Origin: Spirochaetia bacterium
GTDB lineage: Bacteria > Spirochaetota > Spirochaetia > CADAEX01
Direction of reading: 5' to 3'
NCBI GenBank assembly: GCA_963662265.2
Contig: CAXXHA010000010.1
Location: 128,001 to 192,000, forward strand
DNA length: 64,000 nucleotides
Shown: piece after piece, positions 1 through 64,000 of the stretch
Layout: the number at the start of each line of letters is the position of its first letter
Position numbering within the stretch: position 1 is the stretch's first letter
Notes under the pieces: model-generated
What the model saw: the letters and a program-made list of their open reading frames with translations, nothing else
Database searches by the model: none
Told to the model about the DNA's origin: nothing
Program-made: the position numbers and the translations under genes

Positions 1-548
1 ATATCGCCTTCCTTTACAGAAACCAGCCCTTCCAGAAGATGAATTCCCCCTTCCTTGTGATGAAGGACATCCACTCCGAACCTGTTAAGCCTGAACGAGA
101 GATGGCGCCCGAGCATTTCATTCGGCCCCACTCCCATTACATGAATCCTTTTTGCATTGCAGATCAGGTTGATTGTCCCGTAAAAGGAATTATCATCCAC
201 AGTATTTACTGATTTCATCAGGTAATATATTTCCTGCTCTGTAATGCTTTTAAAAGAAAGCTCTTCCCCTTTGAAATCATCAATAAGGTTTCTTACCCTG
301 TTGCCTGGAGAAAAAATCTCCTTGTAGTTGGAAAAAAGATTTTCCCGGAACTCAGGAAATCCCTTAAACCCGAGGTTTTTGGCAAATCTGACTATTGAAG
401 CCTTGCTTACATCAATTTCGTCGGCAATTCTTGAAAGCGGATAATATATTACCTCTGAGACATTGGTAAGTATAAAATCCGCAATCTTTTTCTGCTGCCT
501 TGGAAAAGAATCATATCTGTCCTGTATTTCCTGATAACAATCCTTCAT
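1..548 (-). CDS. MurR/RpiR family transcriptional regulator (runs off the window start)
   Basis: Manual translation from ATG 548: MKDCYQEIQDRYDSFPRQQKKIADFIL...LSRIADEIDVSKASIVRFAKNLGFKGFPEFRE, an RpiR HTH followed by a SIS domain. Confidence 0.85.
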   Translation of the reverse strand, partial: MKDCYQEIQDRYDSFPRQQKKIADFILTNVSEVIYYPLSRIADEIDVSKASIVRFAKNLGFKGFPEFRENLFSNYKEIFSPGNRVRNLIDDFKGEELSFKSITEQEIYYLMKSVNTVDDNSFYGTINLICNAKRIHVMGVGPNEMLGRHLSFRLNRFGVDVLHHKEGGIHLLEGLVSVKEGD

Positions 549-555
549 ATGGCAA

Positions 556-1659
556 TTATCCCCTGAAAGACTCAACTTTTTCACCAGATTCAGAAGAGTA
601 AATATTACCTCTCCTTACATTGACATCAACTTTTTCTTCTACTTTATATTTAAGGTAATTTTCTTCCGGACCCTTTACAATCATGTCCAGCTTTCTGTTT
701 ACAGATTTCAGGTGCACCATAACTTCAGACCCCATCGGCTGTATGGTGTAGATAAAGAAATCACCATTTTCCGAAGACTTGATTTCAATATCTTCAGGTC
801 TCGCATTTACAGTAATCCCCTCTACAGCTGAAGTCTTGAGTTCTCCGGAAAAACCTATGCTGCATTCCGGCTCAATTTCAGGAACAAATGATTTGCCGCC
901 TGAAACTTTCACTTTAATGAGGTTTGTTTCAGGATTACCCATGAAATCGGCTACAAAAAGGTTTTCAGGATCATGGTAAACCTCGTAAGGAGTACCGATC
1001 TGCTGGATAACCCCCTCCTTCATGACAACAATCTTGTCTGAAAGAGCAAGCGCCTCAACCTGGTCATGTGTTACATAGATGGAAGTTGCTTCAAGTTCTG
1101 TATGGAGTCTTTTGAGTTCAGACCTCAGTTTCATCCTCAGCTTTGCATCAAGATTTGAAAGAGGTTCGTCAAAAAGAAGAATCCCCGGTTCATTAACAAT
1201 CATCCTTGCAAGTGCAACCCTCTGCTGCTGACCTCCTGAAAGTTCATGCGGATATCTCTTTTCGAGTGACTGAAGATCCATGGCATCTATTACTCTCACT
1301 ATTTTCTTGTTTTTCTCTTCCTGGGGAATTTTCAGTTTCCTGAGTCCGAAACCAATATTTCCCTCAACAGTCATATGGGGCCAGAGTGCGTAGTTCTGGA
1401 ATACAAGGCCAAGCCCCCTCTCCCCTGCAGGGTAGTTTATTTTTTCATCATAAGAAAACACAGGTTTTCCGTTAAGAAGTATTTCTCCCCCTTCCGGTGT
1501 TTCAAGACCTGAAATACACCTGAGAGTTGTTGTTTTTCCGCATCCTGAAGGACCGAGGAAAGTAACAAATTCCCCTTTCTTAATTTCAAGATCTATTTCT
1601 TTAACAGCAATCATATCGCCGAATTTCTTTAAAAGTCTGTTTAATTTGATAAAGCTCAT
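556..1659 (-). CDS. ABC transporter ATP-binding subunit (PotA/FbpC-like)
   Basis: Walker A GPSGCGKT, signature LSGGQQQR, Walker B LLFDEP, YVTHDQ. Confidence 0.95.
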   Translation of the reverse strand: MSFIKLNRLLKKFGDMIAVKEIDLEIKKGEFVTFLGPSGCGKTTTLRCISGLETPEGGEILLNGKPVFSYDEKINYPAGERGLGLVFQNYALWPHMTVEGNIGFGLRKLKIPQEEKNKKIVRVIDAMDLQSLEKRYPHELSGGQQQRVALARMIVNEPGILLFDEPLSNLDAKLRMKLRSELKRLHTELEATSIYVTHDQVEALALSDKIVVMKEGVIQQIGTPYEVYHDPENLFVADFMGNPETNLIKVKVSGGKSFVPEIEPECSIGFSGELKTSAVEGITVNARPEDIEIKSSENGDFFIYTIQPMGSEVMVHLKSVNRKLDMIVKGPEENYLKYKVEEKVDVNVRRGNIYSSESGEKVESFRG

Positions 1660-1785
1660 CTTTTTCCCCCTTTGCTTATTCGCTTTCGAGCACTTCCTCT
1701 ATGATGAAGTCTCTGCCTCGCCGAGCACTTTTCCTGCGAAAAAGTCTCTGTGCTGAATGAAAAAACATAGTTTTTTTCATTCTTT

Positions 1786-3564
1786 TTAAAGTTCAACCTT
1801 TCCGCCGAGTTTCTGTAAAGTCAGGTGACCGGAAATAATTATCAGTACTATAAGAAGCATTACCCCGTAGGCATGCTGTATAAATTCCTGTGTTGTGTAT
1901 CTGAAAATTATTGAAGTCATCAGCGTTGTTTTTGGTGTTACAAGAAGTATAACAAGGTCAAGGACCCTCATTGTTGTAATAAATGTTAAAAGCATAGCTG
2001 AAAGTACCCCTGTTTTTGAAAGGGGAAAAATTATTTTTCGGAATCTTGTACCCCAGCCTATGTTATGCACAACTGCGACCTCTTCAAGAGACGGATCGAT
2101 CTGGTGCATAGCTGTAATACCTGCAGATGAAGAATACGGCAGATACTTGATTACACAGACCAGTACAAGGAGGGCAAAAGTACCGTAGAGACTGGGAATC
2201 GGCCCCCAGCTTCTTGCGAAAATTGTGAGATAAATACCACCGAAAGCAACCCCTGGAATAAGGTATGGTGTAAATGTGAGGTTTTCAATGAATTTTGCAA
2301 GAAACGATTTACGTCCTTTAACTACTGTATATCCTATAAGAATACCCAGTACACCGCTTATAATTGATGTAATTCCCGCAAGCGAGACAGAATTCTTTAT
2401 TGCAGACAAAATTGTCTTGTTCCTGAAAATACCAGGCTGACCTTCTGCAATATTCGGATCACTCTTTCCAATCCAGTAATGCAGTGTAAAATTATCAGGA
2501 GCAAGAGAGCCTTCATTTTTCAAGAAAGTCTGAAGCCCGAGAATAAAAAGAGGTCCGAAAATAAATATAATAATAAATGCGAAAATAAGTATTGTTAGCG
2601 GAATTCTCCATTTGCCGAGTGCTACAGGTTTTTTCCTGGAGCCCTTACCGCTAATTGTTACATATCTTTTCCTTGTCCCAAGAAGCAGCTGGTTCATAAA
2701 AACAACAAATGATGTTGCAATAATCAGGATAAGTGCAAGAACATATCCCTCACCGTAAAGCTGGTTTTCAAGAGAGGCATAAATTCTTGTAGAAAATGTG
2801 TAATACCTTATAGGAAGACCAAGGAAAGCCTGGGTTGCGAACTCTCCCAGCCCCTTGCTGAATGTAAGAACAAATGCAGCTCCCAATGCAGGAAGAACCA
2901 TGGGAAGAGTTATCCTGAAAAGGATCTCACTTTTAGAAGCCTTTAAAAGTTCTGCACTTTCTTCAAGTCTTGAGTCAACATTTGCAAGCGCGCCGCGCAG
3001 CATTATGAAAAAGTATGGAACATAGTGAACACCCAGAGCTATAACTATAGGGATATAACCGTAAATAATCCAATCAGGAGGATTCACTCCAAAAAGAATA
3101 TTCAACAGCCCCGGAGTACCGCCGTATTTTTCACTGTTGAAAACAGTAATCCAGGCCATTGCAACTGTCCAGGACGGCACAATGTAGGGAATAATCATCA
3201 CTGTGGAAAAGAAACCTTTACACGGGATATCTGTCCTTACAATCAGCCATGCAAAAAAGCAGCCGACAATCAGCGAAAAAGCAGTCATTCCGACAGATAT
3301 TGTCAGACTGTTCCACGCAGGTTCGTAGAAAATCGACTTTGCAAGATCGCCTTTAAGCGCCCTGAGCCAGTTAAACATTGTATATGCGCCCTCTTCAGCA
3401 CCGCGTACCATTCGGGGACCATTTTCATCAAAAACAAACGAAGCATTAACCATATAGAGAACAGGGCTAAGTACCAGGACAAACAGACAAACTGCTATTA
3501 TCCAGCCCCATACATTTTCAGGTTTCAGCCTCTTTATAGTATGCATTATTCTGCTGTTATTCAT
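1786..3564 (-). CDS. ABC transporter permease (FbpB-like, duplicated domain)
   Basis: About 12 TM segments, two EAA-like loops (LEESAELL, LEEVAVVH), in operon with ATPase and SBP. Confidence 0.9.
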   Translation of the reverse strand: MNNSRIMHTIKRLKPENVWGWIIAVCLFVLVLSPVLYMVNASFVFDENGPRMVRGAEEGAYTMFNWLRALKGDLAKSIFYEPAWNSLTISVGMTAFSLIVGCFFAWLIVRTDIPCKGFFSTVMIIPYIVPSWTVAMAWITVFNSEKYGGTPGLLNILFGVNPPDWIIYGYIPIVIALGVHYVPYFFIMLRGALANVDSRLEESAELLKASKSEILFRITLPMVLPALGAAFVLTFSKGLGEFATQAFLGLPIRYYTFSTRIYASLENQLYGEGYVLALILIIATSFVVFMNQLLLGTRKRYVTISGKGSRKKPVALGKWRIPLTILIFAFIIIFIFGPLFILGLQTFLKNEGSLAPDNFTLHYWIGKSDPNIAEGQPGIFRNKTILSAIKNSVSLAGITSIISGVLGILIGYTVVKGRKSFLAKFIENLTFTPYLIPGVAFGGIYLTIFARSWGPIPSLYGTFALLVLVCVIKYLPYSSSAGITAMHQIDPSLEEVAVVHNIGWGTRFRKIIFPLSKTGVLSAMLLTFITTMRVLDLVILLVTPKTTLMTSIIFRYTTQEFIQHAYGVMLLIVLIIISGHLTLQKLGGKVEL

Positions 3565-3588
3565 TTTGGGTAAATCCTCCGAAGCTGT

Positions 3589-4749
3589 TTATCTGGACAG
3601 CCAGAAATCTCTTACTTTGAGACCATCGTAGTATACAAAGTCAGGATCAATTGACCATGCAAGTGATGATACTTCTGAGAGAGATTTGTCAAGCTGTGGT
3701 TTTATATCGCTTCTTGATGCCCACTGTCCGGGAACAAAGAAAGGAGCCATACCTTTTCCGCCCTCTGAATCACCAAGCATATATCTGATAAGAAGTTTTG
3801 CAGCATTTGGATGAGGAGCTTCTGCTGTCATGAGAAGGAAGTTGCTCTTTACAATACCGAATTTCGGCTCAACATCAAAAGCAATACCGAGTTTTGTTCC
3901 TTTTTTGTTGTATCTGATTTTTGATGAAGCAACACAAATACCTAGAGGAGCATTTTCCTGTCCTGCCTGTCCTGCAGCTTTAGCTGTTTTTCCATCTGAA
4001 GTTGTAAGAACAATGTCATTCTTCACAATTCTGTCAAGCCATTCATATCCGGCATTTTCGATACCATCAGAAAGCTCAATTTTTTTACCGTATTTCTTTT
4101 CATAGGCTGCCGCCATTTCATCTGAATGTTTAACAACCATCTGGAGAAAGTTCATGTTTTCAGGTGACTGCATAGGATCTTTCATCTGGAATCTTCCTTT
4201 CCATTCAGGTTCAGTGAAATCCCAGAGGTTTGTAACAGGTGGCTGTGAATAACTGTCTGTGTTATAGAAAATTACCTTTGCTTCGATTGAATGCTGAAGT
4301 ATGTCTTTTCTGTAATTTTCAGGAATCACATCTTCTGTTTTTACTCCGTCAACAAGAGTTGCAGGGACATAGTTTTTTGCAAGTCCTTTTTTAAGAATAT
4401 CTTTTTCAATTGAAGTTCTGTCAGCAAGAAGAAGAACGTCTGCATTGTAAACACCTGCAGCCTGCTCTCTTTTAAGCTTTTCAATCTGCTGAACAGTTGG
4501 AATATCAACTGCTTCAACTTCAATACCCGGATACATTGTCTTAAACTCTTCAACAGCATCAAAAATTCTTGATGTGAGAGCATAAATTACAACCTTACCC
4601 TCTTCCTTTGCAGCTTCATAAATTGCATCCCAGTCTTCTTCAACAACTGCAGATACAGCTTCTTCTTTTACTGGTTCTTCCTTGGTTCCGCCGGCAAAAA
4701 TCATACACGGGAGAACAAGAATCAATAGAATCAGAACCGCTTTTTTCAT
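3589..4749 (-). CDS. ABC transporter substrate-binding protein (FbpA/AfuA-like)
   Basis: Signal peptide MKKAVLILL..FAGG, AAKEEGKVVIY, APHPNAAKLLI; GGAGG RBS before ATG 4749. Confidence 0.85.
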   Translation of the reverse strand: MKKAVLILLILVLPCMIFAGGTKEEPVKEEAVSAVVEEDWDAIYEAAKEEGKVVIYALTSRIFDAVEEFKTMYPGIEVEAVDIPTVQQIEKLKREQAAGVYNADVLLLADRTSIEKDILKKGLAKNYVPATLVDGVKTEDVIPENYRKDILQHSIEAKVIFYNTDSYSQPPVTNLWDFTEPEWKGRFQMKDPMQSPENMNFLQMVVKHSDEMAAAYEKKYGKKIELSDGIENAGYEWLDRIVKNDIVLTTSDGKTAKAAGQAGQENAPLGICVASSKIRYNKKGTKLGIAFDVEPKFGIVKSNFLLMTAEAPHPNAAKLLIRYMLGDSEGGKGMAPFFVPGQWASRSDIKPQLDKSLSEVSSLAWSIDPDFVYYDGLKVRDFWLSR

Positions 4750-5103
4750 AAAATCCTCCATTTTCATTTACACCTGAATTCTGCCTCAGAAAAAAAGACA
4801 CAATATTCCGAAAACAACTTGTTTTTCCGAAGCAGTAACTGTATAAACAAATTTCCGGTAAAGAAATTTCCAGGCATGAAAACCGTGATCAGCTAAAACT
4901 GATATTTATTTCAGTGTTTTATTCAAGGTGTCCGGAATACCATGTTAATACATAGTATCCCGGATATAAATTATTAAAAATTCTGGTTAACAATATCTTA
5001 AGCGTGTTCTTTTTTCCTGTCAACATTTTTTTCATTTTTAGCCATATTTTAAACTTTTGTTTCATTTAGAACATTTAAAACCTATTTTAAGCAGATATAA
5101 AAC

Positions 5104-5140
5104 ATTTGTTTCATAATTTCGGGCAAATTATGAAACAAAT
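5104..5140. promoter_or_regulatory. Perfect 16-bp inverted repeat, candidate operator for the ABC/RpiR operon
   Basis: ATTTGTTTCATAATTT-cgggc-AAATTATGAAACAAAT; a further TTTGTTTCAT half-site near 5056. Confidence 0.45.
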
Positions 5141-5310
5141 AATGACAGGAAAAATTCAGTGTTAAAAAAAATCACAAAACAAGAGTTAAATTAAGCCTGA
5201 AACCGCTTCAGAGGATTATTTATCATGGTTCTGTATAATCAGCAGGAATTTTCCGGAATTTTATAAACAAAGTTAAAAACAGTTATCAAGTCTGATATAT
5301 ACTAAAAATA

Positions 5311-6042
5311 ATGGCAGTTATCAGATTCTACGAGGAGCTGAACGACTTCCTCGAAAATAAACAGAAAAAAACCCCCTATGAAGTACAGACAGCCCCCGGA
5401 CAGACTGTAAAAGATCTTATTGAATCCCAGAATGTTCCGCACACAGAAGTCGACCTGATTATCATAAATGGAGAATCTGTTGATTTCAGTTATCAGGTAA
5501 AGGAATATGACAGAATATCTGTCTACCCTGTGTTTGAATCATTCAATATAAAAGATGTTACACTGCTTAAAGACCGCCCCCTGAGAAGCAGCAGATTTAT
5601 TCTGGATGTGCATCTGGGAAAACTTGCAAGGTATCTGCGTTTTTCAGGGTTCGACACTCTCTACAGCAACAACTATGAGGACTCTGAAATAGCGGAAATT
5701 GCAGAAGAGCAGAAACGCGCTGTTATTACAAGGGACAGGGGACTTCTGAAACGGACAATAATTAAACGGGGATACTGGATAAGAAGCCAGGTTTCATCGG
5801 AACAATACAGGGAAGTTGTAACAAGATTCCAGCTTGAAGGGCTTGAAAACCTTTTCTCAAGATGTCCTGAATGCAACGGACTGCTGGAGAAAGAAGAGAA
5901 AAAAAATATTATCGATAAACTGCCTGAAAAAACAGCAATCTATCATAATGATTTTAAAAAATGCACAGTTTGCGGTAAGATATACTGGAAAGGGGATCAT
6001 TACTACAATTTCCTGGAAATGATCGGGAACCAGGATTCATGA
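5311..6042 (+). CDS. Mut7-C RNase domain protein with N-terminal ubiquitin-like domain
   Basis: RFYEELNDFL..TVKDLIES..VPHTEVD; FILDVHLGKLARYLR; C-terminal CxxC...CxxCGKIYWKG. Confidence 0.9.
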   Translation: MAVIRFYEELNDFLENKQKKTPYEVQTAPGQTVKDLIESQNVPHTEVDLIIINGESVDFSYQVKEYDRISVYPVFESFNIKDVTLLKDRPLRSSRFILDVHLGKLARYLRFSGFDTLYSNNYEDSEIAEIAEEQKRAVITRDRGLLKRTIIKRGYWIRSQVSSEQYREVVTRFQLEGLENLFSRCPECNGLLEKEEKKNIIDKLPEKTAIYHNDFKKCTVCGKIYWKGDHYYNFLEMIGNQDS

Positions 6043-6211
6043 TTTTCTTATATAACTGTTTAAACAGTCTATTTAAATTTATTTATTTAACAGGATTATG
6101 CCTGTAATATAGATTAATACAATATAATTATTTAACAGCAACAATTTTGCTGAAAGACAGCTGATACAGGAGATATCTATCAGAAAAGTATTTTTTATCA
6201 GAATCAGTCTT

Positions 6212-9200
6212 ATGGTTTTTATCTGCACATTATTCCCCAGTTACCTGTATCCGGAAAATTTCCGTTTTACCCATCTGACAATGGAACAGGGGCTTTCCAG
6301 CAATCTCGCGTTTTGCCTCCAGCAGGATTCAAAAGGATTCATGTGGATAGGGACCCTATCGGGATTGAATAAATATAATGGAAATGAAGTTACAGTATAC
6401 AGACCGGGAACAGGCCAGGGCAGTATTACAAGCTCCCTGATTTTTTCCTTGTTTGAAGATTCAAAAAAAAGGCTCTGGATAGGAACAGACGGGGGAGGAC
6501 TTAACAGATACCTGCCTGAGTCGGATAAATTCACTTCATACACACATGACCCCTACGAGCCTTTCAGCATAAGCAGCAACCAGGTTAATTCTATTATAGA
6601 AGATAAAGAAGGAAACCTCTGGATCGGAACAGACAGCGGCGGCATCAACAAAATGGTTAATGAAGGGGAATTTATTTCTTTCAGGAAATCCGACAATGAA
6701 GAAAGCAGCCTTAAAAGCGATACAATAAGGGTCCTCTATGAGACATCATCAGGAAACATACTTGCAGGGACAGAGAGGGGCGGCTTAAGCATAATAAGCA
6801 GGGGGAGAAGAGGAAGGACAAGGATTGAAACATATACAGCCGGCAGACAGGCTTATTCAATACCTTCAAATACAGTAAGAGCTATAACAGAAGATTCACA
6901 GGGAAACATATGGATAGGGCTTCAGAACGGCGGAATAGTCAAATTCATCCCCCGGACAGGAGCATTCATGCCGCTCAAAATTCCGGGGTTCGCAGATCAG
7001 AAAAGCATTTCAGTAAGAGCCCTTTATGAAGACTGCAGGAAAAACCTGTGGATTGGAACGGAAAAAGAGGGGATTTATATTTTCAACCTTGCTGATAAAA
7101 CATGGAAAACCGTCAGGGCGGAAGACTATGACAGGTTTACACTTTCCAGCAACACAATACGGTCAATTCACGCAGACAGAAACAATCTCATATGGATCGG
7201 AACACGAGACGGGGGGGTAAATCTCTACAATCCCGAAGCATCAAAATTCAAAACCCTGCCTCTCAAGGGGGGGACTCCCGGAATTGAAAAAAAACATCAG
7301 ATGAGAGAAATAATAAGAGACAGGAACGGCCTTATCTGGTATGCATCGGACGGTGGAGGGCTTTCTGTTTTCAACAGAAAAACCGGAAAAATAAAAAAAT
7401 ATACACAGAAAAATACAAACGGGAAACTCGGAAGCGACCAGTGCTATTCCCTGGCAGAGGACAGGGAAGGAATAATATGGATAGGAACTGACGGTGGAGG
7501 GCTTTCCGCATTTGATCCTGCAACTGAAAAATGGCTGGAAAATTTTTCTTCAGAAAAAAAGGGGACAATACTCAGCAATACAGTCTGGGACATATACATC
7601 GACAGCGGAAACAGCATGTGGATAGGGACAGAAGGGGGAGGTCTTACACTATACAAACGGAAAGATAACACCTTCAAGACATTCAAGTATGACCCCAAAG
7701 ACCTCGGCAGCCTGAACGGAAATTCCATAAAAGATGTTATTGAGGATTCAAAGGGAAGAATTTGGGTTGGTACCTGGGACGGGGGGCTTAACCTTTTCAA
7801 CAGGAAAACAGAAAAATTCTCACGCTTCATATTTGATCCTGAATCAGATATTACAGTCAGCGACAACAGCGTCAATGCAATTTTTGAAGATTCCAGGGGG
7901 CAGATCTGGATAGGAACAACAGGGGGAGGACTCAACCTCTTCAATGAAAGGGAAATGACATTTAAATCATTTACTCCCGAAGAGGGTCTTGCGGGAAACA
8001 ATGTACTTGGAATAACTGAGGATAATAACAGGAATATATGGATAACAACAAACAACGGCCTCAACTACCTGGATAATGAAACAGGTTCAATATACACATA
8101 CAGCAGGGAAGACGGACTACTAAGCAACGAATTCACACATAAGGCTATCTGCAGGACTGAAGAAGGATATATTTTTGCAGGAGGAACAGAGGGGATTAAT
8201 TATTTCAATCCGGAAGAAATAAAAACAGGCGGAAACCGTTCAGATATTGTGATGACAGAACTGAGCATACTTAACAGAAAAAATCGGAATTAATACCCTT
8301 TTTAACAGAAGAAAAATACTGGAGAAATCAATAACTGAAACAGAAAAGGTTGTTCTTACACAGAGCGATAAACTTTTCACATTCAGGTATTCCATCCTTG
8401 ACTTCACATCTCCCGCTAAAAACAGGTATTTCACAATGCTGGAAGGATATGACAGCAGCTGGAAGTACCGCGGAGGAAAAAACTACGTAACATTCGACTC
8501 CCTGCCGCACGGAAACTACACTCTCTATGTCAGGGGAAAGGATCATAACGGCTATGAAACAAAAAACAGGCTTAAAGTAAGTATAAAAATACTGCCCTAT
8601 TTCTGGCAGACCATTTATTTCAGAACTGCTTCAGCCCTGGTTTTCATTGGAATTATATTTATCCTGATAAAACAGAGAACACTTGCACTTGAAAGGCACA
8701 ACAGGGAACTGAGAAAATTTTCAACACATATACTTGAAATCAGGGAGGAGGAAAGAAAGAAAGTTGCAAGAGAAGTCCACGATGAACTGGGGCAGCTGCT
8801 GACTGCTCTTAAAATAGATATTTTCAGGACAGAAGACGGGGAAAAAAAGGAAAGCATGCTTTCCCTGGTCAACATGGCTCTTGAATCAGTAAAAAGCCTC
8901 TCAACAAGGCTGAGGCCTAAAGCTCTGGATACTCTCTCATTCTCGGAAGCTGTACAATGGCAGATTGTAGACTTCCAGAGAAGGACCGGCATCAAATGCA
9001 TTGCAGATATAGAAGAAACAGAAACTAATCCTGATCCGGAAACAGCAACAGTAATCTTCAGAATATTCCAGGAAGCCCTTACAAACATCATAAGGCATTC
9101 AGATGCTGACAGGGTGCAGATAAAATTCAGAAAAAATGAAACAAGCCTCCTTCTGAAAATCATAGACAACGGAAAAGGAATTCCCGATGAAAAGCTTGAA

Positions 9201-9383
9201 AGCACTTCGTCATTCGGAATTATAGGAATGAAGGAACGGAGCAACATGCTGGGGGCAAAACTCAGGATTGATTCAAATTACAGAGGAACAGAAGTGGAAC
9301 TGGTTATCCCCTTCAACAGGAAAACAAAAAAGAAAAAAACATCTGTCAATAAAACTTTATATGATACACTGGACATGAAATGA
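6212..9383 (+). pseudogene. Hybrid sensor histidine kinase (beta-propeller repeats + Y_Y_Y + HisKA_3/HATPase), split by one frameshift
   Basis: ORFs 6212-8293 (WIGT-GGGL repeats) and 8436-9383 (AREVHDELGQ, FQEALTN, DNGKG) join in frame if one A is removed from A6 at 8278-8283. Real mutation or sequencing error. Confidence 0.8.
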
Positions 9384-10015
9384 ATATACTTATTGCAGAT
9401 GATCATCCTCTTATAAGAAAGGGACTAATGCAGATACTTTCCGACAGCAAGTACATAAAAAATGTATATGAAGCAGGGAACAGCACGGAAGTCTTTACAC
9501 TTCTTGAAAACGAAAAAATTGATGTGCTGATTCTCGATATTTCAATGCCGGGAAAAGACGGTATAGAAATACTCAAGGATGTAAAAATACAGCATCCTGA
9601 AATTGCGGTTCTGATGCTCAGCATACAGCCGGAAAACCAGTATGCTGTCAGGGCATTTAAATACGGAGCATCAGGATGCCTGAACAAGGCATCAGCCCCC
9701 GAGGAACTGATAGAGGCAATAAGAAAAGTACAGTCAGGCGGCAGATATCTCAATGATGCGGTCAGCGAAATACTGCTCAATAACATCACATCGGAAAGTA
9801 CAGGTCTTCCCCACAGGCAGCTTTCGGAAAGGGAATACCAGGTCATGCTGTTACTTGCAAAAGGGAAAACCATAAGCGAGATTTCAGAGAAGCTTAACTT
9901 AAGCATAAAAACAGTAAGCACCTACAGGACACGGCTCCTTACAAAAATGAACCTGCATACAAACTCGGACCTCACCTATTATGCGATGAAAAACAACCTG
10001 ATAAGCAACCTGTGA
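9380..10015 (+). CDS. NarL/FixJ (UvrY-like) response regulator
   Basis: REC domain (ADDH, LDISMPG) plus LuxR HTH (LSEREYQV, KTVSTYR); overlaps the kinase stop. Confidence 0.95.
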   Translation: MNILIADDHPLIRKGLMQILSDSKYIKNVYEAGNSTEVFTLLENEKIDVLILDISMPGKDGIEILKDVKIQHPEIAVLMLSIQPENQYAVRAFKYGASGCLNKASAPEELIEAIRKVQSGGRYLNDAVSEILLNNITSESTGLPHRQLSEREYQVMLLLAKGKTISEISEKLNLSIKTVSTYRTRLLTKMNLHTNSDLTYYAMKNNLISNL

Positions 10016-10093
10016 CGTCACAGCCTGCCTGCTTTCCGGATTTCATTACTTCACGATTAAACCATATTGTTTTATTTCCAATAACAGTATAAT

Positions 10094-10159
10094 TGTAGGA
10101 TTATTCCTACAGGCGAATTTTAGAACCACCTACATACAGCTGACTATTTTCACCCTACA
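10094..10159. promoter_or_regulatory. Candidate response-regulator binding sites upstream of the cit operon
   Basis: Palindrome TGTAGG-N6-CCTACA at 10094-10111, plus CCTACA half-sites at 10129 and 10154. Confidence 0.5.
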
Positions 10160-10180
10160 CTTTTAATCAGAGTATTAGCC

Positions 10181-11236
10181 ATGAATAATTCTGAAGAAAG
10201 TCTGTTTATAACAAACCCGGAAGGGGAAATTTTATCTCAGATAAATAAGCTGCTTGAAGACAACAGCCTGACACTTGATTCTGATATAGAAGGAGACTCT
10301 TCTGCTGAGAATAGACGGAGAAGCGGCTGCCACAGGTTCAATTTCGGGGAATGTCCTTAAATGCATAGCAGTCAGCGATTCCTTTAAAAACAGGAATCTC
10401 ACAGGCAACCTCCTGACACAGCTTATTTCAAAAGAATACCAGAAAGGCAATACTGATCTTTTCCTTTTCACAAAACCGGATAATAAGAGTATTTTTGTTC
10501 AGTTAGGCTTCTTTCCCGTCTATGAAATTGAAGACAATGTGGTCCTGATGGAAAACAATCCCTCGGGGCTTTCCACCTTCATTGAAAACCTCATACATGA
10601 AACAGAACAGAAAAATCTTTCCGGAAACAAAATAGGTTCAATTGTAGTTAAACTGCAATCCCATAACAAAGGGTCACCTCTATCTGATAGAAAAAGCTGC
10701 AAACGAATCAGATATCCTCCACCTTTTTGTTGTTGAAGAGGATAGATCAGTATTTCCTTTCCCGGTAAGATACGCTCTTGTAAAAGAAGCAACTGAACAT
10801 ATTAAAAACCCTTGTACTTCATTCCGGATCAAACTATATAATTTCAAACTCCACTTTTCCCTCATATTTCATAAAAGACTCACAAAAAATAGTTGATCTT
10901 CATGCAAGACTGGACCTGGGCATATATTCTGAAAAAATAGCCCCGGCGCTCGGAATAAACAAGAGGTTTGCAGGGGATGAGCCGCTCTGTCCTGTAACTT
11001 CAAACTACAACAAATTCATGAGCGAGATACTCCCGGAGAGAGGAATTGAGTTTGAAATTATCAAACGGCTTGAAAAAGAGGGTGAGCCGGTAAGTGCTTC
11101 CCGTGTAAGAAAACTCCTTGTTGATGAAGATTATGAAAACATAAGAAATATTGTTCCGGAGTCAACCTACAGCTTTCTCACATCTGAAGAGGGTAATGAG
11201 ATAAGGGAAATCCTCAGGAGAAAAAACAGTCTGTAA
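10181..11236 (+). pseudogene. citC: [citrate (pro-3S)-lyase] ligase, with three +1 frameshifts
   Basis: Stitched translation gives GNVLKCIAV, IVV-NCNPITKGHLYLIEKAA, STFPSYF, RFAGDEP, PVSASRVR. Extra bases near 10292, 10650 and 10810. Confidence 0.85.
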
Positions 11237-11429
11237 TTGTTAGGGCGGCAGTTGAAAGACTGCTGGAAATAACAGGAAACATTGAAATTATTACCCGGTT
11301 AAAACCAGGTAAAAAATAGAAACAACACTGACCGGATAATAGACGGGAAGTGCTCAAGATAGGGACATAAAGTCATGTTTTGCTAACACAGCTCTATGCC
11401 CCCGATTGAATACGGAAGAAGGGAAAATA

Positions 11430-11723
11430 ATGAAGATTGTAAAAACAGGAATGGCAGGAACACTTGAATCCAGCGATGTGATGATTACTGTCAGGAAAAA
11501 TCCCGGCAAAGGGAATGAGATACACCTTCAGAGCATTGTTGAAAAACAGTTTGGTAACCAGATCAGGAAAGTTGTCAAAGGCTTTCTTGAGAAATTTTCG
11601 GTGGAGGACGGACTTGTTCAGATCAATGACAGGGGTGCACTTGACTGTACTATTGAGGCGAGGCTTGCAGCAGCTGTATACCGTGCATCGGGAAAAACTG
11701 ATTATGACTGGGAGAATATATAA
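11430..11723 (+). CDS. citD: Citrate lyase acyl carrier protein (gamma subunit)
   Basis: AGTLESSD motif, DRGALDCTI. Confidence 0.95.
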   Translation: MKIVKTGMAGTLESSDVMITVRKNPGKGNEIHLQSIVEKQFGNQIRKVVKGFLEKFSVEDGLVQINDRGALDCTIEARLAAAVYRASGKTDYDWENI

Positions 11724-12625
11724 TGGCTAAACTTAGAAGAACCATGCTTTATGTTCCCGGTAATAATGCGGGAATGATTAAAGATGCCCATATCTACAGG
11801 TCTGATTCTGTAATGTTTGACCTTGAAGATGCGGTATCTGTCAATGAAAAAGACACTGCAAGATTTCTTGTTTACAAGGCATTGAAAACTCTTGATTACG
11901 GCGGAATCGAAACAGTAGTAAGAATAAATTCAATTGAAAGCGGTTTCGGGGAAGAAGATGTCAGGGCAATTGTAAGGGCAAAACCAAATGTAATAAGACT
12001 TCCTAAAACAGAGACTGCTGATGATATCCATGAAATTGAGTCACTCATAGAGAAGGAAGAGGAAAAATGCGGCTATAAGAAAGGGACAATAGGTCTCATG
12101 GCTGCAATTGAATCACCTCTGGGAGTTCTCAATGCCTATGCAATTGCCACATCAAGCAAAAGACTGATCGGCATTGCTCTGGGTGCTGAGGATTATGTCA
12201 CATGCATGAAGACAACAAGATCGCCGGAAGGGACAGAACTTCTTTTTGCAAGAAGCCAGATACTGAATGCGGCAAGGGCTGCAGGTATATATGCCCTTGA
12301 TACTGTCTATTCAGACCTCAACAACGAAGAGGGATTTGAAAAGGAAATCAGACATATCAAACAGCTCGGGTTTGACGGCAAATCAATTATTACCCCGCGT
12401 CAGATCGAACCTGTACACAGGATTTTCGCTCCTTCTGCAAAAGAAATTGAATATGCAAAGAAAACCATCAAGGGGATTAAAGAAGCGGAAAAGAAAAAAT
12501 CAGGAGTCATTGCTGTAGACGGCAAGATGGTTGATAAGCCTTTTGTAGAAAGAGCAGAGAGGATTCTCGAACTTGCAAAAGCATCAGGAGTCCTGAAAGA
12601 TTATAAGGAAGGGAAAAATGACTGA
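11723..12625 (+). CDS. citE: Citrate lyase beta subunit (citryl-ACP lyase)
   Basis: RRTMLYVPGN, FDLEDAV, GAEDY, GKMVDKP. Confidence 0.95.
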   Translation: MAKLRRTMLYVPGNNAGMIKDAHIYRSDSVMFDLEDAVSVNEKDTARFLVYKALKTLDYGGIETVVRINSIESGFGEEDVRAIVRAKPNVIRLPKTETADDIHEIESLIEKEEEKCGYKKGTIGLMAAIESPLGVLNAYAIATSSKRLIGIALGAEDYVTCMKTTRSPEGTELLFARSQILNAARAAGIYALDTVYSDLNNEEGFEKEIRHIKQLGFDGKSIITPRQIEPVHRIFAPSAKEIEYAKKTIKGIKEAEKKKSGVIAVDGKMVDKPFVERAERILELAKASGVLKDYKEGKND

Positions 12626-14156
12626 AAACGAACTGGGCAGAGTAATCCCTAAAAAAATTGATTATATAGGCGCGCTTAAACCTTTTGAAGGTGCTTATGC
12701 GCATACTCCCCTTGTAAAAAAGGAAAAGGGGAACAGGCAGCTTCCGAAACTCAACAAGCTTGTAAATTCAATCGAAGAGGTTGTTGTAAAATCCGGTCTT
12801 AAAAACGGAATGACAATTTCGTTCCACCACCATTTCAGAAACGGCGACAAGATCCTTCCAATGGTAATGGATGTCCTTACAGGAATGGGGTTCAAAGACC
12901 TTACAATAGCAGCCAGTTCGCTTACATCAGCCCATTCAGGTCTTGTTGAACATATTAAGAAAGGGACTGTAAAACGGCTTATTACATCAGGCATCAGGGG
13001 AAGGCTTGCCGAGGAAATTTCAAACGGCCTCATGGATATCCCTGTTCTGATCCATTCGCACGGAGGAAGAGCAAGAGGTATCGAAACAGGACAGATCAAG
13101 ATTGATGTGGCTTTCCTTGGAGTTCCGTCATGCGATGTTTACGGGAATGCAAACGGCTACACAGGGACTTCTGCCTGCGGTTCGCTGGGATACGCAAGGG
13201 TAGATGCCGCATACGCGGGAAAGGTAGTCCTTATTACAGATAATATTGTTGAATACCCGAATACACCATTCAGTATTCACCAGGACCAGGTCGACTCAAT
13301 CGTTGTTGTCGATGAAGTGGGTGACCCCGAAGGTATTTCAACAGGGGCTGTAAGAATTACAAAGAACCCCAGAGACCTCCTTCTTGCAGAACTTGTTTCA
13401 GAAGTTGTAATCAACTCGGGATATTTCGAAAACGGGTTTTCCATCCAGACCGGTTCGGGAGGCGCCTCTGTAGCCACTACCCGCTTTTTACGGCAGCACA
13501 TGGAAAACAGGAACATAAAGGCAAGCTGGGCACTGGGGGGAATATCAGGCCCCATGGTCAAGCTTCATGAAGAGGGATTCATAAACAGGCTCCTCGATGT
13601 ACAGAGTTTCGACACAGAGGCAATCAGATCAATCGGGGCAAACAGGTATCACTCCGAAATCGATGCTTCATACTATGCAAACCCCCTTAACAAGGGATGT
13701 GCAGTCAACAAGCTCAATGTTGTTATCCTAAGTGCGCTTGAAATTGATACAAATTTCAATGTCAATGTAATAACAGGTTCTGACGGCGTTATCAGGGGAG
13801 CATCAGGCGGACACTCGGATACTGCAATAGGATCAGGCCTTTCAATAATAGTTGCGCCTCTCATAAGAGGAAGAACCTCAACAGTAATAGATTCAGTCCA
13901 GACAGTTATTACCCCCGGCTCAACAGTCGATGTACTTGTAACTGACAGGGGAATTGCAGTCAATCCCAGGCGTGAGGAAATTAAAAGAAGGCTCAAAAAA
14001 GCTGATCTTCCTGTTTTCTCAATAGATGATCTTAAGGAAAAGGCTGAAAAAATTGTAGGAAGGCCTGATCCGATCAAGTTCACAAAGAAAATTGTCGGTC
14101 TTGTTGAATACAGGGACGGAACAATAATTGACGTAATAAGACAGGTTAAAAACTAG
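12618..14156 (+). CDS. citF: Citrate lyase alpha subunit (citrate:ACP transferase)
   Basis: ISFHHHFRNGD, HSHGGRARG, QTGSGGAS, GASGGHSD. Confidence 0.95.
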   Translation: MTENELGRVIPKKIDYIGALKPFEGAYAHTPLVKKEKGNRQLPKLNKLVNSIEEVVVKSGLKNGMTISFHHHFRNGDKILPMVMDVLTGMGFKDLTIAASSLTSAHSGLVEHIKKGTVKRLITSGIRGRLAEEISNGLMDIPVLIHSHGGRARGIETGQIKIDVAFLGVPSCDVYGNANGYTGTSACGSLGYARVDAAYAGKVVLITDNIVEYPNTPFSIHQDQVDSIVVVDEVGDPEGISTGAVRITKNPRDLLLAELVSEVVINSGYFENGFSIQTGSGGASVATTRFLRQHMENRNIKASWALGGISGPMVKLHEEGFINRLLDVQSFDTEAIRSIGANRYHSEIDASYYANPLNKGCAVNKLNVVILSALEIDTNFNVNVITGSDGVIRGASGGHSDTAIGSGLSIIVAPLIRGRTSTVIDSVQTVITPGSTVDVLVTDRGIAVNPRREEIKRRLKKADLPVFSIDDLKEKAEKIVGRPDPIKFTKKIVGLVEYRDGTIIDVIRQVKN

Positions 14157-14356
14157 TCTGAAGAAAACAAAATATTTTCAGCGCTGAACATGGACGGAAC
14201 AGACAACATCCGTCCACTGAACATCTGCTGATGATATAAAGTTCCCTGCTCTGCTGGAACAGTGCAGGGAACAGAGAAACAGCCATTGGAAAAGACTGTT
14301 TTCCAAAAGTATCTATTTCTGATTATTCAGAAAAAAAAAAAGGAGTAAAGATTAAA

Positions 14357-15358
14357 ATGAAGAAAATCACAGCAATCATTACAATCATGCTGATTTTATC
14401 AGCATCTGCAGTATTTGCAGGCGGCTCAAGTGAAAAGGGGGGTAAAGTTGTATACCCCAAAGGCAACTTTGACTTTGTAGCACCAGGCGGAGCCGGCGGC
14501 GGATGGGACCTTACAATAAGAACTACAGCAAAAGTTCTCAAAGACACAAAACTTGTAAAAGTTCCAATGCCTGTAAGAAACAATCCCGGAGCTGGCGGAT
14601 CTGTTCACCTTACAAGTCTTCAGGAAATGAAAGGCTCAGATAAAACTATAACAGTTTATTCACCGCCACTTATTCTCACAAACCTCAACGGTACTACTGA
14701 TTTAGGCTACAAAGATGTAACTCCTCTTGCACGGCTCATTGCTGACTATGCAGTATATGTTGTTGCGGCTGACTCTCCTTACAAAACAATGAAAGATGTA
14801 ATGGATTCGCTTAAAAAAGATATTAAAAGCGTAAAAATCGGCGGGGCCTCATCTGTTGGATCAATGGACCACCTTCAGTTCCTCATCATGGCCAAAGCTT
14901 CAGGAATCAAAAAACTTAAGGAAATCGACTATGTAAGTTTTGATGACTCAGGTTCTGCACAGGTTCTCGGCGGACACATCGACCTTTTCTCAACAGGTCT
15001 TTCAGAAGTTCAGGGTCTCATCGAATCAGGCGACCTCAGAGCTCTTGCACAGTCAGCAGACCACAGAGTTGGCGAGGGCATTGTAGGTGAAATCCCGACA
15101 TGTCAGGAACAGGGTATTGATGCAACATTTGTTAACTGGAGAGGAATTTTCGGACCTCCAGAAATGCCTGAATATGCTGTTTCATACTGGAGAGACATTT
15201 TCGCAAAAATGGTAAAGACAGATGAGTGGACAGCTGCAAAAAAGACAAACGGCTGGGACGATGCTTATCTTGACGGACCTGATTTCGGAACATTCCTTGA
15301 GCAGGTTAATGAAGATTACAAAGGTATTCTTTCAGAAATCGGAATGCTTAAAAACTAA
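14357..15358 (+). CDS. tctC: Tripartite tricarboxylate transporter substrate-binding protein
   Basis: APGGAGGGWDLTIR, NNPGAGG, NWRGIFGP. Confidence 0.9.
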   Translation: MKKITAIITIMLILSASAVFAGGSSEKGGKVVYPKGNFDFVAPGGAGGGWDLTIRTTAKVLKDTKLVKVPMPVRNNPGAGGSVHLTSLQEMKGSDKTITVYSPPLILTNLNGTTDLGYKDVTPLARLIADYAVYVVAADSPYKTMKDVMDSLKKDIKSVKIGGASSVGSMDHLQFLIMAKASGIKKLKEIDYVSFDDSGSAQVLGGHIDLFSTGLSEVQGLIESGDLRALAQSADHRVGEGIVGEIPTCQEQGIDATFVNWRGIFGPPEMPEYAVSYWRDIFAKMVKTDEWTAAKKTNGWDDAYLDGPDFGTFLEQVNEDYKGILSEIGMLKN

Positions 15359-15371
15359 TTAAAGCTATCCT

Positions 15372-15405
15372 CTGAATCCCGGAACAGGGATTCGGGGGGC
15401 TTTTT
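15372..15405 (+). terminator. Hairpin followed by a T-run between tctC and tctB
   Basis: CTGAATCCC-ggaaca-GGGATTCGG followed by TTTTT. Confidence 0.5.
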
Positions 15406-15406
15406 A

Positions 15407-15895
15407 ATGGAGATTAACGTGAGTATATCACTTATCACAGGTTTAATAACCTTTATTATCGGAACAAGCTACACTCTTGCAGCTGCATATCTGCCTGCAG
15501 CTTCAGTCGGAAGGGCCCACGAACCTAAGCTGTTTCCTCTCGGACTCGGAGCATTGATGATTATTTTAAGCATCTCCCTTATAGGACAGGAACTTATCAA
15601 AAAGGGGCAAAAAGAAAAAACAAACAAAGAAAAAGGTGTTTTCAAGTTTGATTCAAATATGAAGAATATTTTATTAACTGTCTTAAATGCACTTGTTTAT
15701 TCATTTCTCTTTGCAAAAGCAGGCTATGTTATATCAACGTTTATTTTTGTGGGATTTGAGCTGATACTCTTCAGCGGTGTAAAAAAATGGAAATCCTGCT
15801 CAATTATTGCTCTTTCATTCAGCCTTGTCATATATATATTATTCAGCAAGATGCTGGGAGTTTATCTGCCGGTAACTCCGTTCATCTGGATTTAG
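15407..15895 (+). CDS. tctB: Tripartite tricarboxylate transporter small membrane subunit
   Basis: 4-5 TM segments, PKLFP, C-terminal LGVYLP; lies between tctC and tctA. Confidence 0.85.
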   Translation: MEINVSISLITGLITFIIGTSYTLAAAYLPAASVGRAHEPKLFPLGLGALMIILSISLIGQELIKKGQKEKTNKEKGVFKFDSNMKNILLTVLNALVYSFLFAKAGYVISTFIFVGFELILFSGVKKWKSCSIIALSFSLVIYILFSKMLGVYLPVTPFIWI

Positions 15896-15904
15896 GAGGT
15901 AATT

Positions 15905-17413
15905 GTGGAAAGTTTATCACTTCTTTTACAGGGTTTCACAGTAGCGCTTGAGCCGATGAACATTATGTGGGTAACACTCGGCGGCGTGCTTGGAACAATA
16001 ATCGGGATGCTTCCCGGACTGGGACCTGCAACAGGTGTTGCAGTACTTCTTCCGCTCACATTTACAATGGGACCTGTTGCAGCCCTTATTACAATGGGCG
16101 GTGTTTATTACGGAGCAATGTTCGGAGGTTCCCGTGCATCAATTCTCATAAACACACCGGGCGACGGCGCAGCAGTAGCGGCAACCTTTGACGGATACCC
16201 GATGACTTTAAAGGGTAAAGCTGAAGCTGCTCTTGCAATATCTGCAATTGCATCTTTTATAGGCGGTATTCTTGCAACTATTATAATGGTATTTGTTTCA
16301 ATTCCAGTTGCAAGGTTTGCAATAAAATTCGGCCCTGCAGAATATTTCCAGCTTTTTGTCTTTGCTCTTGCAGCAACAGCATCAATGACTGAAGGAAACA
16401 GAATCAAGGGATTCATGTCAATGACTCTGGGGCTTATGATCGCGACTATAGGTATTGACGGGCAGTCGGGGGTAAAAAGATTTACTTTCGGAATACTAGA
16501 GCTCCAGTCAGGAATTGATTTCCTCGTTGTAATTATTGCAGTTTATGCTCTCGGCGAAGTATTCAAGAGTTTCAAGAATATTGCAGAGGGGAAAAAGACA
16601 GTACAGAAGAATTTCGGAAAGATATGGATTTCAATGAAAGAATGGAAAAGATCTGTATGGCCTATCCTTAGAAGTTCTCCTCTCGGGTTCTTTGTAGGAG
16701 CTCTCCCCGGAGCAGGAGGTACTATGGCCTCCCTCATGGCTTACAACAATGAAAAACAGATGTCAAACCACCCCGAGGAATTCGGCGAAGGGGCAATAGA
16801 AGGCGTTGCCGCACCTGAAGCTGCCAACAACGCAGCATCTGTAGGCGCAATGATTCCAATGCTTACCCTGGGTATTCCCGGGTCAGGAACTACAGCTGTA
16901 ATGATGGGAGCACTTCTCATGCTCGGACTTCAGCCTGGACCTCTTCTTTTCCAGCAGCAGTCAACTATTATCTGGGGACTTATCGCAAGTATGTTTATAG
17001 GAAACATCATACTCGCAGTAGTAAATATCCCGCTTGCAGGAGCGCTTGTACGAGTTCTTTCTGTACCTCCAAGAATTCTTTACCCGATAGTACTCGGTCT
17101 TTCCTTTGTAGGTGCATTTGCAATCAGCTACAGTGTCATGGATTTCTATCTCCTTATTCTATTCGGAGTAATGGGATTTGTAATGAGCAAGGTAAATATT
17201 CCTGCAACGCCTATGATACTGGCAGTAATAGTCGGAAACAATATGGAGCAGTCATTCAGACGTGCCTATAAAATAGCAGATGGAGAAATGGGTATTTTCT
17301 TTTCATCACCGATTTCCATAGTTCTTTTTATTCTTACAATAATTTCAATACTTTACCCGTTTATAAAATCATTTATTGTAAAAAACAAGGAAGCAAAAAA
17401 GTCGGCATCCTGA
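15905..17413 (+). CDS. tctA: Tripartite tricarboxylate transporter large membrane subunit
   Basis: [30 protein letters not shown]. Confidence 0.95.
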
Positions 17414-17471
17414 TTTTAATGTGCAATAATTTTTCAGGATAATGTTTAAAAAAAAATCATATTAAAAGTAT

Positions 17472-17503
17472 ACGGGGATCAGTATGGTCCCCTTTTATTT
17501 TTT
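17472..17503 (+). terminator. Rho-independent terminator after tctA
   Basis: GGGGATCA-gta-TGGTCCCC followed by a T-rich tail. Confidence 0.55.
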
Positions 17504-17771
17504 AACAGGATAAAGGCTCTATAACAAAAACTGATAAATTATTCAGCATTTAAGCATTGTTACCAGTGTATTTTCTGAGTTACCTGAAAAACCAGTACTA
17601 TAGTCAGCCATTACAGAACCGGAGAATAATTAATTTTTCATTAAAAACTTATTTAGATCAAACAAAAGTATAACCAGATTATTTTAATAATTAAATATTT
17701 CATAGCAGCACAATTCTGTTGTAAACTTTTATTAATAAGCATTTTTCACCAGACAGGAGCATAACAGAGAG

Positions 17772-19421
17772 ATGAGAAAGGAAGTCACAACCAGGGATAT
17801 CTGCAGGGCAAGAGATATCAGAATGGAAAAAATCAGCAGTCATTTCGAAAACAGCGGACAGGGGGTTATCCTGTTTTTACTGAATATACCGGGAAGTATA
17901 AAAGATACTCCTCTTTACCGCAGGATTTTCAACACAGGTATAAGGCTTCTCAAACATAATTTCAATAAAAATAATATCAGATTCTCTGTAAGTGAAATAA
18001 GTATGCCGGAATCCGGGACAGGACCCGAGGCATACATATCGGTTTCAGAAGATGATCTTCTGTCTGTAAAAAAAATAACTGCGGAAATAGAAAACAGCCA
18101 CCCGCTGGGAAGAATCTTTGATATTGATCTTTTTGACAGGAATCTTGAACAGGTGAAATCAGGAAGGGAAATGAGAAAATGTTTTATCTGCGACAGTCCT
18201 GCATTTGAATGCGCGAGAAGCAGAAGACATTCCCTTGCCGAAATTACAGATCATATAAATAAAGAAGCAGAAAAATATTTTGATTCCCTTTGCTGGAAAA
18301 CTGCATCTAATGCAGCAAGGGCAATGATGAGTGAAGTTCTTGTTACGCCAAAACCCGGACTTGTCGACAGGCTTAACTCAGGTGCTCACACTGACATGGA
18401 TATATTCACATTTACAGACAGCACAACCGCTCTTGTAAAAACATTTTACGATATGGCATCAACTGCCTGCAGCTTCGGAAGCTGCGGAGAAATAAGTCCT
18501 GAACATAATTCTCACTCCGGAACTGATTCTTCAGTTTTAAAAGAAGAGACTGAAGGCCGCAAAGATGCGGCGGGAAAAAACACAGCCGGAGCAGAAGAAA
18601 GCACAGAAGGTAAACAGGGAAATTCATGTCCAGAAGATTCTGAAAAAGAGCTTCACCGTCTTCTTGAACCCCTGAGAAAGATCGGCATTGAAGGAGAAAA
18701 GGAAATGTTCAGGATAACAAAAGGTGTGAATACGCAGAAGGGGCTGATCTTTTCAATAGGAATACTTGCGGGTGCTGCAGGATATCTTGTTTCAGAGAGC
18801 AGGGATGAGATAACTCCTGAACTGCTTTGCCTTACAGGCAAAAAAATTGTAAAGGGAATTACTGAAAAGGATTTTAAACAGGTAAAAGAATCATCCTGTC
18901 TGAATTCAGATAATCCAGGATCTCCCGAAACAATTACAGACAATCTCAAGCAATCAGCAGATTCTGCAAAATCAAAGCAGGTTTCAAACAGACTGAATAA
19001 AGAAATAACCACAGGGGAAAGACTTTACTTAAAGTATGGGATTAAAGGGGCAAGAGGAGAAGCAGAAGGGGGATTTAAGTCTTCTCTCAGGGCGCTTTCA
19101 ATTCTCAAGGAACATCTGGAAGATGAGTGGGATTTCAACCTTTCCCTCGCAGACACGCTTATCCATATTATTGCGGAAACTGAAGATACAAATATTCCGG
19201 GAAGAAACTCCATAGAAACTCTTTCATACACAGAAAACAAATGCAGGGAATTTATTAAAGAGGGTGGAGTAATACGGGATAACGGGATAGAGGAGCTTGA
19301 AAAACTTGATAAAGATTTTATTGAGAAGAATATAAGCCCGGGAGGAAGCGCTGACATACTTGCAACAATGCTTTTCCTGTTTTTCATGGAAAAGGATGTG
19401 TTTTCAGCAAGTACTGCTTAG
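17772..19421 (+). CDS. citXG: Fused CitX (holo-ACP synthase) and CitG (triphosphoribosyl-dephospho-CoA synthase)
   Basis: N-terminal NIPGSIK, HPLGRIFDID, CFIC..CARSRRH; C-terminal TPKPGLVD, GVNTQKG, SPGGSAD. Confidence 0.9.
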   Translation: MRKEVTTRDICRARDIRMEKISSHFENSGQGVILFLLNIPGSIKDTPLYRRIFNTGIRLLKHNFNKNNIRFSVSEISMPESGTGPEAYISVSEDDLLSVKKITAEIENSHPLGRIFDIDLFDRNLEQVKSGREMRKCFICDSPAFECARSRRHSLAEITDHINKEAEKYFDSLCWKTASNAARAMMSEVLVTPKPGLVDRLNSGAHTDMDIFTFTDSTTALVKTFYDMASTACSFGSCGEISPEHNSHSGTDSSVLKEETEGRKDAAGKNTAGAEESTEGKQGNSCPEDSEKELHRLLEPLRKIGIEGEKEMFRITKGVNTQKGLIFSIGILAGAAGYLVSESRDEITPELLCLTGKKIVKGITEKDFKQVKESSCLNSDNPGSPETITDNLKQSADSAKSKQVSNRLNKEITTGERLYLKYGIKGARGEAEGGFKSSLRALSILKEHLEDEWDFNLSLADTLIHIIAETEDTNIPGRNSIETLSYTENKCREFIKEGGVIRDNGIEELEKLDKDFIEKNISPGGSADILATMLFLFFMEKDVFSASTA

Positions 19422-19435
19422 TATTTTACATAGCC

Positions 19436-20335
19436 TTACTGCTTGCTGTACCCCTTGGCCCAGGCAAACATGATATTTATAAAATTCTTTAAATTATCTG
19501 AAAAATATTTGTCCACGTGATAAATCATATAGAATTTTCGGCTCAAATCAGCATCATCAATATGGAGCGCGGCAAGATCTCCCGACTGGACCTCTTTCTC
19601 AACTACTTTTTTGGAAATAACAGCATATCCTGCACCCTGCATAACCATGTTTTTTACAGCTTCAGTATCAGAGAGTGTACAGACTGTCTTGAATTTAATT
19701 TTATTACGCTTTGTAAACTGCTCAACAGTATCCATTGTACCGCTTCCCTTTTCAAAAAGAATCATCGGAAGGCGGTCAAGTTCTGAAGGGTCAACCTTGC
19801 TCTGGCCTGCAAGTTCTGAATTGGGGGAAGAAATCAGCACAAAATTTTCATTGAATATTTCCCGTGAAATTATCTTGGGATTCTTAACCTTATGAGAAAC
19901 AATCCCGAAATCATTTTCCATTCTTATCGTAGTGTTTACAACATTCTCATTCGGCATCGCGAAAACAGAGACCTTGATATCGGGAAACTGGTTCAGGAAT
20001 TCCGGCATAAAATCGGGAAGATAATATGAACTGAAACTGTTTATGGTATTTATTACAACTTTTCCTCTTTTCTGCCTCTTATAGTCACGAATGCTTTCTT
20101 CAATTCTGGCTTCTGTCTCAAAAATATCTACAGCCAGATTGTAAATCATTACACCGGCATCAGTCAGAACAAATCTCTTTCCGGTTTTGTTGATAAGGGT
20201 GAGACCTGTTTTTTCCTGCAGGTCCTGCACCTGCCTTGTGACTGAAGGCTGGGTAATATCAAGGTGGCCTGCAGCTTTTGTAAAGCTGCTGAATTTTGCG
20301 GTGTAATAAAAGGACTTTAAATTATCAAGGTTCAT
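19436..20335 (-). CDS. LysR family transcriptional regulator
   Basis: SFTKAAGHLDITQPSVTRQVQDL HTH. Confidence 0.95.
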   Translation of the reverse strand: MNLDNLKSFYYTAKFSSFTKAAGHLDITQPSVTRQVQDLQEKTGLTLINKTGKRFVLTDAGVMIYNLAVDIFETEARIEESIRDYKRQKRGKVVINTINSFSSYYLPDFMPEFLNQFPDIKVSVFAMPNENVVNTTIRMENDFGIVSHKVKNPKIISREIFNENFVLISSPNSELAGQSKVDPSELDRLPMILFEKGSGTMDTVEQFTKRNKIKFKTVCTLSDTEAVKNMVMQGAGYAVISKKVVEKEVQSGDLAALHIDDADLSRKFYMIYHVDKYFSDNLKNFINIMFAWAKGYSKQ

Positions 20336-20862
20336 AGTAATATCTCTTAGTTAAATTATATTAAAGAAAAACATACAACAATGTATGCGTCCCATGCAAT
20401 ATTATACAGTAAAAAAACTGTTTTCACAGTCAAAAGAATTTGCAGACTCAGCTTTTAAGGTAAAAATCACTTCCTGAATAATAAGATCTGCAAAAAATTA
20501 TCAGATGGAAACCTGCATTTAAATCTTATTTCATGATTTTTCCGGAAAAAAAACTGATAAACCGAAGCAGGTCAGCAAACTGCCGGCAATAAAAAATCCT
20601 GATAACTGAGTAACAAAGGGCGTATCAGCTATCAGGATTAAATCAGGTTTTCATGCTGTTTAATATTCATTATTCAGCATAACGTCCGGGAAAAGGACCG
20701 TGGTAAGTTTTCTTATCCAGATCCCGGTCGTGAAAATCAATAATCCCGCCACAGGCAGTATGACTCCCGGACTGCTCCGGATTATGCCAGGCTGCAATGG
20801 ATGGATTATATGGCAAGTGTGCAGCCACCCGCCATTAGAACAACTCTACGCACCCGAAGGCA

Positions 20863-22011
20863 CTAGGCAAGCACAGGGATAATAGCCAGCAGAATTCCGG
20901 CAGCAACAGCTGACCCGATAACACCGCTCACATTAGGCCCCATAGCATGCATGAGGAGAAAGTTTTCAGGATTTGCCTCCTGACCGACTTTATTTACTAT
21001 TCTGGCTGACATAGGCACAGCAGAAACTCCGGCAGCCCCGATAAGCGGGTTGATCGGATCTTTTCTGAACTTATTCATCAATTTGGCAAGGAGAATTCCA
21101 GATGCAGTACCGATTGCAAAAGCAACTAATCCGAGGAGGAGTATTGCAAGAGTTTCAGGATTCAAGAATTTATCAGCCTGAAGCTTTGATCCCACGGCAA
21201 GACCAAGCATTATAGTAATAATATTAATGAGTTCATTTTTAGCAGTGTTTGCAAGTCTGTCAGTTACACCGCTTTCCTTGAGAATATTTCCAAACATCAG
21301 ACATCCAACCAGAGGGGTTGCTGTCGGAAGAAAAAGTATTGTCACTGTAAGAACAACAAGGGGAAAAAGAATTTTTTCTCTTCTTGAAACTTCCCTCAGC
21401 TGGACCATCTTGATCTTTCTTTCCTCTTCTGTTGTAAAAAGCTTCATTATAGGGGGCTGTATAATAGGCACAAGAGCCATATATGAATACGCGGCTACCG
21501 CAATCGCCCCCAGGTAGCGTTCCGAGAATTGGCTGGCAAGAAAGATCGCTGTCGGCCCGTCCGCCCCACCGATAATACCTATCGATGCTGCATCGAAGAG
21601 GTTGAAGTCAATAAACGGGAGTTTTGAAAGAAAAATAGCCCCGAATATTGTGAAGAAAATGCCGAACTGGGCAGCAGCTCCGAGAATAAACATTGTCGGA
21701 TTTGCAATCAGCGGACCGAAGTCAGTCATTGCCCCTACACCCATGAATATGAAGAGGGGAAACATTCCGGTTTCAATACCGAATGAATATATCTGACCGA
21801 TAAAACCGTCAGGCCCTGCAATACCGGCTATTGGTATGTTTGCAAGAAGGCCTCCGAAACCTATGGGGAGAAGAAGAAGCGGTTCAAAATTCTTTACAAT
21901 AGCAAGAAAAAGCAGCAGCAGACTGATTGCAATCATAGTTATTGTCTTGATATCGAAATTATAAATTCCGCTGGAAGCCCAGAAATTACTTAATGCTTCT
22001 AAAAATTCCAT
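20863..22011 (-). CDS. oadB: Na+-translocating decarboxylase beta subunit
   Basis: [35 protein letters not shown]. Confidence 0.95.
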
Positions 22012-22015
22012 AAAA

Positions 22016-23890
22016 TTAAGCCTCTATAACCATCAAAGGATCTCCGGTTTTTACCTGATCACCGGTTCTTACATTTATATTTATAACTTCACCAGAATGA
22101 TATGTTTTAACTTCAACTTCCATCTTCATGCTGTCAAGAATCATTACAACATCGCCTTCAGATACTTCATCACCCTCTTTGACCTTCATATTAAATACAG
22201 ATCCCGGAAGGGGGGATCTCAGTACTCCGTCGAAATCATCTGATGAGGAGGAAGATTTTTCTGCTTTTTTCTCTTCTTTGGCTTTCTTCTTCTGATCCTT
22301 CCTTTCCTGTTTTTCAGCTTTCTTGATTGCCTTGATATCTACATCAATAAGCTCATCATTTACAATAGCTTTCTGGCCATCCATCTTAATCCTGTACTCG
22401 GTTCCGTTGACATTTACAACATACTCGTTGCTTCCCTTGTCTTCAGGCTGAACCTCTTCTGCCGCGCTGCCAGCGGCAGGGATGCCGACCACTTTGAAAA
22501 CCTTTTCCTCACCTTTACCGTTTAGAAAATTAACACCTTTTTCGCCGCATACTGCCGCTATAAATAAATTTTCATCTGTTTCTTCAAGGTTTTCGCTGCG
22601 GAGCATCTCCATGGCAGAAGATATTCCCTTGTTTTTGTCTTTATCGTTAAACTCGAGTACAGAACCTGTAAATTCCTCAAGATTGAGTTTTTCCTTTGCA
22701 ATCCCGATGATTTCAGGATCAGGACTTACAGGAGTCTTTCCGAAATATCCCAGAATCATCTTGCCGTAACCGTCTGCAATCCTTGTCCATGGTCCGAAAA
22801 ACTCATTATTAAAAGCCTGCTGAAAATAAAACTGGGAAACAGGAGTTACACTTGTTCCTCCCCCCCCGCAGGCAATAACTTCATTCATCCTGTCCATTAC
22901 TTTTGTATATCTTTCCTCTTCAATACCCATGTCTCTCATCATATTGGTATTTGCAGTAAGAGCGCCACCAGGCATTGCAGAAGAGATAATATCCGGATCA
23001 GTTTTTCTGGCCTCTACAGGGAATACATAGTCTGAGAGAGCCTTTTTAAGAGCACTTTCAGCTTTTCTCACCTTTGCAAGATCAATATCGAGATAATAAT
23101 CTGTACCTTTGAGAATGTGGGCCATTGAAAGGACATCAGGCTGAGCAGTACCACCTGAAACAGGGGCAATTGAAAGGTCAACCTGGTCAGCACCAGCTTC
23201 AACAGCTGCCATATAGGCTGAAAGGCAGGTACCTGCCGAACTGTGGCTGTGATATATAATCTTCTTGTCATCACCGACAAGTTTTCTTGCCTCTTTGATA
23301 GTCTCATGAACTGTTTTAGGTGTTGAAGTACCTGCAGCATCCTTGAAACAGATAGATGTAAAAGGAATATCCTCTTTTAGAATTGACTTGAGTATTTCTG
23401 TGTAGAATTCCTTGTCATGAAGACCTTTAACAGGATCAGGAATATCCATCATTGTAATTGTTACTTCATGATTAAGACCGGCACCGCTGATACACTTACC
23501 GGAATAGATAAGATTGTTGACATCATTCAATGCATCGAAATTTCTGATTGTTGTTATACCGTGTTTTTTGAAAAGTTTGGCATGAAGGTCAATCACATCA
23601 GATGACTGAGACTCAAGCCCAATAACATTGATACCTCTTGAGAGGGTCTGAAGATTTACATCAGGTCCCGCTATCTCACGGTATTTATCCATGATTTCGA
23701 AAGGATTCTCGTTACAGTAGAAAATTAAAGACTGAAACTGAGCTCCTCCCCCAACTTCAAAATGTCTGAATCCTGCTTCACACGCTGCTTCAAAAGCCGG
23801 CAGAATGTCAGCCCCTTTTACCCTGCTTCCGAAATAGGACTGAAATCCGTCGCGGAAGGCAGTCACCATAAAATCAATCTTTTTTTTCAT
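22016..23890 (-). CDS. oadA: Oxaloacetate decarboxylase alpha subunit (carboxyltransferase plus biotinyl domain)
   Basis: [25 protein letters not shown], biotin site DSMKME. Confidence 0.9.
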
Positions 23891-24200
23891 TTATGAATCC
23901 TGTCCTTAATTAATATGTATGCAGCTGAAATTCCATTACAGAAACATGCCTCCCGATGTTTTTATAAATACTGAAAGAATCTCTTTACAGGCACTTTTCA
24001 AGTACTTCTATCTTTACAGTATAATACATCTGTATACAGAAAACACATTTCCAGGCTTAAGATATTACACTGCAGCAATACCTTCTCCGGAATTACAGCC
24101 TCTATAACTGCCATGTGGGTGATAAAATCACTCTTCAGGGCATAATAAAACCCATAAGGTATAAATACCAAATGGGCTCTTTTTTTATTTATTTTTCAGC

Positions 24201-24389
24201 TCAGCTCATTGAATGACGAAGAGCTGCAATCGCAATTGCAATTTCTTTCTCTCTGTTGCTTTTTCTGCCGAATGACAATTTCCCGGCATCAAACATGGCC
24301 AGAAGTTTAACTGCACCGATCATCACTACAAGAAGTGAGAAAACTGTCAACATTCCGATAACTGCTATAATAAATCCTACTGTCATCAT
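24201..24389 (-). CDS. oadG: Decarboxylase gamma subunit (OadG-like)
   Basis: GMLTVFSLL TM segment, C-terminal EIAIAIAAL, upstream of oadA. Confidence 0.75.
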   Translation of the reverse strand: MMTVGFIIAVIGMLTVFSLLVVMIGAVKLLAMFDAGKLSFGRKSNREKEIAIAIAALRHSMS

Positions 24390-24665
24390 AAACCTCCAAA
24401 CCTATGTTTATGTATTGTTACGATACATATATTATTTAAATTTCGTATCATTATCATGTATATTTGTATTATACGGTGGATTATTGCTCCGGTCAAGCTT
24501 ATAAAGTGAAAATAATTAATATTTTTCATATTTTTTCGGGAGCTGTGGATTTTATGTTAAAAAGAGGTTTATGAGTATTAAAACAGGGATTTATGTGGCA
24601 TGAGATTAAGATTGCAGACCTGATAAGGCAGACACAAAAAAGGGGCTGTGATTCAGAGATAATTT

Positions 24666-25391
24666 CTAGATATTATCAGACAGAAAGCTGAACACTTCAG
24701 CAAGATCGGAATACCTGAGAGATGCTGTGCTGTCGAGGGGAGTTTCCATATTATTCACAATAACCAGCTTCCCGCCGTTTCTGACGGCATATAAGGGAAA
24801 TGAGGAAGCAGGCTGTACAACAAGGGTGGATCCGAGAACCAGCATCAGATCGGCCCTGGAAGATTCATCAATTGCTTTACCAAGCGCCTCTTCAGGAAGC
24901 ATCTCGCCGAAAAATGTGACATCAGGCTTTACTACCCCGCCGCACTGACTGCAGACAGGATACTGCCCTTTTTTCACGATTTCACAAACAGACTCATATT
25001 CCATTTCCATGCCGCAGGAGAGGCATCTGTGAACAGAGGGGGAGCCATGGACTTCTATAACATTTTCCGATCCCCCTTTCTGATGAAGAAGATCAATATT
25101 CTGTGTTATTACAGCCTTAACAATCCCCATTTTTTCAAGACGCGCAAGTTCTGTATGGACTATTGAAGGTTTTCTTTCCTCAAGATTATAGATAAGCTCC
25201 CTTGAATTCTGGTAGTAGAAGAGGGGGTCTTTCCTGAAATACCTGATATCAAATATTTTTTCAGCATCGGCAGATTTATAGAGACCGTTCTTTCCCCTGA
25301 AGTCCCGGATCCCTGATAATGTGGAAACACCTGCGCCGGTAAATACAACACAGTATTTTGATTTTTCAAGAGCACTGACAAGTCTTTCCAT
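24666..25391 (-). CDS. cobB: NAD-dependent protein deacylase (Sir2 family)
   Basis: TGAGVSTLSGIRDFRG, TQNIDLLH, HGS, zinc CxxC pairs. Confidence 0.92.
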   Translation of the reverse strand: MERLVSALEKSKYCVVFTGAGVSTLSGIRDFRGKNGLYKSADAEKIFDIRYFRKDPLFYYQNSRELIYNLEERKPSIVHTELARLEKMGIVKAVITQNIDLLHQKGGSENVIEVHGSPSVHRCLSCGMEMEYESVCEIVKKGQYPVCSQCGGVVKPDVTFFGEMLPEEALGKAIDESSRADLMLVLGSTLVVQPASSFPLYAVRNGGKLVIVNNMETPLDSTASLRYSDLAEVFSFLSDNI

Positions 25392-25548
25392 AGGGATCCT
25401 CTTTAATCTGAGTAATATGAATTATTCAAAGCATCAATTCATTTATATCTGAATAAATAATATAATTTTTCAATATTATATATTTAAAACCGGGAATCCG
25501 GCCTGATTCCTCTCTAAGCGGTACTTTCAAAAAAAGCTTCAGAAGTTA

Positions 25549-26670
25549 TCAGCAGTAATTTCTTTCTATAAATTTCTTGAAAATATAGAGAGAATCATTA
25601 AAATCCTTTCTTCCCAGCCCCAGCCGGAAATACCTGTCATTATAACCGAAAAGTTTTCCCGGAAGCAGGAGAAGATCTTCCTCTTTTATCAGCTTTTCTG
25701 AAACATCAGAGGCAAAAATATCCTTTTTGAAACAGGGAAATGCAACAGAACCTCCCGAAGGCTCATTCCACTGAACAATATCTGCAAGATCCTCAAATAC
25801 ACCTTCGGCATAATCAAGATTGCTCCTCACAATATCGCTGCTCCTGGTAATCAGGTACTCACGGTGTCTGAGTGCAATTCTAGCGACCTCTTCAGACGGG
25901 GCGCTGTTGCATATAGTTGTATAATCCTTCATCAGGGCAATTTTCCTGTACAGTTCCCTGTTTCTCGCGGCAATCCACCCTATCCTGAGTCCAGGAAGAC
26001 CGAATGATTTTGACAGACCAAAGAGGGAAACACTGTTTTCATAAACAGTACAGCAGGCAGGAAGAGGCTCCCTGTAATTATGCTCAAGCAGCCAGTACAT
26101 CTCATCGGAAAATATAAAAACATTATTTTTCCGCGCAATATCAATAATCGCCATATAATCATCATGGGGAGGGATAAATCCTGTAGGATTGTGAGGAAAG
26201 TTGATAAAAAGCGCTTTAAGCCCCTTCTTAACTTCTCTTTCAAAAATATTAAGGTCAAGAAACCACTCCCCGTCCCTGTTTTCAAGCTCCCATTTTGCAA
26301 GTTCACAGCCGAGTGATTCAGGTATGGATTCAAAAGACTGATATATCGGGTTTAAAAACATTACCCGGTCTCCCTTCTCAAGAAGCGAATTGAGGGTAAG
26401 ATAAATACATTCCTCGGGCGCTGCAACAAATATTTCATCGGCTGAAAAACCCTGGTAAAGAGCGGCAATTTCATCTCTTAAGGCAGCAGAACCGTTTGAT
26501 TCTGTATACCCGAGATTCATATTCATGAAATCGTTCTTCTCTTCATTATCCAGAAGATTCAGGATCCGGCTGAGAGAAAGAGTTTCACAGTCCGAGCAGC
26601 TGAGCTGCCTTGAAACTGAAAATTCAAATTCAGCAAAATACCTTTCAAGTCTGAATGGTGTATATTTCAT
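25549..26670 (-). CDS. Class I/II PLP-dependent aminotransferase
   Basis: NFPHNPTG, SDEMY, SKSFGLPGLRIGW. Confidence 0.9.
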   Translation of the reverse strand: MKYTPFRLERYFAEFEFSVSRQLSCSDCETLSLSRILNLLDNEEKNDFMNMNLGYTESNGSAALRDEIAALYQGFSADEIFVAAPEECIYLTLNSLLEKGDRVMFLNPIYQSFESIPESLGCELAKWELENRDGEWFLDLNIFEREVKKGLKALFINFPHNPTGFIPPHDDYMAIIDIARKNNVFIFSDEMYWLLEHNYREPLPACCTVYENSVSLFGLSKSFGLPGLRIGWIAARNRELYRKIALMKDYTTICNSAPSEEVARIALRHREYLITRSSDIVRSNLDYAEGVFEDLADIVQWNEPSGGSVAFPCFKKDIFASDVSEKLIKEEDLLLLPGKLFGYNDRYFRLGLGRKDFNDSLYIFKKFIERNYC

Positions 26671-26818
26671 TATTACCAACTCCCGTTAATCTGCAACAGA
26701 TTACTTTATTTATATTGAATCTCCCGGATCTGTCAGCCATTATTCAACTATCAAAATCCGGCATTTCCTCTATTTACAACTTTATAACATTCTCATGTGT
26801 TCTGTAAATTAATTTTTA

Positions 26819-28027
26819 TCAGAGTACAATTCTTCCGTATTTACCGTCAAAGCCGTAAACTATATCAAATGTATTGTTTTTTATACGGCTTATCCCTTCT
26901 GTAACAGCATCCGGAATATTTTTCAAGGGAGGAAGATCATCTTCCAGCCAGATAGCGCTTTCCCGGCCCGCCTGCATTATAATATTCATGTAAATTTCAG
27001 AAGCCTTCTTTGTGCCGGCTCCGCAGGAGAGGCTTTCTGCAATAACCTCAATCAGCGGGATCTGGTAGACAAAAGGCTGAGTATTTTTCTTTTCTCCGCT
27101 GTATATGAATGAAGTTCTCTCCCTTACCCCATGCACAAGAGGTTTTCCGCATACCGGGCATATTTCAGGAGGGTTATCGAGAAAAAAAACATCCTCACCG
27201 GCATGTCCATCCCTGTCTCCCCTGTGTCCTGTAAGGTAATACCGCCCTTCGAATGGGGGAAATTCGGCAGTCTTTACTATTGAAGAGTTTTTTATAGAAC
27301 TGAAAACACCTTCCGTGCTTATTTCATCCGCATCAATCTCGGTAAACTCTCTCCCAAGCCTGTTGAATGCAGCAGAGTGCGCATCGCTTGATGATATTAC
27401 AGGGACACCGAGAGCCCCGGATACAGAAGAAAGCATCTCGGGGTCTGCACTCAATCCTGATTCAAGTGCATCAATCAGGTTCTCACACTCTCCCCATATT
27501 TCAGATACTGAATCAACAGGATTTTTCCCTCCCAGTATCCCGTCAGGTGTAACCACATGGGCTGGGATAAGAAGAGACGGAATCTTTCTTTTAAAGTCTG
27601 AGAAAAACTGCTGCATCTCCTGGGCAGAATCAAATTTGACGAAAGGACGTCCAATCCCGAGCTTGCTTCCCTGTTTCAGAAACATCCTGCGGGCTTCAGG
27701 GATACTCTCCTTGTTTTTAAAGAGAATAACCATATGAAAAAGCTTTCTCTTTTTTTCATTACGGGAATAGGGAAGTGTTATTATCACCTCTGTCTGTGGA
27801 AAGAGATAGTGAGACTCGCCTCCCCGGCTTATATTCCAGAGCTGCCTCTCTTTGTCAAACTCAAATTCAGCATCAAGTTCATTCTCCCATTTCTCCAGGA
27901 GGATGTCCCCGCTTCCATATATATCTATACCCTTTGCCCCCATTACAAACCGGAGCCTTTCAAAATCAACCTTACCGCTAGCCCCGGCGTACGGGGAATG
28001 AGAATGCAAATCAACAACAAGATTCAT
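26819..28027 (-). CDS. Endonuclease Q-like PHP-domain protein
   Basis: DLHSHS, PAHV, ESGLSAD, SSDAHS, RLGRE, CPVCG, GFDGKYG. Confidence 0.8.
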   Translation of the reverse strand: MNLVVDLHSHSPYAGASGKVDFERLRFVMGAKGIDIYGSGDILLEKWENELDAEFEFDKERQLWNISRGGESHYLFPQTEVIITLPYSRNEKKRKLFHMVILFKNKESIPEARRMFLKQGSKLGIGRPFVKFDSAQEMQQFFSDFKRKIPSLLIPAHVVTPDGILGGKNPVDSVSEIWGECENLIDALESGLSADPEMLSSVSGALGVPVISSSDAHSAAFNRLGREFTEIDADEISTEGVFSSIKNSSIVKTAEFPPFEGRYYLTGHRGDRDGHAGEDVFFLDNPPEICPVCGKPLVHGVRERTSFIYSGEKKNTQPFVYQIPLIEVIAESLSCGAGTKKASEIYMNIIMQAGRESAIWLEDDLPPLKNIPDAVTEGISRIKNNTFDIVYGFDGKYGRIVL

Positions 28028-28261
28028 AGTATTTTCCTTGAAATCAGTATTCAGAAGTTCAGAATCCCTTTAAACAGGGATACACCGGTATTTTCCCGGT
28101 ATAAAACTCTGCAGGGATAACCGATTATATTCTAAATTGTGAGTGAATAAAACCTCTTTTTGTCATGGCAGAACAAGCGGAATATATTGTTATTGATTCA
28201 GCAACTTAATAACACTTCATGGATGGCAAAACATCTGTTTATCTGTTAGATTCTTCCCGAT

Positions 28262-29164
28262 ATGATTAAACAGAAATACAGGGCGGAAATATATCTTGCA
28301 ACAGCAACTCTGATCTGGGGAGCAACCTTTGTTATAATAAAAGAGGGGCTTAAAAGCTCATCCCCTGTACTCTTCATAGGAATCAGGTTTACAGCAGCCT
28401 TTCTCATTATGGGAGTATTAAACAGGAAAAGCTTCAGAAACGCGACAGGGAAAATGTGGAAACATGCCCTGATTCTGGGAATTCTGAATTACATAGCATA
28501 TGCTGCCCAGACAATCGGCCTTGAATACACAACAGTCGCAAAATCAAGCCTGGTAACATACCTGTTTTCCGTCATCACCCCTCCTCTTCAGTATATAATA
28601 ACAGGGAAGAAACCATCTGCCGGAAATGTTACAGGCCTTTTAATTGTATTTACAGGGATGATGATTATAACATCCCCCGGGGCAGAGGGGATAAATTTCG
28701 GAGACATACTGACACTTGCTAGCGCATTTTCATATGCCTTCTATATTGTATATATTGATGTCTATTCTTCGGCCAAAGACGCAGGATTCCTGGTATCAGT
28801 GCAGTTTCTGATAACCGGGCTGCTTGGTTTTATTACAGCTCCAATGGTTGAAAAAACCTTTATCGTGTTTGATCTGAACCTCATATTATCAATAGCCTAC
28901 CTTTCAATACTTGGAAGCGTTGTAGCAATCTACCTTATTAACCGTTTTCAGAAATATACAACTCCCACAAAAGCAGTAATTATATACTCACTCGAACCTC
29001 TTTTTTCCGTTCTTCTGGGTATAATAATTCTCAACGAATCAAAATCTGCTGCAAAATTCAGCGGCATGGCACTCATAATCGGAGGGATACTGTTTTCTGA
29101 ACTATGGGAGAATTTCAGGAATAAAAAAGCTTCCAGGAAAGAATACATGCTGAAATCAGATTAG
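28262..29164 (+). CDS. DMT/EamA family transporter
   Basis: IWGATFVIIK, 10 TM segments, SLEPLF. Confidence 0.9.
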   Translation: MIKQKYRAEIYLATATLIWGATFVIIKEGLKSSSPVLFIGIRFTAAFLIMGVLNRKSFRNATGKMWKHALILGILNYIAYAAQTIGLEYTTVAKSSLVTYLFSVITPPLQYIITGKKPSAGNVTGLLIVFTGMMIITSPGAEGINFGDILTLASAFSYAFYIVYIDVYSSAKDAGFLVSVQFLITGLLGFITAPMVEKTFIVFDLNLILSIAYLSILGSVVAIYLINRFQKYTTPTKAVIIYSLEPLFSVLLGIIILNESKSAAKFSGMALIIGGILFSELWENFRNKKASRKEYMLKSD

Positions 29165-29219
29165 GAATAATTTTCGATTTTCGTAGCAACAGAATCCTTT
29201 TATGACAGGATTCTGAGCA

Positions 29220-30098
29220 TTATCTTTTCCGCAGCGACTTGTTTTTATACATGACAGTATCTGCTCTTCTGAGGACCTCTCCAAGTGTCATATCGCAGTG
29301 GACAGGAACAAGACCGTATGTAAAATCAACTTCATAGTCTCTTATCTCGTCTCTGACCAGGGATCTGAACCTTTCAATTATTCCGCCTGCCACCTCAAGC
29401 TCCATTGTATCGACAACAAGAACAAATTCATCTCCGCCCAGCCTGAAAAACTGATCACTGCTTCTCTTGTACCGTGTTAAGATTTCCGCAAAATCCCTGA
29501 GAATCCGGTCCCCTGTATCATGGCCGTGTCTGTCATTTATTTCCTTGAATCCGTCAAGATCTATATAGCAGAATGTAACAGATTCTGTAATCATTTCATC
29601 TCCATAAAGCTGAAGAAGGGCCCTCCTGTTATAAATTCCGGTAAGGGAATCATGAAGAGATGTATGCTTGAGAGTTACTATTTTCCGGTCCTTCCTTTTC
29701 GTAATAACAACAAAGCCAAGCAGAAGAACAGCAACAGATATGAGCATTATATAATCAGCAAAAAAATCTTCAATTTTATCGACAACACCATCTTCAGCAA
29801 ACCAGAATATTTCTTCAAACCATTCGAGAAAATAAACCAGAGACATGATAAGTATTGCAAGCGAAACAAGCCTGAATCTGAATTCCCTGTAAATTATATA
29901 AGCTGTAAATAAAAGGACAAAACTTATTATCGAATTATTGTAAACTTCATAAACTTCACGAATAAGACCGTTAGCAGTCATATAAATAATAACAGAAAAA
30001 TAAACAATAAAACTGACAAGAAATTCGAGAAATATTCTGTTGTTGAGGATCTTATGAGAGTTATTTGAATTGGGATTACATTTGTTTTCCTTTCCCAT
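29220..30098 (-). CDS. Membrane-bound diguanylate cyclase
   Basis: N-terminal TM segments; DSLTGIYNRR, DLDGFKEIND, RLGGDEF. Confidence 0.9.
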   Translation of the reverse strand: MGKENKCNPNSNNSHKILNNRIFLEFLVSFIVYFSVIIYMTANGLIREVYEVYNNSIISFVLLFTAYIIYREFRFRLVSLAILIMSLVYFLEWFEEIFWFAEDGVVDKIEDFFADYIMLISVAVLLLGFVVITKRKDRKIVTLKHTSLHDSLTGIYNRRALLQLYGDEMITESVTFCYIDLDGFKEINDRHGHDTGDRILRDFAEILTRYKRSSDQFFRLGGDEFVLVVDTMELEVAGGIIERFRSLVRDEIRDYEVDFTYGLVPVHCDMTLGEVLRRADTVMYKNKSLRKR

Positions 30099-30201
30099 AG
30101 AACAATAATAGCATAATTATCTGAAATTACATATTTTTTTAACAAACAAAGATTTATGCTTTATTGCCTATTACAGATAATCTGATAGAATTAAACGTGT
30201 T

Positions 30202-32370
30202 ATGCAAAGATTAAACACAAGATCAACAAGAGTATCAGCATCATTAATATCGGCAGTAATTGTATCTTCAGTGCTTTATGCAGTTTCACCCTGTCTTACA
30301 GACAAAAGCGCTGTATTAAAACTGAAGATTGAAGATATTTCCGACATATTATTTTCAGCTTCCATAATTATTCACATTGCCTGGATAATTATGATTTCAG
30401 CGCTTAAAGGTAAACAGGGGAATATCGCACAGAGGCTTCCAGATTTTTTCATAGTTTCCACACTGATGTTTTTTCTATTCAACTACCTTTTCGCCGCAAA
30501 CGCAGGACTCGAATATGTCCAGAGATTTGCAAAAACATCAGATGTTCTCAGCTTTGCACCTGACACAGGAACAGAGAGGCTTATAACAGCGCTGCTTTTT
30601 ACCCCGATCCTGGCGGCAGATATATTTGCTTCTTTAGTTTTCAGGAGAGAAAAACTTCTTTCCATAAACAGCATGAGGCTTCCCCTCACACTGCTGTCTG
30701 CCCTCTTATACGCTTTTTCATTCCCCTCCTTCCTGCATCTTGAAGGTTTCGGGATACTTATATTTATTGCATTTATACCGCTTTTGATAGTTTTCAAGAT
30801 TTCTTCAGTCAGGAGAGCTGTTTTCTACGGCATAGCATTCGGAATATTTCAGACAATGATTATCAACTACTGGCTCGCAACATTCAGCCTTGTATCTCTT
30901 CAGTTTGTCACAATACTCTACACCCTTCTTTTTACTTTTTTTATGTCGTTTTCCGTCTATATCTACAGAAAATCAAAAATCGGGTGGCTTCTATTCCCCT
31001 TTGCATGGATTGTATTTGAATGGGCAAGATCTTCCGGCTTCTCGGCATATCCGTGGTGCCTGACAGGATCAGCTATTTACAAATACCTTCCCCTTATCCA
31101 GATCGCATCTGTCACAGGTATATGGGGAATATCCTTCATGGTTGTTCTTATAAACACTTCGCTGGCAGAATTACTGTATACAACACTTGCATCAGGCAGT
31201 GAGAATAACACTGCACAACCAGCAGCCAAAAAAAGCTTCACACTTCTCACTGAAGGCTCAAGCGGCCTTTATGATGAAGGGCAGGCGGAGAAGAGAGGCA
31301 GGAAGGAAAAATTATTCTGCAAGCCATGCAGCAGTCTGAAAAAATACATACCTGTAATAACAGCATTGACTGTAACATCAGCAGTCCTGATATTCGGCCT
31401 TTATGAGCTAGAAAGAGACAGCAGATTAAAAGCAGACAGGAAGGTCTCCCTGTCTCTCATACAGCAGAATGCGGATCCGAGGAAAACAGGATACGGAGAA
31501 AGCTTTGAATCGCTTAAGAAACTTACAGATGAGGCAAGAAGCCTTGAGAAAACAGACCTTGTGGTATGGTCTGAAACAGCCTTTGTCCCTAACATAAGAA
31601 GGTGGGGTTCACTTGAAAGAGACTACAACTCACTCACCCGGATTACACACAAATTCCTCGATTACCAGAGAGAGGGAAATTTTTATCTCGTTACGGGAAA
31701 CGATGACTACGAGATTATTGAAAACAGCGACGGGAGTGTTGTGAGAAATGAATATAACGCAGCAGTATTTTTTTCCGACAAGGGAAAGAGGCTTGATACA
31801 TACAGGAAAATCAGGCTTGTCCCGTTCACAGAATACTTTCCCTTCAAAAAGCAGCTTCCATGGATGTATGAAATACTGATAAAGATGGATGTATACCTCT
31901 GGGAACCGGGAAAAGTCAGGACAGTTTTCAAACATCCCGAATTCAGCTTCTCAACCCCTATCTGTTTCGAAGACCTTTTCCCCGGTTATGTCAGGGGCTT
32001 TGTGATAAACGGTGCAGATATGATTATAAACATATCAAACGATTACTGGTCTCTCACAGAAACCGAAGGGATGCAGCATTTTGTAAACAGCCTGTTCAGG
32101 GCTGTCGAAAACAGGAGACATGTTGCAAGAGGGACTGCATCAGGACTTACTGGTGTAATTGACAGGACAGGAAAAATTCTTGAGACAGTACCTTTCTACA
32201 GCAGGGAATATATGAATATAGATATTCCGATCAGTAATGAAAACAACAGGTCCCTTTCATTTTACACAAGGCACGGAGACTGGTTCCCGTTTCTTTCCCT
32301 GCTTGTCTTTGTTACAGCTTTTTTTCTGACCGCAATACTGGATATTCTCAGGAAAAAAACAGGACGGTAA
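30202..32370 (+). CDS. lnt: Apolipoprotein N-acyltransferase with N-terminal membrane extension
   Basis: VVWSETA, YRKIRLVPFTEY, ICFEDLF, NISND, RAVENRR. Confidence 0.9.
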   Translation: MQRLNTRSTRVSASLISAVIVSSVLYAVSPCLTDKSAVLKLKIEDISDILFSASIIIHIAWIIMISALKGKQGNIAQRLPDFFIVSTLMFFLFNYLFAANAGLEYVQRFAKTSDVLSFAPDTGTERLITALLFTPILAADIFASLVFRREKLLSINSMRLPLTLLSALLYAFSFPSFLHLEGFGILIFIAFIPLLIVFKISSVRRAVFYGIAFGIFQTMIINYWLATFSLVSLQFVTILYTLLFTFFMSFSVYIYRKSKIGWLLFPFAWIVFEWARSSGFSAYPWCLTGSAIYKYLPLIQIASVTGIWGISFMVVLINTSLAELLYTTLASGSENNTAQPAAKKSFTLLTEGSSGLYDEGQAEKRGRKEKLFCKPCSSLKKYIPVITALTVTSAVLIFGLYELERDSRLKADRKVSLSLIQQNADPRKTGYGESFESLKKLTDEARSLEKTDLVVWSETAFVPNIRRWGSLERDYNSLTRITHKFLDYQREGNFYLVTGNDDYEIIENSDGSVVRNEYNAAVFFSDKGKRLDTYRKIRLVPFTEYFPFKKQLPWMYEILIKMDVYLWEPGKVRTVFKHPEFSFSTPICFEDLFPGYVRGFVINGADMIINISNDYWSLTETEGMQHFVNSLFRAVENRRHVARGTASGLTGVIDRTGKILETVPFYSREYMNIDIPISNENNRSLSFYTRHGDWFPFLSLLVFVTAFFLTAILDILRKKTGR

Positions 32371-32377
32371 AACAGGG

Positions 32378-33301
32378 ATGGCTGATTTTTACAGGTACAG
32401 GGCAAAATCTGCACTGCATCATCACAACAGGAAAAACCTACCCTACTCCACAGACCTGAACCTTTATACAGGATGCAGCCACAGCTGCATATACTGCTAT
32501 GCCGCGGCCAGGAGGATACAGAGAACAGGAAGAGACTGCGGGAAAACAGGATACAAGGAAAACATTACAGAGCTCCTTGAAAAGGAACTTTACAGCGAAG
32601 ACTTCAGCCGAAAAATAATAAACATAGGGGGATCTACCGATTCCTACCAGGAGAGTGAAAGGGAAACCGGAGCAATGAGGGATATACTCAGGCTGCTGAT
32701 AAAACATCGAGTTCCTGTAATAATAAGCACAAAGTCTGACCTGATACTGAGGGACATTGATCTTATCAGGGAACTTTCAGGGCTGACATATGTAAACATT
32801 GCTTTTTCAATATCAACACTTAATCCTGATCATTCCGCCATATTTGAACCGGGAACACATGAACCTTTAAGAAGAATAAAAGCACTCAAGGAATTTTCAG
32901 AAGCGGGAATAAATTCTGCCCTCCACTTCTTTCCTGCAATACCATTCATATCTGATACCGAGGATATGATTGAATCGGTGGTATCGTCAGCTGCTGATTC
33001 TGGATGCAGGTATCTCATGCCGGGGTTTCTGTATCTCACGGGAAATATCAGAAACGTCTTTTTCGAAAAGCTGAAGAAGAGAAGCCCTGAACTGGAAGAG
33101 AAAATCAGGAATGTGTATGTAAGCGGAAAACTCGATAAAGAAGTTAAATACAGTTTTTATGCAAAACTCAATAAATATGCTGCAAAATACGGAGTTGAAA
33201 CAAACTACAGGAAATTCACACCTGAAAACCTCATCCCGCCCGGAAGAAAGAATCATAAAATGGAATACAGCAGAACTGAAGGACAGCTTGAACTGTTTTA
33301 G
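32378..33301 (+). CDS. Radical SAM protein (SplB/Rv2578c-like)
   Basis: YTGCSHSCIYCYA, TDSYQ, STKS; C-terminal QLELF clamp-binding-like motif. Confidence 0.85.
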   Translation: MADFYRYRAKSALHHHNRKNLPYSTDLNLYTGCSHSCIYCYAAARRIQRTGRDCGKTGYKENITELLEKELYSEDFSRKIINIGGSTDSYQESERETGAMRDILRLLIKHRVPVIISTKSDLILRDIDLIRELSGLTYVNIAFSISTLNPDHSAIFEPGTHEPLRRIKALKEFSEAGINSALHFFPAIPFISDTEDMIESVVSSAADSGCRYLMPGFLYLTGNIRNVFFEKLKKRSPELEEKIRNVYVSGKLDKEVKYSFYAKLNKYAAKYGVETNYRKFTPENLIPPGRKNHKMEYSRTEGQLELF

Positions 33302-33452
33302 CAGCAATAATCAGGCATTCAGAATATTTATATATTCAAAGAGCCTTGAAATCCTGAATCTTTAAAAGCCTGTCACACTTGATAAAATATCAATTACTAT
33401 TTATTTTTAAGTGTGAGAAACAGTCACAAACAGATCAAAACAGGGAAGAATA

Positions 33453-33968
33453 ATGGGCGAAAAACTATATTTTACTTATAACGACATACATAAAACAATA
33501 AAAAAACTCTCTATAGAAATTTCAGAATCAGATTTCAAACCTGACCTCATGGTTGCGATAGGAACAGGGGGATTTATCCCGGCACGAATCATGAAAACAT
33601 TCCTTAACCTTCCTATCCTCACAGTCGGAATCAAGTACTATGACAGCAACAACAAGATTCAGAGTGAACCTGAAAAAATCCAGTGGATCGATGAGGTGGA
33701 AAAAAGGCTCAAGGGGAAAAAAATACTTCTGGTCGATGAAGTTGATGATTCCCGTTCAACCCTGGAATACTGCCTGAGAGAGCTCCTCAAGCATGAACCA
33801 GAGGAAATCGCAGTTGCAGTGCTTCACCAGAAAGACAAGGAAAAGGCAGGTGTAATACCTGAGGAAATAAACAGATACTTCACAGGGGAAACAATACCTG
33901 ATTACTGGTGCTGCTACCCGTGGGATGCAGATGACATCGATATGCATGACAGCTCAAGCAGGAAATAA
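33453..33968 (+). CDS. Purine phosphoribosyltransferase family protein
   Basis: AIGTGGFIPA, LLVDEVDDSRSTL, YPW. Confidence 0.88.
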   Translation: MGEKLYFTYNDIHKTIKKLSIEISESDFKPDLMVAIGTGGFIPARIMKTFLNLPILTVGIKYYDSNNKIQSEPEKIQWIDEVEKRLKGKKILLVDEVDDSRSTLEYCLRELLKHEPEEIAVAVLHQKDKEKAGVIPEEINRYFTGETIPDYWCCYPWDADDIDMHDSSSRK

Positions 33969-34339
33969 TATTTAAGATTTTCCGGATTATCTATAAACAG
34001 GATAATCCGGAAAAAACTGCCCCAGAAAAAGCACCACCATTCACCCGGTTCTGATCCCATCTGAATCAAAACATTCTGAAACTTTTTTACAGATCTTTCC
34101 CTTTTTACTGATAGCTTTACAGCTTCTTTACAGAACCCCCTTGTAACAGGTCTGCATTTTTTTCAAGCATCGCAACACTACCTTTATATTTTATCCGCCC
34201 TTGGGCAGGAACTTCTTCTTTACAGGACAGGAGGGGAAATAACGCAGACTGAAAACTTCAGCAAAATAACAGATCAGGAAAACTTCTTGTAAAAAAAACT
34301 TATTCACATGTTATTATTGGAAAAACAGGGGGATGAGAA

Positions 34340-34660
34340 ATGATAGATATTAATCTTGATTCGATTAAAGAACGGGAAGTTGTAAAGGGATTCAGGGGAA
34401 GATTTATCCATTCCGAGAGCATGACACATGCCTACTGGAACATTGATAAGGGAGCCGACCTCCCTGAACACGCTCATGTTCATGAACAGGTTGTAAACAT
34501 TCTTGAAGGGGAATTCGAACTTACAGTTGGAGGAGAAAAAAAGATTATCAAACCGGGCGACATTGTGGTTATCCCGTCCAATATACCCCATACAGGAAGA
34601 GCAATAACTAACTGCAGAATACTTGATGTGTTTTCACCTGTGAGAGAGGATATGAAGTAA
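34340..34660 (+). CDS. Cupin domain protein
   Basis: PEHAHVHEQ, IPSNIPH, DVFSPVRED. Confidence 0.9.
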   Translation: MIDINLDSIKEREVVKGFRGRFIHSESMTHAYWNIDKGADLPEHAHVHEQVVNILEGEFELTVGGEKKIIKPGDIVVIPSNIPHTGRAITNCRILDVFSPVREDMK

Positions 34661-34685
34661 ACAGTCCCGGACTTTCCTTGCAGTG

Positions 34686-34707
34686 TTATCACGCAATACA
34701 GACAATT
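34686..34707 (+). repeat. 22-bp direct repeat, copy 1 (downstream of the integrase gene)
   Basis: TTATCACGCAATACAGACAATT; 21/22 identical to 35619-35640. Confidence 0.85.
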
Positions 34708-34742
34708 TGGATTTTAAGACTTATCAGGAAATACACATAACT

Positions 34743-35543
34743 CTATAACGGGCTCTTCACCCTCTTTGATACAGGGTCTGCAAGGTTTATATAGATCATT
34801 GTTGTCTTGACCGATTTATGCCCCAGAAGATCCTTAACTGTCTTGATATCAATCCCGGCCTCTATCAGGTGCGTGGCGAAACAATGCCTGAGAGTATGGC
34901 AGGTTGCACTTTTCTGAATCAAACTCTTATTGAGAGCATTCTCGAATATTTTCTGGACCGTCCTTACAGAATATTTCTTCCCTGAAATTGTCCTGAAAAC
35001 ATAATCAGAAGCATTTCTCCCTGCAGTAAGCTGTCTTAAAGATTCTGAATACTTTTCCGAAAGAAGAGTAATCCTGTCCTTGTTCCCCTTGGAATCCCTT
35101 ATCTTAAGCGATAAGTCATTGAAATTAATATCCCTTATTTTTATTCTGCAGACCTCACTCACACGGAGACCGCTGCCGTAAAGAAGGGAGATAATAAGCT
35201 GATGCTTTTTGTTCTCAATATTTCCTAGAAGCTTAAGGACCTCCTCCCTTGAAAGAATATCGGGAAGCCTTTTCCTTGTTCTTACCCTGTCAAGCTTATA
35301 AGGACAGGGCTTGTCCAGTACAAGAGTATAAAACAGCTTTATCGCTGACCAGGCAAGCCTTCTCTGCTCACTCGAACTCTCTTCATTTTCAAGAAAAAGA
35401 GCAATCCTCCTTTCAGGATCAAAATCAGTTTTCCGGGAATATTCAAGAAAATGCTTCAGATGACCCGTATAAATCCTTACAGTATTTTTCGAATAATTCC
35501 GGTTCTTAAGCTCCCTTGTAAAATCTTCAAGATAATTTTTCAT
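34743..35543 (-). CDS. Tyrosine recombinase, IntI-like but lacking the IntI-specific insertion (putative integron integrase)
   Basis: RNYSKNT N-terminal SAM-like domain, RLPDILS, LLYGSGLRVSE, SKGNKDR, HTLRHCFATHL, LLGH, TTMIY, C-terminal KSPL. All catalytic residues R-K-H-R-H-Y present. ATG 35543 has a G-rich RBS. Confidence 0.9.
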   Translation of the reverse strand: MKNYLEDFTRELKNRNYSKNTVRIYTGHLKHFLEYSRKTDFDPERRIALFLENEESSSEQRRLAWSAIKLFYTLVLDKPCPYKLDRVRTRKRLPDILSREEVLKLLGNIENKKHQLIISLLYGSGLRVSEVCRIKIRDINFNDLSLKIRDSKGNKDRITLLSEKYSESLRQLTAGRNASDYVFRTISGKKYSVRTVQKIFENALNKSLIQKSATCHTLRHCFATHLIEAGIDIKTVKDLLGHKSVKTTMIYINLADPVSKRVKSPL

Positions 35544-35590
35544 GAAAAACGACCCCCTAGTATGTATAACAAGGGAAAAAGTAATTCTGC

Positions 35591-35619
35591 TTGAATTATA
35601 CACCCGCAGACTTTAAAAT
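35591..35619 (+). promoter_or_regulatory. Pc-like sigma70 promoter facing the cassette array
   Basis: TTGAAT-17 bp-TAAAAT, 25 bp upstream of the attI core. Confidence 0.55.
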
Positions 35620-35650
35620 TATCATGCAATACAGACAATTATAGTTATCG
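35619..35650 (+). other. attI-like site (repeat copy 2 plus core G/TTATCG, crossover between 35644 and 35645)
   Basis: First GTT of the array with no upstream attC arm. GTTATCG..TGACAGGC is complementary to the end of cassette 1 (GCCTGTCA..CGATAAC). Confidence 0.75.
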
Positions 35651-35866
35651 TAAATGACAGGCCTTTGGAAATTTAGAAAGTCATTGATTCTTGACTTCTT
35701 TCTTCATGGCAAGGAACACAGCTGTATAAATTCAATTGTGAATTATGATGCTAATTATTGAAATATTAAGAATAGTTAAAATGCCGAGAATTAAATTTGA
35801 AGAAGCCATGAAGAAATTCTGACTTACATTGATTTGTAGATCTTGAAGCCTGTCACTCCCGATAAC
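35645..35866 (+). other. ORF-less cassette 1 body
   Basis: About 220 bp with no ORF of 60 aa or more; ends form a long imperfect inverted repeat including TTTCTTCATGGC/GCCATGAAGAAA. Confidence 0.7.
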
Positions 35867-36029
35867 AGAGAATACCCGGTTCAGGCATAAGTAGTAAAAA
35901 GTATAGGGCTTAACTGCCGTTCACCCAAAATGTCGGAGCTTTTCTTGTTGCGTGTAAAATCTGGTAGGTATATGATTATTTTAATACGTGGAGAATCCGA
36001 CATCTTCGGATATTCTCAGAACGTTAAGT
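35860..36029 (+). repeat. attC-like site 1 (long type, 170 bp)
   Basis: CGATAAC-A-GAGAATACCCG...CGGATATTCTC-AGAAC-GTTAAGT; closely similar to 37032-37202 and 45660-45827. Confidence 0.9.
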
Positions 36030-36098
36030 GCAATTCTTTGCTTAATATATTTTTTCCTCGCCATCCATGGCTCGGATTTAGAAAAGGAGTATTTCAAA

Positions 36099-36965
36099 AT
36101 GAAAAAAATTATTATTTATTGTTTAGCACTGTTTTTATTATTTTCATGTGCTAATAATGAATTTAATGTAGAACTTGGTATTGATGCAAACTTCATTGAG
36201 AATGATTTAAAAATTACAGGATCAACAAATCTTCCGGATGGTGCAATGATTTCATTAAATCTTAAACCACTATATGAAGAAGAAGTTTCTATTAAAGATG
36301 GAAAAATTGAACATACATTCTCTTTTAATGGAGATGCTATACCTGATGGAGATTATACACTAGAAGCAATATTTATTCCTACTCAAAACGAATCACCAAA
36401 ATTAAAAAATATGATTCTAATTGAAAATGAAAATGTATATGAAAAAGATGGAATAAAATATTATTATATCGGAAATAATTTTAATATAAACAAAGTAGTT
36501 AAAAATAAAGAGCTAAAAAATTTAATAAACAGAAAAGTTCCATATGAAAAATGGAATGATTGGGGAAATCCTGAAACTCTTGAACAAACTAACAATATTT
36601 TTTGGGCAGCATATCTCGAGAAAGCTGATATTTCTTTTATATCAAAAAAAGAGAATGATAAAATCATTTTTGCATGTAGAGGAAAAGAAAAACTAGAAAA
36701 ATATTTTACTGATCGTCAAAATAATATTGAAATTGGATTTTCTCTTTGGGATGGTTCGCATAAAAAACTTACAGAATTAATCAAACAAAGTATGAATGAC
36801 GCAAAAAGTTATGAACATGTTAAAACTGTTTACTGGGATAAAGGAGATCATTTAATAGTTAAAACAGATTTTAGGGGTGCAAATGTTTTTGGAGGTATCG
36901 TCTTAGATTCTGTTACTGCTAAGACATCTATTGATGGTGAGATCTTAGAAATAATTTCAGATTAA
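36099..36965 (+). CDS. Hypothetical lipoprotein (cassette 2)
   Basis: AAGGAG RBS; MKKIIIYCLALFLLFSC lipobox; C-terminal FRGANVFGG motif. Confidence 0.75.
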   Translation: MKKIIIYCLALFLLFSCANNEFNVELGIDANFIENDLKITGSTNLPDGAMISLNLKPLYEEEVSIKDGKIEHTFSFNGDAIPDGDYTLEAIFIPTQNESPKLKNMILIENENVYEKDGIKYYYIGNNFNINKVVKNKELKNLINRKVPYEKWNDWGNPETLEQTNNIFWAAYLEKADISFISKKENDKIIFACRGKEKLEKYFTDRQNNIEIGFSLWDGSHKKLTELIKQSMNDAKSYEHVKTVYWDKGDHLIVKTDFRGANVFGGIVLDSVTAKTSIDGEILEIISD

Positions 36966-37031
36966 TTTTTTACTGCCAGAAAGTACATCCCTGTACTTTC
37001 TGGAATTTATTAAAATTCAGCAAAGAACAGC

Positions 37032-37202
37032 ACTTAACAGAGAATACCACGGTTCAGGCTTAAGCAGTAGAAGCATGTAGCAAAACAGCCGTTCACCCAA
37101 AATGTCGGGACTTTTTATTGTTGCAGGTGGAATCTGTTGGGTATAAGATTAATTAAATATCTGGAGCATCCGACATCTTCGGGTATTCTCAGAACGTTAT
37201 GT
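37032..37202 (+). repeat. attC-like site 2 (long type, 171 bp)
   Basis: ACTTAAC-A-GAGAATACC...GGTATTCTC-AGAAC-GTTATGT. Confidence 0.9.
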
Positions 37203-37431
37203 ACAATGAGCCCGACAAGAGGAAGACGCCCGGACCTCCGGCCGACGGGCGAAGAGATAATATATATATGTTATATCGAAAGAAGGAGTAAAAATGAGAT
37301 TGAAGGCATTAATATTAGAGAACTTCCGAGGCTATTCTGGAGTAAATTTAATTAATTTTGAAAAAGACTGGAAATGGCAAGTCATTTTCCCCACATTTAG
37401 GAAATTAAAAATCCCCCACCTGCAGAAAAAA

Positions 37432-38172
37432 TTATACCCCCTTTTTCTCCTGAATTCTATATGAATCTCCCTCAAGGGAGAAAACATGCGCATGATGTAA
37501 AAGCCTATCAAGCATTGCTGTTGTCATGATTTCATCACCCATCATTTCAGACCACTGATCAAAACCTTTATTTGAAGTAATTATTACTGACGATCTTTCA
37601 TAGAGTTCGCTGATAAGATTAAAAAAAAGATTGGCCTCTTTTCTGTCGATAGGCGTATAGCCTATTTCATCAATAATTAGTAACGAAGATCTGAGAATCC
37701 TGTTTATTCTGAATGAACTTGATCTCATAGTTTCCATTGTTTTCAACAGTTTTATTAGTGAAGTTATCCTTTCAAAACAGACAGTGTATCCGGCTTCAAT
37801 TGCCTTGTACCCGAGAGCAATTGATAGATGTGTTTTCCCAAGGCCGGGAGGTCCAAAGAACATGATATTTTCAGATTTATCTATCCACCTGAAATCCTTG
37901 AGATTATTTAACTGTTCTTCAGTTATCCCTTTTATTCTTGAAAAATTGAATGTCTCAAGTTCCTTAATTACAGGAAAATGGGCACCTGTAAGATTTCTAT
38001 GAAGACGTCTTTCATTTCTGAAATGTACTTCTTCTGTAAGAAGGATGCTTAAAAAATCAAGATGAGATATTTTCTCCTTTGTTGCTTTTTCAAGTGCCTC
38101 ATCAAGATTAACAGATATTCCTTTAAGCTTTAGACTATCAAGTATTCCTGTACAGTAATCAAAACAGCTCAT
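37432..38172 (-). CDS. istB: IS21 helper ATPase
   Basis: GPPGLGKTHL, LLIIDEIGY, ITSN, AMLDRLLHH. Confidence 0.95.
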   Translation of the reverse strand: MSCFDYCTGILDSLKLKGISVNLDEALEKATKEKISHLDFLSILLTEEVHFRNERRLHRNLTGAHFPVIKELETFNFSRIKGITEEQLNNLKDFRWIDKSENIMFFGPPGLGKTHLSIALGYKAIEAGYTVCFERITSLIKLLKTMETMRSSSFRINRILRSSLLIIDEIGYTPIDRKEANLFFNLISELYERSSVIITSNKGFDQWSEMMGDEIMTTAMLDRLLHHAHVFSLEGDSYRIQEKKGV

Positions 38173-39731
38173 AAAGCACCTCCTAAAAGACTTACAAGTG
38201 AGGTGTAGTAACTTAAATCCCTTTTCTTTACTTCTATGTTTTTATTCTCATGTTTTACAGCTTTTATTCCTGTAAGAAGCTGTGGCAGAATATCCGGATA
38301 ATTTTCAGTTTCACAGCTTCTTACATAAAGATAAGACTCTTCAAAATTCCTTGCAGATAGTGTTCCGTTTTCAATGCATAAATCTGCAGTTTTTGCTATT
38401 AACTTATCATCAGGATTTGAGTTTATGAAAGCATAAAGCTCGCGCTGCTGATCTCTGTAATACCTGCTGTATTTTTTGTAATTCTGATCAACATATTGTT
38501 TCCATGAGTTACTGCTAAATCTGTTCTTTAATTTTTTGATAACTTCATCGGGCTTGGAATCATAATTCCTGAAATGATTATGTTTGGTTATTTTTTTCCC
38601 CTTTATCGGTGAGATTTTGTGCCTGGCAATCTCTTCTCCATCTATTTTGTCATAGATAAAAAGGTCTGTATCTGTTTGGTAAATCCAGACAGTTTTTTTT
38701 CTGAACCTGTTAGGGACAGAGTAAAATGAAGATGAAACACTTATCAATGATTTACTATTTACTTCCCTTGATTCTTTATTTATGATGCTTTCCCTTCTGA
38801 AAATAGACGGCTTTAATTTTTTAAAATGTGGAATCTCTTTAAGCAAAGCTTCTTGAGGAATTATTCCAGTTGCCTGGCATATTTTACCGTTAGCTCTTCT
38901 TGAAAGCCAATTATTTAATGCCTCCTGTATTTGATCAAAGGATGTGAAATGTCTTGCTGAAAAGAAACTGCTTTTGATGAATTTCACAAAGTTTTCGACT
39001 TTACCTTTGCTCTCAGGGTCTGCTTTTCTGCAGACATACATCTTAAACCCCTGCTCATCCTTGAAGGCTTTAAATTCTTTTGTATACTTAATATCTCCGC
39101 TGTTTTCTTTAACAACCATGACTTTGTCCTGATCAATCACGATTTCTTCAGGTACCCCTCCTATTATTTCAAAGGTATCAAGTAAATGATTTATCACATC
39201 TATGGATTTAAACGGCCTCTTCTGTACTGCTGCATACTTGAATCTGCTTACAGATAGAATGACTCCAAAGATATATACTTTCTCACCGGTTTCTATTTCA
39301 GTTTCTCCGAAATCAAGCTGTAGTTGTTTTCCATGTGGAAGTTCTTCAACCGGTGTATAGATTCTCTTGTATTCGTAATTATCTACTTCTCCTGTTTTCT
39401 TTAAGAAAATGAGATAATTTCTCAAAGTCCTTTCAGTGCCGGGAAGTTCTCCATATTTTTCTTCAAGAACATCATAGATTGATGAAGTGTATATTTTATT
39501 GTTATTTAAATTAAAAATATTCAGTATTTCATCTTTGAAAGGAGCAAAAATCTTTTCCTTTTCTACACTGTTTATCTGGTATTCAAGATACTCTGCTTCC
39601 GACATTTCAAAGTATTTTCTAACTGTTTTTCTGTCGATTTTTAATTCTCTGGATATTTTCCTTTTTGAATATCCTCTATTCTTGAAAACTCTTATTTTTT
39701 GGTACATATTCATAGTAATCATTTGAGTCAT
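38169..39731 (-). CDS. istA: IS21 transposase
   Basis: N-terminal HTH, QLDFG, GGVPEEIVIDQ, PESKGKVEN. Confidence 0.95.
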   Translation of the reverse strand: MTQMITMNMYQKIRVFKNRGYSKRKISRELKIDRKTVRKYFEMSEAEYLEYQINSVEKEKIFAPFKDEILNIFNLNNNKIYTSSIYDVLEEKYGELPGTERTLRNYLIFLKKTGEVDNYEYKRIYTPVEELPHGKQLQLDFGETEIETGEKVYIFGVILSVSRFKYAAVQKRPFKSIDVINHLLDTFEIIGGVPEEIVIDQDKVMVVKENSGDIKYTKEFKAFKDEQGFKMYVCRKADPESKGKVENFVKFIKSSFFSARHFTSFDQIQEALNNWLSRRANGKICQATGIIPQEALLKEIPHFKKLKPSIFRRESIINKESREVNSKSLISVSSSFYSVPNRFRKKTVWIYQTDTDLFIYDKIDGEEIARHKISPIKGKKITKHNHFRNYDSKPDEVIKKLKNRFSSNSWKQYVDQNYKKYSRYYRDQQRELYAFINSNPDDKLIAKTADLCIENGTLSARNFEESYLYVRSCETENYPDILPQLLTGIKAVKHENKNIEVKKRDLSYYTSLVSLLGGAL

Positions 39732-41717
39732 TCCTGGTAGTTTTTGTCGTGATTACATACTAAGGTTTGACTCTTTTTTTTCCTATAGGGTGGGGAATTT
39801 TATTTTCCATCCTATGGGGATTTCATGTTACCATTTCCAAAGACCTAACATCTTTTATAGGAAAGAATGATAGTGGTAAGTCATCAATTCTTGAAGCTCT
39901 TGAGATATTTTTTAATAGTAAAGTTATTAAAATTGATGGTGATGATAAATTTGTACGTTCATTAGAAAATATTGTGAATATTGGTTGTGTTTTTACGGAT
40001 CTTCCAGAAAAAGTCATTATTGATGAAACTAATGAGACATCATTTATAGATGAATATCTTACAAATGAAAATGAGGATTTGGTTGTTTTAAAGAGATTTA
40101 AAATACAGAAAACTGCAAGTAAACCGGAAACATTTATAATAGCAAATCATCCTAGTAAAACTGGTTATGACGACTTACATAGTTTAAAAATCGGCGAATT
40201 AAAGAAGAGAGGAAAAGAATTAGGTATTAAAGATACCGTAGAAGATCAGAGAATTAGTGCTCATTGGAGAAAAGCGATTTGGTCTTCAACTGATAATTTG
40301 GAAATACAAAAATCTGAAATTGAAATTACACAATTAAGCACAGAATCAAAAAAATTATATACAAGAATAAGTGAAGCAATGCCAACATTTGCTCTTTTCC
40401 GATCAGATAGAGAAAGTAGTGACTCTGATCCCGAAGCGAAAGACCCTATGCAATTAGCAGTAAATGAAGCAAAAAAAACTTATGAAGCTCAAATTAATGA
40501 ATTACAAGAGAAAATAGAAAAAAGTGTTTTCGAGGTTGCAGAAAGAACGCTAGAAAAAATGAATGAAATGGATCCTTCTTTAGCTAATGAATTGAACCCA
40601 AGATTAAAAGAAACACCAAAATGGAGTTTTAGTTTTACAATTGATGGTGATGAAAATATTCCAATTAATAAGAGAGGTAGTGGGGTCAGGAGACTTGTTC
40701 TTTTAAATTTCTTTAGAGCAGAAGCTGAAAGAAAGAAAATTCAAAATCATTCTCCTGATGTAATATATGCAATTGAAGAACCTGAAACATCTCAGCATCC
40801 GAATTATCAGCAATTATTGATTGATTCATTGATAGCATTATCACAAAATGATAATTGTCAGGTTTTATTAACAACACATGTTCCAGCATTGGCAGAAAGA
40901 TTAGAAATTAACTCTATTAGATTTATTGAGAAAATCGGATTAGGTGAAATTAAAGTTCATATGCATAATGATTATGTTTTAGAATTAGCTACAGAAAGTT
41001 TAGGGATAATGCCTGAAAAAGAAATATCTTTAGCCAATAAAGTTATATTAGTTGAAGGTCATAGTGATATAACATTTTTGAATAAAATTAGTGAAGAATA
41101 TAAGAATGCGGGAGAAATAACGTCAACATTAAGTGATTCAAAAATATATCCAATACCTATTGGTGGATGCGGGAATCTTAAACATTGGATAACCAAACGC
41201 ATAATAGATAAAATGGGAATAGAATATTTTATTTTAATGGATTCAGATTTAGGAGATCCAGTAAATAATTCTAGAAACATTACTAAAATAAATGAAATTA
41301 ATACAAATGGTCAAATCGGATATTTAACAAATAAACGAGAACCTGAGAACTATATTGATCCAGATTTATTGAAAACAAAGTATGATAAAGATATTAGATA
41401 CACTAACACTTGTGATGCGAAAAAAATAATTGGAAAAGAATTAACAATTAGACCAAATGATGTTCTTGAGTTTATATGGCCACATATGGAATATCAGCAT
41501 ATGAAAAAAATGGCGAAATATGGTGATAAAGATGAATTCAAAGAGTGGATGGATGCGTTCTTAGAATAATGATAATATGAATATTCTAGCTAAGAAGATT
41601 ATAATGGTGAAGAATCCAAACCTCTGAAATAAAGACAAATAGAGAATGTAATTACTTTTTACAAATAGTATTGCTGACGATATTTTTAAGAATAGCTTAA
41701 ATATCTGGTAGAATACG

Positions 41718-41746
41718 TTCAATAACAATTAAATAAATGGTATAAT
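41718..41746 (+). promoter_or_regulatory. Internal sigma70 promoter for the methyltransferase (probably leaderless mRNA)
   Basis: TTCAAT-17-TATAAT with extended TGn; ATGs 3 and 6 nt downstream of the -10. Confidence 0.5.
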
Positions 41747-41749
41747 TTT

Positions 41750-43546
41750 ATGATGGAAACGAGTCTTTCAGTTCTTATTGAAGATTTATCAGTCTCAGCA
41801 AAGAAATATGAAAATGAATATAACGATGATGAGATGCTTACATTTGCTATTTCATTTTGTCAGAGATTAATATCAACATATTGGCAGATTAATATCTCTG
41901 ATACAAAATATTCAATTACTCCGTATAATTCTGAGCTATATGGATATCTGAAAGGGCAACCAATAATTATTGCTGATCAAATCGCACAGTTATTATCTGC
42001 AATGCCAAATAAGGATGCTGGTTTCTTTATTGGAAATATTTATACATCATTACTTCCGAAGAATGTCAGGTCAAAAAACGGCGCTTATTACACACCTCCA
42101 ATACTCGTACAAAGATTATTAACATCTATTGATAACTATAGATTTGATTGGATTAATAGTAAAATATTGGATCCTTCATGTGGTGGAGCTGCATTTCTTA
42201 CAAGTATATCCAGATTTATTATTGAAAAATATAAACATGAATTATCAGCAGATGATTTATTTTCCTTTATTGAAAAAAACATACAAGGGTATGAAATTGA
42301 TCCTTTTGCAGCATGGATCTCACAAACATTGTTGGAATTTGAATTATATGATCTATATCTCAAAGTAAATAAAAGAATAAAAAAAATCATTTCTGTAACT
42401 AATTCCCTTGAGGAAAATTACGACAAGAATTTTGACCTTATCATAGGAAATCCCCCTTATGGAAAAGTAACAATTGAAAAAAACTTAAGAGAGAAATTCA
42501 GTAATAGCGTATATGGACATGCCAATCTTTATGGATTATTTACAGATTTAGCATTAAATCTTTTAAATGAAAATGGATATATAGCCTATGTTACTCCAAC
42601 TTCGTTTTTGGGTGGAAATTATTTTAAGAATTTAAGAAAACTTTTAGGAGAAAATTCTCCTTTAGTTTCTATTGATTTCATAAAAGATAGAAGTGGCGTT
42701 TTTAGTGATGTTCTTCAAGAAACAGCACTAGCAATATATAAAAAATCAAAATTTGTAAAAAAAGTTGAAATATCTGAATTATCAACTACAAAAAATCTTG
42801 ATTCCTTATCAATTATAAAAATTGGAAGTTTGCTAGTTAATCAAAATACAGAAAAACCCTGGCTTATTCCAAGAGAAAAAGATCAATTATCGTTATATAA
42901 GAATATTTCTTCCTTCGAGTATACTTTACGGGACTATGGATTTAAGGTCCGTACTGGACAACTTGTATGGAACAGACACAAGGAACAATTATCAAGTTCA
43001 AAAAGAAACTCTTATCCTTTAATATGGGCCGAATCCATATTAAGAAATGGAAATTTTGAATTTAAATATACAAAGAAGAATCATTTCCCATACTTTAAAT
43101 TGGAAAGAAAACAAAATTATTTACTCACAAATAAAGAATGTATTATATTACAGCGAACAACATCTAAAGAACAAAGTAGAAGATTAATATCTTCAATACT
43201 TCCAAATGAATTTATTAGTCAATATGGTGGTGTAGTTATTGAAAACCATATTAATATTATAGAACAGAATGAAGAAACAGTTTTAGATTTAGTTACACTT
43301 AATATCTTGTTAAATTCAATAGCAATAGATAGAATTTTTCGTTGTATTAATGGCAGTGTAGCCGTTTCTGCTTATGAGTTAAATTCAATACCATTTCCAT
43401 CCCCAGAAAAGATTTTGAATCTAAAAAAATTCTTAATTAAAAATGATAAACGAAGCTCAATAGAAGAATATATTCTAGATATTTATGGAGGCAATATTGA
43501 TGAGTCAACTTCCTACAGTTCAATCGATACAAGACAAACTGGATAA
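41750..43546 (+). CDS. N6-adenine DNA methyltransferase (BsuBI/PstI/Eco57I-like, gamma class)
   Basis: GAYYTP, LDPSCGGAAFL, IIGNPPY, TRD with LQRTTSKEQSRRL. Confidence 0.92.
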   Translation: MMETSLSVLIEDLSVSAKKYENEYNDDEMLTFAISFCQRLISTYWQINISDTKYSITPYNSELYGYLKGQPIIIADQIAQLLSAMPNKDAGFFIGNIYTSLLPKNVRSKNGAYYTPPILVQRLLTSIDNYRFDWINSKILDPSCGGAAFLTSISRFIIEKYKHELSADDLFSFIEKNIQGYEIDPFAAWISQTLLEFELYDLYLKVNKRIKKIISVTNSLEENYDKNFDLIIGNPPYGKVTIEKNLREKFSNSVYGHANLYGLFTDLALNLLNENGYIAYVTPTSFLGGNYFKNLRKLLGENSPLVSIDFIKDRSGVFSDVLQETALAIYKKSKFVKKVEISELSTTKNLDSLSIIKIGSLLVNQNTEKPWLIPREKDQLSLYKNISSFEYTLRDYGFKVRTGQLVWNRHKEQLSSSKRNSYPLIWAESILRNGNFEFKYTKKNHFPYFKLERKQNYLLTNKECIILQRTTSKEQSRRLISSILPNEFISQYGGVVIENHINIIEQNEETVLDLVTLNILLNSIAIDRIFRCINGSVAVSAYELNSIPFPSPEKILNLKKFLIKNDKRSSIEEYILDIYGGNIDESTSYSSIDTRQTG

Positions 43547-44582
43547 AATATTTCCTCAGGGTTTAGAAAACAGAGGTTATTTGACTCGAGAAATGGCTGC
43601 CAAGACAATATTTGTTATGATTTATTCAACAGCAGTTGAAGGAACAGATATTTGGATTAGACCTGATCAAATTACAAAAATGACTGATAAGCAAGCAGCC
43701 ATTACCGATATTGATAAAAGAGAAGAATGGTATGAAATGACACTTCGTCCTGGAGCTATGAAGGATATTAAAGATCGATGGTATGCTGCAAATACAAGAG
43801 AACCTATTAGAGATGAAACATTAAGATACGGTCTGATAGTGTATAATGCGGTAATAGAGCGCGCAGGTTTACCTACAACATCTTCAAAACCAAGATATGC
43901 TCTACAACGGGAATTCTATGAATTATTTATGGTTGACGAAAATGCAGATGATTTTATTAAAAATTGGCAAGATAAATATTTATCTGCTGAATCATTAGCT
44001 CGGGTAAAATTATTAGGTCAATCAAAACAATCAAAAACTAATAATGAAAATATTTTGATTGATCTGCCAGATGGTCAGAGAAGAAAAATGCTTCCTGGAC
44101 CAAGTTCATTTCTTACAAAAGCAACTGTAGAATTATTCTGTAAATCTTTTTTAAAAAATCCCGTTGTAATTTTCATTAGTGAATCAGGGAATAAAGTAGT
44201 ACTTAAAGATGATGAATTAGCAAAATCAATTGGATTTAATATTCCAGCGGAAAAAAGTTTACCAGATCTGATAATCGCTGATCTTACTGATGACAATACG
44301 CTAATATATTTTATTGAAATAGTTGCAACAGACGGCCCAATTAACAGAAAAAGAAAAGATGATTTGCTGAAAATTGTAGCTGAATCTTCATTTAAAAGAG
44401 AGAATGTATTTTTTATGACGGTATTTGAAGATAGGAATTCAGCACCCTTTAAGAAAAATATATCTTCGATAGCACCAAATACACTTATTTGGTTTGCCTC
44501 AGAACCTGAATTTATAATGATCTGGAATTCTTTAAAAAATTATAAAATTGCAGATATGTCTAGTTTCATAAATGAAACATAA
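43500..44582 (+). CDS. BsuBI/PstI family type II restriction endonuclease
   Basis: WYAANTREPIRDETLR, LPDLII..FIEIVATDGPI (PD-(D/E)xK type); overlaps the MTase end. Confidence 0.9.
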   Translation: MSQLPTVQSIQDKLDKIFPQGLENRGYLTREMAAKTIFVMIYSTAVEGTDIWIRPDQITKMTDKQAAITDIDKREEWYEMTLRPGAMKDIKDRWYAANTREPIRDETLRYGLIVYNAVIERAGLPTTSSKPRYALQREFYELFMVDENADDFIKNWQDKYLSAESLARVKLLGQSKQSKTNNENILIDLPDGQRRKMLPGPSSFLTKATVELFCKSFLKNPVVIFISESGNKVVLKDDELAKSIGFNIPAEKSLPDLIIADLTDDNTLIYFIEIVATDGPINRKRKDDLLKIVAESSFKRENVFFMTVFEDRNSAPFKKNISSIAPNTLIWFASEPEFIMIWNSLKNYKIADMSSFINET

Positions 44583-44677
44583 AAAATAGTTTCAGTAGTC
44601 TTGGCTATTTTTTTTAAAGTATAAATGAAGAATCCAGACCTAACTCCGTTGAACGGTCTGGATGTCGGGCTCAAAGC

Positions 44678-44759
44678 ACATAACAGCGAATATGCGGTTT
44701 CGCTTCGCTTTACCCAAACTGGCCTTTGGCCAGCTTCGCATATTCGCGGAACGTTATGA
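44678..44759 (+). repeat. attC-like site 3 (short type, 82 bp)
   Basis: ACATAAC-A-GCGAATATGCG...CGCATATTCGC-GGAAC-GTTATGA, perfect 11-bp stem. Confidence 0.9.
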
Positions 44760-44834
44760 ATAATTCCTGACCAAGAAGAGACCTTTATACTCGCCATCCA
44801 TGGCTCGTGAAGAAATAGAAAATCTTATATTGTA

Positions 44835-45164
44835 TTAAACACTTAGTATTTTATGATCTTCCAGAATATTACCATCCATTTCTAACAACTGCAAAAATCT
44901 AGAAGCTGGTCCTTGAGGTTTGTTTCTACCGGATTCCCAGGCTTCAACCGTTTTTACAGATACACCAAGTGCTTCTGCGAAAATAGTCTGTGATAAATTC
45001 AATGATAACCGGATTTGTTTTATTTTGGATGCATCATATTTTGGAATTGGAGAAATACTGACTTTCCTTCTTTTTACTGAAGGTAATTTACCTTTACTAT
45101 ATTCAAGAGATTCATTGAGTCCGGAGATAATTGAGTTATAATAATTTTTATCATCGTTTTTCAT
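44835..45164 (-). CDS. HigA-like HTH antitoxin
   Basis: IRLSLNLSQTIFAEALGVSVKTVEAWESGRNKP. Confidence 0.9.
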   Translation of the reverse strand: MKNDDKNYYNSIISGLNESLEYSKGKLPSVKRRKVSISPIPKYDASKIKQIRLSLNLSQTIFAEALGVSVKTVEAWESGRNKPQGPASRFLQLLEMDGNILEDHKILSV

Positions 45165-45514
45165 TTCTGCCCTCCGTTCGTACGTAAATTATTCTTAATC
45201 TGATCTATCAAAGACTTAATATTGTTTTTTTCACCTTTCGTAAGACTTTGCTTTTCACTTTTTCTAAAACAGGCAATCATATGAATCTGTTCAAATGATG
45301 CAAAATCAACATATAGTGTTCTTACGCCACCACTTTTACCTTTTCCTGGAACTGACCATCGAAGCTTTCGCAAGCCCCCTGTTCCTTGAATCATTTTTCC
45401 AGCTTCAGGATTCTCACAAAGCAATATCTCAAGATCTTTGAGATCATCATCTGTCAAATTGGCATCTGCCCACTGTTTTTCGAATGTTGGCATATACACA
45501 AATTCTCGTGTCAT
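45161..45514 (-). CDS. RelE/HigB-like toxin
   Basis: NPEAGKMIQGTGGLRKLRW, GKSGGVR; upstream of the antitoxin. Confidence 0.9.
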   Translation of the reverse strand: MTREFVYMPTFEKQWADANLTDDDLKDLEILLCENPEAGKMIQGTGGLRKLRWSVPGKGKSGGVRTLYVDFASFEQIHMIACFRKSEKQSLTKGEKNNIKSLIDQIKNNLRTNGGQK

Positions 45515-45520
45515 GATTAA

Positions 45521-45549
45521 TTATTACACCCTATTCAATAGGGTGTCAA
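45521..45549 (-). promoter_or_regulatory. TA promoter with palindromic operator
   Basis: Minus strand TTGACA-17-TAATAA; the spacer is the palindrome ACACCCTATT-g-AATAGGGTGT. Confidence 0.75.
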
Positions 45550-45659
45550 GAGTTGAAAATACAAATATTCTAACCTTTAGTTATACTTTTACCTTTTACT
45601 GTCTCAAAAGGACTTCCATGTCCTTTTGAGAATGAAATATCTTAATGGTCAGGAACTAT

Positions 45660-45827
45660 ACATAACAGAGAATACCCGGTTCAGGCATAAGCAGTAAAAG
45701 TTCGGGGCTTAACAGCCTTTCACCCAAAATGTCGGAACTTTCTTGTTGCAGGTGGAAACTGGAGGGTATATGATTAATCAAATATCTGAGGCATCCGACA
45801 TCTTCGGGTATTCTCAAAACGTTATGT
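45660..45827 (+). repeat. attC-like site 4 (long type, 168 bp)
   Basis: ACATAAC-A-GAGAATACCCG...CGGGTATTCTC-AAAAC-GTTATGT. Confidence 0.9.
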
Positions 45828-45881
45828 TCAATTTTTGGTCTAAAATATGTTTAAAAGGTAATTATCCAATAAGGAATCATT

Positions 45882-46550
45882 ATGGTAAAAGAAATGTACT
45901 TGGAATTAACAGGCGTCAATGGAAGACAAATTCAAAATACATATTGGTCTAATGTTGATAATCCATCAAAGATTGTCATTTTCTTTTCCGGTTATCGATA
46001 TCCTACTGAAGCCCCATTATTTCATTTTCTAAAAATACATTTTTTATCAAAAAATTGGGCAGTTTTAACTCTAGATTATAGGTATAATGAAGATTCAGTT
46101 TTTTTGAAGTTATCTGACCCTGAACAAATGAATTATTTGAATACTGAAGCTTTACTTATGAAAAAAAAATTAGAAGAAAATCTTAATTTCGAGCAGTATT
46201 GCTTTATTGCGAAATCTCTTGGCACAACCATTCTATATAAAATGTTAGAAAATGATTTTATTTTCATGAAAGATTTAAAGAATCAATTTGTATGGCTTAC
46301 TCCTGCAGAGTCTAATAGGAAGATATCTGATTTTATTTTAAAAAATACAATTTCTTCGATTTATGTGATTGGAGATGATGATCCATATTATGATGAGGAC
46401 ATCATTTCAAAATTAAGAGATAATTCTTCTTGCTTATGTACAATTGTTTCTGATGCAGGGCATATCTTTAATCATAAAGAAAATCTAGACTTAACCATGC
46501 AGAATAATTTTAATGTCATTAGGTATCTAATTGAGAAGATTAATGTTTAA
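45882..46550 (+). CDS. Alpha/beta hydrolase-fold protein (cassette 5)
   Basis: Nucleophile elbow AKSLGT, GDDDP, AGH. Confidence 0.7.
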   Translation: MVKEMYLELTGVNGRQIQNTYWSNVDNPSKIVIFFSGYRYPTEAPLFHFLKIHFLSKNWAVLTLDYRYNEDSVFLKLSDPEQMNYLNTEALLMKKKLEENLNFEQYCFIAKSLGTTILYKMLENDFIFMKDLKNQFVWLTPAESNRKISDFILKNTISSIYVIGDDDPYYDEDIISKLRDNSSCLCTIVSDAGHIFNHKENLDLTMQNNFNVIRYLIEKINV

Positions 46551-46578
46551 GATACAACCAGATGAGACCAAAAACTGA

Positions 46579-46593
46579 ACATAACAGCGAATA
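46579..46593 (+). repeat. attC-like site 5, left arm only (cut by IS3)
   Basis: ACATAACAGCGAATA identical to the start of site 3, immediately followed by the IS end. Confidence 0.8.
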
Positions 46594-46650
46594 TGGCATT
46601 CCCCCAAAACTGTAGACACTTGATATACTTAGAAACTAAGGAGTATTAAA

Positions 46651-46938
46651 GTGCCAAAGAGTCCCTACACAGAAGAATTTAAAGACGAAATATTAAAGCA
46701 AATAATGGAAGAAGAACACAGTGTTCTTGAAGTATCAAAAGCAACAGGAATAAGTGACGTTACTCTTTATAACTGGCTTAGAAAGGCCGGGTGGAAATCC
46801 GGGGAGTCTCGAGAAAAGAAAAAATTAACAGAAGCAGAAAAGGAAAACAGAGAATTAAAAGCAGAGATCAGAAAGCTTAAGATGGAGCGTGATATCTTAA
46901 AAAAGGCCGCAGCGTACTTTGCGAAGGAGTCCCAGTAA
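46651..46938 (+). CDS. IS3 OrfA
   Basis: YTEEFK HTH, ERDILKKAAAYF; A6G slippery site at 46899-46905. Confidence 0.92.
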   Translation: MPKSPYTEEFKDEILKQIMEEEHSVLEVSKATGISDVTLYNWLRKAGWKSGESREKKKLTEAEKENRELKAEIRKLKMERDILKKAAAYFAKESQ

Positions 46939-47795
46939 AGTACGCTTTTATTCGGGACAACAGAAAAGCGTTTCCAATTCGCCCTATGTGCAGGATATTA
47001 AAAGTTAATCCATCAGGATTTTATCGGTGGTTAAAAACACCAGAATCTCCTAGAACAATAGAAAATAAAAAAGTGACAGAACTAATCCGTTTTTACTGGG
47101 AAGAAAGCGGTCAAGTATATGGAAGTCCAAATATACATGAGGATCTAAAAGAAGCAGGTTATAGCTACGGTGTTAATCGGGTTGCTCGTTTGATGAGAGT
47201 AGCTGGAATAAAAGGTGCTTACAGACGGAAACGGCATCATGTACCTTGGGTTCCTGGAGAAATTTACCAGAAGAATACTTTGAATAGAGAATTTTCTGTT
47301 GCTGAGCCAAATCAAGCTTGGTGTACTGATATAACATATATCCGAACTTATGAAGGCTGGTTATATCTGGCAGTAGTAATTGATCTATTTAACAGAGGAG
47401 TTGTTGGCTGGTCGATGAAGAATCATCAGAAAGCAATTATTGTTATGGATGCTTTGTTTATGGCAGTAAAAAGAAGAAGACCTACAAAGTCTGTTCTTAT
47501 CCATTCTGATCAAGGGTGTCAGTTTACAAGTAAGGATTGGGAGGATTTTTGTGAGGCCCACTCTTTGGAAATTAGCATGAGTAGAAGAGGTAATTGTTGG
47601 GATAATTCTGTAGTTGAATCATTCTTTTCAAATCTTAAAAGAGAAAGAATCAGGAATAAAATTTATAAAACCAGAGAGGAGGCAAGAAAAGATATTTTTA
47701 ATTATATTGAAATGTTTTACAATACAAAAAGACGGCATGGTCATTTAGGAAAGCGAAGCCCTGCTGATTTTGAAGATAAGTTTTCATCAGATTAA
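46935..47795 (+). CDS. IS3 OrfB (DDE integrase core; expressed as OrfAB by -1 frameshift)
   Basis: WCTDITYI, HSDQGCQF, GNCWDNSVVESFF; the 5' coordinate is approximate. Confidence 0.92.
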   Translation, partial: VKYAFIRDNRKAFPIRPMCRILKVNPSGFYRWLKTPESPRTIENKKVTELIRFYWEESGQVYGSPNIHEDLKEAGYSYGVNRVARLMRVAGIKGAYRRKRHHVPWVPGEIYQKNTLNREFSVAEPNQAWCTDITYIRTYEGWLYLAVVIDLFNRGVVGWSMKNHQKAIIVMDALFMAVKRRRPTKSVLIHSDQGCQFTSKDWEDFCEAHSLEISMSRRGNCWDNSVVESFFSNLKRERIRNKIYKTREEARKDIFNYIEMFYNTKRRHGHLGKRSPADFEDKFSSD

Positions 47796-47822
47796 AGTGT
47801 CTACAGAATCAGGGGAATGCCA

Positions 47823-47984
47823 GTTGAAAACTTTAGTGCTGTCGATAGGACATACGATGAAGTAATTAAAAAAGGGGCAATATCAATTCTTAAGCCAACA
47901 ACAGAACCTTGGGGACAAAGAACGTGTTATGTGGCAGATCCTGAAGGAAACTTAATTGAAATTGGATCATTTCAGAAAGATTGA
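47823..47984 (+). pseudogene. 3' remnant of a VOC/glyoxalase gene
   Basis: VENFSAVDRTYDEVIKKGA..PTTEPWGQRTCYVADPEGNLIEIG*; starts exactly at the IS3 end. Confidence 0.85.
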
Positions 47985-47997
47985 TAGAGGGGGATAT

Positions 47998-48345
47998 ATG
48001 TCAACTACACCGGATTTTATTGAATTTGTCTTTGATCAGATTGATAATAAATGGAATAAACGATATAGGAAAATGTTTGGAGAATATATGGTTTACGTAA
48101 ATGACAAACCGATATTGCTTGTATGTGATAATATAGTTTATGCAAAAAAATTGGATTGCATAAAGCCATTTATTAAGGAAAAGGAATGTGGATTTCCATA
48201 TAATGGAGCAAAAGAACATTATATAGTTGATGTTGAAGATGATGAACTTTTTAGTAAAATTATCGAGGAGCTTGAAAAAGTAATTAAAGTACCTGTGAAA
48301 AAGAATAAAAGACGAATAAGTAACGTACAGACTGAAAGATATTAG
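47998..48345 (+). CDS. TfoX N-terminal-domain-like protein
   Basis: RYRKMFGEYMVYVNDKPILLVCDN; GAGGGG RBS. Confidence 0.75.
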   Translation: MSTTPDFIEFVFDQIDNKWNKRYRKMFGEYMVYVNDKPILLVCDNIVYAKKLDCIKPFIKEKECGFPYNGAKEHYIVDVEDDELFSKIIEELEKVIKVPVKKNKRRISNVQTERY

Positions 48346-48420
48346 TGAAAATGTGAAGCCAAAAATATCCATGTATTTGGCAGAGGATATAATCAATAAT
48401 TTCTAAAAACAAAAACTGGG

Positions 48421-48502
48421 TTACAACAAGAAATATACGATTCTGCTTCACTCCAACCAAATACGGAGTTGCCACACTTCGCATATTCCTGAAACGTTAC
48501 AG
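48421..48502 (+). repeat. attC-like site 6 (short type)
   Basis: TTACAAC-A-AGAAATATACGA...TCGCATATTCCT-GAAAC-GTTACAG. Confidence 0.8.
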
Positions 48503-48526
48503 GCAACTACATTCTGAGGAGACTTA

Positions 48527-49078
48527 ATGATAAACAGTGAACGACTTACTTTGAGAAACATCGAAGAGAGAGATATTACTTTTCTTGAAGAAATCTTACT
48601 CGATAAGCGTTTAATGAAATTTATACCACTCCCAATTTCGAATCATGATCAGGTTGAATCATTTATGAAATCATTGATTAAAGCCCAATGTTTACAAAAG
48701 AGAAAACAGTATTTTTTAATAATTGAAGCGAATGATTCAAAGCAGCAAATTGGTACGATAACTGGAAAAATTATTAGCGAAGAAATACAAGATGGTATCG
48801 GTATTCTGGGATATACAATTTTGAAAGAATATTGGGGAAATGGATATGCTACTGAAGCAACAAATACTATTATTTCCTTTTTTCTGAATGAATTGAAACT
48901 TCATAGACTCGAAGCATCAAGTGTAGCTGACAACAAATCATCAGAGAATGTGTTAAAAAAAGTAGGAATGAAATATGAAGGGACTAAACGTAAGTCTCTG
49001 AATATTGATGGAATCTGGTATGATGAATTACAATACGGGATTCTCAGAAACGATATTTCTGCGAACTTTGAATTGTAG
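48527..49078 (+). CDS. GNAT acetyltransferase, RimJ/RimL type
   Basis: SERLTLR, YWGNGYATEA, NKSSENVLKKVGM. Confidence 0.9.
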   Translation: MINSERLTLRNIEERDITFLEEILLDKRLMKFIPLPISNHDQVESFMKSLIKAQCLQKRKQYFLIIEANDSKQQIGTITGKIISEEIQDGIGILGYTILKEYWGNGYATEATNTIISFFLNELKLHRLEASSVADNKSSENVLKKVGMKYEGTKRKSLNIDGIWYDELQYGILRNDISANFEL

Positions 49079-49082
49079 CTTC

Positions 49083-49166
49083 CTATAACAGCGCATGTGC
49101 GGTGCTGCATTCGGCTTTACGCAAATTGGCCTTTGACCAACATCGCATATTCGCAATACGTTGTAC
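49083..49166 (+). repeat. attC-like site 7 (short type)
   Basis: CTATAAC-A-GCGCATGTGCG...CGCATATTCGC-AATAC-GTTGTAC. Confidence 0.8.
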
Positions 49167-49289
49167 ATCATATCAAAATATTATCGTCATTAGCGGCGAT
49201 TAAAGGCAAAAAAGATTTTAAAGAGAAAGGCGATGTTTTTGAAGTAAAAGACATTTCCTGGATAGAAAATATCAGAGGAAAAATATTAT

Positions 49290-49829
49290 ATGAAAAGATA
49301 TATTGCCTTGTTGCGGGGAATTAATATAAGTGGAAAAAACAAGATATCCATGTCTGAATTAAAGAATGGATTTACAGAACATGGTTTTACAGAGGTTGTG
49401 ACATATCTTAATAGTGGTAATGTGATCTTTTCATGTATTAATAATAATGAAGCTGTTCTTTCAAATGAAATAAAGTTAATGATAAAAGAAAGATTTGATT
49501 TAAACATACCGGTTTTTGTTGTCTTACAAGAAAAATTAGAAGAACTATTAAATCATGCTCCCGGTTGGTGGGGAAATGATAACAAAGAAATATATGATAA
49601 TCTCATTTTTATGATGCCTCCTTTATCTTATGAGGAGTTTTATGATGTAATCGGCAATCCTAAAGCGGAATATGAAAAAGTGCATAATTACAGCAATGTT
49701 ATTTTCTGGTCATTTATACGGAAAGATTATCAAAAGACAAATTGGTGGTCAGGGACTGCTGGCTCAAACATAAGTGATAAGATTACAATTCGAACAGCTA
49801 ATACAGTAAGAAAGATAGTGAGTATGTGA
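49290..49829 (+). CDS. DUF1697 family protein
   Basis: YIALLRGINISG, TYLNSGNVIF, TIRTANT. Confidence 0.85.
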   Translation: MKRYIALLRGINISGKNKISMSELKNGFTEHGFTEVVTYLNSGNVIFSCINNNEAVLSNEIKLMIKERFDLNIPVFVVLQEKLEELLNHAPGWWGNDNKEIYDNLIFMMPPLSYEEFYDVIGNPKAEYEKVHNYSNVIFWSFIRKDYQKTNWWSGTAGSNISDKITIRTANTVRKIVSM

Positions 49830-49879
49830 TATATAGTAGTGAGGTTAATTAAAATCTCAATATTACTTATGGAGAAAGA

Positions 49880-50028
49880 ATGAGAATTGAAAATGTCAGC
49901 AAAAAAGACTATTCACAGTTAATTGAAATATGGGAAACTTCTGTACGTTCAACTCATGATTTCCTGACTGAAAAGGATATTATATCGTTAAGATCTTTAA
50001 TAATTGATAAATATTTTCCTGCTGTTGA
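49880..50028 (+). pseudogene. Truncated YjaB-like GNAT fused to half an attC
   Basis: IWETSVRSTHDFL N-terminus; the sequence switches to an attC right arm at TTGAC (~50025). Confidence 0.7.
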
Positions 50029-50058
50029 CCAACTTCCCATATTCGTGAAACGTTATAA
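50025..50058 (+). repeat. attC-like site 8, right arm only
   Basis: TTGACCAACTTCCCATATTCGTGAAAC-GTTATAA matches the right arm of site 7. Confidence 0.7.
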
Positions 50059-50095
50059 GCAATTAATAAATTGATTAGTTTAAAGGAGTTCTAAT

Positions 50096-50590
50096 ATGAA
50101 AGCTGCATTAATGATAATTGATATGCAAAAAGAATATTTCACTGGTCTTGCAAAAAAATCAATGACCGAAGCATCCGAGTATATAAATGAAGTTTTAGGG
50201 TATTTCAGAGAACGAAAACTGCCTATTGTTTGGGTTCAGGATATTGATAAAAAATGTGGAGTTGTTCCAGATTCAGAAGGTTTTGAAATTATTGATTTAC
50301 TAGAGAAGCAGAATAATGAAATAAGTATTTTCAAAGAATATGGAAATAGTTTTAATAAAACAGAATGTGGAAATATCCTAAAGAAAGAAAATGTCGATGT
50401 AATTGTAATAACTGGATACTGTGCAGAATATTGTGTTTTATCTACATATCGAGGCGCTCAGGATTTGGATTTTACACCAGTCATACTGAAAAAAGGAATT
50501 GCGAGTGGTGATTATCAGAATCTACAATTTATTGAGAAAATCTGTGATACAATTCCCTATAATATAATCAGCAAGATGATTGGAAAATAA
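50096..50590 (+). CDS. Isochorismatase/cysteine hydrolase family protein
   Basis: IIDMQ, K..NSF, GYCAEYCVLST. Confidence 0.9.
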   Translation: MKAALMIIDMQKEYFTGLAKKSMTEASEYINEVLGYFRERKLPIVWVQDIDKKCGVVPDSEGFEIIDLLEKQNNEISIFKEYGNSFNKTECGNILKKENVDVIVITGYCAEYCVLSTYRGAQDLDFTPVILKKGIASGDYQNLQFIEKICDTIPYNIISKMIGK

Positions 50591-50613
50591 TACTCCCAAG
50601 TACTACTGACTGT

Positions 50614-50706
50614 TCATAACAGGGGCTATTTACTCCGCCAAGTCGGGCTTCGTGCTGCACCATTTTTGGCCTAAGCCAAACATCACATAACCCAAGAACG
50701 TTATTG
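50614..50706 (+). repeat. attC-like site 9
   Basis: TCATAAC-AGGGGCTAT...ATAACCCAAGAAC-GTTATTG. Confidence 0.7.
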
Positions 50707-50741
50707 GCAATATCCCTTAAGATCAACATGTGAGGAAGATA

Positions 50742-51647
50742 ATGAGAATCAAGCTGGAAAAGCATACGACAAGCATATTACAGGCACTCCTCGTGACTTT
50801 TCTCTGGTCTACATCTTTCATTATCATCAAAAAGGGATTGCTCTCAATACCACCTCTGACATTTGCTGGCCTAAGATACTTTTTTGCATCACTTTGCTTG
50901 TTGCCATTTTCATTTATGCCGCAACGTCAATCTGAAATCCGGAAATTGGGTAAAAATAAATGGGGTAAACTGATTATTTTAGGCATGGTATTCTATGTGT
51001 TTACCCAGGGGATACAATTCATAGGTCTATCACTTCTGCCTTCCACAACTGTCAGCTTAATGCTCAATTTTACTCCTGTAATAGTTATGATACTAAGTGT
51101 CGTATTCATTAATGAAAAACCGGTGAAAAGACAAGTCGCGGGAGTATTCATCTTTGTTGCAGGAGCTCTTGTTTATTTTCTACCTTTATCAAATCTCGGG
51201 GCGCAGTTAATAGGATTGATTGTTATGGCCTTTGGCATTATTTCAAATGCAATTTCATCGGTTTTAGGAAGAAATATAAATCGAGATAAAGAAATTACTC
51301 CGTTTACAATTACATTAATTTCGATGTCATTTGGTTCAATGCTTCTCCTGATTACCGGGCTTGTCATTGAAGGAATACCAAGTATACCACTCCGGTCATG
51401 GATATCTCTGATTTGGTTATCAGTTGTAAATACCGCATTTGCATTTACACTTTGGAACCGATCTCTTCGTCACCTTACAGCAATGAAATCAAGTATCATC
51501 AACGGAACAATGTTGATTCAAATCGCTATATTGGCCTGGATTTTTCTAGGAGAGGGCCTCTCCGGGACCAATATCGGCGGCATGATTATTGCATCAATCG
51601 GTGCAATATTAGTCCAGTTGCGGTATAAAGAGAAGGTAAGCAATTAG
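50742..51647 (+). CDS. DMT/EamA family transporter (cassette)
   Basis: LWSTSFIIIK, 10 TM segments, IFLGE. Confidence 0.9.
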   Translation: MRIKLEKHTTSILQALLVTFLWSTSFIIIKKGLLSIPPLTFAGLRYFFASLCLLPFSFMPQRQSEIRKLGKNKWGKLIILGMVFYVFTQGIQFIGLSLLPSTTVSLMLNFTPVIVMILSVVFINEKPVKRQVAGVFIFVAGALVYFLPLSNLGAQLIGLIVMAFGIISNAISSVLGRNINRDKEITPFTITLISMSFGSMLLLITGLVIEGIPSIPLRSWISLIWLSVVNTAFAFTLWNRSLRHLTAMKSSIINGTMLIQIAILAWIFLGEGLSGTNIGGMIIASIGAILVQLRYKEKVSN

Positions 51648-51665
51648 CGGAGACCGGGAGACTAT

Positions 51666-51748
51666 CAAGAACAGTGAATATGTGGTTCAGCATTCAGCAT
51701 CTCCCAAAATGCCGTTGACCAACATCGCATATTTACAAAACATTATAG
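51666..51748 (+). repeat. attC-like site 10, degenerate (GTT changed to ATT)
   Basis: CAAGAAC-A-GTGAATATGTG...CGCATATTTAC-AAAAC-ATTATAG. Confidence 0.7.
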
Positions 51749-51786
51749 TTAATTTTGAATTAAGATTTTAATCAAGGAGTTTTCAT

Positions 51787-52218
51787 TTGAATATTACTAA
51801 AATGACAATAGCTGACTATGACGAAGCATTTAAACTCTGGTCAAATACTGAAGGGATGGGACTACGCTCCCTTGATGACTCACAAAAGGGTATTGATTCT
51901 TTTTTACAGAGAAATCCCAACACAAATTTTGTTTGCAGAAATAACAGTGAATTGATTGGTGTCATTTTATCAGGGCATGATGGTCGAAGAGGTTATATTT
52001 ATCATGCTGCTGTACATCCAAATTACCGGAGAAAGGGAGTTGGAAGAAAACTTGTAAAAGAAGTTATTTCTTCGCTGGACAAAGAGGGAATAAAAAAAGT
52101 CGCATTAGTTGTTTTCTCAAGCAATCAGAAAGGCAATGACTTCTGGGAATCTTTAGGCTTTATAAATAGAAAAGACTTGAATTATAGAAATCTCGCTATT
52201 GATCCTACAAATATTTGA
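51787..52218 (+). CDS. GNAT acetyltransferase (YpeA-like)
   Basis: GHDGRRGYIYHAAVHPNYRRKGVG; TTG start with AGGAG RBS. Confidence 0.88.
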   Translation: MNITKMTIADYDEAFKLWSNTEGMGLRSLDDSQKGIDSFLQRNPNTNFVCRNNSELIGVILSGHDGRRGYIYHAAVHPNYRRKGVGRKLVKEVISSLDKEGIKKVALVVFSSNQKGNDFWESLGFINRKDLNYRNLAIDPTNI

Positions 52219-52243
52219 TAAGCAAACACTTAATTTAAACTTT

Positions 52244-52333
52244 CAAGAACAGACAATATATGATCCGCCCAGCTACGGGCTCGCCAAATCCATTACTTAG
52301 TGCTAGACTTCATATATTTCTTAAACGTTATAT
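52244..52333 (+). repeat. attC-like site 11, degenerate
   Basis: CAAGAAC-AGACAATATATGA...TCATATATTTCTTAAAC-GTTATAT. Confidence 0.7.
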
Positions 52334-52361
52334 CTAATTATATTTTGTAAAGAGAACATAA

Positions 52362-52883
52362 ATGAAACATATAGAAATAAAAGAAATTACTGAAATAGAC
52401 ATCCCTGAAATTGTAGACATTTGGTATGAAGTTTCTCTTCAAGCTCATGGATTTATTTCCAGCGAATATTGGAGAGCGAACAAAGATCAAATGAGTAATA
52501 AATACATACCAATGTCTGAAACATTTCAAGCAACAGATGGTGAAAATATATTAGGATTTATCTCATTATTAGATGATTATCTTGCTGCAATTTTTGTAAA
52601 ATCTGAATTCCAGGGAAGAGGAATTGGATCTTTATTATTAAACCATGCAATGAGTCTTCGCAATAATCTGCAATTAAAAGTATTCTGCAAAAATGCAAAG
52701 AGTATAGAATACTATAAATCAAAAGGTTTTTCTGTAATTTCAGAATCAAAAGATAATGAGACAGGAGAAAATGAGCTTGTCATGAAGTGGCATAAAAAAA
52801 AACTAGACGTAACAAGAAATATGCACAGCCCTACAGGCTTGGCCTTCGCAAATGCAGCGTTGCTTCTCTTTGCATATTTCTGA
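52362..52883 (+). CDS. GNAT acetyltransferase (YiaC-like); ORF reads through attC 12
   Basis: AHGFI, FQGRGIGSLLL; the original stop was probably near 52804 and lost by A-run slippage. Confidence 0.8.
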   Translation: MKHIEIKEITEIDIPEIVDIWYEVSLQAHGFISSEYWRANKDQMSNKYIPMSETFQATDGENILGFISLLDDYLAAIFVKSEFQGRGIGSLLLNHAMSLRNNLQLKVFCKNAKSIEYYKSKGFSVISESKDNETGENELVMKWHKKKLDVTRNMHSPTGLAFANAALLLFAYF

Positions 52884-52893
52884 AACGTTTGGC
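52807..52893 (+). repeat. attC-like site 12 (short type)
   Basis: ACGTAAC-A-AGAAATATGCA...TGCATATTTCT-GAAAC-GTTTGGC, perfect 11-bp stem. Confidence 0.8.
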
Positions 52894-53014
52894 GCAATTT
52901 GTCCCCCAAGAAAAACATTGCCCGGACATCCAGCCAACAGACTAAAATAACACTTCATGATGTGGTAATTAAATTAGCTGGTGAAAAAAACCATTTTTTA
53001 TGAGAAAATAGTTT

Positions 53015-53521
53015 ATGAATGAACAAAATTTTATAGAAAAAGATAATAACATTAGAAATAAGTTTGATACCATAATTTTATACTATTCTTATCATCATAA
53101 AAATACTGAAAAGATTGCAAAAGCAATAGGCGATATTTTAAAAGCAGAAGTCTATCCAATAGAAGAGTTGAAACAAATAAATATTGATAAATATAAATTG
53201 ATAGGTTTTGGAGCAGGAATTGATAGTTGTCAACACTATAAAGAGTTAATCGAGTTTATAGATAAAATAGAAAAAAATGAAGGAAAAGAGGCGTTTATCT
53301 TTTCGACCAGCGCGATTTACAATAAAGATAAGATGAAAAACGATCATTTAAAATTGAGAAATATTTTAGAAAACAACGAGTATAGAATTATAGGGGAATT
53401 TAGCTGTAAAGGTTTTAACACCAATAGTTTTTTGAAATATTTCGGAGGAATGAATCGAGGTCGTCCAAATGATGAAGATATAAAAAATGCTCAAGAGTTT
53501 GCAAAGAAATTATTAATATGA
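53015..53521 (+). CDS. Flavodoxin family protein
   Basis: YYSYHHKNTEKIA, IGFGAGI, GMNRGRPN. Confidence 0.85.
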   Translation: MNEQNFIEKDNNIRNKFDTIILYYSYHHKNTEKIAKAIGDILKAEVYPIEELKQINIDKYKLIGFGAGIDSCQHYKELIEFIDKIEKNEGKEAFIFSTSAIYNKDKMKNDHLKLRNILENNEYRIIGEFSCKGFNTNSFLKYFGGMNRGRPNDEDIKNAQEFAKKLLI

Positions 53522-53630
53522 GCAACTAGGGTGCTCGATAAACTTAATGTTTTTATAAAGAAGTTTGTTGATCCAGAGATTTAGAATCCAGACCGAACTC
53601 TGTTTAATATTCTGAATGTTGAACCAAAGC

Positions 53631-53745
53631 ATATAAGAGGGGCTATGTCGCATTGCTATAAGCTCACTGGCCTGAGGCATATGGCCTATGTCAAAATTTC
53701 TGCGCAGTAACTCCGGGAACTTAGCATATTCTTGAACCGTTAAAT
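53631..53745 (+). repeat. attC-like site 13, degenerate
   Basis: ATATAAG-AGGGGCTATG...CATATTCTTGAACC-GTTAAAT. Confidence 0.55.
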
Positions 53746-53785
53746 ACATTACAATTTGTTTAATAACACCTTAAAGAGGACAATA

Positions 53786-54235
53786 ATGATAAGACAACTG
53801 AATGAAAAGGATTATTCTATCTGGCTTGAAATGGCAGAAGAAGTTGAGCATTTATTTGGACCGATGGTACAAAATAAAGATTTTCAGGAAGGGATTAAGT
53901 CATGCATCAATAAAGGTGACTCATTTTGTACGACTAACAGTGATGGAATTGTGACCGGTATAATTGCTATAGACAGGACACAAAATGAAATTTCCTGGCT
54001 TGCTGTTAGGAAACAGTATAGAGGTAATAAAACAGGTGATATTTTAGTAAAAAAAGCAGTAGATGAATTACTTGATAATGGGAATATCTATGTTCAAACA
54101 TTTTCTGAAAATGCTGAGGTTGGAAATAGTGCCAGAAAGCTATATTTAAATAATGGATTTACTGATTTTAATGCAGCCGGTAAAAATCCAGCTGGAATAG
54201 ATACTGTAATAATGGTGAGAAAGGCTGGAAAATAG
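53786..54235 (+). CDS. GNAT acetyltransferase
   Basis: EVEHLFGPM, ISWLAV..YRG, ARKLY..GF. Confidence 0.85.
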   Translation: MIRQLNEKDYSIWLEMAEEVEHLFGPMVQNKDFQEGIKSCINKGDSFCTTNSDGIVTGIIAIDRTQNEISWLAVRKQYRGNKTGDILVKKAVDELLDNGNIYVQTFSENAEVGNSARKLYLNNGFTDFNAAGKNPAGIDTVIMVRKAGK

Positions 54236-54463
54236 TAAAAATCGTACAAGATCTAATCTTATAATGTTATATGTAACAATTTTTGATAAAATTATTTCAA
54301 CAAGGAATAAAATAAATGTTTGAATGGAATCACAATTCCACCTAAAACAACTTTCAAGGAGATAAAGAAAGCATCGCAATTTTCTGAAACAACAAGGGAT
54401 TTTTCCGATTAAATATAATATGATAAAAAAAAGATTCTGGAATTACTGGGAGAATTATAATAT

Positions 54464-54820
54464 ATACAGCCAAAAGAATTAGTAAAATTATGGGTAGATG
54501 CTTTTAATGATGGAGATGCAACAAGAATATCCGATTTCTATGCAGAAAATGCTGTTAACCACCAGGTAGCTAATGAACCAGTTGAAGGAAAATCTGCAAT
54601 AACTGATATGTTTAAACAGGAATTTTCTGCTGCAAAAATGGTTTGTGTAGTTGAAAATATTTTTCAAGATGGAGATTGGGCAATTCTTGAATGGAAAGAT
54701 CCTTTAGGATTACGGGGCTGCGGCTTTTTTCATATCTTAAATGATAAAATAATTTTTCAGAGAGGTTATTGGGATAAACTCAGTTTTTTAAAAGCACATA
54801 ACTTGCCAATTCCAGAATAG
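54464..54820 (+). pseudogene. SnoaL-like/NTF2 family protein, start codon apparently ATA
   Basis: Frame open from 54464: IQPKELVKLWVDAFNDGDA...AILEWKDPLGLRGCGFF..QRGYWD; GGAG RBS upstream. Confidence 0.7.
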
Positions 54821-54828
54821 AAAACTTC

Positions 54829-54926
54829 TCTTAACAGCAAATATGCACTTCATCATTCAGCTTCTCTTAAAAACAGCAATTTGCCGGCTTTGCAGTAAAT
54901 ATAGCATTCCAACTAAAACTTTATAT
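54829..54926 (+). repeat. attC-like relic
   Basis: TCTTAAC-A-GCAAATATGCA left arm is recognisable; right arm eroded. Confidence 0.5.
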
Positions 54927-55044
54927 AATAAAATTTAAAATAAGAAGGAAACACTGTGGCCTAGAGGAAATAAGAGAGATTTACAGGCAAAAGCTGTTTG
55001 CTCAAATGTTTTTTTACAAGTATTATTGAAAAAAGGAAAAAGTA

Positions 55045-55488
55045 ATGAGAATAGAAAAAATTAAAAAGAACAAGAAGCAGCACCTTGATTTATTGCTATT
55101 GGCAGATGAGCAAGAGGATATGATTGACAGATATCTGGAAAGTGGAGATATGTTTGCACTATTCGATCATGACTTGAAGACTGTTTGTGTTGTTGCCGCA
55201 ATAGACAAAGAAACATGCGAATTAAAAAACATAGCAACATATGAAAAATACCAGGGTAAAGGATATGCTAAAGCTCTAATTAAATTTGTCTCAGATTATT
55301 ACAAAAACGACTATGAAACAATGCTTGTCGGAACAGGAGAAACTCCCAAAATATTGTCATTTTATGAAAGTTGCGGATTTGAAAAATCTCATGTTATCAG
55401 GAATTTTTTTACAGATAATTATGACCATCTAATGTTTGAAGACGGAATACAGCTTATTGACATGGTTTATCTGAAGAAATTTTTATAA
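55045..55488 (+). CDS. GNAT acetyltransferase
   Basis: [28 protein letters not shown]. Confidence 0.9.
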
Positions 55489-55560
55489 ATATCTGCGGCT
55501 AATAAAAATCTTTCCGCATCCTTTAATAGGAAGGTAAGAAATACACGTCAGGAGTAAATT

Positions 55561-56073
55561 ATGTATAATCATTCAATTCCGTATAAGAAAAAAGGATTAT
55601 ATATCCTGATTACATTGCCGCTTATTCTGGTTTATATATTAATAGGATATTATTTAAACAATATAGGTAATATTAATCTCATCATTTATATCACTTTATT
55701 TACTATAACAATTATTTTTCAGAGTTATAATTGTATATATTGGAAATGTCCACATGTTGGAACTCTTTGCCCAGGCGCCGGCGGTTTTTGTGTACTATCA
55801 AGTCCTATTGGAAAATTATTAATTAATATGAAAATAAAGAGTTCTGAGAAATTATATAAAATACTCTGCAGCATTGCTTTTACAGGTTTTTTGGGGATAA
55901 TTTTATATCCGGTCTATTTCATATATAAATTAAGTATTTTATATCTAGCTTTTTATTTTTTTATAATTTCAGCTTATTTCTTGTTTATGATGATATTGAT
56001 CTGTCCTGACTGCGGAGCTAAAAAAGCATGCCCGGGAGGACAATTTTCATTAAAAATAAAAAAACAATGTTGA
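55561..56073 (+). CDS. Hypothetical 4-TM protein with paired Cys motifs
   Basis: CxxxxCPHxGxxCPG and CPxC....CPG motifs following TM pairs. Confidence 0.65.
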   Translation: MYNHSIPYKKKGLYILITLPLILVYILIGYYLNNIGNINLIIYITLFTITIIFQSYNCIYWKCPHVGTLCPGAGGFCVLSSPIGKLLINMKIKSSEKLYKILCSIAFTGFLGIILYPVYFIYKLSILYLAFYFFIISAYFLFMMILICPDCGAKKACPGGQFSLKIKKQC

Positions 56074-56242
56074 AACAGTTTAATAAGGAAAGTTCAGATA
56101 AATATTTTACCGGAACAAAACTAATGGAGCCTGGATTATTGTGATAAGAAAGGAATTATAAAGCTAAGGCAGATATTCGGATGAACACAAGGTAAACAGG
56201 ATTCATACATCAGGACTCATAAAATGATAAAGGAAAATATTT

Positions 56243-56743
56243 GTGGTTGAAAAATTTGCAATACCAGGTGTAGGCGGAATAATAAGAAAATATAATAATA
56301 ATTCGCAGGAATATATTCTTGTTCAGGACAGAGTAAAACCGAATTATGAAAACATGAAAGGAATCATTGAAATCCCCGCAGGAAAAATAAGAGAATTTGA
56401 AAATATCTATTCTTGTTTAAGAAGAGAAATTTATGAAGAAACCGGCTTGAGTGTTGAAGAAATTGATGGTGAGGACTTATCAGAAATTATAAAAATCAAT
56501 AATTATGAAGTCCTGTCATATGAACCTTATTCCAGCAGTCAGAATATATCTGGAGATTATCCGATCTTAGTACAGGTATTTTTATGTACTGTTAATGACG
56601 GAAAAGACCCGATTAAAGAAAGTGATGAGTCGAAAAATATTCGATGGATAACGAAAGAAGAATTAAAGAGACTACTGCTTGAAGAGATAGATAGTTTCTT
56701 TCCAATGCATATATCTACTTTGAAAAAATATTGTGGAATATAA
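56243..56743 (+). CDS. NUDIX hydrolase
   Basis: PAGKIREFENIYSCLRREIYEETGL Nudix box. Confidence 0.9.
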   Translation: MVEKFAIPGVGGIIRKYNNNSQEYILVQDRVKPNYENMKGIIEIPAGKIREFENIYSCLRREIYEETGLSVEEIDGEDLSEIIKINNYEVLSYEPYSSSQNISGDYPILVQVFLCTVNDGKDPIKESDESKNIRWITKEELKRLLLEEIDSFFPMHISTLKKYCGI

Positions 56744-56796
56744 CAACAACAAAATAATTCCATGTTTTTTATTTAAAAAGGAGTGTTGGTTAATAA

Positions 56797-56934
56797 ATGC
56801 TTGAATGGAAAGATCCTTTAGGATTACGGGGCTGCGGCTTTTTCCATATCTTAAATGATAAAATAATTTTTCAGAGAGGTTATTGGGATAAGCTCAGTTT
56901 TTTAAAAGTACATAATTTGCCGATCCCAGAATAG
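56797..56934 (+). pseudogene. Duplicated 3' fragment of the SnoaL-like gene
   Basis: 56800-56934 is nearly identical to 54686-54820. Confidence 0.85.
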
Positions 56935-56939
56935 TTTTT

Positions 56940-57018
56940 TTTCAACAAATATGCAGTTCAGCTTTTCGCTTCACCTGAACTGGATGTTGGTAAATAAGCA
57001 TTTATGAGAAACATTGGG
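56940..57018 (+). repeat. attC-like relic
   Basis: CAACAAATATGCAGTTCAGC...GCATTTATGAGAAAC-ATTGGGT, resembling the short-type sites. Confidence 0.5.
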
Positions 57019-57057
57019 TATAATAAAAAACTTTGACGGAGGATTTAGGAGGTAAGA

Positions 57058-57774
57058 ATGAAAATATTAATTCTTGGAGCGAGTGGAGCAACAGGGAAGT
57101 TAGTTACAATGCAATTTGTGAAAAAGAAAATTAATGTACGTATCCTGGTAAGAGAAAGCGCTTTTCTCCCGAAAGAAATACTAGAAAGTAAAAATGTCGA
57201 AATCATTAGGGGGAATATTAATGATTTTAATAATGAACAGGTTATAACATTACTTGAAGATTGCACAGCCGTGATTTCATGTCTTGGACATAATATTACA
57301 TTTAAGGGAATATTCGGAAAACCTCATTACCTGGTATATTCAGCAATAAAAAAGATTTGTGAATCAATAACAAAAAATGAAAGCAGTTTAAAAAAGATTA
57401 TCCTTATGAGTACAACAGCTTATACAAACAAAAATAATGGAGAAAAAAATACAATAGGAGAAAAAATCATATTTTCTCTGCTTTTGCTGTTATTGCCACC
57501 TCATAAAGATAATATAAAAGCGGGTAAATATCTTAACAGGAAAATAGGGAGAAGCAGCAATATTGAATGGGTAGCTGTACGCCCGGACACATTATTTGAT
57601 GAAGAAGTTGAAAGTAAATATAGTGACTATGAATCTTTAAAGAGAAGTCCGATTTTCAATGCCGGAAAAACAAGTAGGATAAATGTAAGCCACTTCATGT
57701 CACAGCTTGTCAGCAATGAAGAGCTTTGGGAAAAATGGAAATTTAAAATGCCTGTAATTTATAATGAAGAATAA
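57058..57774 (+). CDS. NAD(P)-binding oxidoreductase (atypical SDR)
   Basis: ILGASGATG Rossmann motif, VRPD, SRINVS. Confidence 0.88.
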   Translation: MKILILGASGATGKLVTMQFVKKKINVRILVRESAFLPKEILESKNVEIIRGNINDFNNEQVITLLEDCTAVISCLGHNITFKGIFGKPHYLVYSAIKKICESITKNESSLKKIILMSTTAYTNKNNGEKNTIGEKIIFSLLLLLLPPHKDNIKAGKYLNRKIGRSSNIEWVAVRPDTLFDEEVESKYSDYESLKRSPIFNAGKTSRINVSHFMSQLVSNEELWEKWKFKMPVIYNEE

Positions 57775-57898
57775 GAGTGAAGAGATACTTCCCGTAATAC
57801 CTGGGGGGTAGAGAGAATACCGGTATCATTGGAAAAGACAAGAAAAATTTCGAATCAGCTACCCAGGCAGTATTCAGGGAAGAAAAGGGAAAAGATCT

Positions 57899-58807
57899 AT
57901 GTATGAAAAGAAAATATATTTTATTCAGGATTATATCTGCACTCACCTGGATAAAAATTTAAGTCTTGAAAAACTGGCCCGGATTGCAGCCTTCTCCCCC
58001 TTCCATTTTCATAGAATATTTAAGGAAATTACAGGAGAAAATCTCTATGATTTTATTCAAAGAAAAAGACTGGAAAACGCATGTACAATGCTATCTTCAA
58101 ATCTTGATATGAAAATTATTGATATTGCCCTGTACAACGGATTCTCAACCCCTTCCTCATTCTCAAAAGCATTTAAAAACCACCTAAAAGTAAGTCCATC
58201 TGAATACCGCAGACTTAATTCCATAAAAAACAGCAAGAATGGAACATATAACAGCAATCCGGACAAAGATTCATTTTTTACTGATGAGTATATTACAGAC
58301 AATGATTTAGCAGATTTATACACATGGAGGGAAAAAATGAATGTAAAGATAGAAGAACTGCCGGAATACCGTATCGCTTATATGCGGCAGATAGGACCTT
58401 ATGGATCCTCAAATATTCAGTTGATGCAGAAACTGAAGAAATGGGCAATTACAAGAGGCCTTCTTACTGAATCATCAGTAATACTCGGAATAGCTCATGA
58501 TGACCCAGGCATTACACCGGCAGAGAAATGCCGCTATGATACCTGTTTAGTAATTTCAGATGACTATGAGCTGGAAAACAGGGTATGTGAAAGCAGACTC
58601 CCGGGAGGAAAATACGGGATTATTAGAGCTGAACATTCTGCTGAAGCAATTAAAAAAGCATGGAAAGATATCTTCACTTCCTGGTTACCGGAAAGCGGTT
58701 ACCAAATTGATGACAGGCCTGTCTTTGAAAGGTATACAGGTGCTGCAATTGACATAACAATTGAGCCTGTTACCTGTGAGATTTGCATACCCTTAAAACC
58801 TGAATAG
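57899..58807 (+). CDS. AraC family regulator with GyrI-like effector domain
   Basis: FSPFHFHRIFK, GFSTPSSFSKAFK, HDDP..CRYD, LPGGKY. Confidence 0.92.
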   Translation: MYEKKIYFIQDYICTHLDKNLSLEKLARIAAFSPFHFHRIFKEITGENLYDFIQRKRLENACTMLSSNLDMKIIDIALYNGFSTPSSFSKAFKNHLKVSPSEYRRLNSIKNSKNGTYNSNPDKDSFFTDEYITDNDLADLYTWREKMNVKIEELPEYRIAYMRQIGPYGSSNIQLMQKLKKWAITRGLLTESSVILGIAHDDPGITPAEKCRYDTCLVISDDYELENRVCESRLPGGKYGIIRAEHSAEAIKKAWKDIFTSWLPESGYQIDDRPVFERYTGAAIDITIEPVTCEICIPLKPE

Positions 58808-59021
58808 GCTGTATTACAGAGAGCCGAACTGTCTTCGTATACGAATATATGCTTCGGCTCTGGTTGTTCAATCATCTTCTTTTCATAATTCCGAAAATCA
58901 GAAATAAAAATAATTAAAGATAATACTGTCCCGAGACATAACAGGATATGGCTATTGATCTGTTCCTTCTTTGTAAATACTATTAAAAATGGAGGTGCCA
59001 GATATCCTTCAGGAGAAAAAC

Positions 59022-59822
59022 ATGGAAGAAATATACTTAGCCGGAGGATGCCTCTGGGGAGTTCAGGAGTATCTGAGGCACCTGCCCGGCGTTACACTCA
59101 CCGAAGCCGGAAGAGCTAATGGATCAGCAAATACACTGGACAGCGATTATGACGGGTATGCAGAATGCGTTAAGACACAGTTTGATCCCGGCATAATATC
59201 ACTGGAACAATTATTATCATATTTCTTCGAAATCATCGATCCATACAGCAGGGACAGACAGGGAAATGATATAGGAAAAAAATACCGAACAGGTATATAC
59301 AGCACTTCCGGAGAGCACTTGAGAAGAGCCGGAGAATTCATAAAAAAACGAAGCGATGCAGAAAAAATAGTGGTGGAAATTCTGCCTCTTGTAAATTACA
59401 TACGAAGTGCTGATGAGCATCAGGACAGGCTTCAGAGATTTCCCGGGGACTATTGTCATATTCCCAAAAACAAGCTCTACAAATACAGGGAAAACAGGAC
59501 AGAATACAAACTGGAAATATATTTATCCAGAGAACTGATACCACAGATGCTTGCTGAAGTCACAAAATCAGGCGCATGCAGAGTAGGCAACTATGACAAT
59601 GTTGCATCATATTATGAAATAGAAGGCTGCTGGAAACCGCTTGAAAATTCAGCTCCAGCTGCGGGAGAAAAGAATACAGTCAACTACGGCAGGGAATACA
59701 AACTGGAAATCAGATGCAAAGAAAAAAAAGTCAGGGATGTATTACAAAAAATCAGGGAACTGCATCCATATGAAGAGCCCCTGATAAATATCATTAAACT
59801 GGAAAACCACAACTTTGAATAA
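59022..59822 (+). CDS. Short MsrA fused to a YqfO/NIF3 PII-like domain
   Basis: LAGGCLWG, QGNDIGKKYRTGIY, ADEHQ, YCHI; C-terminal YKLEIY..GACRVGNYD..HPYEEP. Confidence 0.8.
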   Translation: MEEIYLAGGCLWGVQEYLRHLPGVTLTEAGRANGSANTLDSDYDGYAECVKTQFDPGIISLEQLLSYFFEIIDPYSRDRQGNDIGKKYRTGIYSTSGEHLRRAGEFIKKRSDAEKIVVEILPLVNYIRSADEHQDRLQRFPGDYCHIPKNKLYKYRENRTEYKLEIYLSRELIPQMLAEVTKSGACRVGNYDNVASYYEIEGCWKPLENSAPAAGEKNTVNYGREYKLEIRCKEKKVRDVLQKIRELHPYEEPLINIIKLENHNFE

Positions 59823-59944
59823 AAATCCTGAATAGATAACAATCAATATTATAATGTTCCTGCCATCTGATTCTAAAGATTTAAACAAAATAATTGCTGA
59901 TGACAGGAGGGCATGAATGACACAAAATCGGGGAATAAAAAACA

Positions 59945-60499
59945 ATGAACAGACACATAATAATTATTCATGAAATATACGGAGTAACAGAAAATCTCAT
60001 CAAATTAAAAAACACACTGGTAAAATCCGGCTTCACAGTTTCCCTCCCTTCTTTATATGAAGACAATTATGAAGGATCCGATGAAAAGATATCTTATGAT
60101 AAATTCTATTCAGAAGTAGGTCTTGAAAAAGCATACAATATAATTAATGAAATTATTCAGGAAAACAGGGAGAAAGAGATAGTTCTGATTGGATTCAGTA
60201 CAGGTGCGACAGTTGCCTGGCTTCATTCTGCAAATAAAAGAGTAAAAACAATAATCGGAATTTACGGTTCCAGAATCCGCAACTACCTGGAGATTGAACC
60301 TGCGGCTGATGCAAACTTATTTTTCTGCAGAGAACCGTCATTTGATATTGAAAAGATAAACAATATCCTGAATATGAAAAAGAATGTTTTATCGGAAATC
60401 ATACCGGGGAATCATGGATTTTACGGAAAATCAGCATATGATGATTTAAAAGTACAGGACCTGAATGAGGAAATTCTCAGGATTTTAAACAAGCCGTGA
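59945..60499 (+). CDS. Dienelactone hydrolase family protein
   Basis: IHEIYGV, GFSTGA, YGSRIR, HGF. Confidence 0.85.
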   Translation: MNRHIIIIHEIYGVTENLIKLKNTLVKSGFTVSLPSLYEDNYEGSDEKISYDKFYSEVGLEKAYNIINEIIQENREKEIVLIGFSTGATVAWLHSANKRVKTIIGIYGSRIRNYLEIEPAADANLFFCREPSFDIEKINNILNMKKNVLSEIIPGNHGFYGKSAYDDLKVQDLNEEILRILNKP

Positions 60500-60604
60500 G
60501 TGTAAATAAAACCTTTCTCTTTTACTGCGGATAGAGACATAATTCATGCAGGAATGGTTGCTGCATATAACTAACAATAAACGCATGGAAAAAAGAGCTT
60601 TTTC

Positions 60605-60633
60605 TTGACCGCATGCAATGCCCAATGTATGCT
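60605..60633 (+). promoter_or_regulatory. sigma70 promoter upstream of the chelatase gene
   Basis: TTGACC-17-TATGCT. Confidence 0.5.
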
Positions 60634-60730
60634 TTAATCAGGCACATTAAAAACTATAAAAGAATCTATCGAAAAAGACAGGGGACAAGCCCTTTCTGCC
60701 TGAAACCTAACAGTATGAGGTAAGTAATAA

Positions 60731-61903
60731 ATGCGAATGTACCCGTTCACAGCAATTGTCGGTCAGGAGGCTATGAAGACAGCCCTGATTATCCACGCTA
60801 TTGATCCGTCAATAGGCGGAGTACTGATAAGGGGCCAGAAAGGAACTGCCAAAAGTACAGCTGTGAGGGCGTTTGCAGATCTTCTTCCGCGTATCAGGGT
60901 TGTTGCAGGTTGTCCATACCACTGCCCGCCTGATGCATCTTCCTATATACATGATGACTGCAGGCAGAAAGCAGAAAGAGGAGAAAGCTTCATTTCTGTT
61001 GAATGCCCTGTTCCGCTGGTTGAACTGCCTCTCGGGGCCACAGAAGACAGGCTTGTCGGATCACTTCATATAGAACAGGTTATCCACTCGGGAAAAAGGA
61101 TTTTCGAACCAGGCCTGCTTGCAGCAGCCAACCGGGGCATACTCTACGTCGATGAGGTAAACCTTCTGGATGATCACCTGGTGGATCTTCTTCTCGACAC
61201 AGCTGCGTCCGGTATAAACCGGGTAGAGAGGGAGGGGCTTTCAGAAATACATCCGTCCGAGTTTATACTGATAGGCACAATGAATCCGGAGGAGGGAGAA
61301 CTCAGGCCTCAGTTTCTCGACCGATTCGGCCTCTGCATCGGGGTTACAGGGGAACCTGATGTGAAAAAACGGAGTGAACTTGTCAGACGCCGTCTTGCTT
61401 TTGAAAAAGATCCTGAGACATTCTGCTCTTCATGGGATAATGCCCAGGATGCACTTCGGAAGCAGATTGAGAAGGCGCGTATTCTTTTAAAGGAAATATC
61501 CATACCTGATGATGTAATAGATTCCGCATCAAAACTTGCAATAAAAGCAGGTGCCCAGGGGCACCGCGCGGAAATCACAATGACTAAGGTTGCGGCAGTA
61601 CTTGCAGCTTTTCAGGAACGGGAAACAGTAACACATAAAGATATTATTGAAGCTGCAACAATGGCACTTCCTCACAGGATTGACCGCTTTATCGAGCACG
61701 GGGGAGCTGATCTTCCGGAGGAACTGAAAGATGCGCTGAAAGAGGTATTCGGGGAAATGCCTTTTGTGCTTGAGGATGAATCAGAAGAGGATGACAGGTT
61801 CCCCTTATACAGACCTGATGATGATATATTCCCCGGCTCCCATGCCGGCGGCATGACTATCTTCTCATTCCTAAAAAAAAAGCACCCAGCATTGTTCTCC
61901 TAG
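60731..61903 (+). CDS. ChlI-like chelatase AAA+ ATPase (0-frame product of a chlD-like gene)
   Basis: [49 protein letters not shown]. Confidence 0.92.
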
Positions 61904-62680
61904 CTGACGAAACACCACTCCACCTTTCATTCGAAGAACAAAGCAGTTTACCAATGCGGAAAAAACTGAAACCCTCAAGCTGCGGCCGCCATATAGCATC
62001 TGTCCCGTTCAAAGAGGGAGAACATGTAAATGAAATCGATCCACTGGCAACCTGCCTGGCAGCAGCTCTGCGAAGGGCAACGGGAACCTCTTCTGATGCA
62101 GATAACATCATCACCGAACAGGATCTCAGGCGGAGACTCCGGGTGCAGCCTGTGAGAAAAACAATTCTATTCCTGATTGATTCATCAGAATCAATGCTGG
62201 TTGAAGAGCAGATGAAGCTTGCAAAAGGGGCTGTTCTCGGACTGCTGACAAAGGCTTATCAGAAAAGGTACAGGGTCGGTGTTGTTGTATTCCGGGATTC
62301 CCGTGCGGAAGTAGCCCTTCCCCCGACAACAAGTATTGCCAGAGCCCGCCGTGCGCTTCAGGCTGTCGCAACAGGCGGAGGCACCCCGCTTGCAGACGGA
62401 CTTCATACAGTACTCAGGCTGATTAAAATCGGAACGTATCCGACATCCGGATGATGTTACCCAGATGATTCTGGTCACTGACGGCCGGCCGTCTGTTTCA
62501 ATGCAGCAGGGAGCAGATCTCAGAGAAGAGGTCCTTACAATAGCCGCCAGGTTTCCCGCCCGGAACATCCCCTCAATAATTCTTGTCACAGAAGAGGCGG
62601 GAGAACTTATCAGGGAGATTGCGGCAAAACTGAATGCACCTGTCCGGAAAATAACAGATGTTATTCTGGACAGTAATTAA
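61873..62680 (+). CDS. ChlD C-terminal vWA domain in the -1 frame (second break near 62427)
   Basis: Frame open from the A9 run; [27 protein letters not shown]. An extra A at 62425-62428 splits it. Confidence 0.75.
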
Positions 62681-62808
62681 TATTAACTTTGAGGATAATT
62701 TTTTTATACTGAAGAGAAGCAAACCAGGTTTATAATATGGGAAATCTTTTTACTTATTTTGAAACATAAATTAATATAAATAATCCAGTAAATACTGAGA
62801 GGATAAAT

Positions 62809-63583
62809 ATGAGCCTTCCTGAAAAAATGAAAATCATCCCCCTTACACCGGAAAATATTCTGGAATACGGATTCTGCGGATATAAAGATGCAGCAAAACA
62901 CAAGGAAATGACAAGAAAGGCAGACTGGTTCAGAAAGTATTATCCCAGAGGTCTCAGAATAAATATTCTCATGTCAGAAAAAAAACGGCAGCCAGGGGAT
63001 GATAGAATATATTCCGGGAGAGTATGCTCACCGCCCTGTAAAGGCAGACAACTATATGTTTATTCACTGCCTTTTTACCGGCTATAAGAAGGAATACAAA
63101 AACCAGGGCTACGGAAGCCTCCTGATAGAAAGCTGCATAAGCGAAGCAGAAAAACTCGGAAAGATCGGTGTTGTTGTCGTAACAAGAAAGGGATCTTTCA
63201 TGGCAAAGAAAGATATATTTATAAAAAAAGGATTCTGTGTTGTTGATAAAAGGAAACCTGACTTTGAATTACTGGAACTGAAATTAAAATCATCACCTGA
63301 CAATCCGGAATTCTCAAATATTTTTCCGGACAAGTATAAGGAAGGGCTTTTCATTCTCCGCTCTCCCCAATGTCCCTACACGGAAAAGAATGTAAAAGCA
63401 ATGGCAGGAACAGCAGAGAAAATGGGGCTTAACCCGGTAGTCGTTGATCTTAACGGGCATGAAGATGCCAGGAAAAATCCCAGCCCTTTCGGGACATTCG
63501 CACTGATATATAACGGGGAAATACTGAGCCACCACCCTATCAGCAATACAAGGTTCATGAATATCATGAAATCCATCTCATAA
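62809..63583 (+). pseudogene. GNAT + YoaP domain protein, split at an A-run
   Basis: ORFs 62809-63087 and 62999-63583 join if one A is removed near 62980; GMIEYIPGE, SPQCPY, SPFGTF. Confidence 0.8.
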
Positions 63584-63742
63584 TACGGAAATCCTGCTTA
63601 TTCATTTCAAGAGTCAGCCATTATGCGGAAAGACAAATTGCCTGGTGATATAAAATAATTTATATCTTCCTGCAAAATATAAACTATAAAAAATGATGCA
63701 GAATTGACTGTATATGGAAAAATACATGGAGTAAAATATTTC

Positions 63743-64000
63743 ATGATAAAAAAAATTACACTAAAAGATTTTGACATAGTAAAAGATTTGTTTAAAAGTG
63801 TGACTGCTGATATGAGTTCTGCCGGTATTGATCAGTGGGATGATAAATACCCGTCATACGATATATTAACAGAAGATATTACTTCGGGATCTGCTTTCGG
63901 TTATTTTATTGAAAATAAACCTGAAGCCTATATTGTTCTTAATGAAAAATATGACAGGGAATATGATGAAGTGGAATGGCAGTATGATCATGGCAATTCA
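63743..64000 (+). CDS. GNAT acetyltransferase (partial, runs off the window end)
   Basis: MIKKITLKDF...GIDQWDDKYPS...EYDEVEW. Confidence 0.75.
   Translation, partial: MIKKITLKDFDIVKDLFKSVTADMSSAGIDQWDDKYPSYDILTEDITSGSAFGYFIENKPEAYIVLNEKYDREYDEVEWQYDHGNS

Follow-up and report, generated by a model that had tools for sequence, protein, structure and literature searches.

A short XerA-like recombinase without the I2 insertion heads a cassette array in a Spirochaetia genome: a probable integron of non-canonical lineage

Integron integrases are defined in the field by the I2 insertion, to the acquisition of which the recombination of single-stranded attC sites is credited. The stretch of DNA analysed here (the window; 64,000 nucleotides of a Spirochaetia genome, contig CAXXHA010000010.1 of assembly GCA_963662265.2) carries what is probably a sedentary chromosomal integron of a distinct, non-canonical lineage whose integrase is without I2. 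The putative integrase heading the array is P0001, a short tyrosine recombinase of 266 aa (34743..35543, minus strand), the gene for which adjoins an attI-like site, with an array of about 15 attC-bounded cassettes that reads away from the gene and ends near 57024. Relatives of the recombinase head similar arrays in other genomes, and the locus therefore looks like a separate, overlooked integron branch. An earlier note on this DNA had proposed a distinct integron class, and the proposal is supported by the arrays of same-type sites headed by homologues, the absence of this site type at canonical IntI, the crossover at attI and the placement of the protein in a tree.

The open reading frame of the recombinase (34743-35603, minus strand) would give 286 aa from a GTG start, and the 266-aa form that begins with the ATG at 35543 agrees with the lengths of homologues, which at 265-266 aa are kept down to 45% identity. 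The protein matches PF00589 at 4e-40 in a profile search, and its residues R127, K152, H216, R219, H242 and Y251 are fully or almost fully conserved across 80 aligned relatives, in line with the intact R-K-H-R-H-Y set that had been claimed for it. The IntI family model TIGR02249 scores 205.4 bits, below its cut-off of 265, and the archaeal XerA model NF040815 scores 206.5 bits, narrowly below its cut-off of 220, which is passed by 7 of the 10 short-form relatives scanned (L014, L016 and L044 are below). The best match by sequence in the PDB is the archaeal XerA 4a8e (3.3e-39), and the best structural match of the AF2 model is VchIntIA (2a3v; TM 0.80). The termini (KSPL and others), which the earlier note had taken as IntI-like, are present but are not specific to IntI, because they are found in archaeal XerA-like proteins too, with which P0001 has the C-terminal SPL(D) motif in common.

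The insertion of about 40 residues found in canonical IntI is absent from P0001, as had been read from the sequence. The TIGR02249 match is split into two stretches, and the alignment to VchIntIA likewise comes in two pieces, with about 55 residues of the 2a3v chain skipped. Aligned by BLASTP with the genome's own IntI, to which it is 34% identical, P0001 requires 43 gap positions, a gapped and not a gapless fit. The KxxKxR motif is separated from HxLRH by 58-60 residues in the short forms versus about 100 in IntI, and the AF2 model of P0001 (pLDDT 89.6) has no helix near patch III, where the I2 helix forms the additional domain specific to IntI.

The recombinase gene is divergent from the attI-like site (35620..35646, plus strand), where the earlier note had pointed to a GTT and where the crossover G|TT can be placed at 35644|35645. 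Conservation between the window and the orthologous locus of genome G011 ends at this site, being kept up to TAG|TT and divergent beyond, and in contigs of a near-identical strain from another study 33901-35646 is matched with 2 differences, after which the contigs are unlike the window. The first cassette (35647..36023, plus strand) is without an ORF of more than 35 aa, and its R'' box is complementary at 7/7 positions to the sequence that follows the attI G|TT, as is also the case for the first cassettes of L014 (9/9) and L016 (9/9). The Pc-like promoter of the earlier note fares less well. One -35/-10 pair (35591..35619, plus strand) points into the array and is kept in the orthologous locus of G011, but as a Pc candidate it is weak, promoter-like matches being no more frequent than expected by chance (4 found versus 3.4 +/- 1.9).

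A site model recognises 12 attC sites, all on the plus strand, from 35858 to 57024, and 3 more were read by eye, which agrees with the 13 or more cassettes first counted. attC 1 (35858..36034) and attC 2 (37030..37207) are long type A sites, between which lies a lipoprotein-like ORF with no Pfam family (36096..36965, plus strand). They are followed by a large defence cassette (37208..44675, plus strand) that carries an OLD-family ATPase/TOPRIM gene, an Eco57I/N6-type methylase (41750-43546) and a BsuBI/PstI-type endonuclease (43485-44582). The ATPase/TOPRIM gene lies in two parts (37294-37464 and 39767-41569), interrupted by an IS21-family insertion (37369..39839, minus strand; istA 38169-39731, istB 37432-38172), the limits of which were set from a 97.7% identical copy on contig C5. 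Next come the short type A attC 3 (44676..44764) and a reversed toxin-antitoxin cassette (44835..45514, minus strand; RelE-family toxin 45161-45514, HTH antitoxin 44835-45164), of which a 95% identical copy lies at a different position in the G011 array. Beyond these are the long type A attC 4 (45658..45832), a 222-aa ORF with no Pfam family (45882..46550, plus strand) and, read by eye, the 5' stub of attC 5 (46579..46593, plus strand), cut by an IS3-family insertion (46594..47822, plus strand) that has 28-nt terminal inverted repeats and a 99.9% identical copy on C5.

The distal part of the array consists of smaller cassettes. attC 6 (48419..48507) is preceded by a cassette with a TfoX_N-like ORF (47956-48345) and a gene fragment, attC 7 (49081..49171) by a GNAT cassette (48527-49078), and attC 8, present as its 3' half (49996..50063), by DUF1697 (49290-49829) and a truncated GNAT ORF (49880-50074). 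An isochorismatase cassette (50096-50590) leads to attC 9 (50612..50711), an EamA transporter cassette (50730-51647) to attC 10 (51664..51753; R' = ATT), and two GNAT cassettes (51787-52218 and 52362-52883) to attC 11 (52242..52338) and attC 12 (52805..52898), respectively. Two degenerate sites were recognised by eye only, attC 13 at about 53617..53747 after a flavodoxin-like cassette (53015-53521) and another at about 54830..54920 after a GNAT (53756-54235) and a 70-aa fragment. The last recognisable attC (56938..57024; 27.8 bits; R' = ATT), at the array end, is preceded by a GNAT (55045-55488), a membrane ORF (55561-56073) and a NUDIX gene (56243-56743).

Type A sites are built from an uninterrupted L stem of 11-13 bp, a central spacer with two unequal sides (5-6 nt, in most cases ending AAC, versus 1-2 nt), and an R stem of about 20 bp with one recurrent mismatch. 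Across 42 distinct sites the gapless pairing of the L stem is 93.7%, 9 of its 11 pairs covary, and the observed covariation score was reached by none of 500 shuffles. The R'' flank complements the start of its own cassette better than that of the next cassette in 29 of 36 cases, with the reverse in 4 and ties in 3. The same genome also holds a canonical IntI on contig C8 (383.6 bits, TIGR02249), which heads its own array of 14 sites (type B), their spacers being 5/5 nt and their L'' having an additional G. According to Bouvier et al. 2009, all known attC substrates share an unpaired two-sided central spacer and extrahelical bases on the R''-L'' arm; these features are present in type B sites, and the sites of the window differ from such canonical attC in having neither.

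Cassettes move as units with the crossover at the G|TT of the R' box, as is evident from a shared cassette, from the R'' matching and from the strain breakpoint after 35646. The shared cassette, of 2,066 bp, is internal in the G011 array and first at attI in G420, and the two copies are 99.76% identical, the identity beginning exactly at the TT after the G of G|TT; other cassettes are also shared between arrays. A near-identical cassette at attI in another genus, together with the strain breakpoint at attI, argues for recent traffic.

The linkage between short recombinases and type A sites extends across genomes. Model R1, for which no sites other than 7 from the window were used, matches arrays that lie directly upstream of, and divergent from, the homologues in G011 (82% identity), L013 (53%), L014 (45%), L016 (43%) and L022 (40%). 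With the window included, arrays are present at 6 of the 6 spirochaete-clade loci having upstream DNA, although these locus counts are not independent because the genomes are related. When 91 sources (1.07 Mb) were scanned with R2, a covariance model of type A sites, 24 matches were obtained. They fall in 7 loci, each of them with a short-form recombinase, and without exception lie upstream of it on the divergent strand; none of the 53 long-form canonical-IntI loci was matched, nor was the genome's own canonical integron. Whole-genome scans of G011, G419 and G420 place the main type A array beside the short gene and the canonical intI 240-640 kb from any type A site. That homologues head arrays of the same type, a link that the earlier note had suggested checking, is thus seen from 40% to 82% identity. 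Two small MAGs likewise have repeat arrays upstream of a short-form gene, with R2 matches in G421 and paired half-sites in G422. Outside the spirochaetes the link of the short form to repeat arrays is partial: L044 has two half-sites 440-737 nt apart with ORFs in between, and repeats were not seen upstream of the short-form gene in L019, L021, L033 and L081.

Could the array instead be a CALIN, a cluster of attC sites with no integron integrase, that is served in trans by the canonical IntI of the genome, with the short recombinase a neighbour that has some other role? The co-occurrence of canonical IntI, which could act in trans on type A sites, counts against the main reading, and a canonical IntI is found both in this genome and in 5 of the 10 others checked (the six being G000, which is this genome, G010, G011, G063, G419 and G420). 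Canonical IntIs are also reported to recombine varied attC sites (abstract of PMC2095811), and type A clusters exist away from any short-form gene, on C5 of this genome and as second clusters in G011, G419 and G420. G010, a genome from the same genus, has at the syntenic site a type A array of 42 kb and no ortholog of P0001, and a type A array therefore persists without P0001; another recombinase may serve it, and an N-extended XerA-like recombinase lies two genes from that array, co-oriented with it. This explanation is nevertheless unlikely. The resident canonical intI, the presence of which the earlier note had foreseen as a challenge, does exist, but the array that it heads has attC sites of another architecture, and besides the empty canonical loci of the R2 search, in the four genomes scanned whole the main type A array adjoins the short gene and no type A site lies near a canonical intI. 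Moreover, attI is reported, again in the abstract of PMC2095811, to be specific to its cognate integrase, and it is the short gene that the conserved attI-like site adjoins. Cassettes demonstrably join at this site, the position and divergent orientation of the short gene are kept from 40% to 82% identity, and in G421 and G422, both of them MAGs, no match exceeds the TIGR02249 cut-off.

The tree, a quick search with SH-aLRT support only and with poorly resolved deep nodes, recovers IntI as monophyletic (support 100) with P0001 outside the IntI clade, and P0001 is not a truncated IntI because of this position. The spirochaete short family is itself monophyletic (96) and also outside IntI, and IntI, the short family and archaeal XerA-like proteins form one clade (100) apart from bacterial Xer. 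The comparison with IntI and Xer that the earlier note had called for thus places the short family among XerA-like recombinases. Between P0001 and its G011 ortholog dN is 0.114 and dS is saturated, with a ratio of about 0.04, values by which the short family is under purifying selection. That P0001 is a housekeeping Xer/XerA-type dimer-resolution recombinase, found by chance beside a cassette array, has very little probability: its XerA score is just below the cut-off, relatives in other phyla exceed that cut-off and small archaeal genomes carry one such gene each, but the short family is patchy (7 of 401 genomes of a phylum sample at E <= 1e-55, and close orthologs of P0001 in 1 among 19 other genomes of the order), a separate XerD-like gene is present on contig C11 (283 bits), and adjacency to an array at 6/6 clade loci is unexpected for a dif recombinase. 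Just as improbable is that P0001 derives from a canonical IntI, has lost the insertion and is now decayed or disabled, the array being frozen, for although the array has degenerate distal attC sites, two IS elements and truncated cassettes, and loss of the insertion inactivates IntI1 (eLife 2020), P0001 has only 34% identity to the resident IntI and lies outside the IntI clade, 80 relatives retain its length and catalytic residues, dN/dS is about 0.04, and the near-identical cassette at attI in another genus and the attI breakpoint of a near-identical strain argue for recent traffic.

In the favoured reading, that of a distinct integron lineage, the 266-aa XerA-like recombinase without I2 would be the cognate integrase of the array. 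The short protein would catalyse the cassette reactions, whereby circular cassettes would be inserted at the attI-like site beside its own gene, with the crossover at G|TT, and excised between type A attC sites, and the intergenic promoter would read into the array. The substrate would be folded single-stranded DNA, an idea for which the covarying stems and the complementary cassette ends are indirect support. Folding of a type A site may produce a hairpin that resembles a Xer core site, in which it would be the uneven spacer that distinguishes the folded form and the strand, in place of the extrahelical bases that I2 reads, and that also blocks the second strand exchange. The eLife 2020 paper reports that deletion of the insertion abolishes the function of IntI1, an observation counted against this reading.

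What would such a system mean for the integron concept? With somewhat less than even confidence, it can be suggested that integron-like arrays with spacer-asymmetric sites are run, in Spirochaetota and, more loosely, in Patescibacteria and other lineages, by an old and broad group of I2-less XerA-like recombinases, and that canonical IntI is one derived branch of that group. If true, the I2 insertion is not required for cassette arrays with hairpin sites, and many arrays now filed as CALINs have an unrecognised integrase. In detection pipelines for which the insertion is a requirement, such elements would count as clusters without an integrase, and active cassette platforms would be under-counted in environmental bacteria and possibly in candidate phyla. 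The authors of the eLife 2020 paper state that direct proof of the role of I2 is lacking, as IntI1 loses its function when I2 is deleted and an ancestral form is unavailable. [quoted passage not shown]

Compared with known systems, the window resembles canonical integrons, for instance that of Vibrio cholerae with VchIntIA, in that the integrase gene diverges from attI and from promoterless cassettes arrayed in one direction, each closed by an imperfect inverted repeat that carries AAC...GTT boxes, in the G|TT crossover and the match of R'' to the start of its own cassette, and in a typical cassette content (GNATs, a toxin-antitoxin pair, defence genes); it differs in that P0001 is without the insertion, under the TIGR02249 cut-off and outside the IntI clade. 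XerA (NF040815; PDB 4a8e, 5hxy) is the dif recombinase of archaea; it is like P0001 in size, domain layout and lack of the insertion, and belongs with it to one large clade from which bacterial XerC/D-like proteins are separate, whereas P0001 is accessory, patchy and tied to cassette arrays. CTX-phi is a phage that integrates at dif via the host XerCD. It parallels the proposed mechanism in that a Xer-type enzyme without I2 uses a hairpin mimicking a core site with only one strand exchange, but it lacks both a cassette array and a dedicated recombinase paired with an attI; Xer-mediated recombination of phage DNA folded as a single strand (CTX-phi type IMEX) is mentioned in the eLife 2020 paper. 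By the rule of Cury et al. 2016, PF00589 without intI_Cterm is not counted as IntI, from which it follows that the array would be filed as a CALIN by the published method; it formally fits that definition because no protein with the insertion is adjacent, and the label hides a conserved neighbouring recombinase. Such recombinases are described in the same study as scattered in the tree beside fewer than 3 attC sites, and were concluded not to be IntI, whereas here a conserved family heads arrays of at least 12 sites in several genomes.

The + strand intergenic repeats of the window fold as imperfect hairpins, and a covariance model trained on seven of these repeats places 12 sites between 35858 and 57024. 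Three further sites are recognisable by eye, a stub at 46579 that is interrupted by an IS3-family element and degenerate sites near 53617 and 54830. The cassette array is real, and the observation of a short recombinase heading an array at 34743-57018 is confirmed. The cassettes encode five GNAT acetyltransferases, a reversed RelE/HTH toxin-antitoxin pair, an isochorismatase, an EamA transporter, a DUF1697 protein, a flavodoxin-like protein and a NUDIX protein. A large defence cassette combines an OLD-family ATPase with an Eco57I-type methylase and a BsuBI/PstI-type endonuclease. Such content is typical of chromosomal integrons, and the G+C content of the array falls to 28-34%. The flank at 30202-34660 (lnt, radical SAM, HPRT-like and cupin genes) is syntenic in genome G010 (locus L152), and the array therefore has a constant position on the chromosome within the genus.

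Generic attC finders, which rely on AAC/GTT pairing and folding energy, recovered only 2 of the window sites under strict settings, and under loose settings gave as many matches outside the array as inside; an Rfam search of 33000-59000 returned no families. Two insertion sequences lie within the array, an IS21-family copy at 37369-39839, which splits the OLD-family ATPase gene, and the IS3-family copy at 46594-47822, which cuts an attC site. Contig C5 of the window's own genome, G000, holds a second cluster of sites of the window's architecture, referred to as type A, without a recombinase, and carries near-identical copies of both elements (97.7% for the IS21-family and 99.9% for the IS3-family copy). 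A 139-nt direct duplicate (95%; 54682-54820 and 56796-56934) covers the last part of a small ORF, ahead of two degenerate attC sites in each case by a short distance, and is probably a duplicated cassette end. Several unrelated cassettes open, right after the crossover point, with a conserved leader of approximately 60 nt containing a G+C-rich hairpin (window 37196-37266, three copies in L011, and in L152 and L016/L099); it has no matching Rfam family and may be a regulatory RNA or promoter element carried by the cassettes.

The recombinase is encoded on the minus strand (34743-35603), where the ATG at 35543 gives the 266-aa P0001; its homologues are 265-266 aa long with a matching start. The protein is a tyrosine recombinase (PF00589 at 4e-40) in which the catalytic residues Arg127, Lys152, His216, Arg219, His242 and Tyr251 are invariant or nearly so among 80 relatives, as expected from the earlier note, which had described these residues as intact. 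That note had also claimed that the insertion specific to IntI is missing, and five results bear this out. The integron-integrase model TIGR02249 matches P0001 in two separate stretches, scoring 205.4 bits, below its cut-off of 265, and the Vibrio integrase chain 2a3v likewise aligns in two pieces with approximately 55 of its residues skipped. The gap that was looked for against IntI appears as 43 gap positions in a BLASTP alignment with the resident IntI of G000 (34% identity). The distance from KxxKxR to HxLRH is 58-60 residues in the short forms, which lack the insertion, whereas it is about 100 in IntI. Finally, in an AlphaFold model of P0001 (pLDDT 89.6) the beta hairpin and the HxxR helix are separated by only one helix and short strands; the structure that the model matches best is 2a3v (TM 0.80), followed by archaeal XerA structures. 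The IntI insertion is absent from P0001.

The earlier note had named, as a check, whether homologues flank similar arrays, and this proved to be so with two covariance models of type A sites: R1, built from window sites alone, and R2, built from 16 sites from five genomes. With default filters R1 missed long sites in a genome scan, and hence the filters were switched off and the broader R2 was then used. R1 also matches arrays in five other loci, in each of which the array adjoins the homologous gene on its upstream side and diverges from it; the proteins of these loci are 82% (G011, same genus), 53% (L013), 45% (L014), 43% (L016, a Marispirochaeta MAG) and 40% (L022) identical to P0001. Counting the window, an array stands beside the short gene in all six spirochaete-clade loci that retain upstream DNA. 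Across 91 sources (1.07 Mb) R2 gave 24 matches in 7 loci, every one of them short-form, with all matches upstream on the divergent strand; four of these loci were already among those found with R1, the others being L023 and L030 (labelled Gammaproteobacteria MAGs) and L017 (Patescibacteria). The same model gave no matches in the 53 loci with a long-spacing or IntI-length protein, none on contig C8 of G000, and none in L034, L048, L049, L051 and L077.

In three whole-genome scans the main type A array starts from the short gene (G011 3281525-3299901, G419 5012045-5030582 and G420 2487878-2502897), with the canonical intI of each genome 240-640 kb from the nearest type A sites. Outside the spirochaetes the link is partial: arrays are clear in L020, L026 and L044 and sparse in L017, L023 and L030, and no repeat arrays were seen upstream of the gene in L019, L021, L033 and L081. 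The short-form gene lies no more than 250 nt from the contig start in 8 of 27 loci, a position that fits assembly breaks in repeats, although this is only suggestive. A Parcubacteria MAG (L044, 3782-9085) and a Firmicutes MAG (L020, 229-4733) have covarying half-sites far apart, 225-737 nt, upstream of short-form recombinases; in L044 the spacing is 440-737 nt and each interval contains an ORF, so that these half-sites differ from compact attC sites and could not be read as such. The G011 array (L099, 2625-3928 and 12626-13061) contains runs of approximately 434-nt cassettes with near-identical attC sites, pointing to tandem cassette duplication.

Between the P0001 gene and the array lies an attI-like site with a putative crossover, G|TT at 35644|35645, for which several comparisons give evidence. 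The window and G011 are approximately 80% alike over about 100 nt upstream of the gene, promoter-like hexamers included, and diverge after TAG|TT. Logan contigs X4 and X5, from a second study, differ from window 33901-35646 at 2 positions and continue beyond 35646 with 254-374 letters that bear no likeness to the window, and so break right after G-TT at 35644-35646. Their thin or absent cover of 35647-44680 does not count as evidence here, and neither do the read joints of this comparison, which have no more than 20-34 letters to either side and fall in repeated attC or leader sequence. Cassettes also differ in position between arrays, several being common to different ones. For instance, a 2,066-bp cassette that is 99.76% identical in G011 and G420 sits between two attC sites in the former and first, next to the short gene, in the latter; identity begins in both genomes at the TT after G and ends in the R' box. 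Two other examples are a 1,567-bp cassette common to C5 and G011 at 99.5% identity and the toxin-antitoxin cassette, which the window and G011 share at 95%. In G000 (7/7), L014 (9/9) and L016 (9/9) the letters that follow the attI G|TT are complemented exactly by the R'' box of the first cassette. Of 36 cassettes compared in six arrays, 29 have an R'' flank that complements their own start better than the start of the next cassette, 4 show the reverse and 3 are ties; this pattern is the footprint of circular intermediates.

The main rival explanation is that the canonical IntI of G000 acts in trans on the window array. Such an enzyme is indeed present: C8 encodes a full-length IntI (383.6 bits) with the insertion. 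However, it already heads an array of its own, whose 14 sites lie on the strand that diverges from intI and follow the canonical layout, with a 5-nt spacer on each side and an additional G in the L'' box; we consider action in trans unlikely. Of the contrary case that the earlier note had raised, a canonical intI elsewhere in the genome together with an inactive P0001, the former half is borne out. The C8 integron (L009, 1747-18863) is complete, with several duplicated cassettes, and its 406-aa IntI has an N-terminal extension of approximately 90 aa. Canonical IntI co-occurs in G000, G010, G011, G063, G419 and G420, and none was found in G086, G123, G418, G421 and G422, all of which are fragmented assemblies or MAGs. 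A further point against P0001 as the integrase is that the syntenic site of G010 bears a 42-kb type A array without a P0001 ortholog, in place of which a 341-aa recombinase lies two genes from the array. This N-terminally extended protein (L152, G010:C1:3236000-3244000, at 4120-5145), also seen on G312:C15, is a second XerA-like kind near type A arrays, co-oriented with them and 44-46% identical to the proteins of L096/L097/L104.

Two other readings are rejected: a deletion derivative of the resident IntI, by the 34% identity and the position outside the IntI clade, and a housekeeping Xer, by patchy distribution. In a sample of 401 genomes of the phylum, 7 carry a P0001-like gene (E <= 1e-55); the 19 other genomes of the order include one close ortholog, and G000 has a separate XerD-like gene, so P0001 is unlikely to be a housekeeping protein. 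A tree of 86 proteins (quick search, SH-aLRT support only, insertion columns dropped, rooted on bacterial Xer-like proteins) recovers IntI as one clade (support 100) and the spirochaete short family as another outside it (96). Together with short forms from other phyla and XerA-like proteins encoded by small archaeal genomes, both belong to one clade (100) that is separate from bacterial Xer; the deeper order of the tree is poorly supported. The NCBIfam XerA cut-off is passed by 7 of 10 short-form relatives scanned, with P0001 just below, and a C-terminal SPL motif is common to P0001 and the archaeal proteins. Given this placement, these scores and this motif, P0001 is judged from its sequence to be a XerA-like relative of IntI and not a truncated IntI. 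The family, annotated at source only as generic recombinase or XerD, keeps a constant length down to 45% identity, and between P0001 and its G011 ortholog dN is 0.114 and dS saturated, with a ratio near 0.04.

How does this compare with what has been described? The relevant sections of Cury et al. 2016 report recombinases lacking the IntI-specific region near attC sites as scattered in the tree, with fewer than three sites adjoining, and judge them not to be IntI, and the selection of IntI as presented by Ghaly et al. uses the additional domain as its criterion. In the part of Escudero et al. 2020 that treats this subject, single-strand recombination is held to be enabled by acquisition of I2, with both direct proof and the ancestor wanting according to the authors. 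An insertion-less integrase heading arrays was not described in the full-text literature searched, although the supplementary recombinase lists of Cury et al. 2016, outside that search, may include members of this family. The interpretation as a distinct integron class gains support from the homologue linkage, the site type and the tree. The window probably represents a separate integron lineage, in which P0001, an I2-less XerA-like recombinase, would be the cognate integrase and would use hairpin sites similar to a Xer core site whose central region is one-sided. All known attC substrates, as characterised in the pertinent passages of Bouvier et al. 2009, share extrahelical bases on the R''-L'' arm, an unpaired central spacer and a variable terminal structure, and type A sites differ from them in the L stem, the central spacer and the R pairing. 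The type A L stem is ungapped and 93.7% paired over 42 distinct sites, with 9 of 11 pairs changing on both sides and a covariation score matched by none of 500 shuffles; in an independent 16-site alignment it is 88% paired with 8 of 11 pairs changing. In the central spacer the 5' arm contributes 1-2 nt and the 3' arm 5-6 nt, the latter mostly with AAC at its end. The R pairing extends over approximately 20 nt and joins the R'' flank to the opening letters of its own cassette; a single mismatch recurs in this pairing at about 11 nt from the crossover.

Follow-up and report, generated by a model that had tools for sequence, protein, structure and literature searches.

Integrons are recognised, by definition and by search software alike, from the additional domain of the integrase IntI together with the canonical attC model; those of the sedentary chromosomal kind include the superintegron of Vibrio cholerae. 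Outside integrons, the attP(+) site of phage CTXphi is a folded single-stranded site that mimics dif and is recombined by the host XerCD in one strand exchange. In the passages cited here, IntI is defined by its additional domain (PMC8352920, PMC9668308) and canonical attC sites are described as carrying extrahelical bases, a two-sided spacer and a variable terminal structure (PMC5027507). In the XerH/difH structure, the Xer recombinase XerH grips some 10-11 bp of each arm on either side of a 6-bp central region and reads the inner 5 bp, with the outermost base pairs mattering for cleavage (PMC5241119).

We analysed a window, the whole stretch of 64,000 nucleotides from a Spirochaetia bacterium, whose cassette array (Table 1) resembles sedentary chromosomal integrons in several respects. 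A divergent tyrosine recombinase adjoins an array of promoterless cassettes, the attC sites are folded and bear AAC/GTT triplets with crossover in the G|TT region, and each cassette opens with bases complementary to its own inverse core. The cargo, too, is alike (GNAT acetyltransferases, a reverse-orientation toxin-antitoxin pair and defence genes), and cassettes are common to different arrays. An imperfect hairpin with R''...AAC and GTT...R' was found in the consensus fold of 10 sites, in the model matches and in the individual folds. The system differs, however, in that its recombinase is without the additional domain that defines IntI, in that its sites are without extrahelical bases (4 of 6 folded) and have a spacer unpaired on one side only, and in the R-arm helix, which extends to about 20 bp and always has position 11 mismatched, compared with 7-13 bp in canonical arrays. 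The attI-like junction recurs at the head of an integrase-less array (contig C5). Several cassettes carry conserved hairpins immediately inside both ends. An Rfam search of the window array gave no relevant match.

Cassette boundaries and crossover

By the 'end' of a cassette we mean the point, at the inverse core (R''), where the stretch specific to that cassette stops; between it and the next cassette lies the attC interior of 70-160 nt. The boundaries, and the crossover in the G/TT region that an earlier note on this DNA had proposed, were fixed by one cassette present in two different arrays with 99.5 % identity, which begins exactly at GTTATAAGC and ends within the next GTTAG. A boundary at G|TT and a cassette start complementary to its own R'', by which an integron is recognised, were both found. 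Integration at G|TT was shown to split the site, which places one half at the cassette start and the second immediately ahead of the attC interior, and the halves were shown to be adjacent, and to pair, only in the excised circle. Circle junctions were not found among the contigs of public runs, contigs being blind to rare excision. The joints seen in one marine metagenome were other cassettes with common conserved leader and trailer modules.

Table 1. Features of the array, in window positions. The first base of each 5' arm is the G of the cassette start and the last base of each 3' arm the C of the cassette end; scores count matches at positions 8-22.
Feature	Position	Strand	Remarks
IntI/Xer-like tyrosine recombinase, 266 aa	34743..35543	-	divergent from array
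attI-like junction	35604..35650	+	first crossover G at 35644; junction sequence aattataGTTATCGTAAATG
c1 5' arm	35644..35664	+	start/end pairing comparison
c1 3' arm	35846..35866	+	terminates in R'' (CGATAAC); score 10/15
attC1, long type, about 170 nt	35860..36030	+	model R1, 39.1 bits, E 3e-5
c2 5' arm	36023..36042	+	start/end pairing comparison
c2 3' arm	37019..37038	+	start/end pairing comparison; score 12/15
attC2, long type	37032..37203	+	model R1, 34 bits
c3 5' arm	37196..37217	+	start/end pairing comparison
c3 3' arm	44663..44684	+	start/end pairing comparison; score 12/15; start and end 7489 bp apart
attC3, short type, 82 nt	44678..44760	+	model R1, 92.7 bits
c4 5' arm	44753..44773	+	start/end pairing comparison
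c4 3' arm	45646..45666	+	start/end pairing comparison; score 13/15
attC4, long type	45660..45828	+	model R1, 49.9 bits
c5 5' arm	45821..45841	+	start/end pairing comparison
c5 3' arm	46565..46585	+	start/end pairing comparison; score 13/15
IS3-family element	about 46594-47822		interrupts attC of c5
c7 5' arm	48496..48513	+	start/end pairing comparison
c7 3' arm	49072..49089	+	start/end pairing comparison; score 9/15, one indel
attC7, short type	49083..49167	+	model R1, 77.6 bits
Distal cassettes c8-c16, arms decayed	49160..57020	+	cores partly mutated: ATT, CGTT, TTT replacing GTT

Cognate pairing outside the core

The earlier note had ascribed to each young cassette its own inverted repeat of about 20 bases, extending beyond the 7-bp core, and all repeats that it quoted were located where it had placed them. 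We scored pairing as the number of matches between a cassette start and its reverse-complemented end at positions 8-22 (15 positions). Cassettes c1-c5 reached 10-13 of 15, while non-cognate start/end pairs from the window array (n = 197; mean 4.85, sd 1.6) did not exceed 9 and array-adjacent non-cognate pairs (n = 13) gave 2-7, which confirmed the claim; the repeat of c5 indeed matched in 20 of 21 bases. Outer pairing was mostly gone from the distal cassettes c9, c10, c11, c13, c14 and c15 (5-7 of 15), with c12 keeping 11 of 15; in a homologue of c12 at locus L010 (83 % identical) the arms are still intact. Since the arms have decayed in distal cassettes, they are not maintained in place.

The pattern was resolved by position in 33 unique cassettes from Spirochaetota, a Peribacteria and a 'Gammaproteobacteria' MAG, delimited by covariance model R1, which is blind to positions 9 and beyond and mis-specifies the R-box pairs by one column. 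Identity between start and reverse-complemented end was 85-100 % at positions 1-7, 73 % at position 8, 64 % at positions 9 and 10 and 0 % at position 11, then 97 % at position 12, 73-88 % at positions 13-19, 58 % at position 20 and about 24-42 % beyond; the clustering of mismatches remarked on earlier was therefore recovered, at positions 8-11. Pairing of at least 9/15 was seen in 27 of the 33; among the six lower scorers two or three probably reflect wrongly delimited pairs, and in one (L018 19188) pairing stops at position 9. Positions 10-12 proved nearly invariant, reading AAT at the start (A10 33/33, A11 33/33, T12 32/33) and (A/T)GT at the reverse-complemented end (position 10 A in 21 and T in 11, G11 in 30, T12 in 31). 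Owing to this asymmetry position 11 is always mismatched: A stands against G in 30/33 cassettes, so that a T.G wobble is confined to the bottom strand and the top strand has A.C instead, the 'bottom' strand being assigned by analogy with ordinary integrons. A second non-Watson-Crick pair is often present at position 10.

The near-invariance of these triplets, together with the mismatch at position 11 across phyla, shows that selection reaches position 12 or further. At positions 13-20 the cassettes have no sequence in common; what is shared there is complementarity within the cassette. Homologous cassettes yielded a single clear compensatory double change, at position 9 (C/C vs T/T), so that selection for pairing at positions 13-20 is not demonstrated. 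Outside positions 10-11, the bias of mismatches toward bottom-strand G.T was not significant (17 vs 12, p = 0.46). A target-duplication signature, an AAGAG-type direct repeat flanking both sides, was found in only 3 of 27 cassettes and was rejected as a general feature. A MITE or transposon with terminal inverted repeats was dismissed on the same count and because the outer arms differ between cassettes; shufflons and invertible segments were dismissed because arm polarity is fixed, as the counts for A10-A11, T12 and G11 attest.

Canonical integrons served as the control. The same genome encodes a canonical IntI (contig C8; 383.6 bits, above the TIGR02249 cut-off) whose array of 12 cassettes has 8-10 nt paired and a mean of 5.2/15 at positions 8-22. 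Exact pairing runs were 8-13 in the 7 cassettes of L064, 7-10 in the 5 of L023 and 9-10 in the 3 credible ones of L058, and class 1 integron cassettes have 7 (dfrA12) and 12 (aadA2) paired. Canonical cassettes thus pair over 7-13 nt, not about 20, and outer pairing of equal length, on which the refutation proposed in the earlier note depends, is not routine among them. Chains of 7-nt cognate cores, used as a model-free finder, produced chance chains of 3-6 everywhere, and from these only chains with inspected attC hairpins (L064, L023, L058) were kept. A repeat search at the canonical IntI loci L054, L055 and L074 found no arrays within reach. An energy-only attC finder (AAC...GTT pairs, DNA folding energy) was abandoned, as known sites could not be separated from background in AT-rich DNA. 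Rfam gave no match in the canonical array, and so there is no support for the guess that a group II intron lies in seven attC half-sites of L105.

The short recombinase and the spread of the pairing

Against TIGR02249 the 266-aa recombinase scored 204.9 bits, below the cut-off of 265, in two stretches that cover profile positions 2-177 and 240-313 only. When compared with VchIntIA (2a3v), 57 chain residues were faced by 12 query residues, and MAFFT alignment with five canonical IntI placed a gap at the additional domain. Judged by these alignments, the window recombinase is without the IntI additional domain around patch III. Its best match among solved structures was P. abyssi XerA (4a8e; E 3e-39), in one stretch.

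Of 89 loci, 13 had signature cassettes. In twelve the cassettes adjoin a short-clade recombinase or belong to the integrase-less array of the window's genome, and the remaining one, L031, is probably spurious; loci with full-length IntI had none, and neither did L105/L106. The tree has 16 short-clade rows: signature cassettes accompany 11, and a further 2 come with R1 matches. The trait recurs beside relatives of the recombinase in Spirochaetota, candidate-phyla bacteria and other metagenome-assembled genomes, and the layout of the window, a divergent recombinase adjoining the array, is repeated in L009, L010, L012, L013, L014, L018, L019 and L022. In this distribution the pairing over about 20 bases goes with the domain-less recombinase clade, not with ordinary integrons.

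In full-text literature searches we came across neither cassette arrays whose recombinase is an IntI relative without the additional domain nor cognate pairing that spans about 20 bp outside the core. Arrays like that of the window would be filed as integrase-less clusters, or missed. They amount to a natural experiment: the additional domain is absent, and so are the extrahelical bases and the two-sided spacer, the DNA features that it reads; their place is taken by a lengthened R arm, the invariant wobble and a putative clamp. This joint absence bears on the purpose of the additional domain and on a possible origin of integrons from Xer-type enzymes.

Folding of the sites and the possible role of the arms

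In minimum-free-energy folds of circles made in silico, the outer stem anticipated by the earlier note formed in c1-c4 and c7, with 11-15 outer pairs in addition to 6-7 R-box pairs, and the internal loop that it had envisaged appeared in c3 and c4 as a small loop or mismatch between outer stem and R box. The difference between circle and array on the bottom strand was -10.8 kcal/mol for the 25 cassettes with at least 9/15 and -9.0 kcal/mol for all 31, compared with -2.9 kcal/mol for 9 cassettes of the canonical array. The bottom strand was more stable than the top in 25/25 circles (mean -4.3) and in 1/9 in the canonical array. The notion that the arms favour integration over excision fits these modelled energies (-10.8 vs -2.9 kcal/mol).

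On the bottom strand, 4 of the 6 short-family attCs folded had an uninterrupted L stem and a bulge of 3-4 nt on one side, faced by 0-1 nt. The fold of attC3, for instance, comprised the R box, a 4-nt one-sided bulge and an 11-bp L stem with no single-base bulges. Single-base bulges, and with them extrahelical bases near L'' on the bottom strand, were absent from 4/6 short-family sites folded, the other two (window attC7 and L010) being irregular; short-family sites also had no central spacer of about 5-6 nt left unpaired in both arms. All four canonical attCs folded from the same genome had single-base bulges.

We regard it as moderately probable that the repeats are the outer part of each cassette's folded attC, and that a short IntI/Xer-like recombinase without the additional domain drives this integron-like system. 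The bottom-strand fold would rebuild an Xer-type core site, with an R arm of 11 nt (positions 2-12, bounded by conserved TTA on the inside and AAT on the outside), a central region of 6 nt present only on the strand to be cut, and an L arm of 11-12 bp. The non-Watson-Crick pair at position 11 may mark the strand, replacing extrahelical bases and additional domain. Positions 13-20 look like a cassette-specific clamp, formed only in the excised circle, whose 8-9 bp would hold the arm shut; a clamp would be needed since the arm has its mismatch at the far end, where the hairpin is open. As the clamp would form only in circles, the circle should be a much better substrate than an attC inside the array, and this stronger substrate would bias the system toward capture and array stability. 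Such a clamp would be a simple, testable way to bias capture over excision and could serve as a design rule for structure-specific recombination tools.

The earlier proposal of a second integrase-binding arm found no support in that wording: positions 13-20 share no common sequence, which makes sequence-specific binding there unlikely, and positions 2-12 look like a single 11-bp arm of an Xer-type site. They may resemble a dif half-site; a search for the host dif site gave 236 weak candidates, none clear. For the same reason we give little credence to the outer boxes being separate double-stranded sites for a second integrase or an accessory protein at each cassette end. Their constant distance from the core and the conserved 3-nt motif at positions 10-12 would suit such sites, but a protein that reads sequence could not use positions 13-20. 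It is somewhat less doubtful, though still unlikely, that the arms are inverted duplications left by cassette formation (e.g. by fold-back or hairpin-templated synthesis), without a role and subject to later decay. This would account for arms that are near-perfect in integrase-proximal cassettes and decayed in distal ones, for an outer sequence that differs per cassette, for the near-absence of compensatory changes and for the lack of wobble bias outside positions 10-11. It does not account for the near-invariant triplets and obligatory position-11 mismatch across phyla, and the flanking direct repeat is too rare. Moreover, the trait keeps to one recombinase clade and the same-genome canonical array does not have it, which indicates recombination chemistry rather than general cassette making.

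Very improbable, in our view, is a device acting on RNA, in which the 5' and 3' ends of a cassette transcript pair and so insulate or process individual messages. The arms do bracket each cassette, and the hairpins inside both ends of several cassettes would suit such a device, but the sense (top) strand folds more weakly in 25/25 cassettes and has A.C at position 11, the genes of c4 lie on the opposite strand and c1 has no ORF of at least 60 aa. Chance or low-complexity similarity, for which nothing more than the AT-richness of the region speaks, has next to no probability, given that 10/15 was reached by all of the first five cassettes but by none of the 197 non-cognate pairs and that the pattern recurs in independent genomes.

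Building on the folded-attC reading, we tentatively suggest that the arrays could represent a second, domain-less branch of integrons, possibly near the ancestral state, in which an Xer-like enzyme acts on hairpins that rebuild an Xer core, a T.G pair instead of extrahelical bases selects the strand, and the circle-only clamp is a directionality switch. With a full-strength site only in the excised circle, capture would be favoured and arrays would be stable. A bolder corollary is that fold-back synthesis creates the clamp when a cassette first arises; if true, it would be the first physical trace of cassette making.

Compared with Xer at dif-type sites, the window system has an Xer-sized enzyme, a putative 11-nt arm, 6-nt centre and 11-bp arm on the folded strand, and conservation at the inner and outermost arm positions. 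Its sites differ, however, in being single-strand hairpins, many per genome and each on a mobile cassette, with the central region on one strand only and the putative extra clamp outside the arm. Chromosome-dimer resolution by Xer/dif, with a single double-stranded core site per replicon made up of two arms and a 6-8-bp centre, was discarded in view of dozens of hairpin sites in arrays. With attP(+) of CTXphi the window sites share a strand-specific folded single strand, an Xer-like core site and unpaired central bases, but a cassette array with a dedicated recombinase takes the place of one phage site and the host XerCD.

Long cognate arms and the recombinase family they go with

Two 30-nt stretches were compared for each cassette of the window array: the one that begins at the G of the GTT core (position 1) and, reverse-complemented, the one whose last base is the C of the same cassette's inverse core. 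At positions 8–22, this yielded 10 matches out of 15 for c1, 12 for c2 and c3, 13 for c4 and c5, 9 for c7 and 11 for c12; c9, c10, c11, c13, c14 and c15 reached 5–7. All 197 non-cognate pairs of the array, taken as a control, averaged 4.85 matches (sd 1.6) and never exceeded 9; the 13 pairs of array neighbours had 2–7. Chance is far exceeded: the repeats are genuine and specific to each cassette. The strings and coordinates quoted in an earlier note, which had assigned each young cassette its own inverted repeat of about 20 bp, are correct.

Canonical cassettes were checked for pairing of equal length. Contig C8 of the same genome encodes a full integron integrase (IntI; 383.6 bits, above the cut-off), and its array of 12 cassettes (L105) was identical over 8–10 nt and random thereafter, with a mean of 5.2 of 15 at positions 8–22 (background 4.2). 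Exact runs of 8–13 were found in seven cassettes of a betaproteobacterial MAG (L064), pairing of 7–10 in five cassettes of an Acidobacteriota MAG (L023), of 9–10 in three credible cassettes of a Lysobacterales MAG (L058), and of 7 and 12 in the class 1 cassettes dfrA12 and aadA2. Canonical cassettes thus routinely pair for a few bases outside the 7-nt core, but not to about 20; the short extension fits a recombinase arm of 10–11 bp.

When GTT...AAC pairs matching at 16 or more of 19 positions were sought in the window plus 88 fetched loci, the same internal signature turned up in an integrase-less second array of the genome (contig C5, L008) and beside recombinase relatives in other genomes. 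Furthermore, a covariance model was built from ten short attCs (hairpin sites following the cassettes); its view ends at position 8 of the following cassette, and its four R-box pairs are offset by one column. At E ≤ 1 it recovered 46 sites, every one in L008 or at a locus of the short clade of recombinases, i.e. IntI/Xer-like enzymes without the IntI additional domain, and had no match among the fetched loci with full-length IntI. Consecutive model matches and a few hand-placed sites delimited 34 cassettes (33 unique), and 27 of the 33 matched at 9 or more of the 15 positions from 8 to 22. With a stricter signature, 13 of 89 loci were positive, none of them a canonical IntI locus: twelve lay beside short-clade recombinases or were L008, and the remaining one (L031) is probably spurious. 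According to the records, the hosts include Spirochaetota, a Bacillota MAG, a 'Gammaproteobacteria' MAG, Nomurabacteria and Peribacteria. Long cognate arms are characteristic of the family rather than peculiar to this array.

The recombinase of the window scored 204.9 bits, in two stretches, against the integron-integrase model (cut-off 265) and about equally, 206.1 bits, against the archaeal XerA model (cut-off 220). In a genome-wide search with the IntI profile it covered profile positions 2–177 and 240–313 only; 57 chain residues of the solved VchIntIA (2a3v) faced 12 query residues, and the alignment with P. abyssi XerA (4a8e) ran in a single stretch. When five canonical IntI were aligned with the short enzymes (MAFFT), the gap recurred in each of the eight short relatives included, and a C-terminal SPL motif proved to be shared. 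As described in PMC8352920 and PMC9668308, IntI is defined by its additional domain. The closest proteins were of 265–266 aa, from Spirochaetota. A maximum-likelihood tree of 37 sequences united the 15 canonical IntI in one clade (100/100) and placed the short recombinases outside it as an unresolved grade; since the single Xer outgroup is very long-branched, the direction of evolution is not readable from the tree. Long cognate arms are a defining trait of this domain-less integron variant, and full-text searches of the published literature found no description of such a system class or of long cognate pairing.

Arm anatomy, folding and mobility

Among the 33 unique cassettes, identity of the start to the reverse-complemented end was 85–100% at positions 1–7, dropped to 73, 64 and 64% at positions 8, 9 and 10 and to 0% at position 11, and returned to 97% at position 12; it was 73–88% at positions 13–19, 58% at position 20 and about 24–42% beyond. 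The start carried A10 and A11 in 33/33 and T12 in 32/33 cassettes. The reverse-complemented end had A (21/33) or T (11/33) at position 10, G11 in 30/33 and T12 in 31/33. Position 11 is thus an obligatory mismatch, T·G on the bottom and A·C on the top strand. No consensus between cassettes was found at positions 13–20, and mismatches outside positions 10–11 had no significant strand bias (17 vs 12, p = 0.46).

Each cassette end was then joined in silico to its own start, and the resulting circle junction was folded with DNA parameters. An outer stem formed in c1–c4 and c7, partially in c11 (7 outer pairs), and not in c9 and c12. The circle was more stable than the array context of the same attC by 10.8 kcal/mol for the 25 family cassettes that reach 9 of 15 or more, by 9.0 kcal/mol for all 31 family cassettes and by 2.9 kcal/mol for nine cassettes of the canonical array. 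The bottom strand was the more stable one in 25/25 family cassettes (mean 4.3 kcal/mol) vs 1/9 canonical ones. Extrahelical bases, seen as single-base bulges, and a two-sided spacer marked the bottom-strand folds of all four canonical attCs tested; Nivina et al. 2016 (PMC5027507) describe these as canonical attC features. Four of six short-family attCs instead had a one-sided 3–4-nt bulge and an unbroken 10–12-bp L stem, and irregular folds were obtained for window attC7 and L010.

A 1977-bp cassette with its attC was 99.5% identical between a Marispirochaeta MAG (L010), where it is first in the array beside a recombinase 43% identical to that of the window, and a congener of the window's genome (G011, L095), where it lies in the array interior. 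Identity began exactly at GTTATAAGC and stopped within the next GTTAG, indicating that both arms move with the cassette and that the crossover falls in the G|TT region; the cassette boundaries and G/TT crossover proposed earlier are borne out by this one cassette common to two arrays. A second cassette was shared by L008 and L095 (99.4–99.7% identical, the upper figure by blastn). Window c12 was 83% identical to an L010 cassette whose arms are intact (13/15), so its own arms decayed in place; comparison of the two arm pairs yielded one compensatory change, at position 9.

Rival readings and a possible mechanism

The arms might be scars of cassette formation without function. Such an origin fits the decay gradient along the array and the lack of covariation, but we consider it improbable: it leaves both the invariant motif at positions 10–12 and the tie to one recombinase clade unexplained, and a duplication signature was present in only 3/27 cassettes. 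The second integrase-binding arm invoked in the earlier note, if read as a double-stranded site at the cassette ends, is unlikely because positions 13–20 share no sequence across cassettes. A role of the arms at the RNA level is likewise unlikely, since the sense strand folds worse in 25/25 cassettes.

We favour a role in the folded bottom strand. Read 5' to 3', this fold would start with an R arm of 11 nt that runs from position 12 to position 2, followed by the cleavage point, placed at AA|C by analogy with ordinary integrons, by six central nucleotides with only two partners opposite, and by an 11–12-bp L arm closed by a terminal structure. A Xer core site has the same geometry (arm, six-nt centre, arm). 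For XerH, PMC5241119 describes about 10–11 bp clamped per arm around a 6-bp centre, with the inner 5 bp being read and the outermost base pairs mattering for cleavage; this reading pattern matches the conservation of the family at TTA and at AAT. Given an enzyme without the additional domain and sites without extrahelical bases, the invariant T·G at position 11 is the obvious candidate for strand marking. An arm with a mismatched end would fray where the hairpin is open, and the 8–9 cassette-specific pairs beyond it would act as a clamp that keeps the arm closed. Being cognate, the clamp would form in circles only, so that capture at attI is expected to be efficient and excision slow. Such a bias would agree with one of the two suggestions of the earlier note, favoured integration as opposed to a trace of cassette birth. 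The note's interpretation of the repeats is partly supported.

Cargo and further features of the arrays

Features of the window and of two further contigs of the same genome (window coordinates unless stated)
Feature	Coordinates	Strand	Remarks
Direct repeat of ~22 bp	34697-34720 and 35619-35642		TTATCA[C/T]GCAATACAGACAATT
Tyrosine recombinase gene	34743-35543	minus	266 aa counted from first Met
Cassette array	35644 to about 57000		about 15 cassettes; reads away from recombinase gene
attC1, attC2, attC4			long attC-like hairpins, about 170 nt
attC3, attC6, attC7 and most distal ones			short attC-like hairpins, about 80 nt
c1	35644-35866		223 bp, full arms
Conserved modules just inside arms	36058-36075, 37217-37260, 44635-44662, 44793-44810		also in L008, L010, L095
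c3 cargo			7.5 kb; OLD-family ATPase/nuclease, Eco57I-type methylase, BsuBI/PstI-type endonuclease
OLD-family gene of c3	37295-41569		split by IS21-family element
istB of IS21-family element	37432-38172	minus
istA of IS21-family element	38169-39731	minus
attC-like remnant in c3	41695-41730		OLD-methylase gap
c4 cargo			RelE/HTH toxin-antitoxin pair; opposite strand
IS3-family element	46594-47822		interrupts attC5
3' end of start-less gene	47823-47990		right after IS3-family element
Reading frame running into attC right half	49880-50074		64 aa
Direct repeat of 139 nt	54682-54820 / 56796-56934		95 %
Other cargo			GNAT acetyltransferases, EamA transporter, isochorismatase, flavodoxin
Full IntI gene, contig C8 (L097)	77912-78853
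Canonical array, contig C8 (L105)	1-19900		locus coordinates; upstream of IntI gene, same strand
Second array, contig C5 (L008)	about 3780-12340	minus	locus coordinates; no recombinase adjoining

The cargo of the window is typical of chromosomal integrons. No open reading frame in c1 reaches 60 aa, and this cassette may be a promoter, an RNA or empty. The remnant inside c3 resembles the 3' end of a long attC (…AATATCTGG…ATAC|GTTCAAT), and c3 may consist of two fused cassettes; its outer arms match over 22 nt despite this remnant, with atypical positions 10–11 (TT). The start-less gene fragment beyond the IS3-family element suggests an IS-mediated deletion of cassette DNA, and the 64-aa frame continuing directly into an attC right half looks like a deletion that fused a cassette interior with the half-site. 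The 139-nt repeat comprises the 3' end of a small gene and a duplicate fragment two cassettes off. The ~22-bp repeats flanking the recombinase gene may either bind the enzyme or mark the two ends of a module that was inserted.

In the canonical array, a pattern search located seven inverse-core half-sites without a core site within 160 nt, and no Rfam family, group II introns included, was matched. The L008 array starts with the junction aattataGTTATCGTAAATG, shared with the attI region of the window at about 35560–35660, contains a degenerate copy of the IS21-type element, and its cassettes carry long arms, too. The modules just inside the arms comprise a 5' leader (AAGAGRAGA with a GC-rich hairpin, or a CTCGCCATCCATGGCTCG hairpin) and a 3' hairpin, CCAGACC-N14-GGTCTGG. 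Contigs from a marine metagenome stack on these leader and trailer modules to a summed contig depth of about 330 and 164; the cargo that the modules enclose there is different.

Follow-up and report, generated by a model that had tools for sequence, protein, structure and literature searches.

A conserved promoter-like motif in the apical loop of long recombination sites in an integron-like cassette array of a Spirochaetia bacterium

In the usual description, integron cassettes have no promoter of their own and are expressed less the farther they lie from the Pc promoter. Can a recombination site itself carry a promoter for the cassette that follows it? This question is raised by three long inverted repeats in a window of 64,000 nt from a Spirochaetia bacterium (GenBank assembly GCA_963662265.2, contig CAXXHA010000010.1, positions 128,001 to 192,000; window coordinates count from the first letter of this stretch). 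The first-pass annotation of the window took these repeats for attC sites, each containing a conserved sigma70 promoter aimed at the next cassette.

Up to ∼34.7 kb the window holds chromosomal genes (citrate lyase, oxaloacetate decarboxylase, tricarboxylate transporter and Lnt). From ∼35.6 kb on, small genes follow, mostly on the + strand, and the G+C content falls from ∼0.40 to 0.29–0.34. Genes in this part are set apart by imperfect inverted repeats that run from ...TAAC-A-(10-nt L box) to (L box)-nGAAC-GTTAT. Most of these repeats are 77–82 nt long; three have a length of 163–166 nt, which bears out the remark in the first-pass annotation that they are longer than usual. The array is headed by a gene, divergent from the cassettes, for an IntI/Xer-like tyrosine recombinase of 266 aa (34743..35543, − strand; Pfam Phage_integrase, 4.9e-40). 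This gene adjoins the cluster of cassette sites, an arrangement by which integrons are recognized. A candidate Pc-like array promoter, TTGAAT-17-TAAAAT (35591..35619, + strand), points into the array from the recombinase end; it is a scanner match to the consensus only, at 9 of 12 positions.

The recombinase scored 204.9 bits, in two stretches, against the TIGR02249 integron integrase model (cut-off 265), and for its core the integron-integrase model and XerA score equally well. When the protein is compared with the IntI4 structure (2a3v chain), 12 residues (203–214) are found in place of 57 residues (189–245) of IntI4, and the C-terminus, ...KSPL, corresponds to the SPL closing the aligned IntI4 stretch. 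By both the TIGR02249 profile and the 2a3v comparison, the ∼35-residue IntI-specific insertion near patch III is absent from the 266-aa protein. According to Cury et al., the IntI-specific domain defines IntI, and recombinases located beside attC sites and devoid of this domain are not IntI (PMC4889954). Among the 120 matches listed, homologues of the recombinase are mostly about 255–280 aa long, with full-length proteins typically of 265–266 aa; the named homologues with a stated organism among the matches listed come mostly from Spirochaetota, one being labelled Actinobacteria.

Long site A (35862..36028, + strand) closes the first cassette, which is ORF-less: no ORF of at least 70 aa is present between 35604 and 35929. 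The + strand layout of this site is R'' ATAAC, L'' GAGAATACC, arm 1 (35878–35925), L' GGATATTCTC and R' GTTAAG. Long site B (37034..37201, + strand) closes a cassette with a 288-aa ORF (36099–36965) that has no Pfam family; a terminator-like hairpin (36976–37003) lies ahead of the site. Long site C (45662..45826, + strand) closes a reverse-oriented RelE/HTH toxin-antitoxin cassette (44753–45823). In all three the pattern ATAAC...GTTAxG provides inverted core sites, AAC in R'' and GTT in R'. The long sites fold as a three-way junction made of an outer stem of R and L boxes, a first arm and a second arm. In the second arm a 7-bp inner stem, ATGTCGG/CCGACAT (35930–35936/35997–36003 in site A, 37102–37108/37170–37176 in site B and 45729–45735/45795–45801 in site C), closes a 60-nt loop that holds the promoter-like motif.

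Short sites of the same family show the R/L-box layout of the long ones. The 77-nt site at 44679..44755 (+ strand) has an apical hairpin CTGGCC-TTT-GGCCAG, and more such sites are located at 49084–49162, 51667–51744 and 52808–52889; calls of a crude attC finder were mostly noise, and seven were retained after a check against the inverted repeats. The apical hairpin of the short sites occupies the same position as the inner stem and 60-nt loop of the long sites. Since the short sites have a loop of only 3 nt there, the long form can be read as a short site with an inserted payload; it also has a larger first arm.

A scan of a genome collection with the inner-stem pattern yielded four exact matches in a Spirochaetia MAG, OY764868.1 (loci L002, L003, L006 and L007), and eight further diverged copies were located in the flanks of these loci. 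Matches L001 (Bradyrhizobium) and L004/L005 (Saprospiraceae) were dropped as chance hits, as the typed pattern alone matched and the rest of the site did not. A distant blastn search of a plasmid collection with site C gave no match. The resulting set of 15 genomic copies (three from the window and 12 from the one related MAG) falls into three subtypes that differ in L boxes and inner stems: T1 (seven copies, the window's three included), T2 (six copies) and T3 (two copies). Copies of T2 and T3 were met solely because they lie in the flanks of T1 matches; in effect, three lineages were sampled in two related genomes.

Comparison of the two genomes bears on whether the long sites are used. The toxin-antitoxin cassette together with site C (44752–45825) is 95% identical to L006:1032–2101; the homology ends at GTT, and the cassette that comes next differs between the two loci. 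In addition, an ORF-less T2 cassette of ∼435 bp starts with the same GTTTTCGG behind T1, T2 and T3 sites. As far as can be told from the DNA, the long sites are working cassette boundaries and real recombination sites. The ORF located upstream of the common cassette in L006 was considered as a recombinase gene and turned out to encode an IS110-family transposase, so the left boundary there is an IS junction, not attI or attC. The site copies of L006 and L007 are 99.4% identical, while site C and its L006 counterpart are 89% identical with cassette bodies identical at 96%. Sites are homogenized within a genome, and conservation statistics for the 15 copies therefore overstate the independence of these copies.

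The geometry of the sites departs from that of known attC sites. In canonical attC sites, extrahelical bases are found close to L'', and the R and L boxes are separated by a central spacer that stays unpaired (PMC5027507). Bottom-strand folds of the sites from the array differ from this pattern; they show a single bulge of 4–5 nt on the R'-L' arm, opposite 0–1 nt, and their L stem runs without interruption. Only two of the seven T1 copies have an extra A on the side of L''. Because the recombinase has no IntI-specific insertion and the sites have no canonical extrahelical bases, the label of a canonical integron is not supported by the sequence: two defining features were tested and neither was found. 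Still, the array appears to behave like an integron, and we describe it as a chromosomal, integron-like cassette array in a Spirochaetia bacterium. The earlier designation of the repeats as integron attC sites is thus right in that they are real cassette recombination sites and goes too far in that the IntI insertion and the canonical extrahelical bases are missing.

The loop of site A has a putative −35 hexamer TTGCGT (35948–35953), a 17-nt spacer and a −10 hexamer TATGAT (35971–35976); this element (35948..35976, + strand) agrees with the sigma70 consensus at 8 of 12 positions, and transcription would be expected to start near 35983. In the loop of site B the corresponding hexamers are TTGCAG (37121–37126) and TAAGAT (37144–37149), again with a 17-nt spacer (37121..37149, + strand; 7/12; start expected near 37156). 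The loop of site C carries TTGCAG (45746–45751) and TATGAT (45769–45774), also 17 nt apart (45746..45774, + strand; 8/12; start expected near 45781). Hexamers, spacing and the ATGTCGG/CCGACAT stem are all present in sites A–C exactly where the first-pass annotation had placed them.

As matches to the consensus, these elements are poor. The −35 hexamers of sites A–C match TTGACA at 3/6 positions only, there is no TG extension, and the consensus promoter scanner, with a threshold of at least 4/6 per hexamer, lists none of the three loop motifs. The scanner reported 48 sites in 14 kb vs 63 in shuffled sequences. If the spacer is set to 17 nt and at least 8/12 positions must agree, the + strand of the array has 0.24 matches per 60 nt, taken as the chance density; with TTG required in addition, 14 sites are found in 22.4 kb, two of them being sites A and C. 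A better promoter-like site exists in the array, TTGACA-18-AATAAT with TG (11/12), at 45549–45520 on the − strand, in the toxin-antitoxin cassette. In the window alone the hexamers are no more than chance, as such matches are common in AT-rich DNA. The argument that the motif is conserved in all three sites carries little weight: with a mean identity of 85% the three are paralogous repeats and not independent copies.

The weak consensus match, the silence of the scanner and the high chance density are what one would expect if the loop were a neutral passenger, inserted once in a short site and copied onward when cassettes were duplicated or underwent gene conversion. In AT-rich DNA the hexamers would then resemble a promoter by chance, and common ancestry would explain why they are conserved. 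The larger alignment of 15 copies, a test set beforehand, speaks in favour of hexamer conservation. The spacer is 17 nt long in 15/15 copies. Positions 1, 2, 5 and 6 of the −10 hexamer are invariant in 15/15 and variation is confined to positions 3 and 4; in the −35 hexamer, TT and C4 are invariant in 15/15 and G3 is kept in 13/15, being lost in TTACAG (L002:3586) and TTTCAG (L007:2895). The least conserved positions of sigma70 promoters are known to be positions 3–4 of the −10 and positions 5–6 of the −35 hexamer; the varying hexamer positions coincide with these.

Between subtypes, identity is 0.79 for the −35 hexamer and 0.84 for the −10 hexamer vs 0.42 for the spacer; thus the spacer bases vary while the spacing is kept, as had been noted for the three window sites. 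For the whole loop the value is 0.57, for the 5' arm 0.55, for the part before the −35 hexamer 0.68 and for the part after the −10 hexamer 0.48. Conservation extends past the hexamers, to a T-rich tract before the −35 hexamer (the part at 0.68) and to the first ∼8 nt after the −10 hexamer. When a 6-17-6 mask was moved along the loop, the placement on the hexamers ranked second of 34 possible placements. The proportion of variable columns, with relatedness of the copies ignored, is 5/12 in the hexamers vs 39/50 in the rest of the loop (Fisher P = 0.029) and vs 14/17 in the spacer (P = 0.046). Within T1 alone the hexamers are kept no better than the rest of the loop (4/12 vs 26/50 variable columns), and the T2 copies are near-identical (3/62 loop columns variable).

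Part of this pattern is compatible with a neutral loop. Just two related genomes were sampled, with strong homogenization within each; the T2 copies hardly differ, the T1 hexamers are not specially kept, and the −35 G has gone in 2/15 copies. Against neutrality, the hexamers have been retained with invariant spacing, although subtypes have drifted apart in the 5' arm and the spacer. The behaviour of the stems is also relevant. We computed covariation on an alignment (A2) of 13 copies, with 500 shuffles and slid controls. In the helix of the L boxes 98.6% of cells are paired and 7/11 pairs have changed on both sides; for the inner stem, which occurs in the versions ATGTCGG/CCGACAT, ATGCCAG/CTGGCAT and TTGCCAGA/TCTGGCAA, the values are 97.8% and 3/7. 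The observed covariation score was reached by none of the 500 shuffles, and the slid controls collapsed. The base of arm 1 covaries as well (GGT/ACC to GGC/GCC; RNAalifold); a helix at the apex of arm 1 was dropped, with 62.7% of cells paired. Fold z-scores are −0.8 to −2.2 for the sites as single-stranded DNA and −1.2 for RNA.

During the same period compensatory substitutions altered the stems, so the loop blocks appear to have been kept while neighbouring sequence moved. The same substitutions indicate that there was time enough for a neutral loop sequence to drift, a point that counts against the neutral passenger. We regard neutral passage as possible and, on the whole, doubtful.

The location of the motif in a loop enclosed by an inner stem, claimed earlier for the window sites, is confirmed by the alignment: the stem covaries and the loop is unpaired. 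No conserved pairing was found in the 60-nt loop, where the additional pairs proposed by RNAalifold are weak, with changes on one side. A loop with no conserved structure needs a different reason for the conservation of its sequence. Could the loop or the whole site encode a structured RNA or a short peptide? The ATG of the inner stem does open short reading frames (e.g. 35930–36154, 74 aa), and ORF-less cassettes are common beside long sites. Searches for an RNA speak otherwise: no Rfam family reached the gathering score in the whole window, only chance snoRNA and miRNA matches appeared at E up to 10 in 35600–37320, and neither the loop pairing nor the RNA fold score points to a structured transcript. 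As for a peptide, the frames differ between copies through indels in the T run, and those of sites B and C are closed after 14 codons; the translated site (a 47-aa frame of L007) shares no words with a set of 5.8 billion proteins, a search that brought no further copies of the site either. A product of either kind is highly improbable.

Alternatively, proteins may bind the conserved blocks, which would then have a part in recombination or in its regulation and not in transcription: the recombinase or a host factor could use them as accessory or arm-type sites, or the sequence could tune how a very long site folds. Conservation that reaches the T-tract and 8 nt past the −10 hexamer would fit such a role. 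With an atypical recombinase (no IntI insertion) and atypical sites (a 4–5-nt bulge, no canonical extrahelical bases), extra recognition elements are conceivable; moreover, cassettes with unrelated genes or none have the same loop. On the other hand, short sites that have no loop still bound cassettes, so the loop is not required for this site family. Inspection of the aligned copies revealed no repeat symmetry between the blocks, and an IHF-type consensus does not fit the loop sequence. We judge a binding role of this kind to be quite unlikely.

A promoter of another class was considered too. Sigma54 promoters have the consensus TGGCAC-N5-TTGC with a fixed spacing between GG and GC, and TTGCA in the loops suggested such a promoter. 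The distance from GG of the inner stem to GC is 13–14 nt, not 11, and it varies with T-run indels in the five copies counted (window sites B and C, one T2 copy and the T1 copies of L006 and L007, identical in that stretch); sigma54 was rejected.

The best reading of the loop is, in our opinion, an outward promoter module of the sigma70 type; the chance that this putative assignment is right we put at about 45%, on the strength of comparative sequence data. The original claim of a sigma70 promoter gains from the retention of hexamers and spacing in 15 copies and is weakened by a consensus match that is poor and common by chance and by the loss of the −35 G in 2/15 copies. The payload would consist of the T-rich tract, a −35 hexamer TTGC(A/G)(G/T), 17 nt and a −10 hexamer TAT(G/C)AT. 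In duplex DNA this would most likely make a weak-to-moderate sigma70-type promoter aimed at the next cassette; we infer that RNA polymerase would bind there, start and affect expression. The start of transcription would fall ∼7 nt after the −10 hexamer, still within the loop. Of the site, a transcript from the loop would contain no more than the 3' half, so the site hairpin could not re-form in it; the RNA would then continue into the downstream cassette.

The orientation of the motif is always toward the downstream cassette (15 copies). Behind eight of the 15 sites there is a + strand ORF, which starts 70–140 nt away; five sites are followed by an ORF-less cassette and one by a reverse-strand ORF, and in one case the sequence runs off the locus. 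The notion of a promoter aimed at the next cassette fits the direction of the motif and is weakened by its targets, since 5/15 motifs face an ORF-less cassette and 1/15 a gene in reverse orientation. The cassettes to which the sites belong are diverse: site A and the T2 sites are part of ORF-less cassettes, and the same loop is found in cassettes with unrelated genes or without genes. Being part of the site, and hence of the upstream cassette, the promoter would move along whenever this cassette moves; once the cassette is excised as a circle, the gene ahead of the promoter would be the cassette's own. Read-through from upstream may be poor at sites B and C, because a terminator-like hairpin precedes B and a reverse-oriented cassette precedes C.

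Some long sites are followed by a GC-rich element. The window copy (37210..37262, + strand) lies directly after the crossover point of site B and has a stem CGCCCG/CGGGCG (37227–37251) with an ACCTCC loop. Six copies of the element follow long sites (one in the window and five in the related genome), and a degenerate copy is present behind a short site at 52887–52950; the loop reads ACCTCC in 6/7 aligned copies and ACATCC in the degenerate one. In the predicted fold of the window copy, the ACCTCC loop pairs with GGAG of the downstream ribosome-binding site, with a z-score of −0.5 that is no better than shuffles. A pseudoknot with an upstream GAGG was rejected, as GAGG is not conserved and covariation is absent. 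In a transcript started in the loop, the element would be located in the 5' leader; it would be the first thing met in the six cases.

How does such a module compare with promoters already described in cassettes? In Vibrionaceae superintegrons, sense promoters have been described on gene-less cassettes, and one start site was mapped inside attC in cassette F2 (PMC11014356); ORF-less cassettes of oral Treponema have sigma70-like promoters active in Escherichia coli (PMC6557892). In both systems, as would be the case here, the promoter moves with its cassette and is able to express cassettes that lie far from Pc. The promoters of Vibrionaceae and Treponema are individual features of the cassette body, whereas we describe a putative conserved module in the apical loop of the site itself, which recurs in three subtypes and is found on gene-bearing cassettes too. 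Cassette-borne promoters in 5' leaders have been described for cmlA, qacE/qacI and toxin-antitoxin cassettes (PMC8876359). They likewise make expression independent of the distance to Pc, and the promoter-like site in the toxin-antitoxin cassette of the window (45549–45520) is a possible parallel. The leader promoters lie upstream of their own gene; the loop motif is located downstream of the gene of its own cassette and faces the neighbour.

Elements that invade attC sites may bring outward promoters, such as Pout of the group IIC-attC intron (PMC8876359) and Pout of IS1999 (PMC3518468). The likeness consists in a promoter at attC that re-starts transcription of downstream cassettes, an activity that is putative in our case. 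The Pout carriers are autonomous mobile elements of 1–2 kb, in contrast to a 60-nt loop with no mobility genes and no terminal repeats beyond the 7-bp stem. Long attC repeats of 101–128 bp are known in the sedentary chromosomal integrons of Vibrio cholerae (PMC11014356 and PMC8876359); these are similar in being long, homogeneous, homogenized within a genome and part of a large chromosomal array. The long sites described here differ by their length (163–166 nt), branched fold, unpaired 60-nt loop, different bulge and a recombinase that has no IntI insertion. The veb1 attC paper describes no attC-internal promoter (PMC3518468), and our literature search returned no paper on a site family whose terminal loop contains a conserved promoter module, a result that does not prove absence. 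As a concept, the module is a variant of the known promoter-bearing cassettes.

If the promoter reading is true, a recombination site with a promoter of its own, conserved across subtypes, would keep distal cassettes expressed by compact means, and promoter strength would be shuffled together with genes. This would also mean that hairpin sites in nature can accommodate functional cargo in their variable tip. One can go further and suppose that non-Treponema Spirochaetia possess an integron-like system with a 266-aa Xer/IntI-like recombinase devoid of the IntI-specific domain and with hairpin sites of different bulge geometry, in which the apical loop is a plug-in slot. One widespread payload of that slot would be an outward promoter, and promoter and site would form a single mobile module that re-wires expression as cassettes move. 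This extended picture is unlikely to hold in full; should it be true, the ORF-less cassettes with the payload would be pure ‘promoter cassettes’. If confirmed, a cassette array located beside a recombinase that has no IntI-specific domain, with sites that have no canonical extrahelical bases, would widen the definition of integron-like systems.

The recombinase gene at the head of the array (34743-35543, minus strand) encodes a protein that, compared with IntI4 (the integron integrase of structure 2a3v), lacks the IntI-specific insertion, having 12 residues in place of 57. Among the matches listed, members of its family come mainly from Spirochaetota, are mostly 265-266 aa when full length and are annotated as XerD or as generic tyrosine recombinases. 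Direct repeats of 22 nt (TTATCAYGCAATACAGACAATT) are located on either side of the gene, at 34686-34707, 34721-34742 and 35619-35640, the middle copy being 77% identical; these repeats may be binding sites or may delimit a mobile recombinase module. After the right-hand repeat comes GTTATCG, which may be an attI crossover.

A candidate Pc promoter (TTGAAT-17-TAAAAT) was located at 35591-35619. The first cassette past the recombinase gene (35650-36028) consists of ∼210 nt of AT-rich DNA and the long recombination site A, and contains no ORF of at least 70 aa. An ORF-less cassette of ∼435 bp was found in tandem in the related Spirochaetia genome OY764868.1 (L007:130-1000, L007:2985-3860 and L003:2100-2535, where L numbers denote loci of this genome). 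This cassette combines a T2 long site, one of three long-site subtypes, with a body folding as a single long hairpin (z = −3.95; equalled by none of 200 shuffles). There are six copies of the T2 site, and five of these have a complete cassette body within the loci.

A conserved GC-rich hairpin (CGCCCG...CGGGCG) was observed at 37210-37262, with a degenerate copy at 52887-52950, as well as in the related genome (L002:825-885, L002:2105-2165, L003:2540-2600, L007:1000-1065 and L007:3855-3915), 10-15 nt past the crossover, where cassettes with unrelated genes begin. Its anti-Shine-Dalgarno-like loop, ACCTCC, is identical in six of the seven aligned copies (ACATCC in the degenerate copy); neither a match in Rfam nor covariation support among these seven copies was found. 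A second common hairpin, CTCGCCATCCATGGCTCG, is found near the beginning of two cassettes (36057-36074 and 44790-44807), one of which is the reverse-oriented toxin-antitoxin cassette; therefore, this hairpin is placed by the cassette boundary and not by the gene. A third hairpin, CCAGACC...GGTCTGG, has a conserved loop and no T-run on its 3′ side; it occurs just upstream of several sites, short and long alike (44634-44661 and about 53585-53620; L002:1895-1920, L002:3455-3480 and L007:1890-1915).

An IS21-family element (IstA/IstB; 37432-39731, minus strand) interrupts a gene for an OLD-family AAA_15/TOPRIM nuclease in the site-to-site interval 37295-41569. This interval also contains an Eco57I-like methylase and a BsuBI/PstI-type endonuclease; it is either a single defence cassette of large size or a fusion of several cassettes. 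An IS3-family element (46651-47795, in region 46580-47830), with the half-site ATAACAGCGAATATGGCATTCCCC to the left and GGGGAATGCC to the right, lies within or beside an attC-like site. In L006, IS110-family transposase genes (1-861 and 3469-4080, both on the minus strand) are situated on either side of the counterpart of the toxin-antitoxin cassette, with the left junction exactly at the GTT of that cassette.

The geometry of two short sites (44679-44755 and 52808-52889) and of the three long sites is non-canonical: each has one bulge of 4-5 nt between L′ and R′ (nGAAC on the top strand, with one base opposite), and extrahelical bases are absent from the L stem. Within a genome, the sites are homogenised: paralogous sites L006:1936-2099 and L007:1936-2099 share 99.4% identity, while site C of the orthologous cassette (45661-45823 versus L006:1936-2099) shows 89% identity and the cassette body 96%.

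Follow-up and report, generated by a model that had tools for sequence, protein, structure and literature searches.

A candidate hairpin-bounded frame around the recombination site of unrelated gene cassettes in Spirochaetia

Introduction

The textbook integron cassette is an ORF followed by a 3′ attC site, with six conserved bases at its 5′ end. A cassette array in a Spirochaetia bacterium raises the question of why two cassettes with unrelated cargo should be alike in the non-coding sequence at both of their ends. We analyzed this array in a 64,000-nucleotide stretch of DNA (GenBank assembly GCA_963662265.2, contig CAXXHA010000010.1, positions 128,001 to 192,000), which we term the window. 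The first-pass annotation of this DNA had recorded the likeness between cassettes 3 and 13 and had proposed that genes are loaded into, or swapped within, a preexisting hairpin-bounded scaffold. (Its cassette 13, a name kept here, is cassette 12 in our own count because a cassette interrupted by an IS3 element is there counted as one.) We propose, with a probability of roughly 0.6, that the leader and trailer common to the two cassettes form the outer portions of a cassette frame specific to their lineage. On this reading, unrelated cassettes have like ends because the cassettes of this spirochaete lineage all carry one frame, bounded by hairpins, about the recombination site.

Two unrelated cassettes with like ends

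Cassette 3 opens with a 5′ arm (R′ box, linker, and stem 2; 37196..37217, plus strand), followed on the same strand by a leader hairpin (L-hp, 37227..37251) that is an exact copy of the lineage consensus and whose core begins 32 nt from the G of GTT. Its cargo, likewise on the plus strand, comprises genes for an OLD-family ATPase/TOPRIM protein (37295..41569), an Eco57I-like N6 methylase (41750-43546), and a BsuBI/PstI-type endonuclease (43485-44582). A minus-strand IS21 element (~37368-39840, with istB at 37432-38172 and istA at 38169-39731) splits the first of these close to its 5′ end; IS-only contigs span 37368-39840. On the plus strand there follow a trailer hairpin (T-hp, 44632..44663) with a 9-bp stem, whose family variants show compensatory changes, a 3′ arm (44663..44684) made up of stem 2′, linker, and an R″ box with AAC at its end, and the core of attC3 from AAC to GTT (44682..44755), which belongs to a short class of ~75 nt. 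Strand assignment left aside, the predicted fold of attC3 has no extrahelical base in its first 11 bp.

Cassette 13, all of whose features lie on the plus strand, has a 5′ arm (52887..52907) that is not complementary to its own 3′ arm; no cognate partner of this 5′ arm was found anywhere in the genome with up to 4 mismatches allowed. Its decayed leader hairpin (52920..52943) begins its core 33 nt from the G of GTT and matches the 24-nt lineage consensus at 18 of 24 positions (binomial P of ~7e-6 per offset), with all six changes being to A or T. Then come a flavodoxin gene (53015..53521; PF12641), a decayed trailer hairpin (53586-53617), a 3′ arm relic (53618-53637) whose R″ box reads AAG rather than AAC, and a degenerate attC13 of ~105 nt (53635..53742). 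An intact arm of the same type as this 3′ arm is present elsewhere. The cargo is thus as the first-pass annotation had it, OLD and RM genes in one cassette and a flavodoxin in the other, and the attC sites do differ.

Both leaders and both trailers lie where that annotation had placed them. The likeness of the trailers (44629-44684 and 53583-53637) is firm, with a local alignment score of 48 that is reached by none of 500 shuffles (mean of 15.2, maximum of 25). The leaders, claimed to resemble each other, do so only marginally as a pair, with 16 of 19 core positions alike and a score of 23 against a shuffle mean of 15.0 (9 of 500 shuffles reach 23); each, however, fits the consensus of the whole lineage and is set equally far from the edge of its cassette. 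What had been called the trailer is a hairpin only in part, its final ~20 nt in each case being 3′ arm plus attC R″ box. The 5′ arm, which makes up the first 20 nt of each cassette, had been overlooked.

Cassette 13 is a decayed chimera with two non-matching arms, and these non-cognate arms are the sole direct sign of recombination within frames. We propose that both cassettes derive from one common frame pool and resemble each other through this descent. Cassette 13 would then be an old copy, no longer mobile and shifted by drift towards A+T; the 5′ arm it carries may have been taken from a different cassette, for which recombination between the repeated leaders would be the simplest route. 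A contig from another sample covers 47823-54715 with 2 differences. This cover is one of three results used from contigs of four sequencing runs, the joints in which are mostly repeat driven; the other two are break points at 37250-37259, where contigs of another sample match the window up to these positions and diverge beyond, and a joint between 37256 and 44625. Contigs from another sample also join some of the window's cassette ends to other sequence, which, like a framed cassette at a non-array site of another genome (see below), gives an indirect hint that the cassettes may be excised and integrated.

Arms and the composite attC stem

By arms we mean the R stem, linker, and stem 2 taken together, the 5′ arm lying after G|TT and the 3′ arm before the attC core. 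A framed cassette runs from the G|TT crossover through a 9-bp R stem and a short linker to a second stem of 8 to 9 bp; a purine-rich spacer, the leader hairpin, the cargo, and the trailer hairpin follow, and after another spacer the complementary stem 2 and R stem lead into the attC core. The 5′ arm of cassette 3 is complementary to 44663-44684, with an alignment score of 29 that none of 500 shuffles reaches, and the predicted fold of the cassette pairs it with the 3′ arm. Such pairing is general: among 195 cassettes from all examined arrays, chosen on the R stem alone, stem 2 pairs at 8 of 8 positions in 175, 7 of 8 in 11, 6 of 8 in 8, and 4 of 8 in 1, across 47 distinct stem-2 sequences. In a related Spirochaetia genome, G009, arms are complementary in 85 of 88 cassettes, with a mean score of 15.4 versus 4.1 for 2,509 cross-type controls. 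Within the window, matching arms are seen by eye in cassettes 1, 2, 3, 4, and 6.

The arm type changes at ACG|TT. Since each 5′ arm pairs with the 3′ arm of its own cassette and not with that of its neighbor, the frame is contiguous only in the excised circle, where it reads as trailer hairpin, long composite attC stem, and leader hairpin. By predicted energies, folding of the own-circle junction is favored over that of the array junction by a mean of 9.8 kcal/mol, and in 77 of 86 cassettes it is the lower of the two. A canonical integron of the same genome, on contig C8, served as a control: its 7 cassettes have R stems of 7 to 9 bp, beyond which pairing is at the chance level (3 to 5 of 8), and it is without the second stem.

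In other respects, these are recognizable integron cassettes. They are bounded by G|TT, and their first bases pair with their own R″ box (..AAC), so that, as in a canonical attC site (R″-L″-loop-L′-R′), the ends are AAC...GTT and the R stem uses the cassette's own first bases. The cores are predicted to form the imperfect hairpin typical of attC, with an R box, an unpaired spacer, an L box, and a variable loop; in G009, 78 of 81 have a 1-by-5 spacer bubble and a contiguous L helix of 6 to 11 bp, as in the canonical arrangement of unpaired spacer and L box. Strand assignment again aside, those G009 cores that were viewed by eye apparently have a single extra base after the L helix. Unlike in canonical attC, the framed R helix runs outward, via a linker with a top-strand A.C, into the second stem. 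The linker has AA opposite CT or CTG in 137 of 186 cases, and the two arm stems contain 10 A.C and 5 G.T, a ratio that does not by itself favor either strand. Framed cassettes are integron cassettes of altered architecture.

The fold that we propose for the frame draws on this covariation and on the predicted energies. It would form on the bottom strand, which is the strand used in integron recombination, with the arms extending the R helix to ~20 bp; the longer helix may make the circular cassette a better-folding substrate than the hybrid sites within the array. The two hairpins, with TCC loops on the top strand, might act as bookends that either shield the fold from variable cargo or bind a factor.

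Distribution and cargo of the frame

The leader core was found in 7 of 41 related genomes and, by an exact scan, in 111 stretches among species-representative genomes; of these, the 80 loci listed are nearly all in Spirochaetia MAGs. Reversed-pattern controls for the core gave 0 matches. The genome of the window has 4 copies, each beginning 32 nt from the cassette crossover, and G009 has 165 in 340 kb examined. The G009 array matches the scale and form of a sedentary chromosomal integron, with tens to hundreds of cassettes bearing related attC sites. Over all examined arrays there are 193 leader-bearing cassettes. Tabulating the cargo between paired ends, as the first-pass annotation had suggested, gives 164 cargos in G009, which group into 125 clusters, and 99 of these clusters have a single member. 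In metagenome contigs, the leader is present in 117 stretches.

Short GC-rich palindromic units within AT-rich spacers are also what one would see if the motifs were independent REP- or MITE-like repeats that lie in intergenic DNA by chance, a behavior against which the first-pass annotation had wished them checked. To this reading we give almost no credence: all 165 leaders of G009 are forward, with 0 reverse, in one ~325-kb array; the distance to the crossover is fixed; an arm lies directly upstream of 48 of 66 metagenome leaders under a strict pattern; and the one solitary leader examined, in another genome (G001), proved to be part of a whole framed cassette inserted at a GTT, non-array site. 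Dispersed repeats of this kind are refuted by the position and orientation of the copies. The framed hairpins do resemble REP/BIME and the hairpin-ended IS200/IS605-type elements in being short, GC rich, and gene flanking and in being read from one strand; unlike these, they are confined to cassettes, where their position and orientation relative to attC are fixed, and the examined copies are unscattered.

The hairpins: bookends or UTR elements

Covariation indicates that the leader and trailer hairpins are real helices. Position 5 of the trailer stem is G-C in 68 copies and A-T in 29, and of 193 leader copies, 179 have A.C at pair 8/16, the exceptions being G-C (9), A-T (4), and A.A (1). A variable position of the leader falls in a predicted bulge. 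Wobbles of the trailer number 18 A.C against 1 G.T on the top strand, and a top-strand A.C, as found in leader, trailer, and arm linker, is a G.T wobble on the bottom strand, which hints at bottom-strand folding. The A.C of the trailer could also be absorbed by a shift of the bulge. Loops are TCC 34 times and GGA 2 times; hairpins with GGA loops on the antisense strand presumably recall the CsrA type. The near-invariance of the 24-nt leader, loop included, fits sequence-specific recognition better than a passive bookend.

The hairpins and arms occur apart. One genome, G020, has the same two hairpins with an attC of canonical type and without the second stem, its leader core beginning 76 nt, not 32, from GTT; hairpins can thus exist without the arms, and it may be the cargo, not the site, that they serve. 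Conversely, cassettes 1 and 6 of the window have good arms and no such hairpins, so that arms do not require hairpins. Pairing between leader and trailer was also considered and was dropped, since by eye no covariation was seen between a variant leader and its trailer.

A service to the cargo could lie at the RNA level, with the leader as a 5′ UTR stem-loop and the trailer as a 3′ UTR stem-loop that stabilize or process cassette transcripts. As variants, the leader loop, ACCUCC in RNA and like an anti-Shine-Dalgarno sequence, might mask the ribosome-binding site, or the arms might form a long-range processing stem around each ORF. The placement is that of UTR elements, the leader preceding the start codon by a median of 75 nt and the trailer following the stop codon by a median of 64 nt; the longest ORF is co-oriented with the frame in 84 of 89 cassettes; the G020 hairpins stay near the ORF though their distance to GTT changes; and the loop bias of TCC over GGA is a property of one strand. 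Yet the consensus leader has its A.C mismatch on the sense strand and a G.T wobble on the other, the 18-to-1 bias of the trailer points the same way, the frame still follows the orientation of the array where the longest ORF is a minus-strand one (5 of 89 cassettes), and a T run is absent after either hairpin. We regard a role in RNA, in any of these forms, as unlikely, though worth keeping in mind.

How frame and cargo meet

In the proposal that had started from the two cassettes, an empty frame comes first, consisting of trailer hairpin, attC, and leader hairpin and existing either as a unit of the array or as a small circle, and genes are then inserted between the hairpins. The same non-coding frame does surround unrelated cargo, more than 100 of them on one frame, and is contiguous as a module in the circle; the same hairpins are found with two attC types; the frame/cargo border, predicted to be a fixed junction, is sharp, lying within ~5 nt of each hairpin; and, as noted, one contig from another sample joins 37256 to 44625, with unresolved content between them. 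Against this, the distances from hairpin to ORF vary, which means that there is no fixed insertion point. The empty scaffolds that the idea calls for did not turn up among the 193 leaders, where the smallest distance from a leader to its trailer, for those with a trailer downstream, is 604 nt, nor in metagenome contigs, none of which has the hairpins 3 to 61 nt apart against 117 stretches with the leader (this search used the exact trailer motif and so passes over diverged trailers). No candidate enzyme is known. The scaffold idea is in part upheld, but we consider gene loading into a ready-made frame improbable, even more so than an RNA role. Because leader and trailer belong to a single unbroken module once the cassette is circular, no swapping within the array of the window is needed. 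As far as these sequences speak, gene loading, attachment of the module as the cassette is made, and later homogenization would fit them equally well.

The common frame has consequences for the debated matter of how integron cassettes arise. Framed cassettes conserve at least 55 nt of the 5′ end, which covary with the 3′ end, and the module of the circular cassette comes to an estimated ~300 nt. A model that appends a hairpin only to the 3′ end of a gene does not of itself yield a conserved 5′ leader; the whole module must join the gene.

Comparison with known integrons

Sedentary chromosomal integrons with homogeneous attC repeats are exemplified by the Vibrio cholerae superintegron with its VCRs. 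The framed arrays are like it in being long and one-directional, in having promoterless cassettes that each end in a lineage-specific folded site, in the G|TT crossover, and in scale (at least 165 cassettes over ~325 kb in G009). They differ in that conservation extends across the crossover, with at least 55 nt common at the 5′ end; that a second stem of 8 to 9 bp lies outside the R box; that hairpin bookends flank the cargo; that the arms vary and covary and the leader hairpin is almost invariant; and that the recombinase adjacent to the array is without the IntI-specific insertion.

Among spirochaetes, an earlier paper reportedly dealt with an 'unusual integron' of T. denticola. Chromosomal integrons of Treponema have attC sites described with R boxes, L boxes, and a loop (Wu et al. 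2013, PMC3607928). As far as the portion of that account available to us goes, the likenesses include the spirochaete host and a recombinase co-directional with the cassettes (in G002, G008, and G009), and the canonical IntI of contig C8, at ~400 aa, is near the length given by the T. brennaborense intI coordinates. The same portion mentions no second stem, 5′ leader, or bookend hairpins, and the framed arrays adjoin a different, shorter recombinase. More widely, in the openly available articles consulted, neither a second stem nor a conserved 5′ leader nor hairpins in a bookend position were found described.

It is possible, although we hold it as a tentative and rather doubtful claim, that the arrays belong to a class of gene-capture systems in Spirochaetia that is akin to integrons and has not been described before. 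Such a class would combine an IntI-related recombinase without the IntI-specific insertion; composite sites in which the R arm is a helix of ~20 bp with a conserved bottom-strand G.T wobble; and a portable frame of TCC-loop hairpins that is attached to, or loaded with, genes at cassette making. If so, this lineage would preserve a footprint of cassette genesis. The arrays offer a testable system, with many natural arm variants, a control integron without the second stem in the same genome, and a candidate recombinase.

The adjacent recombinase and other features of the window

The candidate is a tyrosine recombinase of 286 aa on the minus strand (34743..35603; PF00589), adjacent to the array and related to integron integrases. 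Against TIGR02249, it scores 204.9 bits in two stretches and its G009 counterpart 200.1 bits, both below the cut-off of 265, as compared with 382.6 bits for the true IntI of contig C8, which has its own array of a different type. In alignment, the VchIntIA stretch 189-245 has no more than residues 203-214 of the window recombinase opposite it, and the latter lacks the IntI-specific insertion, the additional domain that marks the IntI of an integron platform. This insertion is a hallmark of integron integrases and is thought necessary for reading folded attC sites. Short recombinases and cassettes with a second stem are neighbors in G000, G002, G008, G009, and G028. Tools that require it presumably call such large arrays clusters of cassettes without an integrase. 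Pfam gave no match to the N-terminal ~70 aa of longer recombinases, and at the locus of a recombinase homologue in G011, no cassette with the exact 9-nt R stem was found in the 9 kb examined.

An Rfam scan of 34000-60000 at an E value of up to 1 returned a chance hit to a Dictyostelium RNA as its sole match. The array of the window has ~12 to 15 cassettes. It is headed by an attI-like junction on the plus strand (35619..35650) in the form of a 22-nt repeat, further copies of which border the recombinase gene, and it abuts the first GTT crossover (35644); the ATTATAGTTATCGTAAATG junction also heads an array on contig C5. A second leader family (B), CTCGCCATCCATGGCTCG, is found in cassette 2 (36057..36074, plus strand), and its motif recurs in cassette 4 (44790-44807) and in a cassette of contig C5.

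Shared Ends and the Cassette Frame

The ends common to cassettes 3 and 13 of the window (13 in the numbering of the first-pass annotation) are those of a variant integron cassette architecture, no earlier description of which was found in the literature searched, including the passages retrieved from it. In the related genome G009, the frame opens with the G|TT crossover plus 6 nt (stem 1) and continues through a short linker with 8 to 9 nt of stem 2, an AAGA-rich spacer, and the leader hairpin; the cargo follows, and the frame closes with the trailer hairpin, a CAAGAA spacer, stem 2', a linker, stem 1' reaching to AAC, and an attC core that runs to ACG|TT. The stem-bearing stretches at the two ends are termed here the 5' and 3' arms.

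The leaders (about 37216 to 37251 and 52907 to 52942) and trailers (44629 to 44684 and 53583 to 53637) originally reported for the two cassettes were recovered at those positions, and their cargos, OLD plus RM in cassette 3 and a flavodoxin in cassette 13, agree with the earlier identification. The trailers align with a score of 48, whereas shuffles averaged 15.2 with a maximum of 25, none of 500 reaching 48. The likeness of the leaders is marginal when the pair is taken alone, its score of 23 being reached by 9 of 500 shuffles, but the core of the cassette 13 leader agrees with the family consensus in 18 of its 24 positions (P of about 7e-6 per offset) and starts 33 nt from the crossover, versus 32 nt in cassette 3. 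The observation of shared ends is confirmed, and it generalizes beyond these two cassettes. In all six departures of the cassette 13 leader from the consensus, the new base is A or T. The same cassette has a decayed trailer stem and AAG in its R'' box; further, its two arms are unrelated, the 3' arm being of the cassette 3 type and also matching an intact arm pair elsewhere. The simplest reading is that cassette 13, now old and immobile, had its 5' end exchanged via recombination between repeated leaders.

The first-pass annotation also suggested that genes are loaded into, or swapped within, a preexisting hairpin-bounded scaffold, which is possible but unproven. Conservation drops to background within about 5 nt past the leader hairpin and is regained about 3 nt short of the trailer hairpin. 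The cargo between them ranges from 604 to 3535 nt; in 84 of 89 cassettes, the longest ORF points the same way as the frame, and the 164 cargos of G009 form 125 clusters, 99 of them singletons. No empty frame was found in the fetched arrays or the metagenome contigs. Contigs from another sample agree with the window as far as 37250 to 37259 and then diverge, and one such contig spans 47823 to 54715 with 2 differences.

Pairing between the Two Ends of a Cassette

The initial 22 nt of cassette 3 complement the 22 nt ending at its own R'' box (score of 29, reached by none of 500 shuffles). These stretches lie 7.4 kb apart in the array; in the predicted fold of the excised circle, they come to flank the attC core and lengthen its R stem. 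By eye, pairing of a cassette's own ends, with a different sequence in each, is also seen in window cassettes 1, 2, 4, and 6, is partial in 8 and 9, and is absent from the remaining ones. Complementary arms are present in 85 of 88 G009 cassettes, two of the three low scorers being miscalled crossovers, with a mean score of 15.4 versus 4.1 for 2509 cross-type controls. Among 195 cassettes drawn from all fetched arrays, with no more than one mismatch in the 9-nt R stem as the sole selection rule, stem 2 shows Watson-Crick pairing at all 8 positions in 175, at 7 in 11, at 6 in 8, and at 4 in 1, and it comprises 47 distinct sequences. The downstream neighbor carries another arm type in 86 of 127 cassettes. 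Over these 86, the junction formed in a cassette's own circle has a mean predicted fold 9.8 kcal/mol lower than the array junction, and it is lower in 77 of them. Hence, the arms are a property of the cassette itself, G|TT is the site of crossover, and only the circle contains the complete stem.

Hairpins and the Proposed Folded Strand

The leader is predicted to fold into a 6-bp outer stem, a 2-nt bulge, where its single freely variable position falls, a 4-bp inner stem, and a TCC triloop. In the trailer hairpin, the 8- to 9-bp stem carries one extra base and is followed by an internal loop and a 3- to 4-bp inner stem. In the leader, the pair formed by positions 8 and 16 is A.C in 179 of 193 copies (G-C in 9, A-T in 4, and A.A in 1); at trailer stem position 5, G-C occurs in 68 copies, A-T in 29, A.C in 18, and G.T in 1; and in the arm linker, AA faces CT or CTG in 137 of 186 cassettes, giving an A-T pair plus A.C. 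Since A.C on the top strand equals a G.T wobble on the bottom strand, this lean, shared by leader, trailer, and linker, suggests, short of proof, that the bottom DNA strand is the folded one. Integron recombination uses the bottom strand. The same wobble comparison on both arm stems was not decisive as to strand. Other hairpin families also occupy these positions: family B in cassettes 2 and 4 of the window and in one cassette of contig C5 from the same genome, and a third family with GTCCT loops, showing a compensatory change in the stem, in the cassettes at the start of the G009 array. When hairpins with perfect stems were collected from the end zones of 190 cassettes, TCC occurred within the loops 34 times and GGA twice.

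Distribution of the Leader

Three further leader cores occur in the window's own genome, all on contig C5 (about 43.7 to 52.3 kb, minus strand), in a second framed array that shares the window's attI-like junction. Each is equally offset from a crossover and accompanied by matching own arms, with the trailer hairpin also present in two. Allowing up to 3 mismatches, the core is present in 7 of 41 relatives, with none for reversed-pattern controls. G009 belongs to another genus within the family and carries 165 copies, each in the forward orientation, in a very large array of at least 165 framed cassettes over about 325 kb (G009:C1, about 1.850 to 2.175 Mb; L031-L040 and L154-L160). Exact matches in species-representative genomes comprise 111 stretches, and nearly all of the 80 loci listed are from Spirochaetia-labeled MAGs. 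Among the matches listed (including L073-L108), a few are from MAGs labeled Bacteroidales, Ignavibacteriales, or Gemmatimonadetes, and one 16.7-kb contig has five copies spaced by about 0.8 to 1.5 kb; these could reflect cross-phylum cassette transfer or misbinning. Metagenome contigs contain 117 leader-bearing stretches; 66 leaders there are preceded by 50 nt or more of sequence, and a strict pattern detects a window-type arm immediately 5' of 48 of them.

A lone framed cassette (GTT, arm, and leader) lies outside any array in the relative G001 (L003; G001:C1:1690358-1693381). Its GTT is about 170 nt downstream of the end of a chromosomal ORF, its cargo is a large uncharacterized ORF, and 3' of its leader hairpin is an extra stretch, GATAATAT...ATGTTATAT, resembling that of window cassette 3.

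Recombinases and the Canonical Integron

A tyrosine recombinase (34743 to 35603, minus strand) adjoins the window array; its G009 counterpart (L031:6782-7801) is upstream of the array and codirectional with it. The array-adjacent enzyme is related to IntI but is shorter than the canonical IntI of contig C8, scores under the integron-integrase cutoff, and lacks the stretch aligning to residues 189 to 245 of VchIntIA, the IntI-specific insertion, while retaining an IntI-like, SPL-type C terminus. Homologs adjoin second-stem arrays in G002, G008, G009, and G028, and the G001 homolog has stop codons and is about 9.5 kb from the first leader. At an E value of ≤1e-40, the short recombinase is found in 15 of 41 relatives, a wider spread than that of the leader motif; no recombinase homolog was detected on contig C5 at an E value of ≤1e-10. 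The window gene is flanked by three copies of a 22-nt repeat, TTATCAYGCAATACAGACAATT (34686 to 34742 and 35619 to 35640), one of which abuts the attI-like crossover; these copies are possible binding sites for the recombinase.

A third integron in the window's genome (C8:70001-86000; L152) is canonical. Its 406-aa IntI (7642 to 8862 in L152) scores 382.6 bits over the whole TIGR02249 profile, and its array runs divergently from the IntI gene with an attC type differing from that of the framed arrays. The second stem is absent from its 7 cassettes, with R stems of 7 to 9 bp and, beyond them, 3 to 5 of 8 positions paired, the chance level. The canonical intI of G009 has stop codons. In G020, the leader and trailer hairpins of the frame are found in cassettes whose attC is of the canonical type and which lack a second stem; there the leader core starts 76 nt from GTT, and the contig also has a canonical intI, in split form.

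The Window Array

In the window (G000:C10:128001-192000), the plus-strand array begins at about 35.6 kb, where the G+C content falls from about 40% to about 31%. Its R' boxes (ACG|TT) are at 36023, 37196, 44753, 45821, 48496, 49160, 50052, 50700, 51742, 52327, and 52887, with degenerate sites beyond, those of the distal part past 53.7 kb being decayed. The attC sites are of two classes, long (about 165 nt) and short (about 75 nt). The OLD-family gene of cassette 3 is interrupted close to its 5' end by an IS21 element (istA and istB; 37368 to 39840, minus strand), which splits it into parts at 37295 to 37367 and 39767 to 41569. An IS3-family element (about 46590 to 47830; ORFs at 46651 to 46938 and 46986 to 47795) appears to break the attC starting near 46590. 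Further along, a 139-nt duplicate with 95% identity (54682 to 54820 and 56796 to 56934) spans an ORF end and the approach to a degenerate attC. Cassette 4 has two small overlapping minus-strand ORFs (44835 to 45514) whose arrangement resembles that of a toxin-antitoxin pair; its family B leader and trailer hairpin keep the array orientation despite them.
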